This document shows positions 1 through 64,000 of a DNA stretch of 64,000 nucleotides, in pieces (the first letter of the stretch is position 1; each line of letters begins with the position of its first letter). The notes beneath the pieces were generated by a model that was not told the origin of the DNA, made no database searches, and worked only from the letters and a program-made list of their open reading frames with translations. Both the position numbers and the translations under genes were made by a program. Source of the stretch: Planctomycetota bacterium (GTDB lineage Bacteria; Planctomycetota; UBA8108; SXIK01); assembly GCA_965223265.1 (NCBI GenBank), contig OZ244999.1, positions 2,112,001 through 2,176,000 on the forward strand, in the 5' to 3' direction.

Positions 1-1
1 G

Positions 2-265
2 CCGTTCTGCGACAAGAAGGCATTTCGTGGCGTGAAGCCCACGAAGGGAGAAGTCTACCACAAAGTCGAAGGCGCGCGCGGAGAGGTCGGCTTTCACTTG
101 GTGAGCGACGGCTCGACGCAGCCCTATCGTCTGAAAGCGCGTGCACCGTCGTTCTGTAACATCAGCGTTCTCGACACCCTGACTGCGCGCGGCGACTGCA
201 TGCTCGCGGACGTCGTCGCTCTGATCGGCAGCTTGGATATCGTCATGGGGGAGGTTGACCGTTGA
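2..265 (+). CDS. nuoD: NADH-quinone oxidoreductase subunit D, C-terminal part (5' truncated by window)
   Basis: Frame open from the window start; EGARGE..G, PYRLKARAPSF.N and the terminal LADVVALIGSLDIVMGEVDR are the NuoD C-terminal signature. Confidence 0.95.
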   Translation, partial: PFCDKKAFRGVKPTKGEVYHKVEGARGEVGFHLVSDGSTQPYRLKARAPSFCNISVLDTLTARGDCMLADVVALIGSLDIVMGEVDR

Positions 266-1512
266 ATTCGTTCTGGGCTTCAAAGATTGCGGTGACTCTT
301 CTCGGCCAGGCAGCTGCAGACGCGCCGCGTTCGGTCGAACAGCTCAATGCCGCCCGCGGCACGCGAGAGCACGGAGCGCACTATCTGGAGTCGCTCGCAG
401 AGAACGTCACCGGTGAGAACTTTTCTACGTACGTCGGGCTCGAGGGTGTTGTTGTTGGACTGACGATGCTCGTCGTCTGCTTGATGGTCTTCGGGTTCAT
501 CAACGTCTTTGCGCTTTTTGCAGTTTGGCTTGAACGTAAGGTCTCCGCGCACATGCAGTGTCGATTGGGGCCAATGGAGGTTGGCCCACACGGTGCGCTG
601 CAGACACTTGCCGACGGGCTCAAGCTCATCGCGAAAGAAGACATCGTGCCGCGGTTAGCCAACCGGACGCTTTTCGCGCTGGCGCCGATGGTCGTTTTCG
701 CCGGTGTCCTGATCCGTTTTGTGCCGTTGCCGTTCGGTGAGCATCTGATCCCCAGCGACATGCACCTCGGCCTTTTCTTCATCGCCGCGGTCGGATCGAC
801 CGAAGTTCTTGGCGTGATCATGGCGGGGTGGTCTTCGAACAACAAATGGTCAATGTTTGCGACCATCCGCACGGCGACGCAGATGGTCAGCTACGAGATT
901 CCGATCGGACTGGCGTTCGTCACAGTGGTGGTGCTCGCCGGGACCTTCTCGCTCAACGACATCGTCATGCAACAAGAGGGCTGGTTTTTCAGCTGGTTTC
1001 TCTTCCGGAATCCTTTCATGCCGCTCCTTCTGCTTGTTTACGTCATTGCCAGTCTGGCGGAGTGTAAGCGAGCACCTTTCGATCTTCCGGAAGCGGAATC
1101 GGAGCTCGTGTCCGGATTCCACACCGAGTATAGCGGCATGCGATTCGGCCTCTTCTTCATGGCCGAGTACGGAGCGATGTATCTCGTCGCCGCCGTCGCC
1201 GCCGTTCTCTATCTCGGTGGCTGGTGGAGCGGGATTCCGATGATCGACAACATCGGACGCGGTCCGGACGACTCTGCGCTTCTCGTTGCACTCGGAATAG
1301 GAATCAAAGCCGGAGTGCTGATTTCGAAGGCGGTGGTTCTAGTGTTTGTGCAGATGTGGGTGCGGTGGACGCTGCCGCGGATTCGTCTCGACCAAATGAT
1401 GTATATCTGTTGGAAGGTCCTCTTGCCCATTAGCCTCGTGTCGCTTGTCGGCGCCACGCTTTGGGAGTTGGCCTCCGGAGGGGCTTCCTTCTTCGGGTTT
1501 GGGCCAGCCTGA
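262..1512 (+). CDS. nuoH: NADH-quinone oxidoreductase subunit H
   Basis: WLERKVSAHMQCRLGP, LQTLADGLKLIAKED, RAPFDLPEAESELVSGFHTEYSG, WVRWTLPRIRLDQ; TTG start overlaps the nuoD stop (start uncertain). Confidence 0.97.
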   Translation: MNSFWASKIAVTLLGQAAADAPRSVEQLNAARGTREHGAHYLESLAENVTGENFSTYVGLEGVVVGLTMLVVCLMVFGFINVFALFAVWLERKVSAHMQCRLGPMEVGPHGALQTLADGLKLIAKEDIVPRLANRTLFALAPMVVFAGVLIRFVPLPFGEHLIPSDMHLGLFFIAAVGSTEVLGVIMAGWSSNNKWSMFATIRTATQMVSYEIPIGLAFVTVVVLAGTFSLNDIVMQQEGWFFSWFLFRNPFMPLLLLVYVIASLAECKRAPFDLPEAESELVSGFHTEYSGMRFGLFFMAEYGAMYLVAAVAAVLYLGGWWSGIPMIDNIGRGPDDSALLVALGIGIKAGVLISKAVVLVFVQMWVRWTLPRIRLDQMMYICWKVLLPISLVSLVGATLWELASGGASFFGFGPA

Positions 1513-1577
1513 TCGCAGGCCTTGGCAGACGCGATTTGATTCTCCGTAATTTCGATTAGGACGCTTAGGGCTTAGAC

Positions 1578-2162
1578 ATGTCAGTCGGTCGCTACTTCTC
1601 GGACATCTTCAAAGTGAGCAAGTCGATTTGCATCGGCATGGGGATAACGCTGAAGTACTTCCTTAACTACAAGAAGCACACATGTACGGTGCAGTATCCA
1701 CGTGAGCGTGAATTGATTCCGCCGCGGCATCGAGGGCTCCACTATCTGGAGACCGAAAAGTGCGTCATGTGTTGGAAGTGCTCCGATATCTGCCCCGTCG
1801 ACTGCATCTACATCGAGGGGACTCGTGGCTCCGACGGCGTCCTCGAAGGTGGCTATCGCGGCCAGAAGGCGACGCTGGCGAAGTTTACGGTCGACTACAC
1901 CGTATGCATTTTTTGCGGGCTATGCGAGGAGCCGTGTCCACCGAAGTGCATTTATCTTGGGCCGGACTTCGACTTTCACGCGACCGACCGCACCATGATG
2001 GAAAAGAATCTTCTCACCGATGAGGTGTACACCGAAGAGGACGAGAAGTTCGTGCAGTGGGCGCGAGGAGAGAACGAGCGATTGATGGCCGACAAGAAGC
2101 GGCGTGCTGCTGAGGAGAAGGCCAAGGCGGCGGCCAACAAGCCTACTGACAAGAAGAAGTGA
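1578..2162 (+). CDS. nuoI: NADH-quinone oxidoreductase subunit I (2x[4Fe-4S])
   Basis: TVQYP; two CxxCxxCxxxCP motifs (CVMCWKCSDICP, CIFCGLCEEPCP); position in operon. Confidence 0.95.
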   Translation: MSVGRYFSDIFKVSKSICIGMGITLKYFLNYKKHTCTVQYPRERELIPPRHRGLHYLETEKCVMCWKCSDICPVDCIYIEGTRGSDGVLEGGYRGQKATLAKFTVDYTVCIFCGLCEEPCPPKCIYLGPDFDFHATDRTMMEKNLLTDEVYTEEDEKFVQWARGENERLMADKKRRAAEEKAKAAANKPTDKKK

Positions 2163-2465
2163 GGCGTGGATTCGGTGCGGTAGTGGTTGATTCCGCAGAG
2201 CCGGTGCGGGCGATTGGTGCTCGCGATCACGGCCGCGAAGCTCTTCGATTCGAACCAACAGAGATAGGGTTGTCAGACTGAGTGAAATGTTGTAGGACTC
2301 TGCTTTTCTCGCCGCGGCTGGTCCGTCGTGCGGATCGAGAGAGGGCACGTTTGCGGCCCGAAGATGAAGAACGTTCCACTGATATTCACGTCTGACTGTA
2401 GTGTGAAAAAGCCTCCGAAAACTAGACGGAAGAAGTCGCGGTAGCTCAAAAAGGGAAACGGCCAA

Positions 2466-3041
2466 ATGGAGTGGTTCAGCAACCTCATGTTCTGGGTGTT
2501 CGCCGTCGCGGCGATACTCCCGGCGTTCTTCGTGCTCGTCTCGCGCGAGATCGTCCACATGGCGTTTTGGTTGCTTCTCAGCCTGGCGGGCTTCGCCGGA
2601 CTTTACTTGCAGATCGGCGCCGGCTTTCTTGGATTCACTCAGGTCGTCGTCTACATCGGCGGCATCTTGATCTTGCTGCTCTTCGGTATCATGTTGACAC
2701 AGAAGTTAGACGTGCCGCTCCGCGAACGTCAGAGTTGGACATTTGTGTTGCCGGGGGTGTTTGCTGGTTTTCTGGTGATCGTCGGGCTTGTTGCCATCGC
2801 CGTAGCAACACCGTGGAGCGTCGTGGAGACGACGGCAAGCGAGTACGCGGCTCCAGACATTGGCGCGGCCTTCATGAGTACGTACGTGCTGCCGTTCGAG
2901 GCGGTTTCTGTCTTGCTGCTCGTCGCCATGGTCGGCGCGAGCTATTTGATTCGGAGGGACGAGAAGGTTCCCGACGAATCGGAAGACAGCGCGGGCGAGG
3001 TCACTAGCAATGAATCTTCCTCGCAAGGGGGCGCGCCATGA
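2466..3041 (+). CDS. nuoJ: NADH-quinone oxidoreductase subunit J
   Basis: QVVVYIGGILILLLFGIMLT and YVLPFEAVSVLLLVAMVGA motifs. Confidence 0.95.
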   Translation: MEWFSNLMFWVFAVAAILPAFFVLVSREIVHMAFWLLLSLAGFAGLYLQIGAGFLGFTQVVVYIGGILILLLFGIMLTQKLDVPLRERQSWTFVLPGVFAGFLVIVGLVAIAVATPWSVVETTASEYAAPDIGAAFMSTYVLPFEAVSVLLLVAMVGASYLIRRDEKVPDESEDSAGEVTSNESSSQGGAP

Positions 3042-3454
3042 GTTTCTTTCAGCTTGGAGTTGTACGACTGAGCGAACTGATCTTGCCGTTGGCGCAGGCG
3101 GGTGAAGCACAGGCGAGCGAAGCGCAGATCGCCGCGGCGAGCGGAGAGATCGGTTTGACGCACTATCTCGTTGTCAGTGCACTCAGTTTTGGCTTCGGAC
3201 TCATGGTCATTATCACGCGACGTAACACGATCGCAGTGCTCATGGGGATCGAGCTTATGCTCAACGCGGCTGGACTCAACTTCGTGGCTTTTTCAAAGTT
3301 CACGCACGCCAGTCCGGTGGACGGCCAAGTCGTGACTCTGTTTTTGATCGTGATCGCTGCCGCCGAAGCCGCGGTGGCTCTCGCGATCGCACTCAACTTG
3401 TTCAATAACCTCAACACGGTCGAAGTGACGGACGCGCGCTCCTTGAAGGGGTAG
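3038..3454 (+). CDS. nuoK: NADH-quinone oxidoreductase subunit K
   Basis: RRNTIAVLMGIELMLNAAGLNF, IAAAEAAVALA; ATGA overlap with nuoJ. Confidence 0.95.
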   Translation: MSFFQLGVVRLSELILPLAQAGEAQASEAQIAAASGEIGLTHYLVVSALSFGFGLMVIITRRNTIAVLMGIELMLNAAGLNFVAFSKFTHASPVDGQVVTLFLIVIAAAEAAVALAIALNLFNNLNTVEVTDARSLKG

Positions 3455-3506
3455 GTGCGTACGGCACCGGTGTGGCCGGACGGACTGAGACGAAAGCGAA
3501 TCGGGA

Positions 3507-5645
3507 ATGCCTCAGAGCACTGAGCAGGTCGACCTTTGTCGGTGGGCGCTGGCGATCTTTGTTTTGCCCCTCGCCGGTTTCGTTGTTCAGGCCTTCTTTG
3601 GCAAGAAGCTACCGCGGCAGGGTGACTGGGTGCCGACCCTATGTATCTTCGCCGGCCTCGTCATCTGCTGCGTGTTCATGTTGCCACCGTTTTTCGCTTC
3701 GGAACACGGCATTGAAGCGCAGCGCTGGTATCCGCAGCTCGGTCTCAATTGGCTAAATGTCGGCGGCGGCGACATGGGCACTGGTGGCTTCACCCTTCAC
3801 TTTGGCGTTTTCGTCGACAATTTGACGGTCGTGATGCTGTTCGTTGTCACGCTGGTCAGCTTCCTCGTGCACCTCTATTCCTGGGGATATATGCACGGCG
3901 AGGAACGCTACAACCGCTTCTTCGCTTACTTGGCGCTGTTTTCGTTCGCCATGCTCGGCCTCTGCATCTCCAGCAACCTGCTGTTCCTTTTCATCTTTTG
4001 GGAGCTGGTTGGACTGTGTTCGTACTTCTTGATTGGTTTCTACTTCGAGAAGAAGTCCGCGCAGCATGCATCGATCAAAGCGTTCATGACAACGCGCATC
4101 GGCGACCTCGGGTTTTTCATCGCCATACTCATCATTGCAGCCCAGGTTCGGTCGCTTGAATTCCATGACATCTTCGAAAGCCTGCGCGACGGGACGACGT
4201 GGGTCGGCGCGGCAGCAGCGCTGTTGACCTTCTCAGGGATCGCGCTCTTTTTCGGCCCGATTGGCAAGTCGGCGCAGTTTCCTCTGCACGTCTGGTTGCC
4301 CGACGCCATGGAGGGACCGACACCGGTCTCGGCTCTCATTCACGCCGCCACCATGGTCGCGGCCGGAGTTTATCTCGTGGGCCGCATGTTTCCGTTTCTC
4401 GCTGGGCCGGAGTATTTCCAGGGGAATTTCTTCGAGAGCGACGCACTTTACTTCGTCGCCCTCATCGGTGGCTTCACCGCGTTCTTCGCTGCGACGATCG
4501 CCTTCGCGCAGAACGACATCAAGAAGGTGCTTGCCTACTCCACGATTTCTCAGCTGGGCTACATGATGTTGGGCCTCGGTGTCGGGAGTGTTTACGCTGG
4601 ACTGTTTCACCTGACGACCCACGCGTTCTTCAAGGCGCTACTCTTCCTCGGTTCGGGAAGCGTGATTCACGCCGTTCACTCCAACGAGATGAGCGACATG
4701 GGCGGGCTTTCGAAGAAGATGCGCATCACGTGGATCACTTTCATGATCGGCACGCTGGCGATTGCGGGGTTGCCGCTGCTGTCAGGGTTCTATTCGAAGG
4801 ATGCGATCTTGGCGCAGGCGTACGCGTTTGGGGAGCACCGCGGCTCGACGCTAGCGTGGCTACCCTACATCCTCGGCGTCGTCACGGCTGGGATGACGTG
4901 CTTCTACATGTTCCGGATGTTCTTTAAGACGTTCCATGGGCCGCCACAAAACGAGAAGGCGTATTCCCACGCGCACGAGTCACCGTGGACGATGACGGTA
5001 CCGTTGATCGTTCTCGCGGTCCTGTCTGTGATTGCCGGTGGCGTCATGGGAACAGGGACCGATCATTGGTTTGAGCACCGCGTGAGTTCCGGTGTCCTGT
5101 ATGCTCATGCCGAGGGAGAGATCTTTCAGCACGTCGATCATGTCGTGCACGAGGCCCACGGCAGCGTCATGATGACGGCGACGCTCATGTTCGTTTTGGG
5201 GCTTGCCGTCTCGGCGCTTTTCTTCTCCCCCATGGGGCCACTGCGAGGCAAGGACGTCGTCGGCAGCGGCCCGCTCGCGCCTCTGAATGCCTGCCTCAGA
5301 AACCTCTGGTTCATCGATGCTTTCTACACGTGGCTCGTTTTGCGGGTGCTGCACGTGTTTAGCTTTGCGAGTGGCTTCATCGACAAGTACTTCGTCGATG
5401 GATTTGTGAACTTCTGGGGTGGCCTATGCCGCTATGTCAGCAGTGTGGTCGGCACGCTCGATTACCACGGCGTGGATGGATCCGTGCGTGGCATTGGCGA
5501 GACGACGCTGTGGGGCGGTCGGCGCGCCAGACGACTGCAGACCGGTTTCTTGCAGCAGTATGTGTATGCGTCGGTCTTTCTCTTTGCCGGCGTCGTGTTG
5601 ATCGCGTTCCTGGTGTATGTCTTCTGGCATCCCGGTTTGAATTGA
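3507..5645 (+). CDS. nuoL: NADH-quinone oxidoreductase subunit L
   Basis: FIFWELVGLCSYFLIGF, GKSAQFPLHVWLPDAMEGPTPVSALIHAATMV, DIKKVLAYSTISQLG, HAFFKALLFL. Confidence 0.97.
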   Translation: MPQSTEQVDLCRWALAIFVLPLAGFVVQAFFGKKLPRQGDWVPTLCIFAGLVICCVFMLPPFFASEHGIEAQRWYPQLGLNWLNVGGGDMGTGGFTLHFGVFVDNLTVVMLFVVTLVSFLVHLYSWGYMHGEERYNRFFAYLALFSFAMLGLCISSNLLFLFIFWELVGLCSYFLIGFYFEKKSAQHASIKAFMTTRIGDLGFFIAILIIAAQVRSLEFHDIFESLRDGTTWVGAAAALLTFSGIALFFGPIGKSAQFPLHVWLPDAMEGPTPVSALIHAATMVAAGVYLVGRMFPFLAGPEYFQGNFFESDALYFVALIGGFTAFFAATIAFAQNDIKKVLAYSTISQLGYMMLGLGVGSVYAGLFHLTTHAFFKALLFLGSGSVIHAVHSNEMSDMGGLSKKMRITWITFMIGTLAIAGLPLLSGFYSKDAILAQAYAFGEHRGSTLAWLPYILGVVTAGMTCFYMFRMFFKTFHGPPQNEKAYSHAHESPWTMTVPLIVLAVLSVIAGGVMGTGTDHWFEHRVSSGVLYAHAEGEIFQHVDHVVHEAHGSVMMTATLMFVLGLAVSALFFSPMGPLRGKDVVGSGPLAPLNACLRNLWFIDAFYTWLVLRVLHVFSFASGFIDKYFVDGFVNFWGGLCRYVSSVVGTLDYHGVDGSVRGIGETTLWGGRRARRLQTGFLQQYVYASVFLFAGVVLIAFLVYVFWHPGLN

Positions 5646-5704
5646 ATTAGCTCAAGCTCGGGACGCTCCCGTGCGCGAGATCTGCTGAGGATTGAGTTGA
5701 GCTC

Positions 5705-7474
5705 ATGATTACTCTTACTTGGTGCATCTTTCTGCCTTTGATCACGGCGGCGGTGCTACTCTTGATCCCCGGAACGTGGAAGCCGCTGATTAAGTTGGTT
5801 TCCATTGCTGGCTCGATCGTCACGTTCATCATCGCGATCTTGCTCGTGCGCCAGTACTCCGGTGACACGCCGGACGCTGTCGAAGCACTCAAGAACCGTC
5901 AGGACACGCTGCTGGCGAAGACTTACCTGGGCGACGCGTACGCCTCGCCAGAGGGCAAAGAGCGTTGGAAACGCGAGTTTTTGACGCCCGACGAAGACGG
6001 CCTCTACAGACTATCTGCCGAGCAGAAAGCGAACTTCACGCCGGCAGCGTTTGAGGCGTGGGACGAGTGTGTTGAGCTCAGCTACGCCATAGGCGTCGCC
6101 CAGGCGAAACACTTGCGTTTCGTTGAATACGTCCCGTGGATCTCGAAATTCAACATCAACTATTTCCTCGGTGCCGATGGCTTGAGTTTGCCGCTGATTT
6201 GGCTCACGGCGTTACTCTCGGTGCTCTGTCTCGTCTACTCGTGGAACATCGATAAGGGAACGAAGGGGTACTACATCCTGTTTCTCCTCTTGGAGGGCGG
6301 GCTCATCGGTGTTTTCTGCGCGCTCGACTTCTTTTTGTTCTACGTGTTCTGGGAAGTCGTGTTGCTGCCGATGTACTTCCTCATCGGTATTTGGGGCGGT
6401 ACCAATCGGCTCTATGCCGCAATCAAGTTCTTCATCTACACGCTGGTCGGCTCTGTGCTCATGCTGATCGCGATGTTGATCATGTACTTCGTCTCCGAGC
6501 CCAACACGTTCAACATGTTGACACTCATGGCCATGGAGCCCTTTTTCTTCCATGGTGGTGTTTTGGGTGTGTCGCTCTTTCTGCTTCTGTTCATCGGTTT
6601 TGCCATCAAGGTGCCGATCTTCCCGTTCCACACTTGGCTACCGGACGCGCACGTTGAGGCGCCGACGGCTGTCAGCGTCATGCTGGCCGGGATTTTGCTA
6701 AAGATGGGTGGCTACGGTCTCTTCCGAATCTCCTATCCCATGCTGCCTTCTCAGGCCACGAAGCAAGTGTTCATCGCCTTGATCGCGGCGCTCGCCATGG
6801 TCAATATCATCTACGGGGCGTTTTGCGCCCTGGCGCAAAAGGACTTCAAGAAACTGGTCGCCTACTCATCCGTGAGTCACATGGGTTACGTGCTCCTTGG
6901 CCTGGCGGCGTTGACGTCGGCCGGAGTGACCGGCGCGGCCCTGCAAATGTTCAACCACGGCGTCTCGAGCGCCATGCTCTTCCTGGTCGTCGGCGTCATT
7001 TACGACCGTGCGCACCATCGTGACCTGACTCGTTTCGGCGGCATCGGGTTGCAGATGCCGTGGTACACGGGGATCGCCACGGTGGGCTTCTTCGCCTCCC
7101 TTGGACTCCCGACACTGAACGGGTTCGTCAGCGAATTCCTTTGTTTCATGGGAGCCTGGGACTCGAAGTCCAGTCTCATCACAGTCGCTGGACACGGCCT
7201 TGGCGCACGGTGGATCGTTTACGTCTGTCTCTTGGGCGTCGTGCTTGGCGCTGTCTATATCCTTTGGACGATCCAGCGGGTCTACCTCGGACAGATCAAA
7301 AACGAAGAATACAAGCGCTTCCCGGACGTCAATTTCCGCGAAGTGGTCGCGCTCGTACCGTTGGCTTTTCTGTGCATCCTCCTGGGGGTCTACCCGAGTC
7401 TGCTCATCGACTTTATGGACGGCTCACTGCAGTCAATGACGGAAATGGTGCGCGCGGTTCTCTCCAACGGTTAA
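5705..7474 (+). CDS. nuoM: NADH-quinone oxidoreductase subunit M
   Basis: FYVFWEVVLLPMY, AIKVPIFPFHTWLPDAHVEAPT, KKLVAYSSVSHMG. Confidence 0.97.
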   Translation: MITLTWCIFLPLITAAVLLLIPGTWKPLIKLVSIAGSIVTFIIAILLVRQYSGDTPDAVEALKNRQDTLLAKTYLGDAYASPEGKERWKREFLTPDEDGLYRLSAEQKANFTPAAFEAWDECVELSYAIGVAQAKHLRFVEYVPWISKFNINYFLGADGLSLPLIWLTALLSVLCLVYSWNIDKGTKGYYILFLLLEGGLIGVFCALDFFLFYVFWEVVLLPMYFLIGIWGGTNRLYAAIKFFIYTLVGSVLMLIAMLIMYFVSEPNTFNMLTLMAMEPFFFHGGVLGVSLFLLLFIGFAIKVPIFPFHTWLPDAHVEAPTAVSVMLAGILLKMGGYGLFRISYPMLPSQATKQVFIALIAALAMVNIIYGAFCALAQKDFKKLVAYSSVSHMGYVLLGLAALTSAGVTGAALQMFNHGVSSAMLFLVVGVIYDRAHHRDLTRFGGIGLQMPWYTGIATVGFFASLGLPTLNGFVSEFLCFMGAWDSKSSLITVAGHGLGARWIVYVCLLGVVLGAVYILWTIQRVYLGQIKNEEYKRFPDVNFREVVALVPLAFLCILLGVYPSLLIDFMDGSLQSMTEMVRAVLSNG

Positions 7475-7490
7475 CAGAAGTAACAACACC

Positions 7491-9143
7491 ATGCAGGTTG
7501 GCCTACTCAGCTCTGAGCTCTTCTCGACGACGTGCCTCGCCGCCGTCGACGCGGCGGCTTTCGCCGAAACCTTTGTGCCCGCGATTCTGCAGGGTGTGGA
7601 GCAACTCGGTGCCGAGCTGCGCGTCGTGGTCGCAGCCGCGGCCATCCTTCTCCTCGACCTGTTTTTGCCGCTGCGCTGGTCACGCCAGCTCGCCTGGGTG
7701 GCGGTCCTGGCCTGCATCTGGCCTCTCGCTTCGATCCACGTGCCCGAAGAAGGCCAGTCACTCTTTCTCGGCATGATGGCGATCGACTCGTTCTCATGCT
7801 TTTTCAAAGTGCTGTTTTTGGTCGGCGCGATTCCCGTCGTTCTTCTCAGCTACGTCTCTGAGGAGCTCAAGGGAAGACGAATGGGGGAGTACTACTTCAT
7901 CCTCCTCGTGTCGCTCTTTGGCGGCATGCTCATGGCGTCGTCGACGCATTTTCTCATGCTCTTCTTGTCGCTTGAGATTTTGAGCGTCTGTTCCTACGTC
8001 CTGGTCGGTTACTTGCGCGGCAATCGACGCGGCGCGGAAGCTGCACTGAAGTACATCATCTACGGCAGCGTTGCCGCAGCGATCATGGGTTTCGGTTTCT
8101 CGCTCTGGTATGGGCTGACCGGCTCGGGACACATCGAGTCGCTCGCGCAGCTGCTTTGGAATCCTGAAAACGAGATTTACTCTGAGAGAGCGATGGAGCT
8201 GCGAACGATCATCGCGGCCACAGCGGCGCTGCTGTGCATCTTCGTAGGCTTCGCCTACAAGATTTCGTCGATCCCGATGCATTTTTGGGCGCCCGACGTC
8301 TACGAGGGCGCGCCCACTGCGATCACCGCGTTTCTCTCCGTTCTGTCGAAGGCGGCTGGGTTTGCCATTGCGATTCGGTTCTTCGAGGCGCTCGCAGGTT
8401 CGATCGGTGACGCGATTGCACAGAGTGAAGCGTTGAACAGCCTTTGGACAGCGCTCGATTGGCGCCTTCTCTTGATCGCCCTGTCGATCATCACCATGAC
8501 CTTCGGCAACCTGGCGGCGCTGTGGCAGACGAACATGAAGCGCCTGATGGCCTACTCGTCTATCGCGCATGCGGGCTATCTCATGATGGGGCTGACGATC
8601 CTCGGCCTGACGTCGGCGAAGTACACAGGCACGCAGACGATCGCATTCTACCTCCTCGCCTATCTGGCGATGAACTTCGGCGCGTTCGCCGTCGTCATCC
8701 TTCTCGAGAACCGTGTCGGCTCGTCGGAGCTGTCGGCGTACGGCGGCCTCGGTTCCCGAGCGCCCTTCCTGGCAGCGTCCCTCACCGTGTTTCTCTTTTC
8801 ACTCATCGGTGTGCCGCCGACCGCCGGCTTTCTTGCCAAGTTTCACCTCTTCATGGGCGTGATTGACGTTGCCGGGCCGGTGGTTGACGGCGACGAGCCG
8901 ACGTATCTCTATCGATATTACGTCTTGGCTTTCGCCGCCGCAGTCAACACGGCGGTGTCAGCGTATTACTATCTCAGGATCGCCAAAACGATGTACTTCG
9001 AGAAGTCCTCCGAGAGCACAAGCCTTGAATCGCCCGTGCTGGGACGCCTCGTCGTCGCCAGCATGGTGTTCTTGACGTTCTATTTGCTCTTCAAGGCGGA
9101 GACGATTCTCAAGTCAACTCTGGACCTACAGCTCCACCTATGA
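7491..9143 (+). CDS. nuoN: NADH-quinone oxidoreductase subunit N
   Basis: EAALKY, PMHFWAPDVYEGAPT, KRLMAYSSIAHAGY, SLIGVPPTAGF, YYYLRI. Confidence 0.97.
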   Translation: MQVGLLSSELFSTTCLAAVDAAAFAETFVPAILQGVEQLGAELRVVVAAAAILLLDLFLPLRWSRQLAWVAVLACIWPLASIHVPEEGQSLFLGMMAIDSFSCFFKVLFLVGAIPVVLLSYVSEELKGRRMGEYYFILLVSLFGGMLMASSTHFLMLFLSLEILSVCSYVLVGYLRGNRRGAEAALKYIIYGSVAAAIMGFGFSLWYGLTGSGHIESLAQLLWNPENEIYSERAMELRTIIAATAALLCIFVGFAYKISSIPMHFWAPDVYEGAPTAITAFLSVLSKAAGFAIAIRFFEALAGSIGDAIAQSEALNSLWTALDWRLLLIALSIITMTFGNLAALWQTNMKRLMAYSSIAHAGYLMMGLTILGLTSAKYTGTQTIAFYLLAYLAMNFGAFAVVILLENRVGSSELSAYGGLGSRAPFLAASLTVFLFSLIGVPPTAGFLAKFHLFMGVIDVAGPVVDGDEPTYLYRYYVLAFAAAVNTAVSAYYYLRIAKTMYFEKSSESTSLESPVLGRLVVASMVFLTFYLLFKAETILKSTLDLQLHL

Positions 9144-9631
9144 TCGACGCCGCACTGATCGACACGCTCGAAGAAGTCTACGCCCTCGAAAGCACGTCAT
9201 TCGTCCGCTACATCATTTGGAATGCTGAGATCCAGGTGGACGACGACTTTGATCGCAAGGTGAGATCTTTTCTAAAAGATTGGTGCCGGACCGGCGACCT
9301 CAATAGAACCGCGTTCGTTGAGCTTCTTAGTGAACAAGACCACATCGTCGAAACCTACAGCTATCCGATTCGATACTCCGAGTATCACTACCTCAAGGCG
9401 AGCTATCTGCTCCGTCCGGCTGTGCGCTTCATGACGGACACGCTCGCGGAAATCGAAGCTCGGTCGGCGGGCCTGGCGGGCTGGCCGCGGGCGAGACAGC
9501 TCGTCGATGCGGTCGTCGAGCGCGAGAGGCCGTTTCTGGAGCGCGCCAAGGAGCTCGAGGCGCAAAGCCGCGAGCGACCCTCGCCCGAAGCGCCGCCGAA
9601 GATCAAGGGGAGCAGCGCGTCGCGCTGGTAG
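9140..9631 (+). CDS. Hypothetical helical protein (possibly ferritin-like), translationally coupled to nuoN
   Basis: 163-aa ORF with ATGA overlap on the nuoN stop; soluble, helical-looking sequence; fold is a guess. Confidence 0.75.
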   Translation: MIDAALIDTLEEVYALESTSFVRYIIWNAEIQVDDDFDRKVRSFLKDWCRTGDLNRTAFVELLSEQDHIVETYSYPIRYSEYHYLKASYLLRPAVRFMTDTLAEIEARSAGLAGWPRARQLVDAVVERERPFLERAKELEAQSRERPSPEAPPKIKGSSASRW

Positions 9632-9721
9632 CGGCGCAGGCGTTTCGACTGGTCCTGCCGGAGTCGTCCGTCCGACGCTTTTTTCTTTGCCGGCACTCGA
9701 GCAGACGCGAAGATTGAGGGC

Positions 9722-11137
9722 ATGAGAGTCCTCTGTGCCGCCGCGGTGGTCTGCGCCTTCCTCGTTTCGGCGTTTTCGCCCGTCCCAGCCGCGGCTGCGA
9801 TGCGCCGCGGCGCGGAGCGTGAGCGTCATGTTGCGATCACGGCGCGCGAGAACGAGAAAGCGCTCGAGCGAGCTGGTGAGAGCCTCGACTTTGACGCATT
9901 GTCGGCGGCTGCAGGCAAGGTCTTGGCGGCTGGGAAACGCCGCGGCGTCGAAAAGGTCCTCAGCGTATACGCCGCCTATTGGTATCGGGCGGCGAAGATC
10001 GTTGAGGCCGACGCGATCTATCAGGCCCATGGTCACATGGCCGGACAGTTTCGTTCTTTGACAAGTGTCACGGGACTGAAGGCGCTCGCGAAACTGCAGA
10101 AGTCGCACCGGGAATGGCCAGCGCGATTGCTCGCGCTGGACGCGGCGGCGTTTTGCGCCGCGGATCAAATGGCCATGGCTCTGGTTGGGCTTAAAGACAA
10201 AGAGCCGATTGTCGCTCGGCGCGCGGTGATCTTGCTACGCAAGACGAAAACCCGCGCGGTCGTCGAGGAGATCCTCGCGTGTTTCGAGGCCGCCGAGGCG
10301 AAAGCCGCAAAGAAAAACCGCACTGACGATTGGTCCAGGACCGCTTTGACGTGTAGTGGCGTGCTTGCCGAACTCCTGCGCGTCGATTTGGTTCACGCGC
10401 GCGACTATCGGAACTACTTGGTCGGTCGCCAGGAAGACAGCGAAGAGGAGCTGTTCAAGGGGCGTAAGAAGCGAACGCGCGAGCGCACGGCTCTGACGCT
10501 TTTTGGTCGTCGAGTGACTGGCCGCAACATCGTGTTCATACTCGATGTTTCAGGAAGTATGTTGACGATCGACCCAGACTCCGGCGGTGATTCTCGGGCC
10601 GTTTCCAAGCGCGGCAAGCGTACGAGCACAGATCGCGATCGGAAGCAGGACAAGAAGAAGCGGTTCGTCGAAGCTCAACGCCTCACGCGCGCCAAGCGTG
10701 AGCTCTCGCGCGTTATCGAAGCGCTTCCCGATGGCTCCCGATTCAATATTATCGCGTATTCGACCGTCGTCCGTTCTTGGAAGGATCAGTCGGTCGCGTC
10801 GAGTCGTCAGGCGAAAAAGCAAGCACTGGATTTCGTCGCCGCGCTTGAAGCGGAAGGAGTAACCGTGACGGACCGAGCGCTCGAGACCGCCTTCAGCGAT
10901 CTGAAAGTGGACACGATTTACCTCGTCACCGACGGCGCCCCGACGCATGTTGGCGGTACAGGTAAGCAGCTCCCGCGCGATTCCAACGAGCTCATGCAGA
11001 GTATTCTTCGTCGCGTGCGGTCCCTCAACTTCCTCCGGCAAGTACGCGTGTTTACGCTCGGGTTTCGCGACGCCGAGGAGCGGTTTCTCAAGCGACTTGC
11101 CCGTGACAACGGCGGCAAGTACGTTCGGATCCGGTAG
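9722..11137 (+). CDS. Exported HEAT-like repeat / von Willebrand factor A domain protein
   Basis: Signal-like N-terminus; NIVFILDVSGSM (MIDAS DxSxS), IYLVTDGAP, LKRLARDNGGKY. Confidence 0.85.
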   Translation: MRVLCAAAVVCAFLVSAFSPVPAAAAMRRGAERERHVAITARENEKALERAGESLDFDALSAAAGKVLAAGKRRGVEKVLSVYAAYWYRAAKIVEADAIYQAHGHMAGQFRSLTSVTGLKALAKLQKSHREWPARLLALDAAAFCAADQMAMALVGLKDKEPIVARRAVILLRKTKTRAVVEEILACFEAAEAKAAKKNRTDDWSRTALTCSGVLAELLRVDLVHARDYRNYLVGRQEDSEEELFKGRKKRTRERTALTLFGRRVTGRNIVFILDVSGSMLTIDPDSGGDSRAVSKRGKRTSTDRDRKQDKKKRFVEAQRLTRAKRELSRVIEALPDGSRFNIIAYSTVVRSWKDQSVASSRQAKKQALDFVAALEAEGVTVTDRALETAFSDLKVDTIYLVTDGAPTHVGGTGKQLPRDSNELMQSILRRVRSLNFLRQVRVFTLGFRDAEERFLKRLARDNGGKYVRIR

Positions 11138-11340
11138 GCGATCCTGACTTCATGTCGCACGTCCGAGGAGCCGCGTTCTCGGAGAGCGAGGCCGGAAAAC
11201 GCGAGAGTCTGACGTCGGCCGACTGGGTCTGTTGCGCTGTCGTCTGCTGCCTGAGCCGGGCAAGTGCTGCCACTAGTGGAGCCGCGCTGGTGTAGGATGA
11301 ACGAGAGGAATTCGCCCGATAACCTCTCACACACGCTTAG

Positions 11341-11499
11341 CAGCCTGTTGAAAAAGTGCTTCGAGCTGAAAACTGGTCGCTTCGCGTCCAGATCAGCCGC
11401 GGCGAACGCAGGTAATCTCCGAGATTTTCGAGGCTCGCCGCGGCTGATCTGGGCGTGAAGAGGCCGGTTTCTCAGCCGAATGACTTTTTCAACGGGCTG
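11341..11499 (+). mobile_element. 159-bp MITE, intact copy A; terminal inverted repeats CAGCCTGTTGAAAAAGT / ACTTTTTCAACGGGCTG; TTAG target duplication
   Basis: Flanked by TTAG (11337-11340 and 11500-11503); exact reverse complement of 40930-41088 when compared base by base; no transposase ORF. Confidence 0.92.
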
Positions 11500-11740
11500 T
11501 TAGGCTAGGAACCTGCCCACTTGGTGGGATTCTCGCAGCGCTTTCGCGAGCCATTCGACAACGATTTGGCGCTGCGGCGAGCCGTGATTCTGTTGAGAAT
11601 TTTTCGGACAGGATTTCGGACTGGGCGCCGACATGGAGATGGGGCAGGGTTCAATATTGAAGCGAATCATCGATAGATAAAAAACAAGCAGCCAGCTGCG
11701 AGTCTGATCGCGCACACATCTGACAGAAGGACAGGAATCC

Positions 11741-13057
11741 ATGGATTCAGCTGCGAATCGCGACGCCGCTACGAGACGCAAAGTAGTTGTCTTGGGCGGT
11801 TTGCGGACACCTTGGGTGAAGATGGGCATGGGGCTTCACGACGTGCATGCGGCGGACCTGGCGCGCGTGCCGGCGGAGGAGCTGTTACTTCAGCTGAACG
11901 TCCCGCTTGAACAAGTGGATGAAGTGATTTTCGGGAACGTCTCGCAACCAGCTGACGCGACCAATATCGCCCGAGTGATCGCATTGCGCCTGGGGCTCCC
12001 TCTTTCGGTCCCGGCTCATACCGTCCATCGCAATTGTGCTTCCGGTTTGGAGGCGGTGACCGAGGCCTTCGACAAAGTTCGCTTCGGGCAGGCGGACCTT
12101 GTGCTTGCGGGCGGAACGGAGTCGATGTCGAACGTGCCGTTTTTGTTCTCAACGCGGGCTCAGCGCAAGTTCGCCAAACTGGCACGGGCGCGATCGTTGG
12201 GAGCGAAGGTCGGTGCGGTTGCGAGCTTTCGTGCCGGAGATTTCAAACCGGTCATCGGGCTCGAAGTTGGACTCACAGATGGTTTCTGCGGGCAGAATAT
12301 GGGAGAGACCGCTGAAAACCTAGCGCGCGAGTTCGGCATTTCACGTCAGGAGCAGGATGAGTTCGCGCTCGAGAGTCACAAGCGTGCGGTCGCGTCGGAG
12401 GAAGCAGGATTCTTCGACAACGAGATCGTGACGATGTATCCGCCACCAGACTTCGGCCAAATTGACGGTGACATCGGCCCTCGCGCCAATCAGAGCATGG
12501 AAGCGCTGGCGAAGCTGCGTCCTTACTTCGATCGTAAGTTTGGTACCGTCACACCAGGGAATTCCTGTTCGATCACTGATGGCGGCTGCGCACTGCTCAT
12601 TGCGAGTGAAGAGAAGGCCGCTGCGCTTGGGGTCGAACCGCTGGGCGCGATCCGATCGTACGCCTATCGTGGCTGTCCACCTCACCGCATGGGGTTGGGT
12701 CCGGCGTTTGCTATGCCGGAGGCGCTCGATGCTGCGGGAGTGACGCTCGAAGACATTGATCGCGTCGAACTGAACGAAGCCTTCGCGGCGCAGGTCATCG
12801 CAGTGCAGCGCGCCTGCGCATCGAAAGACTTTGCGGTCGACGAGCTCGACCGAGGCGAAGCCACCGGCGAGTTGAGGGCAGACCGTCTTAACGTCAACGG
12901 CGGTGCGATCGCACTGGGGCATCCCGTTGGCGCTACTGGTGCCCGGCTCGTTTTGACGTTGCTGCGTGAGCTGGGTCAAAAAGGTTTGAAGCGCGGCCTC
13001 GCGACCCTCTGCATCGGTGGTGGCCAAGGCGCTGCGATCGTCGTCGATCGGACTTAG
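11741..13057 (+). CDS. fadI: Acetyl-CoA C-acyltransferase (thiolase, FadI/FadA-like)
   Basis: NCASG catalytic Cys, NEAF, GHPVGATGAR, CIGGGQG; directly upstream of the multifunctional enzyme. Confidence 0.9.
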   Translation: MDSAANRDAATRRKVVVLGGLRTPWVKMGMGLHDVHAADLARVPAEELLLQLNVPLEQVDEVIFGNVSQPADATNIARVIALRLGLPLSVPAHTVHRNCASGLEAVTEAFDKVRFGQADLVLAGGTESMSNVPFLFSTRAQRKFAKLARARSLGAKVGAVASFRAGDFKPVIGLEVGLTDGFCGQNMGETAENLAREFGISRQEQDEFALESHKRAVASEEAGFFDNEIVTMYPPPDFGQIDGDIGPRANQSMEALAKLRPYFDRKFGTVTPGNSCSITDGGCALLIASEEKAAALGVEPLGAIRSYAYRGCPPHRMGLGPAFAMPEALDAAGVTLEDIDRVELNEAFAAQVIAVQRACASKDFAVDELDRGEATGELRADRLNVNGGAIALGHPVGATGARLVLTLLRELGQKGLKRGLATLCIGGGQGAAIVVDRT

Positions 13058-13196
13058 CGAGGCTTCGAGATTCCAACAACACGAACGTTGAGCTGGCTTG
13101 TGTCACGCGAAAGTCGGCACGACAACATGAGAACACAACCGCGGCGCCGCGCTTTGGCGTGGTCGACTAAAGCGTTTAGCACAAAGGGATTCAACC

Positions 13197-15413
13197 GTGA
13201 TTGACATATCTTCGCTAACGAAAACGGAAGCGTGGGCGCTGGTTGACGAAGGTGACGGGATCTTCCGCCTTGTTTTCGACTTGCCTGGTGAGAAGGTCAA
13301 CAAACTCACTGAGGCCGTCCTCGTCGACTTGGAGAAGATTCTCCAGGCCGTCAGCAAAGAGAGTGACGTCAAAGCGCTGATTGTGTGTGGTGGTAAGGAG
13401 GAGTCGGACACGTTCATCGCCGGCGCCGACATCAATGAAATCCGAGGCGTCTCGACAGCGGAGCAGGCGGCGACCAAAGCGGCACGCGGACAGGCCGTAC
13501 TCGATTTGCTCGCCTCGATTCCGGCGGTCACGGTTGCAGCCATTCACGGCAACTGTTTGGGGGGCGGCACGGAGCTCGCGCTCGCCTGTGATTTACGCGT
13601 TGCCAGCCTGAGCGATGCGACGAAGATCGGGCTGCCCGAGGTCAATCTCGGAATCATTCCCGGCTTCGGCGGCACGCAGCGTCTGCCGCGTCTCATCGGG
13701 ATCGAGCGTGCGTTTCCACTCATCTTGACCGGACGTCCCGTCGACGCGCGCAAGGCGGGTCGGCTCGGCGTCGTCGACAGCGTCGTCTATCCAGATCTCC
13801 TCATCGCCGAGGCCAAGGCGCTGGCCAATCGTGCCTTGGACCGGGGCGGTAAGAGGTTTCGCCCGTCCCGCCCTCGACTCTCCTTGCGTCAGCGGTTGTT
13901 TCAGGCTCTCCCCCCCGGACGTGCCTTGCTGCGCCGCATGGCCAAAAAGAACGTCGTCAAAGTTTCGGGTGGTCACTATCCAGCGCCACTGGCTGCAGTC
14001 GATGCCGTGATCGACGGGTTTCGTCGTTCCCTCAAGGACGGCCTTGCCCTTGAGGCTCAGGTCGTCGGCCGGCTGATCGTGTCACCGGAATGCCGCAACC
14101 TGATCGATCTGTTCCTGTCGCAGGAGAGCGTTCGTCGCGGCTCCGGTGAAAAAGCCGCACAGGCTGGTAGCTCGGTGATCGACGTCGACGCAGCACCAGG
14201 GAATCGTCGCGCCGCCGTTCTCGGGGCGGGAGTTATGGGGGGCGGCATCGCGACTCTTCTGGCTCGAAAAGGCTACCGCGTTCGCATGAAGGATGTGCAA
14301 CCTCAGGCGATTCAGATTGGGCTCAAGAGTATCGATAAGTCGCTCTCGACGCTGGTGCGCAAGAGACGCATGAGCAAGGCCGACAAGAATCGTGTTCTCA
14401 GTGCGATCACAACGACTCTCAAGGACGACGGGCTAGGAACGACATCCGTCGTCATCGAGGCTGTCGTGGAAAAGATGTCCGTGAAGCAGGACGTCTTTCG
14501 AGCCCTCGAAGATCATGTTCCGGAGGACGCTCTCCTGTGCTCGAATACGTCGGCACTGTCCATCACTGAGATGCAGTCGGTGCTTCGGCATCCGGAGCGG
14601 CTGGTCGGGCTTCACTTCTTCAATCCCGTGCATCGTATGCCACTTGTTGAAGTGATTCCGGGCGAACAGTCGAGTTCCGAGTATGTGGCTGCAGCGGAGA
14701 AACTCACGCGGCAGCTCGGCAAGTATCCTGTGCGCGTTGCGGATCGCCCTGGGTTTCTCGTCAATCGTTTGCTGGCTTGCTACTTGAACGAGGCTTCTCA
14801 TCTGTTCGTCGAGGGCTTTTCCCCGACTGCGATCGATGCCGCTTTGAAGAGTTTTGGCATGCCGATGGGGCCATTTGAGCTGATCGATGAAGTCGGACTA
14901 GACGTCGCCGCAAAGGTTGCAGCCACGCTCGTCGACGGCCTTGGAAGCCGTATGCAGCCACCTGATGTGACAGGGCGACTTGTCGAAGAGGGTAAACTCC
15001 TTGGCAAGAAATCTGGCGCGGGCTTCTACCTTCACCGCGGCGGCAAGAAGATCCTGAATGAGCGCGCTCTGAGTTTCGCCGGACGCAGCGACGGCAGCTT
15101 TGAGTCCGATCAACCGGAGCTGTGGCTCAAGCGCTTGGTCTACCCAATCATCAATGAGGCCGCTATGGCGCTGGACGAGGGTGTCGTCGCGTCGCCAGCA
15201 CTGCTCGATCTCGCTATGGTCATGGGGACCGGATTCGCACCGTTTCGTGGTGGTCCCTTGCGCTACGCGGACTCGATCGGGGCCAAGCAGGTCTGCGACG
15301 ATCTGACCGCGCTCAAGCACGAGCGCTTCACACCGTGCTCGGCGTTGGAGCGACTTGCGAGTAAGAATCAGAAGTTTTACGACCTCGAGTGTAACGATGT
15401 GGTCCATGCGTGA
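13197..15413 (+). CDS. fadJ: Fatty acid oxidation complex alpha subunit (enoyl-CoA hydratase / 3-hydroxyacyl-CoA dehydrogenase)
   Basis: FIAGADI, GGGTELALACD, LPEVNLGIIPGFGGTQRLPR, GAGVMGGGIA, SNTSAL, GLHFFNPVHRMPLVE. Confidence 0.92.
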   Translation: MIDISSLTKTEAWALVDEGDGIFRLVFDLPGEKVNKLTEAVLVDLEKILQAVSKESDVKALIVCGGKEESDTFIAGADINEIRGVSTAEQAATKAARGQAVLDLLASIPAVTVAAIHGNCLGGGTELALACDLRVASLSDATKIGLPEVNLGIIPGFGGTQRLPRLIGIERAFPLILTGRPVDARKAGRLGVVDSVVYPDLLIAEAKALANRALDRGGKRFRPSRPRLSLRQRLFQALPPGRALLRRMAKKNVVKVSGGHYPAPLAAVDAVIDGFRRSLKDGLALEAQVVGRLIVSPECRNLIDLFLSQESVRRGSGEKAAQAGSSVIDVDAAPGNRRAAVLGAGVMGGGIATLLARKGYRVRMKDVQPQAIQIGLKSIDKSLSTLVRKRRMSKADKNRVLSAITTTLKDDGLGTTSVVIEAVVEKMSVKQDVFRALEDHVPEDALLCSNTSALSITEMQSVLRHPERLVGLHFFNPVHRMPLVEVIPGEQSSSEYVAAAEKLTRQLGKYPVRVADRPGFLVNRLLACYLNEASHLFVEGFSPTAIDAALKSFGMPMGPFELIDEVGLDVAAKVAATLVDGLGSRMQPPDVTGRLVEEGKLLGKKSGAGFYLHRGGKKILNERALSFAGRSDGSFESDQPELWLKRLVYPIINEAAMALDEGVVASPALLDLAMVMGTGFAPFRGGPLRYADSIGAKQVCDDLTALKHERFTPCSALERLASKNQKFYDLECNDVVHA

Positions 15414-16736
15414 GTGAAGGCTGCTGCGCTCATGACGAACTGTCCCTCGTGCCAACAAAGTAACCCGCCGGACGCGACCGTATGCTCCGCTTGCTCGGGT
15501 CAGCTGCCGAACTCGGACGGCAAGCCAACTAAGCAAGGAAGCGTCCGTCTGGTCGGCAAGGTTCTTAACGGCAAGTACCAGGTCCTTTCGCTTCTCGGCG
15601 AGGGCGGCATGGGGGTCGTGTACAAGGTTCGGCACCTCATCCTCCAAAGCAAGAACCTCTTTGCGTTGAAGATTCTGCACCCCTCTTTTTCGCAGGATTC
15701 GCGTTTTCGGGCGCGGTTTCTTCGAGAAGTCGAACTGGCGATGGAACTCACCCACGAGAACATCGTTCAGATTCGTGACTTCGGGATGACAGAAGAGGGC
15801 CTCCTCTTCTTCACTATGGATTACTTTGAGGGTCAGAGTCTGCGGGAATTCCTCGATCAAAGCGGGCGCCTCCCACCAGCGCGTGCAGTGCGTATCGCGA
15901 CTCAAGTGTTGGCAGCGCTAAAAGAAGCCCACAAGTGCAACATCGTTCATCGCGATTTGAAACCGGACAACGTTCTGATCGATTCAGCTTCCAATCGCAG
16001 CGATCGAGTTCGTATCTTGGACTTCGGGATCGCGAAATTGACGACCGACTCAGGCGAATCGAATCTTACGCAAGGTGCGGTCATTGGTTCTCCCAAGTAC
16101 ATGTCGCCCGAGCAGGCGTCCGCCGAGAAAGTGGATCCACGCTCCGATCTCTACGCGGTCGGAGTGATCCTCTACGAGATGCTGACCGGGAAAGTGCCTT
16201 TCTCCGGCAAGACGACGCGCATGATTCTCATGCAACATTTGACATCTGAAGTGCCGTCGTTTGAGGCGGTGTGCCCAGGAATTCAGGTGCCGAGCCGACT
16301 CGAGAAATTGGTGTTTCGTCTGCTGCAAAAGGACGCCGAGAAACGTCCCGCATCGGCTCAGGAAGTCCTCGACATTTTGGACGGCAACGCGACCGTGCTT
16401 GCTGCTCCGGTAGGGGCCAGTCGGCGCGGCGGATTGTACAAGGTCGGCGCTGTCGCCGCTGTCCTACTCTCCCTCGCCGGGGCTGCGTGGTTTGCGATGA
16501 CGCAGTGGGGCGCCCAAGGGAGGATGCCGCAGGTCGGGGCTCAGGGCGCTCGAGAGAACGAGACTGCAGCCCCTGCGGTCATCGATGCGCCGAGCAGCGA
16601 ACAGCCGGGAGGCGAGTCTCCGCCGCAGTCGCAAGCACGACGCCGGCTTCGCTGCCGGGTCTGTGATCGCGTCTTCCTGGAGAACGAGCTCGAGGGCAAC
16701 ATGCATCACGATTTACCGCTCGCGCCCGCCGAGTAG
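15414..16736 (+). CDS. Membrane Hanks-type Ser/Thr protein kinase with N-terminal zinc ribbon
   Basis: CPSC..CSAC; LGEGGMGVVY, ALK, HRDLKPDN, DFG, YMSPEQ, SDLYAVG; one TM helix after the kinase domain; start may be ATG 15432. Confidence 0.93.
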   Translation: MKAAALMTNCPSCQQSNPPDATVCSACSGQLPNSDGKPTKQGSVRLVGKVLNGKYQVLSLLGEGGMGVVYKVRHLILQSKNLFALKILHPSFSQDSRFRARFLREVELAMELTHENIVQIRDFGMTEEGLLFFTMDYFEGQSLREFLDQSGRLPPARAVRIATQVLAALKEAHKCNIVHRDLKPDNVLIDSASNRSDRVRILDFGIAKLTTDSGESNLTQGAVIGSPKYMSPEQASAEKVDPRSDLYAVGVILYEMLTGKVPFSGKTTRMILMQHLTSEVPSFEAVCPGIQVPSRLEKLVFRLLQKDAEKRPASAQEVLDILDGNATVLAAPVGASRRGGLYKVGAVAAVLLSLAGAAWFAMTQWGAQGRMPQVGAQGARENETAAPAVIDAPSSEQPGGESPPQSQARRRLRCRVCDRVFLENELEGNMHHDLPLAPAE

Positions 16737-16784
16737 CGGCATCGCCTCCCGTGACGACTGATTGGCGGATCGGTCTCGGCTGAG

Positions 16785-17636
16785 TCACTCTTTCACGGCC
16801 CAGCCGATTTCTTTCGCCGTCACCTTGGCGATCACGCACGCTTGTAGGTCGCTGACGAACGCTTCGCGCCGCGGCGATTGAGGAATGCCGAGTGCCATAA
16901 TCTCGGCGTGTGACTGTGGGTAGAGAGGTTCACGCCCCGGGTCCGCGTATCCCGCCGGGAACACGGTCCCGTTCGACGTGTACTTGTCCGTGGCCCCGAG
17001 CGTGTGACAGAGCTCGTGGACGAAGAGGACGACGTAAGAATTCAGCGTGCGCTCGTCGATGGGGACGAAGACGTAAGCTCGACGGCCCTTCATGCAGGCG
17101 ACGGAGCGGCTGGAATACCGGGCTCGCTCGGCCGCTGGGTAGAATGCGACGAAGATCGTGGAGTCATGCTCGTCGGTCGCTGCCGTCGACAGGGAGGCGT
17201 CAAGTCGATCGAAGTACTCCGTGAATCTCTTCGTGCTCATCCAGCGATCGATCAGCCCGCACCCCGGACGTAGGATCGCCGGAGGGGGCTGTGCGGGTGC
17301 GATCTTGGGTTCGATTTCAAAGGCGAAGTTTACCGGTTGCGCGGTGAAGCGACGCGCCTGTTCAGCGAGCCAGGAGCGAGCCGATCCAAGACTCGTCTGG
17401 TCAAGCGACTCGAGATTCAGAAACATCTCAACAACTTCGGCATCGTCACTCGCCTTGGAGTCGACCTCGGGAGCGTCACCCTCGGTAGTTCGTGGCAGCA
17501 GTAACGGAACGACGCGCACGCGGACCGGTTGACTCCACGCCAAGGCTGGACGCGTTGAGGTTGTCTCGAATACGGCCCACACCGCGACGGTGGCCAACGT
17601 AGCCCACAGGATTTTACTTCGGGTTGTGTTGAACAA
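16785..17636 (-). CDS. Membrane-anchored/exported protein with zincin-type HExxHxxGxxD motif (putative metallopeptidase)
   Basis: HELCHTLGATDKY followed by AEIMA (possible Met-turn); N-terminal hydrophobic segment; TTG 17636 chosen because AGGA lies upstream and the longer ORF would overlap aroA. Confidence 0.75.
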   Translation of the reverse strand: MFNTTRSKILWATLATVAVWAVFETTSTRPALAWSQPVRVRVVPLLLPRTTEGDAPEVDSKASDDAEVVEMFLNLESLDQTSLGSARSWLAEQARRFTAQPVNFAFEIEPKIAPAQPPPAILRPGCGLIDRWMSTKRFTEYFDRLDASLSTAATDEHDSTIFVAFYPAAERARYSSRSVACMKGRRAYVFVPIDERTLNSYVVLFVHELCHTLGATDKYTSNGTVFPAGYADPGREPLYPQSHAEIMALGIPQSPRREAFVSDLQACVIAKVTAKEIGWAVKE

Positions 17637-17740
17637 GGGCTGTCCTGGAGTGTGATTCCTCGGACGGGACTTGCAGTCTCGTATTGATATCGACCGGATC
17701 ACTCGAATGCCTCGAGTGCATCCGTGCGTATCCGGATACG

Positions 17741-17768
17741 TTGACACGCTCCTGAAGCGACCTATAAT
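17741..17768 (+). promoter_or_regulatory. Consensus sigma70 promoter for aroA
   Basis: TTGACA (17741-17746), 16-bp spacer, TATAAT (17763-17768). Confidence 0.8.
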
Positions 17769-17810
17769 CCCGGTTTGCTTCGTACTCTTACGCCGTAAAG
17801 GATTCCCTTC

Positions 17811-19154
17811 GTGACAAAGAGTTCTCCCGGCTCTGCGATCCACATCTCGCCCGTCTCCGCAATGAGCGGCACGGTGAGTTTGCCTGGGTCGAAATCGATC
17901 ACCAATCGCGCCCTGATTCTGGCAGCACTGGCGGAAGGAACTTCTGTTCTGAAGAACACCCTCGATTGTGATGACTCACGTTATCTGATCGAGGCGTTGA
18001 TGCAGCTGGGTGTGACGGTGCGTCGCGATGCGGACGATCGCATTGTGGTTTTCGGTATTGATGGGAAGTTTCCGGTGCGATCGGGGAGGTTTTTTGTCGG
18101 CAACGCGGGGACTGCAGCTCGCTTTCTTTCTGCCGCGCTGACGGCGTGTGGCGGCGACTATTGCGTGGAGGGCGATGCCCGCATGGCCGAGCGCCCGATC
18201 GCGCCGTTAGTGAAGGCTCTTTCAGAGCTGGGGGCTGAGGTGTCTGCGCCGACTGGCTGCCCACCGGTGACGATCGGCGCGCGCCCCATCGTCGGTGGTC
18301 GAGCCGATGTTCCAGGGCACGTTTCGAGTCAGTTCATCTCGGCGCTCTTGATGGTCGCTCCTTACGCGCAGCGAACTGTTGCGGTTCGGGTCACGGGCGA
18401 GATCGTCTCGATGCCTTATGTTGACCTTACGGTCGAAGCGATGAGGGCGTTCGGCGCCGATCCATACGTCGATGAAAAGCAAGCGGATGGACAACTTGTC
18501 TTCTCGGTGCGTGCAGGACGTACTTACAAAGGCTGTGAGTACCGCGTCGAAGGCGACGCCTCCGCGGCCAGCTACTTTTTCGCAGCGGCCGCCGTCACAG
18601 GTGGAACGCTTCGAGTCGAGGGGGTTGGGCGCGAGAGTGCCCAAGGTGATGCCGTTTGTGCTGACGTCTTAGCGTCGATGGGTTGTCGGGTCAAAAAGGA
18701 GCGTGACGCGATCACGGTCACGGGGCCGCAACCTCCGAGCGGATTCTTGGAAGGTATAGACTACAACTGCGGCGAGATTCCGGACGTCGTGCCGACGTTG
18801 GCGGTCGTCGCTCTGTTTGCGCGCGGGCGGACGCGGCTACGCGGTGTCGCGCACTTGCGGCACAAGGAGAGTGACCGTATCGAATCAGTCGCTACCGAGA
18901 TTCGCAAGCTCGGCGGCACCGTCAAGGAGCTCGCGGATGGCCTCGAGATTGAGGGCACGTTTGGCGTCGACCCTTCGCCGCTTCATGGCGCCCGCATCGA
19001 TACGTGGCAGGACCACCGCATCGCCATGGCTTTCTCGGTCGCCGCCCTCGCAGTTCCGGAAGTGTCGATCGATTCGCCGCACGTCGTCTCGAAGTCCTTC
19101 CCTGAGTTTTTCGACGCGCTTCGCGCACTCGGCGTCGAAATTGCCACAGTTTGA
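17811..19154 (+). CDS. aroA: 3-phosphoshikimate 1-carboxyvinyltransferase (EPSP synthase)
   Basis: LPGSKSITNR, GNAGTAARF, SSQFISALLM, LRHKESDR, DHRIAMAF, KSFPEFF. Confidence 0.97.
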   Translation: MTKSSPGSAIHISPVSAMSGTVSLPGSKSITNRALILAALAEGTSVLKNTLDCDDSRYLIEALMQLGVTVRRDADDRIVVFGIDGKFPVRSGRFFVGNAGTAARFLSAALTACGGDYCVEGDARMAERPIAPLVKALSELGAEVSAPTGCPPVTIGARPIVGGRADVPGHVSSQFISALLMVAPYAQRTVAVRVTGEIVSMPYVDLTVEAMRAFGADPYVDEKQADGQLVFSVRAGRTYKGCEYRVEGDASAASYFFAAAAVTGGTLRVEGVGRESAQGDAVCADVLASMGCRVKKERDAITVTGPQPPSGFLEGIDYNCGEIPDVVPTLAVVALFARGRTRLRGVAHLRHKESDRIESVATEIRKLGGTVKELADGLEIEGTFGVDPSPLHGARIDTWQDHRIAMAFSVAALAVPEVSIDSPHVVSKSFPEFFDALRALGVEIATV

Positions 19155-19299
19155 GCGATATCATCACTGACGCGATCTTGACGCAGCGGCGACCTGCAAA
19201 GTGCAAAGCCGCCTTGACCTGCTCGACCTGCGAGCCGTCGACGCCGTGAGGCTGCAGCTGACGACCGCACCTAGCGGCGTAGAGTGACAGAAGCGAACC

Positions 19300-21150
19300 A
19301 TGCCCAATTCCAGATTTGACGTTGTCATCGTTGGCGGCGGCCACGCGGGAATCGAAGCTGCGCTTGCAGCCGCTCGTATGGGCGCTCGCGCAGCGCTCGT
19401 AACGCTGGACGTGAAGGCGATCGGGCGCATGTCGTGTAACCCGGCCATCGGTGGCCTAGGGAAGGGTCAGATGGTGCGCGAGATTGATGCGCTTGGCGGA
19501 GAGATGGGGCGCGCTGCGGACCAAAGCGGAATTCAGTTTCGCATGCTCAACACGCGCAAAGGTCCTGCCGTGAGAGCGCCCCGGGCGCAGTGTGACAAGC
19601 ACGTGTATCAGGACTATATGGTCGCGCGAACACACGCGACGGAGAATCTGACGATCGTTCGCGGTAAAGTCGACCGCTTGGTGACGGAGTCACAAGGAGG
19701 CAGAGATTCGCAGCATCGAGTCTGTGGCGTGCGCCTCGATGATGGCAGCGAGCTCGAGTGTCGCAGTGCGATCTTGACCACCGGCACGTTTCTTCGCGGG
19801 CTGATGCATTGTGGCGAACGCCAGACCCGCGGTGGTCGAATAGGGGAAGGTGCTGCGTACGGTTTGTCACACTTTTTGGACGAGTTCGGATTCGAGCGTG
19901 GTCGCCTCAAAACTGGGACACCCGCGCGAGTGCAGGCGTCGACGGTCGATTGGGCGCACACCGAGGTGCAGCCGGGAGACGACGAGCCGGTGCCATTTTC
20001 GCACTTCACTGAGTCGTTGCCTCTTCCTCAAGTACCTTGTCATATCGTCTACACGAACGAGGAGACGCATGACGCGATTCGGGAGAGTCTTCATCGCTCT
20101 CCGATGTACTCGGGTGCCATCGAAGGCATCGGCCCGCGTTATTGCCCGTCCATTGAGGACAAGGTCGTGCGCTTCGCAGACAAGCCTCGACACCAGATCT
20201 TTCTCGAGCCCGAAGGCCTCTCTACAGACTGGATTTACGTCAACGGGCTATCGACGAGTCTGCCGGATGATGTGCAGGACGCGATGCTCGCGTCGATCCC
20301 CGCACTGCGCAACGCGGCCATCCTGCAGTATGGATACGCTGTCGAGTACGACTTCTTTCCCCCGACTCAGATCGATGCGACGTTCGAGACGAAGCTTGTC
20401 AGAGGACTCTTTTTCGCCGGCCAGATCTGTGGCACCAGCGGTTACGAGGAAGCCGCTGCGCAAGGTTTCCTGGCCGGCGCGAACGCTGTGCTCAAGCTGC
20501 GAGAGGAGGAACCACTAGTCTTGGATCGTTCGCAGGCGTACATGGGGGTCCTAGTCGACGATCTCGTCGTCGAGTGTCCGCGCGAACCGTATCGTATGTT
20601 CACCTCCCGCGCGGAGTATCGCCTTCTCCTGCGCACCGACAACGCCGATGAGCGTTTGATGGAGATCGGCCACCGCCTCGGTCTTATCTCAGGCGACGCA
20701 CTACGAGCCGTCGAGCGGCGGCAACAAAGAACGGCGGAGACGCTGTCCTATCTCGACCAGGCCTGCTATCATGGCAAGTCTCTGCTGCGGATTCTGCGCC
20801 AACCGGAGCGGACGCTCGCCGACGTTATGGCCCTTGACGCTCATCTGGCGTCCCTCGAGTGGACGCGCGCGGAGATCCAGGCGGTGGAGATCGCGGCGAA
20901 GTATGAGGCGTATGTGCAGCGTCAACTCTCGCACGTTGAAAAGTTTCGACGCATGGAAAAGCGGCGGATCCCGATGCAATTTGACTACGAGAACATCACA
21001 GGGATACGGAGCGAGTCACGTGAGAAGCTGCTCCGTGTACGCCCGCGGTCGCTGGGGCAAGCTTCTCGCATCCCCGGTGTGACGCCAGCCGACCTTTCCG
21101 TGTTGATGGTGCACCTCGATGCGCGGCAGCGGCGATGGGGGGCTTCATGA
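19300..21150 (+). CDS. mnmG: tRNA U34 carboxymethylaminomethyl modification enzyme MnmG/GidA
   Basis: GGGHAGIEAA, MSCNPAIGG, GPRYCPSIEDK, AGQICGTSGYEEAAAQG, EPYRMFTSRAEYR. Confidence 0.98.
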   Translation: MPNSRFDVVIVGGGHAGIEAALAAARMGARAALVTLDVKAIGRMSCNPAIGGLGKGQMVREIDALGGEMGRAADQSGIQFRMLNTRKGPAVRAPRAQCDKHVYQDYMVARTHATENLTIVRGKVDRLVTESQGGRDSQHRVCGVRLDDGSELECRSAILTTGTFLRGLMHCGERQTRGGRIGEGAAYGLSHFLDEFGFERGRLKTGTPARVQASTVDWAHTEVQPGDDEPVPFSHFTESLPLPQVPCHIVYTNEETHDAIRESLHRSPMYSGAIEGIGPRYCPSIEDKVVRFADKPRHQIFLEPEGLSTDWIYVNGLSTSLPDDVQDAMLASIPALRNAAILQYGYAVEYDFFPPTQIDATFETKLVRGLFFAGQICGTSGYEEAAAQGFLAGANAVLKLREEEPLVLDRSQAYMGVLVDDLVVECPREPYRMFTSRAEYRLLLRTDNADERLMEIGHRLGLISGDALRAVERRQQRTAETLSYLDQACYHGKSLLRILRQPERTLADVMALDAHLASLEWTRAEIQAVEIAAKYEAYVQRQLSHVEKFRRMEKRRIPMQFDYENITGIRSESREKLLRVRPRSLGQASRIPGVTPADLSVLMVHLDARQRRWGAS

Positions 21151-21803
21151 AGGCGCGGCGAGGCGTTCGAGGCGCAGACGACTGCCGCCGTATCGGACGT
21201 GAGGAGAAGTTTCGCGGCCGTTTCATCCAGGTATCGATCGACCGGGTCTCCTTTCCGGGCGGACATGAAGTGCAGCACGAGGTCGTCCACTTGCCAAGCG
21301 CTGTGTGTGTTGTCCCGCTCATTGAGGCCGCGGCGGCGCTCGAAGTTGTGCTTGTCGAGCAATTCAGAAACTCGCTCGATGGCTACATCCATGAGATTCC
21401 CGCCGGGATCCTCGAGGCAGGCGAGGACCCAGCTCTCTGTGCGCGCCGAGAGTTGGAGGAGGAGACCGGGTACCGCGCTGGTCGCTTGACTCATCTGACG
21501 ACACTGTGTCCCTTGCCCGGGGTCTCCGACCATCGCATGCACTTTTTTCTCGCCGAGGACCTCGAACCGGGGCAGCAGCGTTTGGAACCTGCTGAGTGCT
21601 TGACTGTGAAGCGACTCCGCTTTGAGCTCCTTCTCGAATCGTTGTTGTGCGCAGATCCGCAAAACTCGGTGGACGTTCACATGAACGACGATAACGGCGA
21701 GCGCCGAGTCTGTGTCGCGGACGCCAAGACGCATCTGGCGCTTCTGCATGTCGACGCTCTTCTCCGCCAGCGTGCGAACAAGCCGCGAGGGGAGGTCCCG
21801 TGA
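21147..21803 (+). CDS. Nudix hydrolase (ADP-ribose pyrophosphatase-like)
   Basis: Nudix box GILEAGEDPALCARRELEEETGY; EIPAG; DAKT; ATGA overlap with mnmG. Confidence 0.9.
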   Translation: MKARRGVRGADDCRRIGREEKFRGRFIQVSIDRVSFPGGHEVQHEVVHLPSAVCVVPLIEAAAALEVVLVEQFRNSLDGYIHEIPAGILEAGEDPALCARRELEEETGYRAGRLTHLTTLCPLPGVSDHRMHFFLAEDLEPGQQRLEPAECLTVKRLRFELLLESLLCADPQNSVDVHMNDDNGERRVCVADAKTHLALLHVDALLRQRANKPRGEVP

Positions 21804-23257
21804 AACTTCCAGTCGTCGCGATTGTGGGACGGCCCAACGTCGGCAAATCGTCGCTGTTGAATTGTCTCGCCGGGCGTCGCGTGTCGATCGTCGAAGAGAC
21901 GCCAGGGGTCACTCGCGACCGGGTTACTGCCGTGGTTTCGCAGGGCGATGTGACGATGGAGCTCGTCGACACCGGAGGCATCGGAGTCGTCGACCGCGAC
22001 GATTTGAGTGGACATGTCGAGCGCCAAATCGATTACGCGGTGCGCGGCGCGGATGCAATTGTTTTCGTCGTCGACGTGCGTGACGGTGTGATGCCGCTTG
22101 ACGTCGAGGTCGCCAAGAGACTTCGTGAGCGCGAGCGCAAGGTGCCGGTTTTTCTGGCGGTCAACAAGGCAGACGGGCCGCGTCTGGACGAGCAGGTGGG
22201 GGAGTTCTTCAAGCTTGGGATTGGGGAACCCTTTCCCATCAGTGCTAAGGAGCACCTCGGTACTGAGGTCCTGCTCGAGCTCCTTGCTGACAAGCTGTGG
22301 CCGACCGGGGAAGGGCGACCAGATCCCGTGCTGAAGATTGCTGTCGTCGGTCGGCAAAACGTCGGCAAGTCTTCCCTCGTCAACTCGATCGCCCAAGAGG
22401 AGCGAGTCATCGTCAGCGAGGTCCCCGGAACAACTCGCGATGCGGTGGACGTCCAGTTTCAAAAGGACGGCCGGGAGTTCGTGATCATCGATACCGCCGG
22501 CGTCAAACGTAAGCGCGCCGGCAACGACTCCATCGAGTTTTATAGTCGAGTCCGGACCGAAATCGCCATCCGTCGCGCCGACGTGGTCTTGTTCGTGGTG
22601 GACGCCAGTCAGCCGATTTCGCGCGCCGACAAGAAGCTCGGAGAGCTCATTGTGACGATGTCGAGGGTGTGCGTCGTCGTCGCGAACAAGTGGGATCTGG
22701 TCAAGGACGCTATGTCTACCGAGGAGTATGCAGAGTACATCTACAAGGTGTTTTCCGGGCTTCGCTTTGCTCCCATCGTTGCTACGACTGCCACGCAGGG
22801 CCGCAACCTACAGTCAGCTATTGATTTGGCCCAGCACCTCTACAAGCGGGCGTCCCGTCGCGTCGGGACCGGAGAGCTCAACCGAGTCATCGACGCGATC
22901 AAGGAGTATCACCCGCCGAAGATTCTTCGGAGCAAACGGCCAAAGATTTTCTACGCAACACAGGTCGACATCTGTCCGCCGACCTTTGTGATCTTTGTCA
23001 ACGAGCCTGCGCTCTTCGCCCCCGACTATCGGCGCTACGTTGAGAATGCCTTTCGAGAAAGCCTCGATTTTGCTGAGTTGCCGTTGAGGATTTTCTATCG
23101 GGCTCGGTCGCGGAACGAGCCGGGCCAGCGCTCTGGCCCGTCGACGGGTACGCGGATCCGCAGCGGCCGGACGGAGGATCATGGAGTCTATCTGCCGCGG
23201 CGGCGCGGGAGGGCTGAGAAACAGGTCGGTAAGGAAAGTGGGCGTCGGACGCCCTGA
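21800..23257 (+). CDS. der: Ribosome biogenesis GTPase Der/EngA
   Basis: Two G domains (GRPNVGKSS..DTGG..NKAD; GRQNVGKSS..DTAG..NKWD) and KH-like C-terminus (PPTFVIFVN). Confidence 0.97.
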   Translation: MKLPVVAIVGRPNVGKSSLLNCLAGRRVSIVEETPGVTRDRVTAVVSQGDVTMELVDTGGIGVVDRDDLSGHVERQIDYAVRGADAIVFVVDVRDGVMPLDVEVAKRLRERERKVPVFLAVNKADGPRLDEQVGEFFKLGIGEPFPISAKEHLGTEVLLELLADKLWPTGEGRPDPVLKIAVVGRQNVGKSSLVNSIAQEERVIVSEVPGTTRDAVDVQFQKDGREFVIIDTAGVKRKRAGNDSIEFYSRVRTEIAIRRADVVLFVVDASQPISRADKKLGELIVTMSRVCVVVANKWDLVKDAMSTEEYAEYIYKVFSGLRFAPIVATTATQGRNLQSAIDLAQHLYKRASRRVGTGELNRVIDAIKEYHPPKILRSKRPKIFYATQVDICPPTFVIFVNEPALFAPDYRRYVENAFRESLDFAELPLRIFYRARSRNEPGQRSGPSTGTRIRSGRTEDHGVYLPRRRGRAEKQVGKESGRRTP

Positions 23258-23291
23258 GTCTCCCCGCAGTGCGACATGTGCGGGCACAGAC

Positions 23292-23320
23292 TTTACACGT
23301 AAAGCGCCCTAGGCTATCTT
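23292..23320 (+). promoter_or_regulatory. Putative sigma70 promoter in the der-ruvC intergenic region
   Basis: TTTACA (23292-23297), 17-bp spacer, TATCTT (23315-23320). Confidence 0.55.
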
Positions 23321-23329
23321 CCGGGGACT

Positions 23330-23481
23330 CGTCAGCCATAGTTTGGTCCGGGCAAGCGTGGACGGGCGCCGCTACTTCGTGCGTCGACACCGCCACCGGC
23401 CGGATCATTGTGCCGGCCGGAATTGTGTTCGTTCAGAGACTCATCTGGGTAGACCAGACCTCGGCGCGTGTGGTTGCGACG
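23330..23481 (+). ncRNA. Candidate rod-shaped structured RNA (6S-like RNA or ruvC leader)
   Basis: Nested stems with many G-U pairs: 23334-40/23469-75, 23341-48/23452-59, 23359-69/23425-35, 23396-403/23413-20; begins about 10 nt after the -10 box. Confidence 0.4.
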
Positions 23482-23556
23482 TTTGATCGGTGGTGAATGG
23501 TGCGTACGCCTGGGCGATCTGGTGGTGGCCAGCCGCCTGTGACAGGGTGAAAAAAG

Positions 23557-24288
23557 ATGGAGTCAGGCCAGCAGAACCAAGGCAGCGTCCGCGTTCTCGG
23601 CATCGATCCTGGCACGCGTGCCATGGGTTATGCGGTGATCGATCCTGTCTCGTCGCGCCGCGCGGAGGTCGTGATCTCAGGAGTGCTGCGGCTGTGCGAA
23701 CCGGAGATTCCTGCCCGACTCGATGAGCTTTTTCGCTGCGTCGAGCAGGTCGTCGAGGCCACGGCACCGAGTATTCTGGCGATCGAAGATGTTTTTCACG
23801 GCAAGAATTTCCAAAGCGTGCTGAAGGTCGGCCAGGCACGAGGCGTCGTCATGCTCGCGGCGCAGCGTCTCGGTCTCAAGGTCTACGAATACTCGCCGCG
23901 AATGATCAAAAAAGCCGTGACCGGAAACGGAAACGCGGACAAGGTGCAGGTGCAGCGTATGATGGTCCGGCTGCTATCTCTCGAGAGTGTGCCTGAGCCG
24001 AAGGATGTCTCGGATGCCATGGCTGTCGCTTGGTGCCACTGCCAGCGCCGTTGGCGTCAAGGGCTCGAGACTTCGACGACCAAGCCGAACTCAGCGACGG
24101 CCACTCGTGATCGTGCTCCCCCTAGCGCCACAGCCGCCGAACTACGACGGTTGAAGCTCGCGCGCCGTGAGGGGCAGTCGCATGCCTCGCGTTCGAAGGT
24201 GCTCGACGCCTTGATTCGGTCCGGTCGGGCTGTCGAAATCGATCGGGACAGTCGTGGTAGTGTGAGCGAACGTAGTGAAACTCCTTGA
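23557..24288 (+). CDS. ruvC: Holliday junction resolvase RuvC
   Basis: VLGIDPG, LAIEDVF, GQARGV, IKKAVTGNGNADKVQV, DVSDAMAVA; about 70-aa C-terminal extension. Confidence 0.95.
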   Translation: MESGQQNQGSVRVLGIDPGTRAMGYAVIDPVSSRRAEVVISGVLRLCEPEIPARLDELFRCVEQVVEATAPSILAIEDVFHGKNFQSVLKVGQARGVVMLAAQRLGLKVYEYSPRMIKKAVTGNGNADKVQVQRMMVRLLSLESVPEPKDVSDAMAVAWCHCQRRWRQGLETSTTKPNSATATRDRAPPSATAAELRRLKLARREGQSHASRSKVLDALIRSGRAVEIDRDSRGSVSERSETP

Positions 24289-24309
24289 ACTGATCAGGAA
24301 GAAATAGAC

Positions 24310-25203
24310 ATGAGCGAAGTGCTCCTCAAGAGCGAGATACCTGGCCTTCCCTGTCGACGAGGCAAGGTGCGCGACGTGTATGACTTCGGCGACGAGCTTC
24401 TCGTGGTGACCACAGATCGCATCTCCGCGTTTGACGTGGTGCTGCCGAACGGAATACCTGACAAGGGAGAGGTGCTCACGAGGCTGTCGACGTTCTGGTT
24501 CGACTTCCTGGGCATCTCGAACCACGTCATCACGACGGAAATCGATCGAATGCCAGAGGTTGTTCGGCCCTACGCCGACCAACTGGCGGGGCGTTCGATG
24601 CTCGTTTCGAAGTTGAACATGCTGCCGATCGAATGCGTCGTGCGCGGCTATGTTGCTGGTTCAGCCTGGGCGGAGTACCAGAAGAGCCGGTCAGTGTGCA
24701 GCATCCCTCTACCCGAAGGTCTGCAGGAGAGCAGTCAGCTGCCACAGCCTCTGTTCACTCCGTCAACGAAGGCCGAGGAAGGCCACGACGAAAACATCTC
24801 CGTCGAGCAGGCCGGCGAAATCGTCGGGGAGTCGCAGATCGCTGCACTCAGCGAACGGAGCCTTGACGTCTACTCGCGGGCTGCGGAGTTTGCGCGAACG
24901 CGCGGCATCATCATTGCAGACACGAAGTTTGAGTGGGGCCAACGACCTGGGAGCGATGAGCTCGTCTTGGCCGACGAAGTCTTGACGCCAGATTCGTCCC
25001 GATTTTGGCCCGCGGATCAGTTCACACCGGGCAAGTCGCAGCCGTCGTTTGATAAACAGTACGTCCGCGATTATTTGCGCGGGCTCGATTGGAATCGCAC
25101 GCCGCCGGGGCCAAAGCTCCCGGAGGAGGTTGTCGCGGAAACTTCGCGACTCTACCGAGAGATTTACGAACGCCTCACTGGTAATCGTTGGACCACTGCA
25201 TAA
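24310..25203 (+). CDS. purC: SAICAR synthetase
   Basis: GKVRDVY, DRISAFD, PIECVVRGY, IADTKFEWG, DEVLTPDSSRFW, SFDKQYVRD. Confidence 0.97.
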   Translation: MSEVLLKSEIPGLPCRRGKVRDVYDFGDELLVVTTDRISAFDVVLPNGIPDKGEVLTRLSTFWFDFLGISNHVITTEIDRMPEVVRPYADQLAGRSMLVSKLNMLPIECVVRGYVAGSAWAEYQKSRSVCSIPLPEGLQESSQLPQPLFTPSTKAEEGHDENISVEQAGEIVGESQIAALSERSLDVYSRAAEFARTRGIIIADTKFEWGQRPGSDELVLADEVLTPDSSRFWPADQFTPGKSQPSFDKQYVRDYLRGLDWNRTPPGPKLPEEVVAETSRLYREIYERLTGNRWTTA

Positions 25204-25226
25204 CTGAACGGAGCGAGAGAGAAATC

Positions 25227-25727
25227 ATGGCAGATGAGAAAAAGGTGCTCATCCTCATGGGAAGTGACGGCGATTTTCCGGTTATGCGGAAGGCCGTCGA
25301 CACGTTAGCAGAGTTCGGCATCGAGACAGAGACCCGGGTGCACTCCGTCCACCGCGTGCCGGAAGTGGCGCTCAAGAAGGCGACGGAGGCGGAGGCGGAA
25401 GGCTTCAGCGTGATTATCTGTGGCGCCGGTATGGCCGCGCATCTCGCCGGCGCTGTTGCCGCCAAGTCGAACCTGCCGGTGATCGGTGTGCCGCTGGAGA
25501 GCGGCGCACTCAAAGGTGTCGACGCGCTTTACTCAACGGTGCAGATGCCCCCTGGCGTTCCCGTCGCGACGATGGCGATTGGGGGTGCGCGCAACGCGGC
25601 GCTGTTCGCCGTGCGCATCATGGCCCTGAGTGATCCTGGTCTCGCCCGCCAGATCGTCGAATTCCGTGCCAACATGGCGACTGAAGTGTTGGCGAAGGAT
25701 GAGCGGATTCAAGCCGAGCTGGCCTAG
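25227..25727 (+). CDS. purE: N5-CAIR mutase
   Basis: MGSDGD, SVHRVP, AGMAAHLAG, PVIGVP, STVQMPPGVPVAT, NAALFA. Confidence 0.96.
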   Translation: MADEKKVLILMGSDGDFPVMRKAVDTLAEFGIETETRVHSVHRVPEVALKKATEAEAEGFSVIICGAGMAAHLAGAVAAKSNLPVIGVPLESGALKGVDALYSTVQMPPGVPVATMAIGGARNAALFAVRIMALSDPGLARQIVEFRANMATEVLAKDERIQAELA

Positions 25728-25732
25728 CCTAA

Positions 25733-25749
25733 CAGCCTGTTGAAAAGTG
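25733..25749 (+). repeat. Solo terminal repeat of the 159-bp MITE family
   Basis: CTAA followed by CAGCCTGTTGAAAAGTG (one A shorter than the intact end); the downstream sequence does not match the element. Confidence 0.6.
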
Positions 25750-26907
25750 ATCGCGAGAACTTCGACAAAGTCCCGACGCTCGTCGAGGCGGCTCTCACTT
25801 GGCGAGCCCCCGAAGGCGGTTCAATGGATCGGCCAGGTGGGCGGGTACCTGTCGCTGACCGAGCAGACACTGCTGCCGGCGCGACTGCGTCGAATGCGCA
25901 TCACCGACGCGCGCGCGCTTTGGGACGCAATCGTCCGGCTTGACGTGCGTGGTGCACCGGCGATCGGTGTTGCCGCGGCCTACGGCGTTGTGCTGGGGGT
26001 GAGAGATTCCAAAGCGCGATCTCCGCGGGCGCTGTCGACGGGTCTGCAGCGCACTGTTGACTACTTGGCCTCGTCGCGGCCAACCGCTGTGAATCTCTTC
26101 TGGGCCTTGGACCGCATGGCCGCGCACGGTCGGCGGCTGCTCGAGGGCGAGTCGACAGTTTGGAATCCGCGCCACCAGCCCGCGACGAACGTGCGGCGCT
26201 TTGCGGCTCACCTCCTCGACGAGGCGAAAGCGATTCACGACGAGGACGAAAAGCTCTGCGAGGCGATCGGAAAGAATGGCGTCAAGCTGCTCAGGCACGG
26301 CTGGAGCGTGTTGACCCACTGTAACGCTGGAGCGCTCGCAACCGGGGGCAGTGGGACAGCATTGGCGGTCGTGTACGCCGCTGCCAAGGCAGGAAAAACG
26401 GTACGGGTCTTCGCCGACGAAACTCGGCCACTTCTGCAGGGGGCGCGTCTGACCGCATGGGAGCTGCAGCAAGCTGGTGTCGAAGTGACGGTGCTGTGCG
26501 ACAATGCGGCAGCTTCGCTCATGCGATCGGGGGCGATCGACTGTGTGATCACGGGCGCCGACCGTATCGCCGCCAACGGTGACGTCGCCAACAAGATCGG
26601 CACCTACGGCGTCGCCATCCTGGCGCGCGAACATGGGATACCGTTCTACGTCGCTGCTCCCAGCACGACGTTCGACCTCACGCTTCGCAGCGGAGAGTTG
26701 ATTCCGATCGAGCAGCGCTCGCGCGAGGAGGTCGCGGCGGGGTTCGGCCAGCGGACGGTACCGCGCGGTGTCGGTGTTTACAATCCGGCGTTCGACGTGA
26801 CACCCGCCAAGTTCATCTCCGGCCTCATTACGGAAGTCGGGATCATCCGCCCGCCGTTTCGCCGTGGGATAGCTGCCAACATCGCCCCTCAACTTGCCGA
26901 CGTTTGA
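25747..26907 (+). CDS. mtnA: S-methyl-5-thioribose-1-phosphate isomerase
   Basis: VRGAPAIG, SRPTAVNLFWA, LTHCNAGALAT, DETRPLLQGARLT, GADRIAANGDVANKIGT, NPAFDVTP; start uncertain. Confidence 0.96.
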   Translation: MIARTSTKSRRSSRRLSLGEPPKAVQWIGQVGGYLSLTEQTLLPARLRRMRITDARALWDAIVRLDVRGAPAIGVAAAYGVVLGVRDSKARSPRALSTGLQRTVDYLASSRPTAVNLFWALDRMAAHGRRLLEGESTVWNPRHQPATNVRRFAAHLLDEAKAIHDEDEKLCEAIGKNGVKLLRHGWSVLTHCNAGALATGGSGTALAVVYAAAKAGKTVRVFADETRPLLQGARLTAWELQQAGVEVTVLCDNAAASLMRSGAIDCVITGADRIAANGDVANKIGTYGVAILAREHGIPFYVAAPSTTFDLTLRSGELIPIEQRSREEVAAGFGQRTVPRGVGVYNPAFDVTPAKFISGLITEVGIIRPPFRRGIAANIAPQLADV

Positions 26908-27037
26908 CCCCGGCCGGCACCTGTAAGAGAGTGACAGCGAGAAACGCCTTCGCTCCGCCTTCTTAGCCGGCGCTGACGTGTCGCTACCGGCTTCGAATGC
27001 GGTTTGGCGCTTTCACGTCGAAGTCTGTGGGTTCGGT

Positions 27038-29425
27038 CTATCGACGGGAGTATCGAAGCCAACCATCGATTTCGAGTGGCAATGCGTGGGACGTCGCCAA
27101 GACGCGGATGCGGCGACGCTGACAAACCCTGCGAAACTCGGAGCTGACTTCGATCGGACCGTCGAGCAGCACAATTGCGTCTGGTGTCATGCGGTCAAGA
27201 AGGAGAACGTGACTGTCTTTTGAGCAGAAATCTGGGAGCGCGAGGAGGACCGACGTCGCGGCGAACTCGGAGCGCGCGAGTTGTGCGGCAAGCCCTTTGG
27301 AAATTGCACCGTCGAGGTAAACGATTCCGAGCGATTCGAACGAGAGTAGGATCGTCGACTCCTGACGAGAGAGGCTTCTTTCCCGTGGCAGATGGGCGAC
27401 CACCAGCGGGGAAGACTCGTCGCTGTGTCGCCAGGAGACGCCACGACGGATCGACTGTACGGACACCCCGCGCCGCCGGAGTTGCTCGACGCTGCGCCTG
27501 TGCGTCCGTGTGGGACGCGCCGGGACCCATACCGCGTCGATCGCGACGACTCTCGACAACTGGGCGATGTTGCTCGCCGCGGTGGCGTTGAGTCGACGCA
27601 GCACGATTGCATCGAGTCGAGTCCTGCCGCTGCGAGCCATTTGCTGCGCGGGCTGGCTGACGTCGAACTGAACTTGGTTCAGCGTCCCATTGTCCAGTAG
27701 CAGCGTGAGGTCGGGCGTCGCCAGGAGTGTCGCGCTCGCCTGACCGCGCTGTATGGTGTCGAGGTTGACGTGAGGCGGTCTTCCGATCCACCCGCTGACT
27801 CCTAGACCCGCGGCGAAGATCGCGGCGGCGGCCAAAGCGAAGCGCGGCCGAGTGCAGAAGCTCAGCGCCAGGCAGAGGTAGAAGGCGGACACGACCGTGG
27901 CTCGCGGCGGCGGTAGGAAGAGAGTGCTTCCCGGCACCTCGCGTGCGAGGGTCAGAGCGTCGACGAGCGTTGCCACGAGGAATTCGACAAGGTCCGCCAC
28001 GGGCGCGGCGAGCGACGGATGGACCGCTCCGAGGAGCAGCCCAGCGAGACTAGCGGCGAGTGTGATGACGGTGAACGGGTATGCGAGGATGTTCCACAGC
28101 GGAGCGAGCGGATGCAGGCGCTGGAAATGGTGCAACAGAAGCGGCGCTGTTCCGAGGAGCGCCGCTATCGACACCGCGGCGAGACTCCAGAGCGCGCGGT
28201 GCGCTGCCACGACCGTCGCGACGGGCCAAGCGGCAGCGGCAGCACGCCGGTGCTGGGCGCGGCGGCGCGAGCCATCGGCGCGGAGAACTCGCGCTGGCGT
28301 GACATCACGAAGGCGGCGTCCCCAGGTGACGATCGTGAGCGCGGCTGCGAAGGAGAGCTGGAAGCCGACGTCGAATAGCAGTAGAGGGTTCCACGCCAGA
28401 AGTGCGACCGCACTCCAGCCGAGCACGTTGAGCGACGACGGGGAACGACCGGCGCTGCGGGCGAGGAGGTCACCAAGAAACAGCAGCGTGGCGCGGAGCA
28501 CCGGCGGTTGACACCCGGTCACCAGAGCGAAAGCGACCAGGAAGGCCGTGCGTCCTGGCGTTTGAAGATGCTTCGGTAGCGGGATCCGGAGCACGACCAA
28601 CATGAGAAAGCCAACATGCAGGCCGCTGATGGCCAGGAAGTGAAAGGTGCCCGTGTCGCGAAGCGCAAGTCGTGAGTCGCGGTGCAGGAGGCGGCGATCA
28701 CCGAGGAGTAGAGAGAGCACGTAGCCGCGCGTCTGGTCGTCGTGGTACACCTCGGCTGTGAGCTGGTAGAGAACTTCGCGCAGAGAACCCAGCAGGCGTG
28801 GCCAGCGAGAGCCGTCTTCGGGGCCGACCTCGACGTTCTCGAGGTGATCGACGCGGATGGTGGCGGTCGCGCGTGCGTGCGTGGTGAGCGAGCGGACGGC
28901 CTTGACGTAGACGCCTCGCACAGTGATGCGGTCGCCGCCCCTGATATCGGCCAGCGGCACACTCGCGACGATACGAATGACTGCGGGGAAGGATGGCGCG
29001 TGGAGGTCGAATGAGCTCGACCAGCGTCCGGGTTGGGCACCATACGTGCGGGTTACGCACGGGCGGATCACCGTTCCGGAGACGGACACCGGTGCACCGT
29101 CTTCCGGCTCGACAAACGCGGCGAGTTTTGCGGAGTTCGCTGCGTAACGCTGCGTCCCAGTGAGAACAAGGAGAGCAAGGACGGTCAAGCGGCGACGTAT
29201 CGTCCAGACGGAAGAGATGCGACGCGGCCGGCGAAATCCTTTAGCGGCCACCGCCCCGATCGCACCGACGGCTAGGACCAGCGCTGCGGGGAGAACACCG
29301 GCACGCACTGCGACTCCGGCACCCAGAGCGGCGGCCGCATAGAGTCCGAATGCCGTCTGCAGGGATGAGGCCCTGTCGACGTGACCGGGGCCGCTGCGGC
29401 CGTCCGAGAAGCTGTTCCCTCCCAC
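27038..29425 (-). CDS. comEC: ComEC/Rec2 family DNA uptake channel
   Basis: OB-like region (GDRITVRG), HFLAISGLHVG, VLRA, GFQLSF; C-terminal beta-lactamase-like region is degenerate; start uncertain. Confidence 0.88.
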   Translation of the reverse strand: MGGNSFSDGRSGPGHVDRASSLQTAFGLYAAAALGAGVAVRAGVLPAALVLAVGAIGAVAAKGFRRPRRISSVWTIRRRLTVLALLVLTGTQRYAANSAKLAAFVEPEDGAPVSVSGTVIRPCVTRTYGAQPGRWSSSFDLHAPSFPAVIRIVASVPLADIRGGDRITVRGVYVKAVRSLTTHARATATIRVDHLENVEVGPEDGSRWPRLLGSLREVLYQLTAEVYHDDQTRGYVLSLLLGDRRLLHRDSRLALRDTGTFHFLAISGLHVGFLMLVVLRIPLPKHLQTPGRTAFLVAFALVTGCQPPVLRATLLFLGDLLARSAGRSPSSLNVLGWSAVALLAWNPLLLFDVGFQLSFAAALTIVTWGRRLRDVTPARVLRADGSRRRAQHRRAAAAAWPVATVVAAHRALWSLAAVSIAALLGTAPLLLHHFQRLHPLAPLWNILAYPFTVITLAASLAGLLLGAVHPSLAAPVADLVEFLVATLVDALTLAREVPGSTLFLPPPRATVVSAFYLCLALSFCTRPRFALAAAAIFAAGLGVSGWIGRPPHVNLDTIQRGQASATLLATPDLTLLLDNGTLNQVQFDVSQPAQQMARSGRTRLDAIVLRRLNATAASNIAQLSRVVAIDAVWVPARPTRTHRRSVEQLRRRGVSVQSIRRGVSWRHSDESSPLVVAHLPRERSLSRQESTILLSFESLGIVYLDGAISKGLAAQLARSEFAATSVLLALPDFCSKDSHVLLLDRMTPDAIVLLDGPIEVSSEFRRVCQRRRIRVLATSHALPLEIDGWLRYSRR

Positions 29426-29689
29426 GATCGTGCCCTCGAAGTCATAACTTGCCGGGAGCTGCCGTTGTCAGCGATCTGCCGCTGCTTCTCTGCTGCGGCA
29501 TCGATGCAGCCTTTTGGCGTCGCGATGCGTCACCGACCCTTGGCGACTGTCCGCGCCCTGGCCGTTCTTTAAAGATATAAATGTCCTAAAGGAAAAGTCA
29601 AATGTTTCGAATAACCGCTCCCGGACGGTCGTCTCAGAGGGCAAACGGGCGTCAAATTCCCAACTCGACCGCCAACAGGAGGACCCTTC

Positions 29690-30091
29690 ATGAAAGCGAA
29701 AACGACCATTGTTGCTGCGCTGTTGGCCTTGGGGCTTTGTGGCGCGTCCCAGACGGCATACGCCGGCGACTGGGGATTCGGTTTCGGTTTCGGATCGCAC
29801 GGCGGCCATTTCCGCGTTGGCTACCGCGATCACGGCCACCGCCACCACTACCGACGTAGCCACCGCCGTTATCACCGTCGCCATCATCACCGTCGACACC
29901 ACCACCACCACGTCCACTCGCGGTACCCGGTCTACCATAAGGTGTGGGTCGCCCCGGTCTACCGTACGATTGTCGTCGGCTACGACCGCTGCGGCGCGCC
30001 GATCTACGACCGTGTCGTGACTCGCGAGGGGTACTACCGCCGGACGATCTCGCACTACTCATGTCGCAGCTGTGGTGTGCGGCTGCACTGA
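29690..30091 (+). CDS. Small secreted His/Arg-rich protein with C-terminal CxxC
   Basis: AGGAGG RBS; signal peptide ending AYA; GFGFGF; His/Arg tract; VWVAPVYRT..EGYY; CRSC; own terminator. Confidence 0.85.
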   Translation: MKAKTTIVAALLALGLCGASQTAYAGDWGFGFGFGSHGGHFRVGYRDHGHRHHYRRSHRRYHRRHHHRRHHHHHVHSRYPVYHKVWVAPVYRTIVVGYDRCGAPIYDRVVTREGYYRRTISHYSCRSCGVRLH

Positions 30092-30123
30092 AGCCGCAGA
30101 CTCCCGCCGCGCCGTTCACGGCC

Positions 30124-30173
30124 AAAAGAAAACCGGAGCCAGGTCCTGTGACCGGGCTCCGGTTTTCTTTTTT
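30124..30173 (+). terminator. Intrinsic terminator (A-tract, stem, T-tract; possibly bidirectional)
   Basis: AAAAGAAAACCGGAGCC ... GGCTCCGGTTTTCTTTTTT. Confidence 0.88.
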
Positions 30174-30434
30174 CGAGCGCCGTCACGACCTCGCGTTGAC
30201 GTGCTACAGCGTCGCCGCCGGCTGTCTCGAGTCGACCGCAGACGCTCGCACCTCGCACGGCCCTGTTCCGGAGGCTTCTCGCTTGCTTCGTCTGGGTCGG
30301 CGTGGGTACAACTCGTAGATGAGTCGACGAGATGAGCTGCGCTCGACCCGGCTTCCTTCGGGCCGTAGCAACACATCAACCGCAGGAGACAGCGGCAAGG
30401 ATCGAGGCGCGAGGTGAAGCAGAGAGCCAGGGGT

Positions 30435-31391
30435 ATGACGAAAGTTGCGGTCGGGTGGGTGGTGGCATTGGCCGTCTTCCAAGCGTCGACGTTGTCGCTG
30501 ACTGGCTGCTCGACAGCCCGCCGCGGACCGCGTGAGAAGGAAGTCGCCAACTATACGGTCACCGTTGACGATCCCTCTCAAAAGGATCCGGCGGCGACAT
30601 GGGTCGAGTACGTCGACGAGCGAATCTTTGGATCGCCGTCGCCGGCCGCTGGCAGCGCGGGCGCGACCGCGGGAGAAGGAGCCCAACCAGCATCCTCCGC
30701 GGACGAAGCGGCGCAGAAGGCGGAGTCTGCCCCGACACTCTTCCGACAGGGAAGGCAGGCCGCCGCCTCAGCCCGCTACGCGGAAGCGCTGCGTCTGTTT
30801 GCGCGTGGAGCCGCAGTCGCGTCGCCCGAGCAGCGCTGGATTTTCGAGCGCGCCTCCGCCGACCTCGAGCTGGGAATGTGGTTCTGCGTTGCCGCGAGAG
30901 CTCGCTACCAACACCTTCTTCGCACGCTGCCGCGGTCGCTACACCTCGCCTTACGCTGCAATCTCGCGGTCGCCCACCTCCGACTCGAAGAGTGGGACGA
31001 GGCGGAGCGAGAGATCGACGCGGCTCTATCCATCGACGCCGATTTTCCTGAGGCGATCAAGACTAAGGGGTTGATCGCGATCGGCCGCGGTGACGTGGCG
31101 AGCGGTGAACGTCTCCTTCGCGAAGCGGTCTCGGCGAAGCGGGAGATTCCCGAGGCGCAGATCGCACTGGCAGAAATCGACGCGGCGGCGGGCGACGTCG
31201 CATCCGCCGCGGCGCGGTACCGATACGTGCTCCAGCGGTATCGCGAACATGAGGCCACCGATGTCAGCGGGCGATGGCACTTCCTTTTTGGGCCGAAAAA
31301 ATCGACGATACGTGAACTTAAGGAGCGCATCGCCCGACTCATCGAAGAGGCGGAGCGTTCGGCGCCCGCCCAGCGTGGCGAGAATCCGTGA
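30435..31391 (+). CDS. TPR-repeat lipoprotein
   Basis: Lipobox LTGC; TPR-like helices (NLAVAHLRLEEWDEAE..AL..D, GDVASAAARY). Confidence 0.8.
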   Translation: MTKVAVGWVVALAVFQASTLSLTGCSTARRGPREKEVANYTVTVDDPSQKDPAATWVEYVDERIFGSPSPAAGSAGATAGEGAQPASSADEAAQKAESAPTLFRQGRQAAASARYAEALRLFARGAAVASPEQRWIFERASADLELGMWFCVAARARYQHLLRTLPRSLHLALRCNLAVAHLRLEEWDEAEREIDAALSIDADFPEAIKTKGLIAIGRGDVASGERLLREAVSAKREIPEAQIALAEIDAAAGDVASAAARYRYVLQRYREHEATDVSGRWHFLFGPKKSTIRELKERIARLIEEAERSAPAQRGENP

Positions 31392-31469
31392 AACACACGC
31401 CGCTCAGCGGCGTCTCATCAGCGAGACGTCGGTAACAGACGACTCAAAACCTAAACGAGAACGCAAAAG

Positions 31470-32180
31470 ATGAGCAACCCGCAAGAGCACGTCGTCATTC
31501 GTTCGTGGCCGAAAGTGATCTTTCTCTACCCGGTCATGTTGGCGAGTTTCGTCTGCGGTATTTGGCAGAGTCTTGTCGACGACGGCATCGGTAGCGATGC
31601 GGCAGCGACGTGCGGCGCACTTTTCGTCGTCGTACTCTGCGTGAACGTTCTCGTCATTTCGTTCGAATTCTCGCGCTTCAAAACCATCGCGATCGTCGGG
31701 TTCATTGTTGCGGGGTTCTTTCTCCTCCTCTATCTGAACACACGGTGGGAGGTGTTCCCGTTTCTGCGCGACATCTTTCACAACTTCGATCTGCGTGCGA
31801 CGGAGTGGTTCTACTTTACTGTTGGCGGTTATCTGGCGATCGTCTTCGGATTCGTCTTCCTCACGACACGCTTTGACTATTGGGTGATTAAGTCGAACGA
31901 GATCCTACACAAGGAAGGTTTCCTCGGGGACGTGCGCCGTTTTCCGTCGCCGAACCTAAAGATGACCAAGGAGATCCGTGACGTCTTCGAGTTCATTCTC
32001 TCGGGAGCAGGGCGGATCGTGCTCTATCCTGCGAGCGAAAAACAGGCGATCGTCCTCGACCACGTCCTCTGGGTGAACTCGAAGGAAAAGAAGATCCAGG
32101 ATCTGCTCTCAGCACTCTCCGTCGAAATCTCGGGTCACGAACACGACGACGAAGGTGTCGGCATTGGCATCGGCGACTGA
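31470..32180 (+). CDS. Hypothetical membrane protein (4 TM + soluble C-terminal domain)
   Basis: 236-aa ORF with four hydrophobic segments followed by a beta-rich domain. Confidence 0.8.
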   Translation: MSNPQEHVVIRSWPKVIFLYPVMLASFVCGIWQSLVDDGIGSDAAATCGALFVVVLCVNVLVISFEFSRFKTIAIVGFIVAGFFLLLYLNTRWEVFPFLRDIFHNFDLRATEWFYFTVGGYLAIVFGFVFLTTRFDYWVIKSNEILHKEGFLGDVRRFPSPNLKMTKEIRDVFEFILSGAGRIVLYPASEKQAIVLDHVLWVNSKEKKIQDLLSALSVEISGHEHDDEGVGIGIGD

Positions 32181-32361
32181 CACTCCGGCAGGAGCATCTG
32201 CGAGAACGGCGAAGAGTGCTCCGAGCGAGAGTGGTTCAGTCAGTGACTCGAAGAGTGGCCTCGATGCCCGTATAGAGGAGGCGACACGTGGTTGAGCACG
32301 CGCGCTCTGAACACGTGCCGCCGTCTGCCTGAGCTGCCGCTGCGCGGTTGGGCTGCAGCGA

Positions 32362-33840
32362 TCAACTCTCGTCGGCGGCGCGGAGCATGACGCTCTTTGC
32401 GAAATTGACGTCGATGAGCGTGGGGTCTTCCATGAACCAGACGAGGCTACCGGAGCGGTCGATGATCACGAAGCTGGCGCTGCCGACCGTCACTTTGAAG
32501 TCACCAAAGAGCTTCTGGTCTTCGGCGTCCGGGTCGAATCCGGCAGCCCCGAGATAGCCGATGTCGTTGATCTCTTGCACGAGGAGCTGTTCACGCTGCT
32601 GACGATCTTGTCCCTGGCGGAGAAAGTGGGCGGCGACCATCTGCAGGTCGTCCCTACCGGCGCAGACGAGTGACATGCGCGCCATGAACTCCTGCGAGCG
32701 ACGTTCGCCGGCGTTGCGAAAGAGAATGCCGGTGACCTTGCCAAGGGATTCGCTCAGCTGTACCCGCTGCGTTGTCACCCACTGCAGGTCCAGCTCGCGG
32801 GGTGCCTGACGCTCGGCCAGCTCGTTGAGGAAATCCAAAGTCGCCTGCGATCGCCCGCGGTAAACGGAGTATTCGGGCTTGAGCTGTTGTCCTTGAGTCG
32901 CGAGTTCTTTTTCCCAGGCGTCAAGTTTGGCGATGTGGTCGGTGAACGCTTGGCGCGCCGTGCTGAAGTCGCCTGCGGCCATGCGGCCGTATCCATACCA
33001 GAAGCCGTAGTAGTGCATTAAGCGTTCGCAAGTCTGTTTGACGCGCGTCGTCGCTCCGGGGCTTGATCCCTTCAGTGGAAGTGTGATTTGTCCGATTCTG
33101 ACGGCTCGCTCGAAGCCCGCGATGTCACCTTTCCCGACGTTTAACTTGCGAAGCGTCTCGACATAAAAAGGGTAACTCTCGCTCTCGTAGTACTCTTTGA
33201 GAGCCTCCTCCAAGACCTCCGTGCCCGTCTCGTAGTCTTCGCCATCGAGGTGGTTGCGAGCTGCGGCCTGAGCGATTCGATGCGCCTCTGAGTCGTCGCC
33301 ATACTTGGTCAGAAACTCTCGGTAGGCGTTGTCAGCCTCCCGGTGTTTTCCTCCTTCGTGAAGGCTCAAGCCGAGAAGCTCGAGCCCGCGAGCGCGATAC
33401 TCGTGATTTTCAGGAAGTCGCTCGAGTGCTCGGCGCGCGAGAGTCTGCACCTGCGTGAAGTAGTCCGACATCCTCCGGTCTAACTCGGCACGTAGATCGG
33501 TTACACCGGTGCGGCGAAGTTCGTCGTAGACGCTGTGGCGAAATCGCTGTGACAGGATGTAGAGCGCTTTGGCATAGATGAACTCGATTTGTCCGGTCTC
33601 TTCTGGGCCGGCACCGGTAGCACATTCCTTGAGAAACTCGTGGCACTGTTGCACGGCTTCTTGAGACTTCCTCGCCAACTCATCGGCACTCTTTCCCGGC
33701 GCGAAGGTCTTCGGCAGGCTCTTGTAGAAGCGAGAGATCTCATCGCGCCGGTTCTTGCAAGCGGCGTCAGACTCCTCGAGCGCGAAGAGCGTCGACGCGC
33801 CCACGATCCACACGGAGACGAGAGCGACGGTGGTTTTCAT
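32362..33840 (-). CDS. Exported TPR protein with C-terminal thioredoxin-like domain lacking CxxC
   Basis: Signal MKTTVALVSVWIVGASTLFA with GGAG upstream; helical repeats; QLSESLGKVTGILF ... FVIIDRSGSLVW resembles the TlpA/redoxin fold. Confidence 0.7.
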   Translation of the reverse strand: MKTTVALVSVWIVGASTLFALEESDAACKNRRDEISRFYKSLPKTFAPGKSADELARKSQEAVQQCHEFLKECATGAGPEETGQIEFIYAKALYILSQRFRHSVYDELRRTGVTDLRAELDRRMSDYFTQVQTLARRALERLPENHEYRARGLELLGLSLHEGGKHREADNAYREFLTKYGDDSEAHRIAQAAARNHLDGEDYETGTEVLEEALKEYYESESYPFYVETLRKLNVGKGDIAGFERAVRIGQITLPLKGSSPGATTRVKQTCERLMHYYGFWYGYGRMAAGDFSTARQAFTDHIAKLDAWEKELATQGQQLKPEYSVYRGRSQATLDFLNELAERQAPRELDLQWVTTQRVQLSESLGKVTGILFRNAGERRSQEFMARMSLVCAGRDDLQMVAAHFLRQGQDRQQREQLLVQEINDIGYLGAAGFDPDAEDQKLFGDFKVTVGSASFVIIDRSGSLVWFMEDPTLIDVNFAKSVMLRAADES

Positions 33841-33976
33841 GATTTTTCTTTCTCCTTGGAGGGGGCGCCCGTCCACGGAAGTCGTTGCGGCGCTGGGACG
33901 CCGTCCACGGCCTGGACGGTCTCTACGACCGTCGGAGTGCGGCGCGTACCTCCGCACACCTCATTCTTCCTCTGCG

Positions 33977-34142
33977 AGAGCGGTCGAAGAGGCGTTTGGA
34001 ACGGAGAGCCAGTCTTGTCGCGTCCTCAGTCCACTTCAAACGAGGGCAATCCCCGAGCCTTTGTCTACAAGACGTTACGGCGAGTGCCGCCGCTGAACTG
34101 GGCGTGAAGAGGCCAAGTGACTCGGCCGACTCTTTTCAGATT
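33977..34142 (+). repeat. Decayed copy of the 159-bp MITE
   Basis: Collinear matches TCGCGTCC, AACG..GG.AATC.CCGAG, GCTGA.CTGGGCGTGAAGAGGCC, CTC.GCCGA, TTTTCA; many transitions and an internal insertion; ends approximate. Confidence 0.7.
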
Positions 34143-34370
34143 GAGAGCGTTCTTGGTCGTGGCGGATTTCTCGATGGGTTTTCCCTGGAGAGACAGCAAA
34201 CATCTTGCCGAACCGCAGGGGGCGACGCTCCTAAAGTACCGCGTCGGCGGCGAATTCGTAAGGATCCCGTCGAAACACCTTTCGCCGACGTGTGCTTGAC
34301 ATGGAGCGGTCGGGTCGTACCATGCGCTCGGACGTTTCCGCCAGCGGTCGTCGTAGAAGTGAAGAGGCGT

Positions 34371-37300
34371 ATGGTAGGTCCGCGGTTATCCCGGCCGCTC
34401 ACTCTTTTGTTTTGCTTTCTTGCCGCTGCGGTCTGGGCGCTTCCCGGTGCGCTCGCTGCTGAGGCGACGTCGGGGACGGGAGCGACTCCTGAGGCGCCTC
34501 CTCAAGCGGGATTCGGTGAGAACTCGTCAGCGACGCCTGCCGCCGATCGAGATGCAGCGGAGGCTGAGCTCGAACGCGAGCTCAGACGTGCGGCGGACGA
34601 CTTTAGTTTTGAGGACGTGCCGCAAGGAGCCGCCGACACCTCGGAGTGGTCCGACTCCACCTTCACGATGGTGGTTGTCGGTGGGGTGACCTGGCACTAC
34701 CACCTCGCAGGCGAGCGGGTCCGCATGATGGCGGACCTGTGTCGAATATCGGTCGAACTGACGGATGAGCTCACGCTTGAGGAGCTCCGAGATCGGAGAT
34801 CGCACTCCGAAGAGCGAGCCGAGGGCCGTGCCGATGCCGGCATCGACGCCCACGGTGCCCTTCCGAGCGACAGTGTCGTGCCAAGCGACGGCAGCGTTTC
34901 GAGCGGGGCAGAGGCGACGGCGTCAAACGACGGTGAAGGCGGGGCCCGCGGTCGCGATGCCGACGGCGGCGATGAGAGCGGCAAGAACAAGATCGACTTG
35001 AAGCGGTTTCGAAAATTCGCGGTTTACCTCGAAGGGCACGTGCGTTTTGAAGTCCTCGACCGCGATCTACACCTCGAAGCCGATTCGATGTATTTCGAGC
35101 ACCCGTCCGGAGTCGGTATCGCTCGCGGCGCGCGGCTCTCGGCGACGGTGGAACGTGCCGTAGAGATTCAGTCCTTGATTCAGTCGAAACGGATGACGCC
35201 CGACAGCTCGGCTGCTGGGTCGCCGTTCGGAGCGTCGCCGTCGAATCCGTTCTATGATTCACCGCTGGTCATTCGCGCGGCGAAGCTGCGCATGTACGGC
35301 CTGCGATACTTCATCGGCGACGAGGTGGAGGTGTCGAACTCGCACTACGCTGTGCCGCCGGTGGCGCTGCGGTCGCGATCGGTGGAGGTCTATCCTGTCG
35401 ACTCCACGGCAGCCGAACGGGAGCGCTTGAGACAATTGGCGGCAGGCAACGCCGAGGACGTCGATCCGACGTCTCCGAGCGCGCATGCCACTGCGGGGGT
35501 TTCGGCGTCGCGCGACGTCGCAAGCGATCGCCGTGCTCAGAGCGTCGGCGCCGGAGAACAGCCTGAGGCAGATTCCGGGCAGCGAGGTGAAGCAGTTGAC
35601 CCGAAGACCGACCTTGAGGAAGGTGCTACGGAGTCTGCCGATGAGGAGGCAGAGCGCGTGACTCACTTCATCATCGATCCCGAATCGACCTGGATCACGG
35701 TGCTCGATCGACCTCTCGTGCCGCTGCCGCTGAGCTACTGGGACACGCGGTGGCATGACTACCTGCCGATTCGCGAGGCCCAGCTCGGCTCTTCCTCTGA
35801 GCTGGGAGCCTTCGGCGAGATCAACTGGAACCTCAATTATTTCCTGCGCCTCCTGCCGTACGGCGATTCGGAGCCGGCGAAGGCTTTAGATCGTGACGCC
35901 CGATTGGGCTTCTCGACTCTCTACTCCGACCGCCGTGGCTTCGGCTACGGCCCGAACGCGGTTTACGGGCAAAGCCCCAGAAGCTGGGCCCCATGGCAAA
36001 CGCAGCTCGATGCTTGGACGCTCTACGGCGAGGGAAGATACTTCACGATCGACGATCGAGGCGACGAGGATCGCACCACGCGCATGCCGATTCCACGCGA
36101 TGACCGCTTTTGGGGAACGATTGCGCACAGGCAAGCCGTGCCGCACCTCGGTCTCTTCGACTTTGAGTACTCGGATCTCTCGGACCGTGCCTTTCTCGGG
36201 GAGTATTACGAGGACATCGCCAAGCAGGAGAAGGAGCAAGAGACGCTCGTTTACTGGCGGCGGAACTTCCGCGACAACTTGGCGCTCACCGGCTTGGCCC
36301 AGTTCCGCACGGATAACTTCGTGACGCAAACCGAGCGTTTGCCGGAGGCGAAGGCGTTCGTTCTCCAGCAGCCGGTGTTTGGCTCAGGACTCTACACGGA
36401 CTTGACGGCCCAGGCGGCGCGGCTGCGACCGCGTCCGGACGACGCGCTGGGGCTGCCGAGCCGTGGCTTTGAGCGCTACGACTTGTTCAATTCCTGGGCC
36501 TACCCCCTTCACCTCCCATTCCTAGATTTGCGACCGTTTTCGCTCCTGCGCTACTCGTACTACGACGAGCTGGCTGACCCCGCGGCTGGTTCAGAAGATC
36601 GGGGCACGGTTGGTGGCGGCATCACGCTGAGCCAGGAGTGGCGTCGGGTCTTCGATTTCGAGCACCGTTCGCTGATGGATCGCCTCTTCGACGTGCGGAA
36701 GATGAAGCACGTCATCGTGCCGAGCGTCACGTATCTCAATGTCGCCTCGAATGATCTCGATCCAGCTCGGACGATCCCGGTCGATGATGTGGACACGGTC
36801 GACCTGCGTGAGTCCGTGTCCTTGTCGCTGCGCAACGAATTGCTTCTGCGGCGTCGCCTACCCGGACGGTCACGCCAAGTCCGACCACTCCTTGGCGACC
36901 GCGACGCCCTGCTGACGGCCGCCGACTTCGAGACGTTTCGTCTGTTCGAGAGCGATGTGAGCTTGGTGGTCTTCCCACGTCCACAGCGCGACAACGCCGG
37001 CGACGAATTCTCACGACTGCGGCTAGACAACGCGTTCCACGTCCGTCGCCTGTCGCTCCGACTTTGGTCGGAACTCAATCCCAACCGTGATTTCAGGATG
37101 GAACGGCTGGATTTGTCGACGACTCTGCGCGTCGTTCCGGAACGCCTTTTGTTCACGGTGGGGGACCGTTTGACGCGTAGTTTGTCGAACATCCTGTACG
37201 TCGACGTGAGGGCGTGGCTCTCCGAAAAGTGGGCCTTTTCGACCTACTGGTCGCACGACACTGACCGCGGCCGAGGCATCGAGGTGAGCTTTGCTGCGAC

Positions 37301-37424
37301 GCGGATGTTTCACCGCTTTGCTGTGACGTTTGAGTTCGTCGAGGACGTAGGCGAGGACCGCAACCGCTCCTTCTTTGTCAACGTATCGCCGCTCGAGCTT
37401 TTCCGTGCCAGGCACGTTCGATGA
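34371..37424 (+). CDS. lptD: LptD-like outer-membrane LPS assembly beta-barrel protein
   Basis: Signal peptide; beta-jellyroll-like N-terminal part (VYLEGHV, LEADSMYF); aromatic-rich amphipathic strands with SDLSDRAFLGEYY and QTERLPE; ATG 34371 chosen as start. Confidence 0.7.
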   Translation: MVGPRLSRPLTLLFCFLAAAVWALPGALAAEATSGTGATPEAPPQAGFGENSSATPAADRDAAEAELERELRRAADDFSFEDVPQGAADTSEWSDSTFTMVVVGGVTWHYHLAGERVRMMADLCRISVELTDELTLEELRDRRSHSEERAEGRADAGIDAHGALPSDSVVPSDGSVSSGAEATASNDGEGGARGRDADGGDESGKNKIDLKRFRKFAVYLEGHVRFEVLDRDLHLEADSMYFEHPSGVGIARGARLSATVERAVEIQSLIQSKRMTPDSSAAGSPFGASPSNPFYDSPLVIRAAKLRMYGLRYFIGDEVEVSNSHYAVPPVALRSRSVEVYPVDSTAAERERLRQLAAGNAEDVDPTSPSAHATAGVSASRDVASDRRAQSVGAGEQPEADSGQRGEAVDPKTDLEEGATESADEEAERVTHFIIDPESTWITVLDRPLVPLPLSYWDTRWHDYLPIREAQLGSSSELGAFGEINWNLNYFLRLLPYGDSEPAKALDRDARLGFSTLYSDRRGFGYGPNAVYGQSPRSWAPWQTQLDAWTLYGEGRYFTIDDRGDEDRTTRMPIPRDDRFWGTIAHRQAVPHLGLFDFEYSDLSDRAFLGEYYEDIAKQEKEQETLVYWRRNFRDNLALTGLAQFRTDNFVTQTERLPEAKAFVLQQPVFGSGLYTDLTAQAARLRPRPDDALGLPSRGFERYDLFNSWAYPLHLPFLDLRPFSLLRYSYYDELADPAAGSEDRGTVGGGITLSQEWRRVFDFEHRSLMDRLFDVRKMKHVIVPSVTYLNVASNDLDPARTIPVDDVDTVDLRESVSLSLRNELLLRRRLPGRSRQVRPLLGDRDALLTAADFETFRLFESDVSLVVFPRPQRDNAGDEFSRLRLDNAFHVRRLSLRLWSELNPNRDFRMERLDLSTTLRVVPERLLFTVGDRLTRSLSNILYVDVRAWLSEKWAFSTYWSHDTDRGRGIEVSFAATRMFHRFAVTFEFVEDVGEDRNRSFFVNVSPLELFRARHVR

Positions 37425-37519
37425 AAAGGGGGCGTATGCGTGGCCTTCGCCGCACCGCACGGTTCGATGTAGAATGACGTACGAGGCGCTGCGGCGTCGG
37501 AGCGTCCCACCGGCACCGT

Positions 37520-37563
37520 CTTTTGTTTGCAGGCACCCCGGCTTTTCTTTGCAGGCACCCCGG
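37520..37563. repeat. 22-bp tandem duplication upstream of coaD
   Basis: CTTTTGTTTGCAGGCACCCCGG followed by CTTTTCTTTGCAGGCACCCCGG (1 mismatch). Confidence 0.85.
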
Positions 37564-37658
37564 CATCGCCTACCGGCACCTTTCAACAGCACCTCTCAAC
37601 ACAGCACGTCTCAAGGCCAACCCTGGCGACGTCTGGGGCAGAGGAGAGAAACTAAACT

Positions 37659-38156
37659 ATGGCCGAACCAGCCAGCGATTCGATCGCGATTTTGCCAGGC
37701 AGCTACGACCCTCTGACGCTGGGGCACGTGGACGTCATTCGCCGCGCCGCGCCTCTGTTTGAGCACTTGATTGTTGGCGTTCTCGACAACCCCGACAAGC
37801 AAAGCCTCTTCAGCGCCGAGCAGCGCGTGGCGCTGATCGACGCTGAACTGGCGGATTCTGCGGGCGTGAAGACTGTGGCTTTCTCCGGCCTCGCCATCGA
37901 TTTCGCGGCCCGGCAGGGTGCCCGCTGGATCGTCCGGGGTATCCGCTCGGCGACCGATGCGGCGTATGAACTGCCCATGGTGCACACCAATCGCGCTTGT
38001 GGTGGCGTCGAGACAATTCTGGTTCCAGCTCGCCCCGAGCTCGCGTTCGTCTCGTCGACCCTGGCACGGCAGATCGGTGCTGGCGGCGGCGATCTGAGCG
38101 CTCTCGTGCCGCCGCGAGTTGCCGAGGCACTCCGCAGCAAGCTCAGCAGCCGATGA
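37659..38156 (+). CDS. coaD: Phosphopantetheine adenylyltransferase
   Basis: PGSYDPLTLGHVDVI, LFSAEQR, IVRGIR, FVSSTLARQI. Confidence 0.95.
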   Translation: MAEPASDSIAILPGSYDPLTLGHVDVIRRAAPLFEHLIVGVLDNPDKQSLFSAEQRVALIDAELADSAGVKTVAFSGLAIDFAARQGARWIVRGIRSATDAAYELPMVHTNRACGGVETILVPARPELAFVSSTLARQIGAGGGDLSALVPPRVAEALRSKLSSR

Positions 38157-38301
38157 AAAGGGCCATTCGGCCGGGCGCGATCCGGCTCGGGTCGTGGCGG
38201 AGGACGGAGGCACCTCTTCACGCAGGCTGACAGGCCGCGTGCCACTTCGGAGCCGGAAGGTAGCTGACACCGCGCTGGCAAGTCTCTATCATACCGCCCC
38301 T

Positions 38302-39657
38302 ATGAAAACTGCCGCGTTCGTAACGCTCGGCTGCAAGATCAATCAGTACGAGACCGCCGCCATTCGTGAGGAGGTGCTCGATCTCGGCTACCGTGAAGTC
38401 GATGCGAGCCAGGCGGCCGACGTGTATGTGGTCAACACCTGTACGGTCACTGCCATCAGCGGCGTCAAGAGTCGAAAGTACGTGCAGCGCGCCGCCCGCA
38501 CCAACCCCGACGCCAAGATCATCGTTGTTGGTTGTTCGACCGCGTCTGAGCGCGCGCAACTGGCGAAGATTCCGCAGGTCGCCGTTCTGGCCGGAAACGA
38601 AGAGAAGACGCTCGTCGGCAGCTTTCTCGAAGGCGGGTGGAAGCCTGGTGAGCCGTTTCCCGAGCGCCAAAAGGACATTTTCAGGCTCAGCGTGTCGCGC
38701 TACACCGGCCGTACCCGCGCCAACATCAAGGTTCAAGACGGCTGCGACAGCTTCTGTAGCTTTTGCATCATCCCGTTTCTGCGCGGCCGCTCGCGCAGTC
38801 GGCACCCGGACGCGGTGGAGGAGGAAGTGCGCCGCCTCGTCGACGCAGGCTTTCGGGAGGTCGTGCTGACCGGAGTGCACATTCAGGACTACGGGTCGGA
38901 TCTTGACGACTCGGTGTCGCTCGCAGGGCTCCTGGAGCGCGTCGCGGGCGTTGAGGGGCTGCGCCGTATTCGCCTCAGCAGCATTGGGGTGCGGAGCTTT
39001 GATGCGCGGCTTTTCGCGGCGCTCGAGAATCCTCTCTTTTGTCCTCATTGGCACGTACCGCTGCAGTCTGGTTCCGACGCGGTCCTCACGGCCATGCGCC
39101 GCGATTACAGCGTCGAGGAGTTTTTCGCTGTGCTCACGGAACTGGCGAGGCGCCGCGGCGACGTCGCCATCTCGACCGATGTGATCGTTGGCCACCCCGG
39201 CGAGACCGACGGGGACTTCCAGGCCACGGTTGCCGCCTGTCGGCGTGCGAAGTTCGCGAAGATCCACGTCTTTCCGTACAGCATCCGTGAGGGGACGCTC
39301 GCGACGAAACTGGACAGGCACGTCGCGCCAGCGGTCATCGCTGAGCGTTCGCGTCAATTGCGCCAGGTTGAAGCCGAGTTGGCCCTTGCCTACAAGGAGC
39401 GCTTCGTTGGCTCGCGCCAGGAGGTCTTAGTTGAGGGAGAGGCCGGGACCACAGGGCGTTTGAGCGGGTTCACGTCGCGCTATCTGCGGGTGGAGTTTCC
39501 TGCCCCTTCACCCGCGTCGCTGCAGCGTTTTCCCGGCACGTTTCAGCCAGTCAGGATTGTGCAAGCGGAAGCCGCCGCGCTGCATGGCACGTGGTGCGCC
39601 ACAGAGAGTTCCGCGGGAGCCGAAGTGGGGCGCGTCGCGGCGGAGACCGAGGCGTGA
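38302..39657 (+). CDS. mtaB: tRNA t6A37 methylthiotransferase (MtaB-type radical SAM)
   Basis: TLGCKINQYE, VNTCTVT, KVQDGCDSFCSFCIIP, HVPLQSG, HVFPYSIREGT. Confidence 0.9.
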   Translation: MKTAAFVTLGCKINQYETAAIREEVLDLGYREVDASQAADVYVVNTCTVTAISGVKSRKYVQRAARTNPDAKIIVVGCSTASERAQLAKIPQVAVLAGNEEKTLVGSFLEGGWKPGEPFPERQKDIFRLSVSRYTGRTRANIKVQDGCDSFCSFCIIPFLRGRSRSRHPDAVEEEVRRLVDAGFREVVLTGVHIQDYGSDLDDSVSLAGLLERVAGVEGLRRIRLSSIGVRSFDARLFAALENPLFCPHWHVPLQSGSDAVLTAMRRDYSVEEFFAVLTELARRRGDVAISTDVIVGHPGETDGDFQATVAACRRAKFAKIHVFPYSIREGTLATKLDRHVAPAVIAERSRQLRQVEAELALAYKERFVGSRQEVLVEGEAGTTGRLSGFTSRYLRVEFPAPSPASLQRFPGTFQPVRIVQAEAAALHGTWCATESSAGAEVGRVAAETEA

Positions 39658-40559
39658 GTTCGGGAGACGTCGACCGCCGCCGGACCCTCCGCGCGCTTCG
39701 GCAGCGACTTGAGCTCCACAAATTGGCAGGTCTGGAACCGCAACTGAGGCGCCCCCGGTCTTCGACACTGCCGGTGGGAAGCCGGCCATCGAACGTGCTG
39801 CCACACGCCGTAGGGGCGGCTCGGCAGCCGCCCGGGCGTCCGGCCCACTCGGGAGCTCCCACGGGTGGTGGCGACCTGCTGGCGCGACAGCTCGCCTCAG
39901 AATCGGGCCCGCCTGCCGACCGCGAAACAGCCTCCACCGCGGCGCCGGACGGTGAGTATGCCGCCGGCGAAGCGCGCGCGGGCGAACCTGACACCGTGCT
40001 CACCGTGCTCGCGGAGCTTGCCGACCGCGTGCGGGCGTGCCAGGCGTGCCGCTTAGCGCAGGGGCGAACGCAGACCGTGTTCGGTGTCGGGTCCCCTTCG
40101 GCTCGTCTCTTCATCGTCGGGGAAGGCCCTGGGTACGAGGAGGATCAACGCGGTGAACCGTTCGTCGGCGAGGCAGGACAACTACTCAACAGGATTCTTG
40201 CCGCGATGGGCCTCAGCCGCGAAGAGGTCTACATCGCCAACGTCGTGAAGTGCCGTCCACCGAAGAACCGCACGCCCGAGCCCGACGAGATGGCTGCTTG
40301 CGCAGGCTTCCTGGAGTCTCAGATCGTCGCTGTGCAGCCGCAGCTGATCGTGACGCTTGGAGCGACTGCGGCGCGGGCACTCCTCGGCGGTGCCGGCTCA
40401 GTAGGCCGCCTGCGCGGGCGGGTCCATGAGTGGCGGGGCATAGCGGTCGTGCCGACCTACCATCCTGCGTACCTCCTGCGAACTCCAGCGGCTAAACGCA
40501 GCGTCTGGGAGGACATGCAACTGGCGATGGCTCGACTTGGTCTCGGCGACTCCACTTGA
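39654..40559 (+). CDS. Uracil-DNA glycosylase family 4 ([4Fe-4S])
   Basis: CQACRL, GEGPGYEED..GEPFVGEAG, NVVKCRPPKNRTP, TYHPAYLLR; GTGA overlap with mtaB. Confidence 0.93.
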   Translation: MSSGDVDRRRTLRALRQRLELHKLAGLEPQLRRPRSSTLPVGSRPSNVLPHAVGAARQPPGRPAHSGAPTGGGDLLARQLASESGPPADRETASTAAPDGEYAAGEARAGEPDTVLTVLAELADRVRACQACRLAQGRTQTVFGVGSPSARLFIVGEGPGYEEDQRGEPFVGEAGQLLNRILAAMGLSREEVYIANVVKCRPPKNRTPEPDEMAACAGFLESQIVAVQPQLIVTLGATAARALLGGAGSVGRLRGRVHEWRGIAVVPTYHPAYLLRTPAAKRSVWEDMQLAMARLGLGDST

Positions 40560-40929
40560 CTTCAGACTGAGAGCGCAAGTACACTCGCTTCGTTCCCGCA
40601 TCGTCGAATGCGCCGTCAACGCAGACTCCCGGGGCGCCTCCGCAGTGAGGAGGGAAAGCGAGAGACCTGCGGTAGCGTCGTGGACGAGGAGCGCGGGGAC
40701 ACCGAACGACTGTTGCACAGCGGCGGCGACGCCGCTGCTACGCGAAGCAAGCGCCGACGTGAGCAGGAAGGTAGAAATGGGTCCGGACTGCTGCGCATTG
40801 ACGTGGGTTGCAGCTGAGTCTTTCGAGTTTCGAATCAGCGGCCGGTAGCGCTCGCTCCGGCATTCCGTCTTCAAATCAACACGCGCAGAGGGCGCGAGGA
40901 AGTCGCACCTTTGCTGAGGTGTGGTCTAG

Positions 40930-41088
40930 CAGCCCGTTGAAAAAGTCATTCGGCTGAGAAACCGGCCTCTTCACGCCCAGATCAGCCGCGGCGAGCCTCG
41001 AAAATCTCGGAGATTACCTGCGTTCGCCGCGGCTGATCTGGACGCGAAGCGACCAGTTTTCAGCTCGAAGCACTTTTTCAACAGGCTG
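40930..41088 (-). mobile_element. 159-bp MITE, intact copy B; CTAG target duplication
   Basis: Flanked by CTAG (40926-40929 and 41089-41092); identical to 11341-11499 in reverse orientation. Confidence 0.92.
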
Positions 41089-41212
41089 CTAGGCCGCCTC
41101 GCCGGCGTTTTCGTCGCGACGAGTGCTCTTTCAACGCATCTCATGACATTTTTTCGCTGTCATTCGTGTAAGTGGCTTATCTGCTCGCTTTTGTCGAGCT
41201 CTTCTGCCGGCA

Positions 41213-41242
41213 TTGACACCTTATCGGAGGGTGTGCTACGAT
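41213..41242 (+). promoter_or_regulatory. Putative sigma70 promoter of the pilM/secretin locus
   Basis: TTGACA (41213-41218), 18-bp spacer, extended -10 TGc-TACGAT (41234-41242). Confidence 0.65.
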
Positions 41243-41542
41243 CCAGGGATTCTGCGAAAAACTCTCCTGTCATTGCGGTTAGGGTTTCTGGGTAGAAGTC
41301 TTGAGCACACATTCTGTGGCACGCGAGGCCTTTCAAAGCGGGCGCCTCAGGCGGCGTCTTCGAGGGGGTCCCGGGCCGATGTCTTTGAGCAATAGCTTCT
41401 GAGCCGACCGCGAACTGCTGAGTTCTGATCCCCTAAAATCTCGTCTTCTCGTTTGGCCCCGAGCAGCATGCTCGAGCCGAACCGACGGTGCCGGTTCGGC
41501 CCGGTTTTGCCCGAGCCGGTTTTCAATTGAGGAATAGCGTCC

Positions 41543-43528
41543 ATGGCATTTCGCACGATCTGGTGTGTCGACATCGGCAGGTGTTCGCTGAAGGCAGTGC
41601 AGCTTCACCGCGACCGCAACAACATTGAAATCCTTGCCGTTGACAAGGTCGACTACAGTGCTGGCCCCGATGGCTTCGATCCCGACCAGGCACGCGAAGC
41701 TCTCTCTATCTTTGCTGCGCGAAATGAGATCCGAGATCCGATCGTTGTGATTCATCCAGGTCAGGGAACGTTTATGCGTTTCATCAAGATCCCTGCCTTC
41801 GATGAGAAAAAAATCAACGAGATGGTCGGCTACGAAGCGCAGCAGCAGATCCCGTTTCCACTCGACGAAGTGATTTGGGACTTTCACGTGGTCGATCGCG
41901 ACTACATGAGCGGAGAGGAGCGCGACGTCGGCATGTTTGCCGTCCGCCGTGAAGCGATCGACGACTTTCTCGAAGAGTTCAGCGATGGTGGCATGCAGGT
42001 CGAGATGCTCTCGATCAGCTACCTCGGGATGCACAACTTTGCGGCGTTCGACCTCGACGTCTCTGAGCCGACGATCGTTCTCGATTTGGGAGCCTCACAC
42101 ACTGACTTGATTCTTCTCGATCAAGATCGCTTCTGGATCCGTCAGGTGCCGCACCGTGCCGAGGACATCACGCGTGCACTGATGCAGCGCTTCAAACTTG
42201 GGTTTGCCGAGGCGGAACGCCTGAAATGCCAGCTGGGCAAGAATCCCAAACAGGCGGCTAAGATCTTTCAGGTCGTGATTCAGCCGAAGCTGCGCGAGCT
42301 CGTCCAGGAAGTGCAGCGCTCGATGGGATACTACCGCAACCAAGCGGGTGAGACAAAATTTGAGCGCTGTCTCCTCTTCGGCAACGGGGCCAAGCTCCTC
42401 GGCATCAAGAAGTACCTACAAGACAATTTGGGACTCCCGGTCGAACGCGTAGCGAGCATTAATCACCTGCGCCTCAGCCGTGAAGTCAACGTCAAGTTGC
42501 TGCAGTCAGAGCTGCCGTCGTTCGGCGTCGCCTTTGGTGGCGCCCTACAAGCCCTCGGTGTCGGATCGTCGAACGTTGATCTGATACCGACCGAGGAGAA
42601 GGCAAAAAAAGTCGTCGCGCGCAAACGCATCCACGCGTTCATTGCCGCGGCGATTCTGTGTTTGTGTATTCTCGCGGCGATCGGCATCGTACGGCAACAG
42701 CGGGCGTCTGTGAGTGGAATCGTGGAAGCTGCGCAGACGGCGCGTGAGCATCCGGACACACATAAGGAGCGTGTCGAGCAGCTGCAGACGATCCTCAGCG
42801 AAAAGCTACCGGCAGAGATTGACGAGCTGATCAAGGTGGGTGAGCGACGCAGCGATACGCTGGAGTCGTTTCGCGTACTCTTGGGGATCTTCAAGGACAT
42901 GAAGAATGCCGACGCGCCAATCAAGGTGATTCCTGAGGGCGATGAGGCTGCAGTGGAACGTCTTGTCAGACAGGCAGAGGCGGGACTTGGCGACAAGGTG
43001 TGGCTGCCGTACATGAAGATGGAGCGGATCCTAAAGAAACCGGAATTCGGAGCCTTCGGGGGTGACGAAGACTCCGACAAGCAGAAGGGAACTCCGGCGT
43101 GGAAATTCGATGCGTTCGCCGTCATCAAGGCGCGCGCGAACGTGTCGCTTTCTCATGATGCTCTCCGTGACATGTTCAGTAAGCGTCTGTCGATCGCGCT
43201 GGGCGAAGCGCGGCGGCGCGACGGCAGCCAGTTGACATTTCTCACCAATGTCGACTTGGCGGCAGGTAAGAACCTGGACATGATCCAGATGCAGGCGGAG
43301 GGGGATGCCGGCGCCGGCACTTTCAGCCCGCTCGACGGCGACGACGAGGAGGGCAAGCGAAAGACGCAGCGCGGCGGGCCATACTATGGCGCCATGGCGA
43401 CCTGGCATATCATGGCGGACAAACCGAAGGATCCCGATGCCGGCGAGGAAGATGAAGACGATGAGGATTTCGACGATGACGATGAAGATTTCGACGAAGA
43501 CGAAGACGAGGACACGGACGACGAGTGA
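41543..43528 (+). CDS. pilM: PilM-like actin-fold protein fused to a PilN-like TM/periplasmic part
   Basis: VDIGRCSLKAV, YEAQQQIPFPLDEVIWDF, LDLGASHT, AEAERLK, ELVQEVQRSMGYY, GNGAKL; then VDLIP (PilN INLLP-like), a TM helix, a periplasmic domain and an acidic tail. Confidence 0.88.
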   Translation: MAFRTIWCVDIGRCSLKAVQLHRDRNNIEILAVDKVDYSAGPDGFDPDQAREALSIFAARNEIRDPIVVIHPGQGTFMRFIKIPAFDEKKINEMVGYEAQQQIPFPLDEVIWDFHVVDRDYMSGEERDVGMFAVRREAIDDFLEEFSDGGMQVEMLSISYLGMHNFAAFDLDVSEPTIVLDLGASHTDLILLDQDRFWIRQVPHRAEDITRALMQRFKLGFAEAERLKCQLGKNPKQAAKIFQVVIQPKLRELVQEVQRSMGYYRNQAGETKFERCLLFGNGAKLLGIKKYLQDNLGLPVERVASINHLRLSREVNVKLLQSELPSFGVAFGGALQALGVGSSNVDLIPTEEKAKKVVARKRIHAFIAAAILCLCILAAIGIVRQQRASVSGIVEAAQTAREHPDTHKERVEQLQTILSEKLPAEIDELIKVGERRSDTLESFRVLLGIFKDMKNADAPIKVIPEGDEAAVERLVRQAEAGLGDKVWLPYMKMERILKKPEFGAFGGDEDSDKQKGTPAWKFDAFAVIKARANVSLSHDALRDMFSKRLSIALGEARRRDGSQLTFLTNVDLAAGKNLDMIQMQAEGDAGAGTFSPLDGDDEEGKRKTQRGGPYYGAMATWHIMADKPKDPDAGEEDEDDEDFDDDDEDFDEDEDEDTDDE

Positions 43529-43589
43529 GCGCTACGTCGCGGCTTCGCAGACGTCCTAACCGAACCGACGGAGAGACCTCCCAAAGGCC

Positions 43590-44546
43590 ATGGATTATCT
43601 GAAAAAGAACTGGTACTGGATTTGTCTGGGTATTGCGGGCGCCGGTTTGATCGCTCTTGCCTGGTTTTTCGTCATCAGCCCAACGGTTGTTTCGTCGGCT
43701 GAAGATACGCTGGCGCAAGAAGTGCGACGCGTCGATCAGTATCTCAAGGGTGACATGATCCCTACCGCGCGGTTGGAGACACAGCTCGAGACGAACGTCA
43801 AGAACGTACGCGACGACAGAGACCGCGGCATCGACTACTACAACAAACGGTTGAAGCGGTTCAACGAGTACTTCGACGGCCAGGAGGAGCCGCCGCCGGT
43901 CGGCAGCTTCGCGGCGCGATACACTCAGGAGATGGACCGGCTGATCCAGGCGTATCGTGACGAGAACGAAATCGCTGTTGCCGAGGACGCAGATGAAGCT
44001 GATGCAAAAACTCTGCGACCGGTCGTCGACGTCCAGCCTCCCGGCAGCATCACGCCGGTGAACATGCAGACGACGATGCACGAGTACTGGGTGACGCGGT
44101 CGATTTTCGAGTCGGTGAACGACCTGAAATTGAAGGGCCTCCAAGAAATCCGATTCGACCGCAGTGAAGACGGTGGTGACGAGTCGCCGGCCGAGGAATT
44201 CGCCGCGCTCAAGACGGACGTCAAGATCTCCATGCCGCTTGCTCGGGTCGACGAGTTGGTCGCGGATCTCATGAACGACGATGAGGTGATGTTTCTCTTC
44301 TACGGGTTTGAGTCGCAGAAGGGAGCCATCCCGGCAGAGTTCATGGAGCTAGTGAAGGTCGTAGAGCACGAAGGGCCGCCTGGCGGTCTTGAACACGCCG
44401 AGTTGATTCAGGATGCCCCGGTGACGATTACGCTTGATCTGCGCGTGTTCCTCTGGAAGGCGCGAGATGCGGTCGATCCTCTCGAAGAGCTCGAAGTCGG
44501 GCTGGAGGACGACGAGGAAGACGACCCAGACGACGAAGAGGAATGA
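43590..44546 (+). CDS. PilO-like bitopic membrane protein
   Basis: N-terminal TM, coiled-coil-like region, then alpha/beta C-domain; position after pilM(N); acidic tail. Confidence 0.6.
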   Translation: MDYLKKNWYWICLGIAGAGLIALAWFFVISPTVVSSAEDTLAQEVRRVDQYLKGDMIPTARLETQLETNVKNVRDDRDRGIDYYNKRLKRFNEYFDGQEEPPPVGSFAARYTQEMDRLIQAYRDENEIAVAEDADEADAKTLRPVVDVQPPGSITPVNMQTTMHEYWVTRSIFESVNDLKLKGLQEIRFDRSEDGGDESPAEEFAALKTDVKISMPLARVDELVADLMNDDEVMFLFYGFESQKGAIPAEFMELVKVVEHEGPPGGLEHAELIQDAPVTITLDLRVFLWKARDAVDPLEELEVGLEDDEEDDPDDEEE

Positions 44547-44554
44547 GCTGATTC

Positions 44555-45685
44555 ATGGCCAATAGAAACTTAGCTCAGCACATCGATAAGATTTCGTACG
44601 CGGTCGCGGCGGTTCTCGGCATCGCAATCATTGCCTTGCCGATCGTTGCGGGAAGATCTCTCGGCGATGTCCAGGAAGACCTTCGAAACAAGGTCGATCA
44701 ACTGAAGGAGAGCCGAATGAGTCAAGCGCTGCCGTCGGTTCCCGAACGGCGCACACCAGTGATCGACAATCAGTGGGAGGCTGAGCTGCGGCGTGGTTTT
44801 CCGATTGCGTGGCTGACTGAGCAAGCACCCGCGGTTGTGGTTCACTCCTCGATCGTGCAGACGACTCAGGCCGTCCACGAGGCGGGACGCATCGAAGTGG
44901 TACGCGTCGAGCGTGATTCCGAAACCAAGAAGGCTGGCCTCGCGGTGGTCGGTGTCATGGGCGCCGGAAACGAAGCGATTGAGATTCAGCAGATTCGCTT
45001 GCAACGTGCCGAGATCGACGAGAGTGGATCCGTGGGGCGTTTTGTCTCGGTTCCTGACTTTGACGTAGAAGGCGACTTTGAGTTCGTTGATTGGAACGTT
45101 GAACCGGGCAAGCGCTATGCGTACCGTTTCACGACGATGGCACGGCTCGACCAGGATGCCGGAACGAATGTCCTGCCACCGACGGACACCAACCTGGATT
45201 CGAACGTGCTCGAGACGGAGCAGGCGGTGCCGTATGACCTCAGTGTCAAGCTCAGTACGATTCAAGTCGACCAGGCGTCACTGACCGCTTCGGCGCGCTT
45301 CAGCGTTTTTCGCTACTGGGATTACGAAGCCGGCGCGGTCAAGAGCGCGCGCGGATCGTTCAAGCGTAACGACAAGATTGGTCCCTGGACGGTTGGAGCG
45401 ATCAACGAGGACAAAAAGACTGTCCGCGTCTACAAAACGACCAATAGGCTCCAGTCGTACGTTTTCAAAACGACGGGCGTCGAGCGTCCGATCGAAGGCT
45501 GGGAACAATCGGCAGAATCCGACGACGTCGACGAGGACGAGGAGTCCGCGACAGACGAGTCCGGCGCAGACACTTCGGTGGCCGCGGAGGAGTCCGTCGC
45601 CGCGGAGGAGTCCGCCGACGAGAACGCAGCGGAAGCGCCGACGCCGGAGGAAGGTAGCGCGGCTCGTGGTGGGCGGAGCTTTTGA
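44555..45685 (+). CDS. Bitopic membrane protein with FN3-like beta domain (occupies the PilP/GspC position)
   Basis: N-terminal TM; FVDWNVEPGKRYAYRF resembles an FN3 signature; acidic low-complexity tail. Confidence 0.6.
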   Translation: MANRNLAQHIDKISYAVAAVLGIAIIALPIVAGRSLGDVQEDLRNKVDQLKESRMSQALPSVPERRTPVIDNQWEAELRRGFPIAWLTEQAPAVVVHSSIVQTTQAVHEAGRIEVVRVERDSETKKAGLAVVGVMGAGNEAIEIQQIRLQRAEIDESGSVGRFVSVPDFDVEGDFEFVDWNVEPGKRYAYRFTTMARLDQDAGTNVLPPTDTNLDSNVLETEQAVPYDLSVKLSTIQVDQASLTASARFSVFRYWDYEAGAVKSARGSFKRNDKIGPWTVGAINEDKKTVRVYKTTNRLQSYVFKTTGVERPIEGWEQSAESDDVDEDEESATDESGADTSVAAEESVAAEESADENAAEAPTPEEGSAARGGRSF

Positions 45686-46311
45686 TCACCGCTCGAAGCT
45701 CCGAATTGATACCGAACGTAGTGAAATGACAGCAGTAGGAGGCAAGGAGAAAAAAGGTAGATTTTCGCGTTGGAGGGTGGGAACATAGTCATTGAGTCGG
45801 TTGCGCCCATGGCGACCGCGATGAACCTCGGAGCTTTCGGGGTGGTGCTTGAAAGCTCTCTCAGCGTCCTTGCTGTTGGTTCGCGCGGCGAGCTTCAGGG
45901 TCTCGGCTTGAGGATGCGCCGCTGAGCCGCACTTCCGGTTTGGGTCTCGCCAGCCAGGTGCAGCAGACGCGTAACATAGGCGCTGGCGTCGTCTCCTACC
46001 CCTCCCTCATCGTTCTACCGGTGGCTCTCCTGTTCTGTGTCTCTGCACAGAGTCCTCCCTAAGATTTGATTGATTCCGAGAACAACAGTCGATCGTTTGC
46101 AACGCTCTGTTGTTTTCAGCCTTTCGTTTATGACTCTGATCCTGATGCAAAGAACCTCTGGCAGGAGCCCAGCATGAAGATTCTGACTCAGAATCGGATG
46201 CGAGTCTCCCGTCGCGAGCGGATTGCTCAAGATAGATTTGCTCAAGAGATGACACGGCAAGAGATTCCAACTCGGGGAAGCCTAGGGGTTTTCCCAGGGA
46301 AAGGGACTTCG

Positions 46312-49230
46312 ATGAATTGCACCTGGCTCCGATTCGTTTTCACATGGATTGCACCGCTTGTCTTCGGGTCTGTGCTCGTCGTCGGCTGTACGAGTAACGG
46401 CGTTGCCGAGCGGGCGATGCGTGCGCGCGCATCCTCAACCGAGCAGCCGGAGTTTCGCGGTGCGGAGCGTGACCGTCGCTCCCAGCTTGATCGTGACTCT
46501 TTTACCGGTGAGTCGGAGCTGCGTCGTTCGCGGATCTACGGCGGTGGCGGGCCCGAAGAAGACGCCGACGAACTCGATCGGTTGCTTGATGAACTAGCGA
46601 ACGAAGCCGAGTTGGACTCGGAGCTTGACGCCGAGGTCGCTGATGACGAGGCGGATGAGCTGATGGAAGACCTCGGCGCTGACGGCGACGTCGCCGCGGA
46701 CGAGATCGCCGAAGACGACGACGGAGGGCGCGACCGGCGCCGAAGCGTCGCGGAAGAGCTTGGATTAGAGGACGACGAACCTGTCGCACCTCGCTCGCGA
46801 CCCGCGCGGCGTGAACGCGGCGGCGGTGTGGAGGCACTGAACCGTTCCGCATCGGTGCGCGAACAAGAGGCCAACGAGCTCGCGCGCCTGGCAGGCGAAG
46901 CGATTCAACGCTTCGAGCTCCAGAAAGCCCGAAGTTACTTGCGCGACGCCGAACGCTTGAGCCCGAACAATGAAGCGGTGCAGCGGTTGAAGGCGGAATT
47001 AGCCGTTCTCATGGGAGACGTTGGCGCTCGCCCTCAGGCTGCCGTGGACATCATTCGCATGCAGCAAATCGCGACCGAGCAGGCCGTCGTCGAGGTGCAG
47101 CAACGCGTCATCAACGCGGAGCGGTTGACCGACGAAAAGAAGTACGCACAGGCAATCGCAGAGTACGAGCGGGCGCAGAGGGTGATTCAAAACTTTCCGT
47201 ATCACCTAGGTCTGACCGACAGGGAGCGGAATATCTCAACGAGACTCACGGAGCTGCGGCGACGCAAGCAGGAGCAGGATGCGCGAGAACGACAGCTCTT
47301 GCAGGATCAGATCCGAAACGACCTCGAGGGAGAGCGACGGACGGATGCCCAGCTCGTTCGCGCTAGAGTCGGTGAATTGCAGCGGAAAGCCGAGGGGGCA
47401 GAAGCGGCGAACGACTACGAACGTGCGATCAAACTCTACGAAGCGATTTTGGCACTGAACCCACAAGATCGCGACTCGAGGACGGCCCTGAACAGGGTCC
47501 GGGAAATGCGCCACCGCTTCCGGCTGGACGAGCTGCGGCAGCTAGCAGATCAAAATTACGATCGTGCAGTCGTTGGTATCGAGGAGAGCTCGATCGTCTA
47601 CCAACAGATCTTCCGCTACCCAGATCGCGAAGAGTGGATTCGCTTGGCGCCGAAGGATTTGACGCTTGCGGAGCAGATCGAGGCGAGCGAATCGGAGCAT
47701 GAGCGAGAGATCAAGCGCAAGCTCGCCGAACCAGTCGGCGACGTGATTATCGACGACCAACTGCCGGTCAGCGAAGTGCTGCGCAACCTGCGTGAGATCT
47801 CCGGGCTCAACTTTGTGCTCACCAACGAAGGAGCCGAAGTCGAAAATGCGCAGATCGCGGGTGCGGAATACAGCAATCTACCGCTGGAGAACGTCCTGTC
47901 GTTGATCCTACGGGCAATCGGCGCGGTGGACGGCAAACCGTACGCCTACGCGATTAAGGACGGCGCGGTCGTCATTGGGCCGCGTGAGAGCTTGAAGCTG
48001 CCCGAGTATCTGATCTTCTATGACATCAGTGACCTGGTGAGCCGACGCCCAGATTACAAGGCGCCCCCACTGGCGCTGGACGAGCTGGCCGGGAAGAGCG
48101 CAGGTGCTGAGGGCGGCGGTATTCTCCCCGAAGAGGATGACGTCGGCGACGATCCGATCGGTGGCGAGAGACTTCTCGAGCTCATTCAAAGGGAGTTGGC
48201 CGGTGACGGCGAAGAGGAGGAAGATCAAAGTGGCATCGCCCTCTTTGGAGCGAAGCTCTCCGCGCGGACGACACTCGAGAACCACTTGAAGTTGGCGCAA
48301 CTCTTGGAGCAGTTCCGTAAGTCGATCGGCGTCATGGTGACAGTTGAGTCTCGCTTCCTCGACATTCAGGACAACTTTCTCGAGGAGATCGGCGTCGACT
48401 TCGGTAGCGGTGGCAACACGTTCCTGCCGAACACCATTCCCGACGTCGACGGCGCCGGAACGAGTGTCTCGCCAGGATACGAGTATGTCAATCCACAGGG
48501 TGACTACAACGCCAGGGTGGCGTCCATAGGACAGCTCAGTACTCCTCTTGGTTCGGCAGTCAACCCGTTCAACCTTTCGGCGGAGGGCGGCGGTGCCTAT
48601 CAGCTCAACGTCTTGAAGGCTGAGCGTTTTCAGCTCGAGGCGATTCTTACCGGCGTCGCTAAGGAGCAGGAAATTCGTAAGCTGAATTCGCCGCGCGTGA
48701 CGGCGTTCAATGGCCAGACGTCGCACACGCTCGTGGTGAACCAGAGCGCCTACATTCAAGATCTCGAAGTCAACCAGACCGGTGTGATCCCGGTCATTAA
48801 CCCAGTGATCGGAGTGCTCAACTCGGGCTCGATTCTCGAAGTGCGCCCGACACTCAGTTACGATCGTAAGTACGTCGTCCTCGAAATCCAGCCGACGCTG
48901 GCCGAGCAGCTTGAGAGCGACGTGGCGATTTTGAACCTATCCGGAAACTTCACTGTCGTTCCGGTCGAGCTACCGGTGCTTTCGGTGACGAAGATCAAGA
49001 CCACCGTCACGGTTCCAGATGGTGGGACGGTGCTGGTTGGAGGATTGAAGCGCGAGATTTCTACGAAGACGTCGATCGGAATCCCCGGATTGCTGGACAT
49101 TCCGGTCGCGAATTTGCTCTTCGGCCGTAAAGGTCAATCCACGCTCCGGTCCAATCTTTTCGTTCTTTTGAATGCGAAGGTGACGGTCGTTCACGAAGAG
49201 GAGGCCCGTCTTTTCGGCGATCTGCAGTAG
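46312..49230 (+). CDS. Secretin-family (GspD/PilQ-like) lipoprotein with TPR region, paralogue 1
   Basis: Lipobox VVGC; TPRs; VTVESRFLDI..NFLEEIGVD, LNSPRVTAFNGQ, GSILEVRPTLS.D, TTVTVPDGGTVLVGG, IPGLLDIP..LLF; ATG 46312 chosen (purine-rich RBS-like sequence plus signal). Confidence 0.88.
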   Translation: MNCTWLRFVFTWIAPLVFGSVLVVGCTSNGVAERAMRARASSTEQPEFRGAERDRRSQLDRDSFTGESELRRSRIYGGGGPEEDADELDRLLDELANEAELDSELDAEVADDEADELMEDLGADGDVAADEIAEDDDGGRDRRRSVAEELGLEDDEPVAPRSRPARRERGGGVEALNRSASVREQEANELARLAGEAIQRFELQKARSYLRDAERLSPNNEAVQRLKAELAVLMGDVGARPQAAVDIIRMQQIATEQAVVEVQQRVINAERLTDEKKYAQAIAEYERAQRVIQNFPYHLGLTDRERNISTRLTELRRRKQEQDARERQLLQDQIRNDLEGERRTDAQLVRARVGELQRKAEGAEAANDYERAIKLYEAILALNPQDRDSRTALNRVREMRHRFRLDELRQLADQNYDRAVVGIEESSIVYQQIFRYPDREEWIRLAPKDLTLAEQIEASESEHEREIKRKLAEPVGDVIIDDQLPVSEVLRNLREISGLNFVLTNEGAEVENAQIAGAEYSNLPLENVLSLILRAIGAVDGKPYAYAIKDGAVVIGPRESLKLPEYLIFYDISDLVSRRPDYKAPPLALDELAGKSAGAEGGGILPEEDDVGDDPIGGERLLELIQRELAGDGEEEEDQSGIALFGAKLSARTTLENHLKLAQLLEQFRKSIGVMVTVESRFLDIQDNFLEEIGVDFGSGGNTFLPNTIPDVDGAGTSVSPGYEYVNPQGDYNARVASIGQLSTPLGSAVNPFNLSAEGGGAYQLNVLKAERFQLEAILTGVAKEQEIRKLNSPRVTAFNGQTSHTLVVNQSAYIQDLEVNQTGVIPVINPVIGVLNSGSILEVRPTLSYDRKYVVLEIQPTLAEQLESDVAILNLSGNFTVVPVELPVLSVTKIKTTVTVPDGGTVLVGGLKREISTKTSIGIPGLLDIPVANLLFGRKGQSTLRSNLFVLLNAKVTVVHEEEARLFGDLQ

Positions 49231-49325
49231 AAACCGGGCGCCGAATCGCGCTGAAGTGGAAGCTTCGGAGGTGATGCGGCGAGCGGCGAGGTGAAGAAGA
49301 GCGACGGTGAGCGAGCGCGAAGTGC

Positions 49326-52202
49326 GTGGCTGAGACTTCTTGCAGCGAGATGACTGAACGCGGACATTCTCTCTTTCCGGGAAGGGCGAGTGGGTCACGG
49401 TTCGCTGCATTTTGTCTCAGCGCGATATGCTTGATTCCCGCACCTCTTGTAGGTTCTGCTGCTTGGAGTCGAGAAGATGCTGCGTTCGCCGAGTTCCTCA
49501 TCGTGTCGCTGGGTTACTTTGACACGGCCGAGCGGTGGCTCGCTCAGAGGGCTGCGGAGTGTCGTGACGAGTCGTGTCGTGCCGAGGTCGACTCGAAGCG
49601 TCTCGACGTGCTGCGCCGGCGTGGCGACACGAAAGCCCTGGAAGCCGCGCTGAAGAAGTTTCAGGAAGACTACCCGTGGCACGGGAGGGCTTCTCTTGCC
49701 GACCTCGAGCGTGCAAGCGAAACGCTGACCGCGATCCGGGCTGATTTGGAGCGTGCTGCTGGCGCCCCGAGTTCGGAGGCGGCGAAGATCTATTCTTCCG
49801 CACGAAGCCGATTCGCCGAGCTCGACCGTGGGATGGAAGGATTGATCAAGTCGTTTGAGAAACGTCTCCGGTCCAAGTCGTCGGATCAGGACGAGTCAGA
49901 GCGATTGGTGCGCAATCGCGACCAGACCGAGCTCGCGCGCATCAAGTTTCACCTCGTCTATGCTCGCCGACTGCCGATTGACGCGAAAGACCGGCTGCGT
50001 ACGCTCGAGAGAGGACTCAAGCTGGCCGACGAGTTCGTGTTCGAGCGGGCTGACTTCTACGTCATGCAGTACGATGCGCAGCTGCAGCGTGGCCTTCTCG
50101 CCTACGAGCTCGGCAAGTATGTGATGGCGGAATCACACTTGAGTGCTCTCTACTCGGCGCCTCCGCAGGGGCCGCCTCCCCACTCTTCTGAGCTTCTAGA
50201 TCTCCTCAAAGAGTTGCGGTTGAATGCGCTCTTATTCGGCAGCCGCGCGCTCAATGCTGCGACGAACTTCCGCGTCGCCAGCGACACGCTCAAAAAGTTC
50301 GCCTTCACGGCGGACCCGGACGATCCTATCGATCTCACAAAAGTGCGCGATGACCCTTCTTTGCAGCACTTCGGCGTGCTCCTCGATCTAGAGTACGGAG
50401 TGGCGCTCGTTGGTTCGGGGGCGCGTGACGAGGGCTTCGCTGCGATTCAGCGCGTGATCGCCGATTTTCGCGACAAGAGTGATGCGGTCTCGCAGGGATT
50501 CGTGACCGACGCACGGCGTGCCCTTGGTCGAATTGCAGCGGTTAAGGGAGTTGATCTTCGTGGTCGTGACGTCTACGAAGCGGCACAAGGCCTCAAGAGC
50601 GAGCTTCGCTTCGCCGACGCTCTCGATGCTTTCCGCGATGCTCTCCGTGTGTCGTCGGAGAGAGAGCTCCCTGAAATGGGCCCACTCTGTCTGAATGAAA
50701 TCGGCGAGCTTCTCTTTCTGCTCGACCGTTTTCACGAATCGGCGGTTGCCTACGCGGAGCTGTTCGGGTCCTTTCGCAGCAGCGTGGCGGAGAGTGCAAT
50801 CGCCGCCAAGGCTGCCAACAACTTCGTTGCGGCCGTGACCAAAAGCATGGAGTTGACTCCTGGCGGGCAGGATAACGAGGTGCTTCAGAAGCTGAACGCT
50901 GAAGCCAACAGAGCATACGAACGCTTCGGCGGCACCGGCCTGGCGTCGGAAGAAGCCCTGATGGCTCAGGCGCAGCAATTTGAGGCTGACGGTGATTTCG
51001 AGCGTGCGCGCGAGACTTATCTCAAAGTGCGGCCCGTCGTCGAAAGGAAGGATTCCGAGACCAAGGTGCCTTTCTATTGGCGCGCCCAGGCGAGTGCCGA
51101 AGCGATGCTGTTCGCGTCTTGGCGCAGCACTCAGGGAGAAGGCGCGAGCCAGAGTGAAGTTGACATTTCCGAGGTCGTCAATCGTCTCAAGGAGATTCAA
51201 CCGCAAGCGCTGAATGACGGTGACATTGGCGGTGCGGCGACTGCGACGCTGACGCTCGGGCAAATTCACTACGAGCAAGAAGATTGGGCCGCCGCTGTCG
51301 ATTTTCTCCAGCCGTTTGCAGATGGCTCGCTTCAGGGTGCAGATGAGCTGATCTGTGCGGGCTTGGGTTTTTTGACTCTGGCTTATGTGCGGCAAGGGCA
51401 GTGCGAGCCGGCACAACAGCACTTCGATGTGATGCGCCGCGAATTCAAGAAAGAGTGCGCCGACGCACCGATCTTTGCATTTGCTGCCCTCGATCTCGGC
51501 GACTGTTTTTTCGCTGCTGGCGATGCCTCAAATGCAGCCTTGTACAGTCTTTCCTTCGCACTTCACGGTACATCCAAGGATGACCTGCGAGATTTCGACA
51601 CGCTGGTGATGGTGGCATCGCGCCTTGCGAGCGGAGCCGAAGTCGCTAAGGGCCGTCGACGGAAAGTGTTCGTCCAGCAAGCGAGCCGGTTTCTCAGGGC
51701 TGCGAAGAAACGCAAATCAGCAAAGAGTTCGGAGTCGCGGCGACAGTTGGTCCTGATCGAAGCCAAAGTCCTCGCGCTCAGCGGCAAGGAGGCTGCCGCT
51801 GAGAAGAAGCTGCTGTCGTACGTCGAGCGCTTTGGTGCGGCGAAGGGAGAAAACCACGAAGATCCCTTCGTCTTTCGTGACCTAGCCGAGCTGTTGTGGA
51901 AAGAGCGCGAAGATGGGAGGCGAACGACCAAGCGAGTCGAGTCTGCCGCGAGATACTACGAAGCGGCGTGCGCATTGTTGGAGCGACGACTGGTGGGGCA
52001 GCCACAGCTGCAGAGCATGTTTTGGCAGTGGGCTCTGCAGATGGTTCGCGTGCGGCTGTTTCTCGCCGAAGCTGGCGATGCGAACAGTCGCGGAAGAATT
52101 ATTACGTTCATCAAGCCAAGACTTGGTTCCGAGATGGGCGGGCTGAAAAAGGAATTTCGTGCCGTGTTGGCGCGAGTGGAGAGGCTCAATGAAAAGACGT
52201 GA
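49326..52202 (+). CDS. Large exported TPR/alpha-solenoid protein
   Basis: 958-aa ORF with a signal-like hydrophobic segment and many TPR-like helical pairs (LGQIHYEQEDWAAA, LGDCFFAAGD); start uncertain. Confidence 0.8.
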   Translation: MAETSCSEMTERGHSLFPGRASGSRFAAFCLSAICLIPAPLVGSAAWSREDAAFAEFLIVSLGYFDTAERWLAQRAAECRDESCRAEVDSKRLDVLRRRGDTKALEAALKKFQEDYPWHGRASLADLERASETLTAIRADLERAAGAPSSEAAKIYSSARSRFAELDRGMEGLIKSFEKRLRSKSSDQDESERLVRNRDQTELARIKFHLVYARRLPIDAKDRLRTLERGLKLADEFVFERADFYVMQYDAQLQRGLLAYELGKYVMAESHLSALYSAPPQGPPPHSSELLDLLKELRLNALLFGSRALNAATNFRVASDTLKKFAFTADPDDPIDLTKVRDDPSLQHFGVLLDLEYGVALVGSGARDEGFAAIQRVIADFRDKSDAVSQGFVTDARRALGRIAAVKGVDLRGRDVYEAAQGLKSELRFADALDAFRDALRVSSERELPEMGPLCLNEIGELLFLLDRFHESAVAYAELFGSFRSSVAESAIAAKAANNFVAAVTKSMELTPGGQDNEVLQKLNAEANRAYERFGGTGLASEEALMAQAQQFEADGDFERARETYLKVRPVVERKDSETKVPFYWRAQASAEAMLFASWRSTQGEGASQSEVDISEVVNRLKEIQPQALNDGDIGGAATATLTLGQIHYEQEDWAAAVDFLQPFADGSLQGADELICAGLGFLTLAYVRQGQCEPAQQHFDVMRREFKKECADAPIFAFAALDLGDCFFAAGDASNAALYSLSFALHGTSKDDLRDFDTLVMVASRLASGAEVAKGRRRKVFVQQASRFLRAAKKRKSAKSSESRRQLVLIEAKVLALSGKEAAAEKKLLSYVERFGAAKGENHEDPFVFRDLAELLWKEREDGRRTTKRVESAARYYEAACALLERRLVGQPQLQSMFWQWALQMVRVRLFLAEAGDANSRGRIITFIKPRLGSEMGGLKKEFRAVLARVERLNEKT

Positions 52203-52281
52203 ATCGACGTCGACGGCTCCGCGTGCACCTGGTTCGGCCCGTTCTGCGCGGGGAATGGTCTGCGTGCCGCGTCGCGTTCGA

Positions 52282-53316
52282 ATGCCCATGCGTCCACTGA
52301 ACGTCAGTCTTGGAGTTGCGCACCTCGCGGTAACGGCGGGGCTGTTCTGCTTTGCGGGATTCGCCGCGGCTGACGAGATCGAGTTGGTCTCCGGTAGTCC
52401 CCGCAAAAACGTCAAAATTGTTCGAGCGACTTATGAGGAAATCGAATACACGCTCTCGGGAGCGGGGAAGTCGACACAGAAGGAGCCTGCGGAGCGCGTC
52501 CTTTCGATCACCCGCGCGACGTCGAGCAATGATTTGCGCGCTGGGCGTGCGGCACTGGAGCGCGCAGACTACGACACCGCGATCCGGCGACTTGAGGCGA
52601 TTGCCAAGGCTGCTGCGGATTGGGAACGCGCCGAGGCGGCGTATCTGGTCGGACGAGCGCTCGCTGCCAAGGGAGAGCGCAAGAAGGCAGCAGCGCAGCT
52701 GCAGCAGTTTGTCGAGGAATTCGGTCCAGCAAAGGACTGGTGGGTGCCTCACGCTCTCAACGACTTGGGGGACATCCAGATCCGCGGCAAACGTGCCGCG
52801 TCGGCGAAAAAGTCGTTCGCCCGACTCGGGAAGCTTGGTGGCCGCTGGGAATCGGCGGCCACGGTCGGCGCGGCTCGCGTCGCCATCGCCGAACGTGACA
52901 AAGACGGATACCGCGGTGTACAGGAGAAACTTGGCTCGATTCTACGCAGTAGAAACGCCCCGCGACAGCTGAAGGAAGAGGCGGCACTTCTACGTGCAGA
53001 GATTTTTCTTCTACGTTCCCAGGGTGATCGTGCACTCGAGGAGTTGGGTCGGATCTTCTTTGACGCCACAGCGTCAAGCGAGGCCGGCTATTCCGCCCGA
53101 CGCGCTGCTGCATACTTGCTCGCAGGCAAAGCGGAAGCCAGCAAGGGAGGAACGGGGAATCTTCAGAAAGCAGAGATCCATTTTTTGAAAGTCGCGGCTC
53201 TTTTTCGCAACCAGGGCGAGGTCTATCGCGACGCCTGCAGCGAGCTGGCGAAAATCTACACTCAACTGAAACAGCCGAAACGAGCTGACCACTGGAAGAA
53301 GCGCGCCAAGGAGTAG
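52282..53316 (+). CDS. Exported TPR protein with small N-terminal beta domain
   Basis: Signal ending FAAA-DEIELVSG; TPR helices; AEIHFLKVAALF; start uncertain (52159/52189/52282). Confidence 0.8.
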   Translation: MPMRPLNVSLGVAHLAVTAGLFCFAGFAAADEIELVSGSPRKNVKIVRATYEEIEYTLSGAGKSTQKEPAERVLSITRATSSNDLRAGRAALERADYDTAIRRLEAIAKAAADWERAEAAYLVGRALAAKGERKKAAAQLQQFVEEFGPAKDWWVPHALNDLGDIQIRGKRAASAKKSFARLGKLGGRWESAATVGAARVAIAERDKDGYRGVQEKLGSILRSRNAPRQLKEEAALLRAEIFLLRSQGDRALEELGRIFFDATASSEAGYSARRAAAYLLAGKAEASKGGTGNLQKAEIHFLKVAALFRNQGEVYRDACSELAKIYTQLKQPKRADHWKKRAKE

Positions 53317-53318
53317 AA

Positions 53319-54140
53319 ATGATTGATCGACAACTGGACATGGGTCGTTCGACTCGGTCGACCTGCCCGCGTCAAAGGCTGATGCCGACCACACTCCTCC
53401 ACCCTGCGGCTGGGAGCGTCGGAGCGCGCGCTGCCTTTTTGTGCATGCTCTTCGTGGTCACCGGGTCTCTCCTCATCGATCCTGCGTTCGTGTTTGCCCA
53501 GGAGTCAGCCTCACAGCGTACGATGTTCGACAACGTGATCAGCGGTGGAGTTGTCGGATTCGTGATCATCCTGTGCTCGTTCGCCGGCGTTGCCCTGGCC
53601 GTAACGTTTTTCATGCAGATTCGGCACGACGTGCTCATTCCTCCCGAGGCACAAGAGCATGTGCAGGAGCTTCTTGACCGCAGCGATTTTCGCGGCGCCA
53701 TGGAGTTTTGCGAGGAAGACGATTCATTCTATTCCCGCGTGTTGGCACCCGGGTTGAGTCGAGTCGACGAAGGGGTCGACAGCATGCGTGACGCCATACA
53801 GGAAACCGGGGATTTCGAAGGCTCGAAGCTCCGTCAGAAGATCGGCTATCTGGCGCTGATCGCATCGGTGACGCCGATGCTCGGTCTGTTTGGTACGGTC
53901 AAAGGTATGATCGGGACGTTCAACACGATCGCGGACGCCGACACGCAACCGAAGCCTGCGCAGCTCGCCGATGGCATTGGCGAGGCGCTCATGACGACGT
54001 TTCTGGGACTGTTGGTCGCGATCCCGATGCTTGTGCTGCACTATTTCTTCAGGAATCGGCTCGCGAACATTCTGTTCGAGGCCGGGGTTCTTATGGACGA
54101 CATGACGCGGGCCCTCAAGGGCCAGCGGCGAGGGGCGTAA
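53319..54140 (+). CDS. exbB: MotA/TolQ/ExbB proton channel protein
   Basis: TPMLGLFGTVKGMIGTF and LADGIGEALMTTFLGLLVAIP. Confidence 0.92.
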   Translation: MIDRQLDMGRSTRSTCPRQRLMPTTLLHPAAGSVGARAAFLCMLFVVTGSLLIDPAFVFAQESASQRTMFDNVISGGVVGFVIILCSFAGVALAVTFFMQIRHDVLIPPEAQEHVQELLDRSDFRGAMEFCEEDDSFYSRVLAPGLSRVDEGVDSMRDAIQETGDFEGSKLRQKIGYLALIASVTPMLGLFGTVKGMIGTFNTIADADTQPKPAQLADGIGEALMTTFLGLLVAIPMLVLHYFFRNRLANILFEAGVLMDDMTRALKGQRRGA

Positions 54141-54144
54141 GCGC

Positions 54145-54627
54145 ATGCGGCGAACTCAAGCTGACGAGTCAGCAACCGAAATCGACATGACTCCTCTTAT
54201 CGATTGCGTGTTTTTGCTGATCTTGTTTTTCCTCTTGACCACGCAGATGGTGGCGCAGATTGAGGAAGTCGAGCTGCCGATTGCGCTGGAGACTCGAGAG
54301 CCCCCGAAAGGGCTCGCGGACAAGCCGCTCGTGATCAACGTCGTGCCAGGGAACCAGGAAGACGTGGGAGAGATTCGCTTCAGCGGCCAGACGATGACCC
54401 CTGAAGAACTCGAGAAGGCTCTTGCGGCCGAAGCACGATTCGATGCGGAAGCGCCGCCGCATGGCCGTGGTCGAGGCTGGGAGACGGTTGACGGCGGTCG
54501 GGCGTCGAAGCTGCGTGTCGTCGTGCGAGCCGACACCAACGTGTACTTCGAGTTTGTCGAAGCTGTGATGATGGCTTGTAGCAAGGCGAAAATCTACAAG
54601 ATCGAGGTCGCCTCGCTCGAGCCATGA
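54145..54627 (+). CDS. exbD: ExbD/TolR family protein 1
   Basis: DMTPLIDCVFLLILFF with the essential Asp; VVVRAD. Confidence 0.92.
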   Translation: MRRTQADESATEIDMTPLIDCVFLLILFFLLTTQMVAQIEEVELPIALETREPPKGLADKPLVINVVPGNQEDVGEIRFSGQTMTPEELEKALAAEARFDAEAPPHGRGRGWETVDGGRASKLRVVVRADTNVYFEFVEAVMMACSKAKIYKIEVASLEP

Positions 54628-54676
54628 CTGCACTTGTTGATTGCGATGTGTTAGCACTCATTTCATTGGAAGCAAG

Positions 54677-55261
54677 ATGAAGTTCGGACGACCAGACGTC
54701 GAAGACATGAGGCCGAATCTGACGCCGATGATCGACATCATCTTCCAACTTCTCATCTTTTTCGTCTTGACCGCCAAATTTGTCGCCTTGGAAGGGCAAC
54801 TGCAGGCGTACCTTCCAAAGGATCGAGGCGCTGACGGCCCGCCGATGCCGCAGTTGGCTGACGACGTGCTCCTCTTCCTCCATCGCGTCGAAGACGAGAT
54901 CATCTGCAGCACGATTAACTATCAGTTCGGTGACGTCTCCAAACCCGAACATCGTTTTCCACGAGATCCAACCTCGCAGCGCACTGCCTCAGGGGGGTGG
55001 TCGACGCAAACGACGTGGGGCGAGGGTGACAACCGGGTCGATGTAAGCCTTGATTACGCGGCTCCCCATCTTGCAGACGTGGAGAAGTACCTTCAGTATC
55101 GCAGCGAGCAGTACAAAGTGAGCGGCATCAGCGCTAAGGGTCTGCCAGTTGAGCTAAAAATCGCCGACGACGTGGAGTGGCAGATGGCGGTGGCGCTTCT
55201 CGATATCTGCAAGCGCGTCGGCATCACCGATGTGACGTTTGCCGGCGACGAGAGCGGCTGA
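54677..55261 (+). CDS. exbD: ExbD/TolR family protein 2
   Basis: NLTPMIDIIFQLLIFF with the essential Asp; EGQLQAYLP; LLDICKRVGI. Confidence 0.9.
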   Translation: MKFGRPDVEDMRPNLTPMIDIIFQLLIFFVLTAKFVALEGQLQAYLPKDRGADGPPMPQLADDVLLFLHRVEDEIICSTINYQFGDVSKPEHRFPRDPTSQRTASGGWSTQTTWGEGDNRVDVSLDYAAPHLADVEKYLQYRSEQYKVSGISAKGLPVELKIADDVEWQMAVALLDICKRVGITDVTFAGDESG

Positions 55262-55636
55262 CGGAACGTCACGGATGTTTGGAGAATGAAAGGATTGCGA
55301 GCTCGAAACTAACCGGATTCTTTCACGTTTGAGGCCGCGGCGGCTCTCACGAGCTGCACCCCGCGCTGGCGACAGAAGCCGCGTCGAGGGTCCTGGTTAG
55401 GGCCGGAAGCCGGGAACGGAAAACCGGGGTTTCGCTGATTTTTCTAGCCACTTTTCGTCGCCGATGGTGGATCATCGAGGACTCTGCTCATCTCGTGAGC
55501 CTTCCTCTCGATTCACAGTCTCTCGATGCCAGTCGGTCCCGTCCGTTTCCGACCGAAGAGCTGGTGTCGTTCAATCCGTTAGAATGAAGTTGAGTTTGAA
55601 CCCGAAGGGTTTATCTCTGTGTAGAAGGAGCCCCTC

Positions 55637-58411
55637 ATGTTGACTCCGATTGTTGGAGTGGACGCACGACGCGCCTTGGCGTTGTGCCTGACTGCTATGC
55701 TTCTCTGGACTCTTGGCTGCGGAAGTCAGGAGTCGATTAGCGAGCGGCGTCGGCAGGCGCAAAGGCAGTTGCCGACGCGTGGCGCGAGCGAGTCAGAGCC
55801 GGTTGGCGAGACGAGCGCGCCAGTCGTCGACCAGCGCGAGGACGGTGCTGCGAGCGACGGCCGCGATGAGCTTGACGCACTCGGTCTCGACGACGATGCG
55901 GACCTCGACGAGCCGGACGATTTCGCCGATGCGGGTGACCGTGGGCGCGTTCGAGAGGGCGGCCGGGAGTCGCAGGCTCTGGAGCATTTCCGCCGACAGC
56001 TCTCGCTGCGGGAAAAAGAAGCGCGCTACCACAAGAAGGCAGGCGATGGCTTTTACCAGCAGGGGCGATTTGAGGATGCCGTCGCGAGTTATCGACGCGC
56101 TCTCGACCTCGACCCGGGTTTCGAGGCGGCACGTGAGCGGTTACTCGACACGCAAGAGATTCTCGGTGATCGCCCTGCCGCAGTATCGAACGCTCCCAAC
56201 CTGATTGAAGAAGAAAGAATTCGCCGCGAACAGAGAACGATCGAAATCAACCGCGCGCTTCGCGACGGCGAGGAAGCCTTCAACCGCGGCGAGGTTGACG
56301 AGGCGGAGCGGCTCGTGCAGCGGGCCGTCGATGCGATTCGAACTGATCCTGATTACGATCCAGATCAGCGCGCGCGGGCGCAGAATCTGCTGGAGCAGAT
56401 TCGTTCCCAAATGGAAGAGGTTGCCGCTGTCGTGCGAGACCAGCAACTCCAAGAAGCGCAGCGCCAGCAACAACACGAGCTCGAGGCGGAAGAACGGCGC
56501 AAGCATGAGCGAGTTCAGGTGCTTCTGCGAAAGGCTCTCGATCTTCGTCGCAAGCGTCGCTATCAGCAAGCTGTCGTCGTTTGTGAGCAGATTCTGACGA
56601 TCGAACCGGCGAACCGAATTGCTCGGTTTTGGCTCAACTCGTCGAACGAGGAGCTGATCAAGGAGCGACGTCTACGCTTAATCCACGATCGCGATATCAA
56701 CCGCAAGCTGCTCAACGAGAACATGCGTGAGGGCTCGATTCCCTACAACGACGTTTTCGTGTTTCCGGATGCCGACGACTGGGAGCGTACACGCAGCCGC
56801 TCTTCCACTCTGCAGTTCGGTACCGAGACTGTTGACTCGGAGCCGGTGCGGCGCATCAAGTCGATTCTGGAAAGTCGGCAGATGGACCTGCCGTATGACG
56901 AGGCCACCCCGCTGAGCGATATCATCGCAGACTTCAGGAATCTCCTCGGCATCAACATTGCGATCGATCCCGAGATCAACACCGACGAGAACCCGATTAG
57001 CATCAACGTTCAGAACGTGTCCGCCAAGAACGCTCTGAATCACGTGCTCGAGAAAGCCGGTCTTGGCTATAGCTTCCGAGACAACCTGCTGTACATCACG
57101 GCGCCTGAGAAAGCGACAGGTGACCTCAAGTTCGAGATCTACGACGTCTCGGATATTCTCAACAGCATCCGCGATTTCGCCGGTCCAGAGCTGCAGCTGA
57201 GGAGTCCTGGCGACACCACCTCCGGGGAACAGTCCATTGTCTTCACCGACGATCCGGGTGAGGCTGGCGATCAGACGATCGACTCCGATCAACTCATGGA
57301 GCTCATCGAAGGCAGCACCGGTGGTGAAGATGCATGGGGCGACCAGAACTCGATGGAGGAGCACAACGGCAGCCTCCTAGTGACTGCGTCTGCCGACATG
57401 CACGCGGGGATCGAACGCGTCCTCGCCAACCTTCGAAAGGACTCGGATCTCTTCGTCGTGATCGAGGCGCGGTTCATTGATATCAACGACGATTTTCTCG
57501 AGGACGTGGGTATCGACTCTCGAGCGCTCGGCGTCGTCAATAACTTTGGAACGCCGTTTGGAAACGTCATCAATGACACGAGAACCGGTGGCCAAGACCT
57601 CGGTTTCTCTAAGACTGGAAGCCCCACGCGCGACGTGACCCTGATCATGGGCCAGGACCGCTGGGCGGGTCGTATCGCCCACGTGATTGATGGCTTCACT
57701 GGCAGTTTCCGCCGTAACGGAAACCTGAACGCCGGTGGTGGAATCGGCGGTTTGACCCTTCAGCAAACTTGGCTCGAGCCGTTTCAGATCAACACGATTC
57801 TACGTGCGGTTCAGGAGCGTGCGGACGTGCGCCAACTTACGGCGCCAGTCGTGACCGCTGCGAACAATCAGCGCGTCTACGTGTCGGTCATCACCCAACG
57901 TGCGTACATCGCCGACTACGAGCTGGTCTCCGGTGGTACCGGTTTTGCGATCATCGAGGTCGCGGACCCGGTTGTTCAGACTTTCCAAGAGGGTGTGATC
58001 CTCGACGTCGAGCCGGTGATCTCCCACGACAAGAAGTACGTAACGCTCGACGTCAGGCCAACGCTTGCAACGTTGATCGGTGGCATTATCAGCACGATCA
58101 ATATCAGCCTAGGAAGCTTTACGAACGTCGCGTTCCAGGTGCCCATTGGCATCCCGGAGATCTCGCTCCAGCAGTCGTTCACCTCGGTCACGGTGCCGAA
58201 CCGTGGCACGGTCCTTTTGGGTGGGTTCAAGAGCCTCGACGAAGGTCAGTGGAAGTCGTACCTGCCGATCCTTGGGGACATCCCTCTTTTCGGGAATCTG
58301 TTCCGCAGGAAATCGACCGTGTCGGAAAAGCGGAGCTTAGTGATTCTGCTGTCAGCGACCATCGTCGATCTTCGCGTCTCCGAGAAGCAGAAGTTCAACG
58401 AAGCCGATTGA
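55637..58411 (+). CDS. Secretin-family (GspD/PilQ-like) lipoprotein with TPR region, paralogue 2
   Basis: AAGGAG RBS; lipobox TLGC; TPRs; VIEARFIDI.DDFLEDVGID, LTAPVVTAANNQ, GVILDVEPVIS.D, TSVTVPNRGTVLLGG, LPILGDIPLFGNLF. Confidence 0.9.
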   Translation: MLTPIVGVDARRALALCLTAMLLWTLGCGSQESISERRRQAQRQLPTRGASESEPVGETSAPVVDQREDGAASDGRDELDALGLDDDADLDEPDDFADAGDRGRVREGGRESQALEHFRRQLSLREKEARYHKKAGDGFYQQGRFEDAVASYRRALDLDPGFEAARERLLDTQEILGDRPAAVSNAPNLIEEERIRREQRTIEINRALRDGEEAFNRGEVDEAERLVQRAVDAIRTDPDYDPDQRARAQNLLEQIRSQMEEVAAVVRDQQLQEAQRQQQHELEAEERRKHERVQVLLRKALDLRRKRRYQQAVVVCEQILTIEPANRIARFWLNSSNEELIKERRLRLIHDRDINRKLLNENMREGSIPYNDVFVFPDADDWERTRSRSSTLQFGTETVDSEPVRRIKSILESRQMDLPYDEATPLSDIIADFRNLLGINIAIDPEINTDENPISINVQNVSAKNALNHVLEKAGLGYSFRDNLLYITAPEKATGDLKFEIYDVSDILNSIRDFAGPELQLRSPGDTTSGEQSIVFTDDPGEAGDQTIDSDQLMELIEGSTGGEDAWGDQNSMEEHNGSLLVTASADMHAGIERVLANLRKDSDLFVVIEARFIDINDDFLEDVGIDSRALGVVNNFGTPFGNVINDTRTGGQDLGFSKTGSPTRDVTLIMGQDRWAGRIAHVIDGFTGSFRRNGNLNAGGGIGGLTLQQTWLEPFQINTILRAVQERADVRQLTAPVVTAANNQRVYVSVITQRAYIADYELVSGGTGFAIIEVADPVVQTFQEGVILDVEPVISHDKKYVTLDVRPTLATLIGGIISTINISLGSFTNVAFQVPIGIPEISLQQSFTSVTVPNRGTVLLGGFKSLDEGQWKSYLPILGDIPLFGNLFRRKSTVSEKRSLVILLSATIVDLRVSEKQKFNEAD

Positions 58412-58441
58412 CATCGCCTCCAAGCGGTAGCAACTGTTGAG

Positions 58442-58487
58442 AAAAAATGCTCCAGGCCAGACGAAACGTCGAGCCTGGAGCGTTTTT
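58442..58487 (+). terminator. Intrinsic terminator closing the secretin locus
   Basis: AAAAAA-TGCTCCAGGC ... GCCTGGAGCG-TTTTT about 30 nt after the stop. Confidence 0.8.
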
Positions 58488-58981
58488 GTTGCTGCGCACT
58501 CTTGAGACGTGCGGAAGTCTCTTGATCTTTGTGAGCTTCCCAGGCCTGGCGTGATTCTCTCTTCTGCACGCCAGCTCGCCAGGGAGCGTCTCCGATTCGT
58601 GGCGCGCAGAGCCTGGCCTGCCTGAGCTGTGCTGAGTTGCAGGCGAAGTCCGCGCTGTAACATTATCTCCCCTTCTCGCTGGGCCTGTCGGGCGGCATGG
58701 CGACCTGGTGTGCCAGGAAACTCCGATGCGGTCCCTGTCCCTCGAAGAAGATGATTCGCTCGAGACTGCTCTCTTCGCGGCGTGGAGATGGTTCGTGCTT
58801 GCCCGGCGGTTTGGGCGTGGAGGGAGCGGTTTTCGGCTCCGAGCGCTTTTCGGCAGGCCGCTGGGACGTTCTTTGCGGCTTGTGGAACGTGGTGACAGGT
58901 TGCTGAGAAAACCAACGACTGCCGATATGATGTTGGATGGAGTGATTATAAATTCAACCCTAGACGGAGTGACCGGCGAGC

Positions 58982-59704
58982 ATGTCTCCTCCCCTGCGTG
59001 GGATCTTTTTCGACATTGACGACACGCTCTGCTGCACCAGCGAGTTCACCGAGAAGGCCCGCTCGGCGGCGCTCGACGCCATGATCGAGGCGGGATTGGC
59101 TGTCGACAAGCAGCTACTCGAAGAAGAGCTTGCGGAGGTGATCAAAGAGTTCTCATCGAACTACGAGCATCACCTCGACAAGCTTCTTGTCCGCATTCCA
59201 CGGCGCCACTACCGAGGTATGAACACTGCGGTCCTGATCGCGGCCGGGGTCATCGCCTACCACGAGAATAAGATGCGATATCTCGCACCGTACGAGGACG
59301 CCTACGAAGTCTTGAAGTTGCTGTCGAAAACCGACCTCGTCCTCGGCGTGATCACGGAAGGACTGGAGGTCAAGCAAGCTGAAAAACTCGTGCGCATGCG
59401 GGTGCACAATTTTCTCACCCCGAACGCGATTTTTGTCTCCAATCAGATCGGTATCTCGAAGCCTAACCCTAAGATTTACCAGCGTGCGTGCAGCGATCTT
59501 AATTTGCGCCCTACGGAAGTGATGTACGTCGGTGACAACCCGCAAAATGACATCGACCCACCAAACAAGATCGGCATGATGTCGGCACGCATGCGTCGCG
59601 GCAAGTACGCCCAGCTGGAGAGCGAAACCCCCGCGAACATCGACGTTCAGAACTTTTGGGATCTTCTCGACCACCTCAGGCAAGAGTTTTCTCTCGACGT
59701 TTGA
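58982..59704 (+). CDS. HAD superfamily hydrolase (subfamily IA)
   Basis: FFDIDDTL, ITEG, KPNP, YVGDNPQNDI. Confidence 0.92.
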   Translation: MSPPLRGIFFDIDDTLCCTSEFTEKARSAALDAMIEAGLAVDKQLLEEELAEVIKEFSSNYEHHLDKLLVRIPRRHYRGMNTAVLIAAGVIAYHENKMRYLAPYEDAYEVLKLLSKTDLVLGVITEGLEVKQAEKLVRMRVHNFLTPNAIFVSNQIGISKPNPKIYQRACSDLNLRPTEVMYVGDNPQNDIDPPNKIGMMSARMRRGKYAQLESETPANIDVQNFWDLLDHLRQEFSLDV

Positions 59705-59749
59705 CGCGAAGACTCGAGGGTGGCGGCGCTAGAGCGACGACAAACGCTA

Positions 59750-59913
59750 CAGCCCCATCGCAACGTCATTCGGCCGAGAATCTCGGCTTTTCACGCCCCG
59801 TTCGGAGTCCCCATAGTCGCTGCAACACATGGAGTCGGAGATTCTGCGGTCGGGGTGGCTGAACTGGACCGGAAGAGACTAATGTTCGAATCTAAACACT
59901 TTTCAATAGGCCG
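59750..59913 (-). repeat. Decayed copy of the 159-bp MITE
   Basis: Collinear with copy B: CAGCCC, GTCATTCGGC.GAGAA, TTCACGCCC, TCGGAGATT, GGCTGA.CTGGAC, GAAG.GAC, CACTTTTCAA.AGGC.G. Confidence 0.78.
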
Positions 59914-59931
59914 CTCAGCCAAGGCTCCGTC

Positions 59932-60969
59932 GTGACCACCAGAGGCGTTCGACTCCCGATCAGCGTTGTGATCCCTCTCCTCAACGAGAGAGAAAGCTTG
60001 CCCGAGTTGCACGCTCGCCTTCGGGAACACCTACCTTCTTCTGCGGAGCTCATCTTCGTCGACGACGGAAGCACGGACGGCAGTGACCAAATCCTTCACG
60101 AGTTGCAGAGGGAAGATGAAGAGGTGGTTGTGATCCGCTTGCGACGTAACTTCGGCAAAGCCGTAGCTCTCGCAGCTGGCTTTCGCCAAGCGCGTGGCAG
60201 TTTGATCGCCATGAGCGATGCGGATTTGCAAGACAGCCCTCAGGAGATCATGAAGGTTGCTGCGAAGATTGACGAAGGGTTCGACCTTGTCAGCGGTTGG
60301 CGACGTCGGCGTCAAGACTCGACGATCAAGGTGTGGGGGTCTTGGGTTTTCAACTGGATCGTTAGCGTCGTCGCAGGCATACGGGTTCATGATGTGAACT
60401 GCGGCCTCAAAGTCATGAGACGTGAGGTTGTGCGCAGCGTCCAACTCTCCGTTGGGTTTCATCGATTCATTCCTTTGCTGGCACACTGGCGCGGCTTTCG
60501 CGTCACTGAAGTCGAAGTCGATCACGCGCCGCGACGATTCGGTCGTTCGCGCTATGGGACGGATCGTGCTCTGCGAGGTCTTCTCGACTTGACTGTGCTC
60601 CTGTTCCTCAATCGCTTCGAGCGGCGACCAGGACGTTTCTTTCTCGTCCTCGGAGGAGGGCTCGGATGTTTCGGCTTTGCGATTTGTCTGCAGCTGGCCT
60701 GCGTGTGGTTCGCAACGGGCAGCATTCAGAGCCGATTTCCGCGGCTGGCGCTTGGCCTCGTCTTGATGGTTGTCGGCGTACAAGTCTTCTCCATGGGGCT
60801 GTTTGGCGAACTCCTCGCGCAGCAGTTTCGAGCTCTTGGCAAAGCGGAACCTGCCGCCGTCGTGTTCCGTGGTGGTCGACGCACACCCTCCCGCCGCCGG
60901 CGACGTCGACCGCGAGGGAAAGCGCGCTCCGAGGCGATGCGCGACGGTGACGCAGGGGATGCACTTTGA
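59932..60969 (+). CDS. GT2 polyprenol-phosphate glycosyltransferase (ArnC/GtrB/DPM1-like)
   Basis: VVIPLLNE, VDDGSTDGS, RNFGKAVAL, DADLQD, DVNCGLK, two C-terminal TM helices. Confidence 0.92.
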   Translation: MTTRGVRLPISVVIPLLNERESLPELHARLREHLPSSAELIFVDDGSTDGSDQILHELQREDEEVVVIRLRRNFGKAVALAAGFRQARGSLIAMSDADLQDSPQEIMKVAAKIDEGFDLVSGWRRRRQDSTIKVWGSWVFNWIVSVVAGIRVHDVNCGLKVMRREVVRSVQLSVGFHRFIPLLAHWRGFRVTEVEVDHAPRRFGRSRYGTDRALRGLLDLTVLLFLNRFERRPGRFFLVLGGGLGCFGFAICLQLACVWFATGSIQSRFPRLALGLVLMVVGVQVFSMGLFGELLAQQFRALGKAEPAAVVFRGGRRTPSRRRRRRPRGKARSEAMRDGDAGDAL

Positions 60970-62342
60970 TCCCTGCCGTCGCCGATTCTCAGGCTGGCAT
61001 TCGCACTGTGCTACCGTCGCGACGCGAGGGGCTGCGTCGGCTGATGGTGCTTTCGGCGGCGTACCCGTCGCCAGCAGAGCCACAGCGCGGCGTCTTCATC
61101 GAGAATCTCAACAGTGAGCTGATCGTGCACCTAGATCCTCCGTGCGCTCTCACAGTGGTTGCCCCTCGAGTTCACCGAGCCGACCCGACACGTGAGACTC
61201 GGCGCCGCGGCGTTCGCGTGCTGCGCTTTCGGTATCCCGGGGGCGGGCGACGCCTCAAGGAACTTGCCCGCCCGGGGATTCTCCTTCTGGCACTCTACTG
61301 CGTCTCCGCTTGGTGCACGGTCATGCGAGCGTCGATTCGGCGCCGTCCGGATGTGATGGTCGCCCATTGGGTGTTACCCATGGGACTCATCGCGGCTGCG
61401 GCGTCGCTGTTCGTGCGTTGTCCGTTTGTCGTCTTCGCTCATGGCTCAGACATCTACCGCTACACCGTCGGAGACGGACAGCGCGCTTCGCTGCAGCGCT
61501 GGCTCGCGAAATGGACCCTACGGAGGGCACACCGCGTCTTTGCTGTCAGCCGTGAACTCGAGGAGATCCTCTGGCGCCGTTTTCGCGTGCCGCTCGAGCG
61601 TCTGCGGCATTTACCCATGGGAGTTGACGAGCGTTACTTTGGGAGCGAGGCGGCAGGCAGCGTCGAGAGTGATGCGGCGACTCACCCCTCTTCCGACGAC
61701 GAGTCGTGTCGACACACCGCAGCCGAGTCCTCGACACTGACGCCGGTGTGTCGATCGACGGGGGCGCCCGGATCTACACCTGCCACCCGTGTGCTCTTTG
61801 TCGGCGATCTCGTCGCCGCGAAAGGCGTCGCCGAGCTCGTGCAGGTCTGGCGATCGTTGGCCCCGGGCTACCCGGGGCTGCAGCTTTGCTTTCTCGGCGA
61901 TGGGCCGCTTGCGGCTCTCGTGAAAGCGGAGCTCGACGACCTGATCGGGACTGCGCAGGTGCTCGTCTGCGGCCGAGTGGAGCAGAAGGAACTGGCGTCG
62001 TGGTACCGCAGCTCCGACCTCCTCGTCTTGCCGTCGCATTCCGAAGGCACTCCGGTCGTCGTGCTTGAGGCGTTGTCCTGCGGTCTGCCGGTCGTGGCCA
62101 CGCGCGTCGGCGGCATTCCGGAGGTCGTGGCGGATGGCAAGACGGGGCGAATCATTCCGCCGCGCTCGCCACAGGTGCTCGAGATGACGCTCAAGACGCT
62201 TCTTGTCGATTCTCCATCGCTACTGGCAACGATGCGCCAACACCTGCGGACGAATCCTCCTCGCCTTGGCGCCCGAGTGCGCGCGCGTCAGGCGGCAGAC
62301 GAGCTGCGACGTATTCTCGAGGAGCGGGCGCATGGCGTTTGA
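60966..62342 (+). CDS. GT4 family glycosyltransferase
   Basis: AHWVLP, HGSD, LFVGDL...KG, LPSHSEGTPVVVLEALSCGLPVVATRVGG; start uncertain. Confidence 0.92.
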   Translation: MIPAVADSQAGIRTVLPSRREGLRRLMVLSAAYPSPAEPQRGVFIENLNSELIVHLDPPCALTVVAPRVHRADPTRETRRRGVRVLRFRYPGGGRRLKELARPGILLLALYCVSAWCTVMRASIRRRPDVMVAHWVLPMGLIAAAASLFVRCPFVVFAHGSDIYRYTVGDGQRASLQRWLAKWTLRRAHRVFAVSRELEEILWRRFRVPLERLRHLPMGVDERYFGSEAAGSVESDAATHPSSDDESCRHTAAESSTLTPVCRSTGAPGSTPATRVLFVGDLVAAKGVAELVQVWRSLAPGYPGLQLCFLGDGPLAALVKAELDDLIGTAQVLVCGRVEQKELASWYRSSDLLVLPSHSEGTPVVVLEALSCGLPVVATRVGGIPEVVADGKTGRIIPPRSPQVLEMTLKTLLVDSPSLLATMRQHLRTNPPRLGARVRARQAADELRRILEERAHGV

Positions 62343-63045
62343 CCCGCAGAGGTACTACGACGATTACTGGCGTTCGCGCGGCGACGAGCGAACGGCCGCG
62401 CGTAGCCGCGAGCGGGCGCAGGCGGTGCTGGCGTTGCTGGGGCCCGCGCGCAACCGGCGGCTGCTGGAGATCGGCTGCGGTCCGGGGTGGGCCCTGAAGA
62501 TGTTCGTTGACGCCGGGTTCGACGCTCGCGGTGTTGACGTCTCGTCAGACGCCGTCGAAAGGGCCAGGGCGGCGGGGCTGAGGGCGATCGTCGGCGACGC
62601 TGAGTCGGACGTCCTCTGCTCGAAACCCGGCGCCGGCGAAACTCCTGAGATCGCGGACGTCGTCGTTGCGCTCGAGGTTCTTGAGCACCTTGTCGATCCA
62701 GCTGCAGCGCTGCAGCGGATGCGCCAACTGCTGACGCCCGGAGGTCGGCTTGTGGTCTCACTGCCCAACGAAGTCGCGCTACCGGCGCGGCTGTCGATCT
62801 TGTGGGGGCGGCTGCCGTTTGGCGGCCACGCGGATCCGCACGTCAGACACTTCGACCGTCGACGCGCGCTCGAGCTCTTTGATGCCGTCGGCCTTTCCGT
62901 TGTCGCTACACGGCCGATGCCTCTCGTTCCGCCTCGATGGCGTCTGCTGCAAGCGCTGATGATGCCAGCGACTAGTCTGTTTCCCGGCAGCTTCGCGATT
63001 GCTACAGTCTTTCTGTTGTGCGCTGAGGAGAGCGGTGCAGCGTAA
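62332..63045 (+). CDS. Class I SAM-dependent methyltransferase
   Basis: LLEIGCGPG, GVDVS, EVLEHL, LTPGGRLVVSLPN; ATG 62332. Confidence 0.9.
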   Translation: MAFDPQRYYDDYWRSRGDERTAARSRERAQAVLALLGPARNRRLLEIGCGPGWALKMFVDAGFDARGVDVSSDAVERARAAGLRAIVGDAESDVLCSKPGAGETPEIADVVVALEVLEHLVDPAAALQRMRQLLTPGGRLVVSLPNEVALPARLSILWGRLPFGGHADPHVRHFDRRRALELFDAVGLSVVATRPMPLVPPRWRLLQALMMPATSLFPGSFAIATVFLLCAEESGAA

Positions 63046-64000
63046 TCTCACGCGATACTATCCCTGGTTGGTCGGTGTGGTGCTTGTCGCCGCTGCGGCG
63101 CTTCCCTACGGGGGGGTGCTCAATGCGCCGTTTGTTTTCGACGACATCAAACTCGTCCGCGACAACGCCTTTCTTCGCGGCGCGATTGAAGAGCCGTCCG
63201 CCGTCATCGAAACGTTCGACATCACCTCGAACCGATGGGCTGACGAGGAGCTGCGGCCCAATTACAGACCACTGCGGTTCCTCTCCTATTTCGTCGACTA
63301 TTGGCTCACAGTGAGCTGGTACGGCAAGGCGGCAGCGGAGGACTTGCCAACGTTCTTTTTTCACTTCACGAACGTACTGTTTCACGTCTTGAATGCTCTG
63401 CTCGTCTTTGCTCTGGCGCGCGTGCTGCTGACAGACTGTTCGCAAGGTGAGACAGTGTCAGGTGCGAAGAAGAGAGCTCCGTCTCCTGCGATACTCTTTG
63501 GTGCCACCGCAGCGGGCGTTCTTTTCGCGCTCCACCCTTTACAGACAGAAGCAGTGACGTATATCTCCGGGCGGCGTGATGTACTCTCGACTTCGCTCTT
63601 TCTTGGCGCGCTCTTGCTTTCAGTGCGCGCACTGCCGACGCGGCCGGTAGGTTGGCTGGCCTTGTTCGCAGCGCCGCTCCTCTTTGTCGGTGGCATGCTG
63701 ACAAAGGAGATGGTGATCACGTTGGCGCCTCTCCTCGCGGTCGTTGATTGGCTCCGCGGCGCGAAGCCTCTGCGGCGACGCGTGGCGCTTCACTCTGCGC
63801 TGTGGGTCTTGACTGCCGCTTTCATCGTCTTGACGCTGAACAACCGCGCGCTCATTGCGTCGGCAGCGCTCGGTGAGAGTGAGAGCGCGTTTTGGACTGC
63901 CTCACGGTATGTCGCGCGATACTTGGGCCTTTTGGCTTTCCCGGTCGGGCAAAGCATCGACTACAGTTTCGCCGCATTGACACCGTCGACCGGACCCACT
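63035..64000 (+). CDS. TMTC-like GT-C membrane glycosyltransferase (3' truncated; absent from the ORF track)
   Basis: Manual translation from GTG 63035: ...FVFDDIKLVRDN...YRPLRFLSY...FHFTNVLFHVLN...LFALHPLQTEAVTYISGRRD...KE. Confidence 0.85.
   Translation, partial: MQRNLTRYYPWLVGVVLVAAAALPYGGVLNAPFVFDDIKLVRDNAFLRGAIEEPSAVIETFDITSNRWADEELRPNYRPLRFLSYFVDYWLTVSWYGKAAAEDLPTFFFHFTNVLFHVLNALLVFALARVLLTDCSQGETVSGAKKRAPSPAILFGATAAGVLFALHPLQTEAVTYISGRRDVLSTSLFLGALLLSVRALPTRPVGWLALFAAPLLFVGGMLTKEMVITLAPLLAVVDWLRGAKPLRRRVALHSALWVLTAAFIVLTLNNRALIASAALGESESAFWTASRYVARYLGLLAFPVGQSIDYSFAALTPSTGPT

Follow-up and report, generated by a model that had tools for sequence, protein, structure and literature searches.

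A planctomycete gene cluster combining PilM, TPR, secretin and ExbB/ExbD genes, with a possible role in proton-driven polymer import

Genes of the cluster

A cluster of ten co-oriented genes lies on the + strand at positions 41543-58411 of the window, the whole 64-kb stretch of DNA that was analysed (Table 1). All ten open reading frames listed in the first-pass annotation are present at their coordinates, and its domain calls fit. Its placement of the genes between a promoter and a terminator lacks statistical support: the region contains 4 promoter-like sites compared with 3.5 in shuffles, and 26 terminator-like sites where 18.6 +/- 4.8 are expected. At this locus an intergenic gap of at least 375 nt precedes each secretin gene (g4 and g10), and glycosyltransferase genes lie downstream of the cluster (59932-62342). 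Rfam searches at gathering thresholds returned zero families in the window, and none of the papers in the library searched describes such a cluster in Planctomycetes.

Table 1. Features of the ten-gene cluster, in positions of the window
Feature	Position	Strand	Description
Sigma-70-like promoter match, candidate only	41213..41242	+	TTGACA-18-TACGAT, TG before -10; 10/12 positions; 300 nt upstream of g1
g1, PilM fusion	41543..43528	+	PilM domain with actin-like ATPase fold (1-340), TM ~358-380, periplasmic region, poly-acidic tail
g2, Amuc_1100/PilO-like bitopic protein	43590..44546	+	N-terminal TM helix, coiled coil, ferredoxin-like domain
g3, FN3 bitopic protein	44555..45685	+	TM helix, FN3 (105-228), second beta domain, disordered tail
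g4, secretin 1, lipoprotein	46066..49230	+	N-terminal TPR, C-terminal secretin domain
g5, exported 958-aa TPR solenoid protein	49326..52202	+	Signal-peptide-like N-terminus, weak TPR matches
g6, exported or anchored TPR protein, YbgF/CpoB-like	52159..53316	+	TIGR02795 sub-threshold
g7, ExbB/TolQ-type proton channel subunit	53319..54140	+	PF01618 (MotA_ExbB) 99 bits
g8, ExbD/TolR paralog 1	54145..54627	+	PF02472 74 bits; TM aspartate D20
g9, ExbD/TolR paralog 2	54641..55261	+	PF02472 53 bits; insertion; TM aspartate D32
g10, secretin 2, lipoprotein, g4 paralog	55637..58411	+	LGC lipobox, TPR, sub-threshold STN, secretin domain

The first three genes encode predicted membrane-anchored proteins. 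g1 matches PilM_2 in Pfam (E 2e-34), and its best NCBIfam match is the equivalog model Amuc_1101_fam (NF045709), with 233 bits over model positions 47-445 of 608. This is below the cut-off of that model (650 bits), which a true member in the Akkermansia-type genome G438 passes with 857 bits. Pfam did not detect PilN (PF05137) in g1, and neither Pfam nor NCBIfam found PilN, PilO or PilP families among the ten genes. No family could be assigned to g2 or g3 by sequence, and their profiles did not detect Amuc_1100 among the PDB sequences. Using predicted structures, we found that the top 10 Foldseek matches of the g2 model (pLDDT 64.7) are all Amuc_1100 (E 1.3e-4), and VIA gave Z scores of 12.3-12.6 against Amuc_1100 over 161-166 residues, compared with 8.5 against PilO (2rjz). 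For the g3 model, Foldseek returned zero PDB matches at E<=0.001; a wide VIA search then gave an FN3 domain (Z 9-10, rmsd 2.5-3 over ~95-100 residues). Nothing resembling PilP turned up for g3 within residues 105-232, the part that was well tested. g3 also carries an invariant N-terminal Q-x-x-D-K motif. Since g2 and g3 lack a sequence family and their similarities lie in the predicted folds, the names 'pilO-like' and 'FN3-like' given to them in the first-pass annotation are valid at the fold level only.

The two secretins are paralogs, with 28-29% identity over ~850 residues. g4 matches PF00263 (70 bits) and TPR_14; its true start is most likely near M83 (~46312), inside the listed ORF, and its lipobox is VVGC, with the cysteine at residue 108 of the listed ORF. 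g10 matches PF00263 (81 bits), TPR_2 (44 bits) and, below the cut-off of 28.4 bits, STN (23 bits). In the secretin tree, 51 cluster secretins form a single clade (SH-aLRT 99) apart from six other secretins of this genome, and the Sec1 and Sec2 orthologs each form a clade (SH-aLRT 100 and 98, respectively). For the cluster secretins, the sister group is the Amuc_1098-type pair (SH-aLRT 90). Both g4 and g10 share the TPR and secretin architecture of Amuc_1098, although the 750-bit cut-off of the Amuc_1098 family (NF042912) is reached by neither g4 (69 bits) nor g10 (114 bits). The two paralogous secretins probably belong to a PVC-specific secretin clade.

Between the secretin genes lie two TPR genes and three genes for a predicted proton channel. 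The g5 profile matches the TPR of BamD, LapB and CpoB at E ~1e-5, and g5 has matches to 100 cluster representatives at E<=1e-30 among 1.84 billion. g6 matches tol_pal_ybgF (TIGR02795) at E 2.6e-9 with 37.7 bits, below the cut-off of 90.1; it probably starts later than the listed GTG, and its position upstream of ExbB is conserved in relatives. g7, g8 and g9 exceed the Pfam cut-offs for the ExbB or ExbD family, while in NCBIfam the matches of g7 to TolQ (74.8 bits, cut-off 221) and to ExbB (63 bits) are both sub-threshold. g7 is one of two ExbB-type genes in the whole genome, and the cluster ExbBs group together, apart from the ExbB paralog of this same genome. The proton-binding TM aspartates of the two ExbD paralogs are invariant among aligned homologs, D20 of g8 in 10/10 and D32 of g9 in 12/12. 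A complex prediction of the periplasmic parts of ExbD1 and ExbD2 with g6 returned no verdict either way (score 0.00).

Conservation and relationship to the Akkermansia MUL loci

We followed the cluster across related genomes. Homologs of g5 are found in 40 of the 41 genomes of the class sample, and the order PilM...Sec1-TPR958-TPR385-ExbB-ExbD-ExbD-Sec2 recurs in 14 of 20 stretches of the same class, covering six families; four further stretches of those 20 end at contig edges. In 3-Mb relatives such as L029, the ten genes are packed within 15.3 kb, with gaps of ~55 nt or less. Outside the class, where each other family of the phylum was represented by one stretch, a looser form with co-oriented PilM, secretin, ExbB and ExbD genes is present in 8/20. 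Thus the ExbBD and TPR genes are conserved between two secretin genes, a point in favour of the first-pass interpretation, and the conserved order in relatives shows that chance alone does not explain the arrangement. Of the 20 other families, 6 have a PilM-like gene on its own, and in family f5 (L026, L027) the TPR/ExbBD genes lie apart from PilM; therefore, the linkage is not obligatory.

The separation of the modules in f5, which is also seen in Akkermansia-type genomes, and the long gaps before each secretin gene here are what would be expected if the locus held two unrelated systems side by side, namely a PilM/secretin module whose function is separate from that of a TPR/ExbBD/secretin module. 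We consider this very improbable, given that ExbBD lies between paralogous secretins of the same clade in the 14 class stretches and recurs so in other families, that the gaps fall to near zero in small-genome relatives, and that PMC12418764 connects the two Akkermansia loci with one and the same phenotype. We hold with good confidence that the ten genes are one functional system.

In Akkermansia, MUL1 and MUL2 are separate loci that are both tied to mucin acquisition (PMC13174399, PMC12418764), which bears out the first-pass statement on two mucin-related loci. MUL1 is described as Sus-like and MUL2 as including the pilin-like Amuc_1102 (PMC13174399). For the comparison, two Akkermansia-type MAGs (G437 and G438) served as proxies, found via the 16S primer AM1, the type genome not being among its 29 stretches. 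In MUL1, mul1A is amuc_0544 and the products are Amuc_0543-0550; the locus may consist of TPR and ExbBD genes.

The PilM-to-secretin half of the cluster resembles Amuc_1098-1101, in agreement with the first-pass annotation. g1 is the best match to Amuc_1101_fam in this genome, well ahead of the canonical PilM (110 bits), and the Amuc_1101-family gene of G438 in turn finds g1 as its best match here (152 vs 70 bits), so that the two are reciprocal best matches. They have a common PilM-TM fusion architecture, with the PilM domain N-terminal. The gene order is the same as in MUL2 and the sizes are similar, at 615/335/357/879 aa in the Akkermansia-type genome and 661/318/376/~970 aa here. The gene directly after PilM, g2, is predicted to have an Amuc_1100-like fold, and the secretins are sister clades. 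At the sequence level, hhalign of g2 against the Akkermansia-type Amuc_1100 ortholog is not significant (probability 11.6). g3 occupies the same position as Amuc_1099, with a bitopic topology and a similar size, but sequence similarity is absent (hhalign probability 1.4 against the Amuc_1099 ortholog, and zero tblastn hits). The cut-off of Amuc_1101_fam is reached in no genome of family f6 (2.9-Mb genomes), for which reason these genomes were not taken as Akkermansia.

Two further features set the cluster apart from MUL2. First, G438 carries orthologs of both Amuc_1100 and Amuc_1102, whereas its Amuc_1102 ortholog (PDB 7dsz, E 5e-34) has zero tblastn hits in this genome and the 983 bp upstream of g1 contain no convincing ORF for an Amuc_1102-like gene. 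Second, the cluster runs directly into TPR and ExbBD genes and a second secretin, which MUL2 does not.

The ExbB nearest to g7 in an Akkermansia-type genome belongs to a locus with the order ExbB-ExbD-ExbD-1038-aa TPR-305 aa-TonB-dependent receptor, and the link of g7 to this one Akkermansia-type ExbB locus has an SH-aLRT of 90, with long branches. The locus shares the parts list of g5-g9 (one ExbB, two ExbD and a large TPR protein) in a permuted order, and its outer-membrane partner is a TonB-dependent receptor where the cluster has a secretin. We infer that this locus is MUL1. In G438 the g5 profile picks up only a 23-bit TPR stretch, and in G437 it has no match; two different Akkermansia-type TPR proteins fit it equally (probabilities of 82 and 86), so the TPR similarity of g5 to Akkermansia-type proteins is generic only. 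On these comparisons, the TPR/ExbBD half may be linked to MUL1, though weakly.

Secretion ATPases, pilins and Tol-Pal components

We searched the window and its relatives for the partners with which PilM and secretins, or ExbB and ExbD, work elsewhere. A search with seven ATPase queries detected no T2SSE ATPase, either within the window or in any of 40 related stretches. The same set contains no credible prepilin N-terminus, the single regex match lying deep in a 379-aa ORF, and neither TonB nor a TonB-dependent receptor is present in the window. The first-pass statement that no such component is visible thus stands, and for ATPases and pilins it extends to the related stretches. The type IVa pilus PilMNOPQ set shares with the cluster the PilM domain, the PilO-like fold of g2 and the C-terminal secretin domain. 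It differs in that here PilM is fused to its membrane partner, the secretins are two TPR-lipoproteins of a separate clade, and PilB, PilT and pilins are not in the locus.

These comparisons bear on the alternative that the cluster is part of a filament machine, similar to a type IV pilus or type II secretion system, with its ATPase, platform and pilins encoded elsewhere and the ExbBD/TPR genes as accessories for gating or retraction. It counts for such a machine that PilM partners PilB/PilT/PilC on the cytoplasmic side in the systems known so far. Outside the locus, this genome has 12 T2SSE ATPase hits, among them three pairs (3.667, 5.105 and 6.557 Mb) without a nearby secretin, so an ATPase could still act on the cluster in trans. 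Moreover, T2SSE hits occur in all 59 class genomes (4-16 each), and because of this the test for ATPase absence across the class is uninformative. In PMC5394234, pili-like fibres from large crateriform structures are reported to bind dextran, and Amuc_1102 in MUL2 is pilin-like (PMC13174399). Several observations argue against this alternative: besides the lack of ATPase and prepilin genes in the window and the 40 related stretches, the genome has a separate, canonical pilM-to-secretin set (pilM...pilQ) at 2.847-2.853 Mb; five of its seven other secretins have an ATPase gene within 24 kb, and for this locus the nearest ATPase, at a distance of 53 kb, is closer to another secretin; and the cluster secretins form a clade apart from the others. 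We regard a filament machine as unlikely.

The ExbB, ExbD and TM-aspartate features are shared with the 5:2 motors ExbB-ExbD-TonB and TolQ-TolR-TolA. Unlike those motors, the locus contains two ExbD paralogs, lacks a TonB/TolA-type transducer and a TonB-dependent receptor, and has TPR proteins and secretins as the partners of the motor. The only TonB_C of the genome is beside a receptor at about 1.757-1.759 Mb; the genome has a second receptor and one more ExbB/ExbD locus, which carries a 1348-aa PD40 (TolB-type) protein and a TPR protein.

In NCBIfam, g7, g8 and g6 match TolQ, TolR and YbgF best, although all fall short of the cut-offs for these Tol-Pal proteins (74.8 vs 221, 43.9 vs 127 and 37.7 vs 90 bits). 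This resemblance would fit an envelope tether similar to Tol-Pal, in which the ExbB/ExbD/YbgF-like proteins energise a structural connection of the inner with the outer membrane, secretin rings serve as anchors in the outer membrane, and the function is not transport but the integrity of the envelope or the budding division of a cell that lacks FtsZ. The near-universal presence of the cluster in the class, as judged from g5 homologs, points the same way, as does FtsZ, which was not found in this genome. In addition, PMC5394234 likens crateriform structures to press-studs that connect the membranes. TolA, TolB and Pal, however, are absent from the locus, and the second ExbB/ExbD locus, with its PD40 and TPR proteins, is a better Tol-like candidate. 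Secretins, moreover, are gated pores and not anchors, which counts against a tether. Together, these points make a tether improbable.

A possible role in polymer import

With somewhat less than even confidence, we propose that the cluster encodes one conserved envelope-spanning apparatus that imports large polymers through the outer membrane using the proton-motive force, as a planctomycete counterpart of the Akkermansia MUL system. The inner-membrane platform would be built from the PilM-TM fusion, the Amuc_1100/PilO-like bitopic protein and the FN3 bitopic protein, and the two TPR-lipoprotein secretins would form the outer-membrane pore or pores, with the two exported TPR proteins as part of the apparatus. 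In an ExbB-ExbD1-ExbD2 stator, the proton-motive force would be turned into mechanical work that acts on the parts in the periplasm and the outer membrane. The most likely function would be the energy-dependent passage of large polymers, mainly polysaccharides, into the enlarged periplasm. We infer here that the parts form one complex and that the motor acts on the secretins, as well as the direction of transport and the cargo.

In planctomycetes, dextran uptake into the periplasm is abolished by CCCP, with 0/816 cells taking it up vs 23% of 1,065 (PMC5394234). How 10-40 kDa dextran or GFP crosses the planctomycete outer membrane is an acknowledged open question, the uptake system being called uncharacterised in PMC5394234 and uptake being said in PMC11131199 to proceed 'via an unknown mechanism'. 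The composition of crateriform structures, which connect the outer and cytoplasmic membranes (PMC5394234), is likewise an open question. The cluster could be the core of these structures. A more specific version, in which it is the core of the large crateriform structure and its secretin gate is run by ExbB-ExbD1-ExbD2 instead of a secretion ATPase, importing intact polymers, strikes us as conceivable but doubtful. If it were true, a secretin would stand in the place held by the TonB-dependent receptor of the Akkermansia-type locus, and this would be the first secretin known to run on the proton-motive force and to work inward. A secretin possibly powered in this way would widen the known roles of secretins.

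The same parts could in principle work in the opposite direction, as a machine for export or surface transport that secretes a polymer (holdfast, slime or fibre) through secretin nozzles with proton energy, or as a surface motor of the Agl-Glt type. The Agl-Glt gliding machine of Myxococcus combines TolQR-type motors with large TPR proteins, which counts for this alternative. In cyanobacteria and myxobacteria, secretins reportedly act as nozzles for slime (PMC12475490), and in complex flagellar motors the MotAB stators are held by scaffolds of TPR proteins (10.1101/2025.02.19.638559). Nevertheless, the cluster contains no genes for polysaccharide synthesis or export of the Wza/Wzc type, and uptake is the process to which MUL2, its closest characterised relative, is tied (PMC13174399). 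We find an export or surface-transport machine quite improbable. The comparison with complex flagellar motors such as that of Campylobacter (PflA/PflB) and with PilMNO-like cages, in which TPR and PilM/N/O-type proteins surround a MotAB/ExbBD-type stator, is an analogy only (10.1101/2025.02.19.638559, PMC10823254), and there are no flagellar genes here.

The proposed import apparatus also bears on Akkermansia, where mucin foraging and gut colonisation require the MUL genes. By physically linking the two kinds of module, the cluster leads to the prediction that the two Akkermansia loci together build a single machine. The cluster also offers a short list of genes for deletion in tractable planctomycetes.

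Gene content and conservation of the cluster

We examined the ten genes g1-g10 by ORF reading, searches of Pfam and NCBIfam, and hydropathy. All ten genes named in the first-pass annotation are present and co-oriented, and the domain calls agree with it, with g2 and g3 matching no family in either database. Hydropathy places a transmembrane (TM) segment after the PilM domain of g1 and a TM helix at the N-terminus of both g2 and g3; the N-termini of g5 and g6 are signal-like, and both secretins (g4 and g10) carry a lipobox. Because the listed ORF of secretin 1 reaches its lipobox only at residue 108, the true start is probably near M83. The two secretins are paralogs with 28-29% identity across about 850 residues, and the TM aspartate is kept in both ExbD paralogs (10/10 and 12/12 aligned homologs).

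Features of the cluster, its surroundings and related loci. Positions are those of the window unless a genome contig or fetched stretch is named.
Feature	Position	Strand	Assignment or remark
Cluster g1-g10	41543-58411	+	ten co-oriented ORFs
g1, PilM fusion		+	PilM_2 (E 2e-34); best curated family Amuc_1101_fam (233 bits, cut-off 650)
C-terminus of g1	43430-43525		periplasmic end, run of ~30 Asp/Glu
g4, secretin 1 (Sec1)		+	TPR, Secretin
g5, 958-aa TPR protein (TPR958)		+	faint TPR signal, nothing else
g6, YbgF-like TPR protein (TPR385)		+	tol_pal_ybgF (sub-threshold)
g7, ExbB		+	MotA_ExbB
g8 and g9, ExbD1 and ExbD2		+	ExbD in each
g10, secretin 2 (Sec2)		+	TPR, STN (sub-threshold), Secretin
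ComEC-type competence channel gene	27038-29425	-	upstream of cluster
LptD-like gene	33885-37424	+	1179 aa, upstream of cluster
Long stretch before g1	40560-41542		983 bp
Promoter-like site	41213-41242
T2SSE ATPase gene	G000, 2222626-2224293		10-23 kb upstream of the next feature
4527-aa ORF ending in secretin domain	G000:C1:2233696-2247279	+	about 57 kb past window end
Second ExbB/ExbD locus	L115 (G000:C1:3843000-3858000), 2582-14387	-	sole other ExbB/ExbD pair in G000
Separate TPR/ExbBD module	L026 (G022:C43:1-16150), 1252-7695		family f5
Second TPR-secretin of G438	L102 (G438:C5:1-20000), 3473-6142
Two-secretin arrangement	L103 (G437:C40:7000-26999), 1770-12633		Akkermansiaceae MAG

The earlier description of the cluster as lying between a promoter and a terminator is not borne out statistically, as the promoter-like site and the weak terminator-like sites occur no more often than in shuffled sequence. 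The stretch before g1 is unusually long for so gene-dense a window and holds neither a convincing ORF nor an Rfam match; no Rfam family is present anywhere in the window. Housekeeping genes fill the remainder of the window (complex I, beta-oxidation, ComEC, LptD, glycosyltransferases), and we saw no connection between the cluster and the ComEC-type and LptD-like genes upstream of it.

The g5 family is small, comprising 100 of 1.84 billion representatives at E<=1e-30, and the atlas clusters nearest to it are mostly from Planctomycetota. In the class sample, 40 of 41 genomes carry a g5 homolog; the one without is 89% complete. Using tblastn and ORF-level blastp, we read gene order in 20 stretches round g5 homologs, taken from 20 genomes of six families on contigs chosen for room. 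The one-orientation order PilM...Sec1-TPR958-TPR385-ExbB-ExbD-ExbD-Sec2 is kept in 14/20 stretches, and 4/20 end at contig ends and are consistent with the full order. The other two, both from family f5, contain TPR958, ExbB, TPR385 and ExbD without secretins, with PilM on a separate contig. Outside the class, we took one stretch from each of 20 families, a sample biased by its choice from the highest-scoring PilM-like matches listed with downstream room; here PilM, secretin, ExbB and ExbD are co-oriented in 8/20, four or five of which have a second secretin after ExbD. PilM and secretin alone are found in 4/20 (two of these stop at a contig end), a PilM-like gene alone in 6/20, and 2/20 are too short for judgement. 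The ExbBD and TPR genes are conserved beside the secretins, and the interleaved arrangement of the gene set is itself conserved. In 3-Mb relatives (stretch L029), all ten genes fit into 15.3 kb. G000, the 9.18-Mb genome that holds the window, has no second copy. In L026, the TPR/ExbBD module lies apart from PilM and secretins, and its small TPR gene is flanked by two near-identical ExbB copies.

Phylogeny and likeness to the Akkermansia mucin loci

The secretin and ExbB trees come from quick IQ-TREE searches, for which SH-aLRT is the only support measure and the midpoint root serves for drawing. One dedicated clade (SH-aLRT 99) takes in all 51 cluster secretins, and six other secretins of G000 fall outside it; a seventh, at 5.534 Mb, failed the query filter and was left out of the tree. 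Of the nine secretins in G000, the two in the cluster score lowest against PF00263 (75 and 85 bits versus 122-183). Within the class, Sec1 (18 rows, SH-aLRT 100) and Sec2 (17 rows, 98) each form a monophyletic group, so their duplication is older than the class. The cluster ExbBs group together, apart from the only other ExbB of G000.

Akkermansia has two mucin-acquisition loci, described in PMC13174399 as MUL1 (amuc_0544 = mul1A), which "resembles the Sus system", and MUL2 (amuc_1099-1102), in which 1101 is PilM-like and 1102 pilin-like. PMC12418764 ties the two loci to the accumulation of mucin in internal compartments, and Amuc_1100 is presented as a PilO/PilN-like protein inside Amuc_1098-1102 (10.64898/2025.12.30.696933). 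We drew Akkermansia-type comparison genomes from contigs scanned with a published Akkermansia 16S primer. One of these MAGs, G438, contains a true Amuc_1101-family gene (857 bits) whose neighbours match PDB Amuc_1100 (E 5.7e-14) and Amuc_1102 (E 5e-34), in the order 208 aa, PilM fusion of 615 aa, 335 aa, 357 aa and TPR-secretin of 879 aa. From PilM fusion to TPR-secretin, this order is identical to g1-g4 and the sizes are similar. The likeness to a pilM-to-secretin locus noted earlier is upheld by these features, by g1 being the reciprocal best hit of the G438 Amuc_1101-family PilM, and by the Amuc_1098-type secretins being sister to the cluster secretins (SH-aLRT 90). However, g1 scores under the Amuc_1101_fam cut-off, and tblastn with the Amuc_1102, Amuc_1100 and Amuc_1099 orthologs found no match in G000.

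Folds were predicted for g2 and g3. The g2 model (10-row alignment, pLDDT 64.7) combines a TM helix and long helices with a ferredoxin-like domain; the top ten Foldseek PDB matches are all A. muciniphila Amuc_1100 (E 1.3e-4), with PilO next (4.8e-3), and VIA-align gives Amuc_1100 Z 12.3-12.6 over 161-166 residues and PilO 8.5 over 91. In the g3 model (pLDDT 68.5), a TM helix is joined by an FN3 domain (105-228) and a second beta domain. A structure comparison that hardly covered the second beta domain gives the FN3 domain Z 9-10, and titin FN3 is the match of the sequence profile (E 3e-4). Profiles of g2 and g3 against their Akkermansia-type counterparts are not significant.

For the second half of the cluster, the proposed likeness to an Akkermansia TPR and ExbBD locus is weak. 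The Akkermansia-type ExbB nearest g7 (SH-aLRT 90, long branches) lies in a locus of ExbB-ExbD-ExbD-TPR (1038 aa)-305 aa-TonB-dependent receptor, which agrees with the "Sus-like" description and is the likely MUL1 counterpart. From G438, the g5 profile recovers no more than a 23-bit TPR stretch, and two different large TPR proteins of that genome match it equally well (probability 82 and 86); it also matches BamD, LapB and CpoB-type TPR at E about 1e-5. Overall, the cluster belongs with the MUL-type PVC envelope systems, a kind already known whose mechanism is unsolved, and is a variant of them.

Two other Akkermansia-type arrangements were seen. In L103, the PilM fusion is followed by a 449-aa gene, an 811-aa TPR-secretin, a Sel1-repeat protein of 708 aa and a short ORF (274 aa) with a secretin domain, and ExbBD is absent. 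The second TPR-secretin of G438 (L102) is 47% identical to its Amuc_1098 ortholog and sits among unrelated housekeeping genes (TruB, FAD synthetase).

Energy source and proposed mechanism

The first-pass annotation correctly described the locus as free of ATPase and pilin: neither a T2SSE ATPase (seven G000 ATPase queries) nor a credible prepilin N-terminus was found in the window or in 40 planctomycete stretches. This absence does not establish ATPase independence, because G000 has 12 T2SSE matches and each of 59/59 class genomes has 4-16. By coordinates, 5/7 other G000 secretins have an ATPase gene within 24 kb. No secretin lies close to three ATPase pairs, at 3.667, 5.105 and 6.557 Mb, and the ATPase nearest to the cluster is 53 kb distant. 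The secretin domain ending the 4527-aa ORF is the best-scoring in G000 (183 bits).

The cluster is real and conserved; proton-driven secretin transport by it is a well-motivated hypothesis, not a result. We infer that the products of g1-g10 could form a single complex in which an ExbB-ExbD1-ExbD2 stator would act on one or both secretin gates, with either the TPR proteins or g2 and g3, both bitopic, relaying its force. A TonB/TolA-like transducer is missing from this scheme, and the invariant Q-x-x-D-K motif at the N-terminus of g3 is a candidate for it. As described in PMC5394234, CCCP abolishes dextran uptake into the planctomycete periplasm, crateriform structures connect the outer membrane with the cytoplasmic membrane, and dextran-binding fibres arise from these structures; the uptake system is there termed uncharacterised. 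CCCP-sensitive uptake and crateriform structures offer a biological fit for the stator-driven proposal. Genetic tools are available for Planctopirus limnophila and Gemmata (PMC5394234, PMC11958385). P. limnophila mutants without three PilQ-like genes, which may or may not belong to this type of cluster, are reported as viable (PMC11958385), and our literature search found no paper on the cluster in Planctomycetes.

G000 also has one TonB_C adjoining a TonB-dependent receptor at 1.757 Mb, and a second receptor; FtsZ was not found in this genome. In the second ExbB/ExbD locus (L115), ExbB and ExbD are preceded by a 938-aa product without a family match and a TPR protein of 1139 aa, and followed by a 1348-aa protein bearing PD40 (TolB-type) repeats. 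This locus is possibly Tol-like and makes a better candidate for such a system than the cluster does; like the cluster, it combines the motor with a giant TPR protein.
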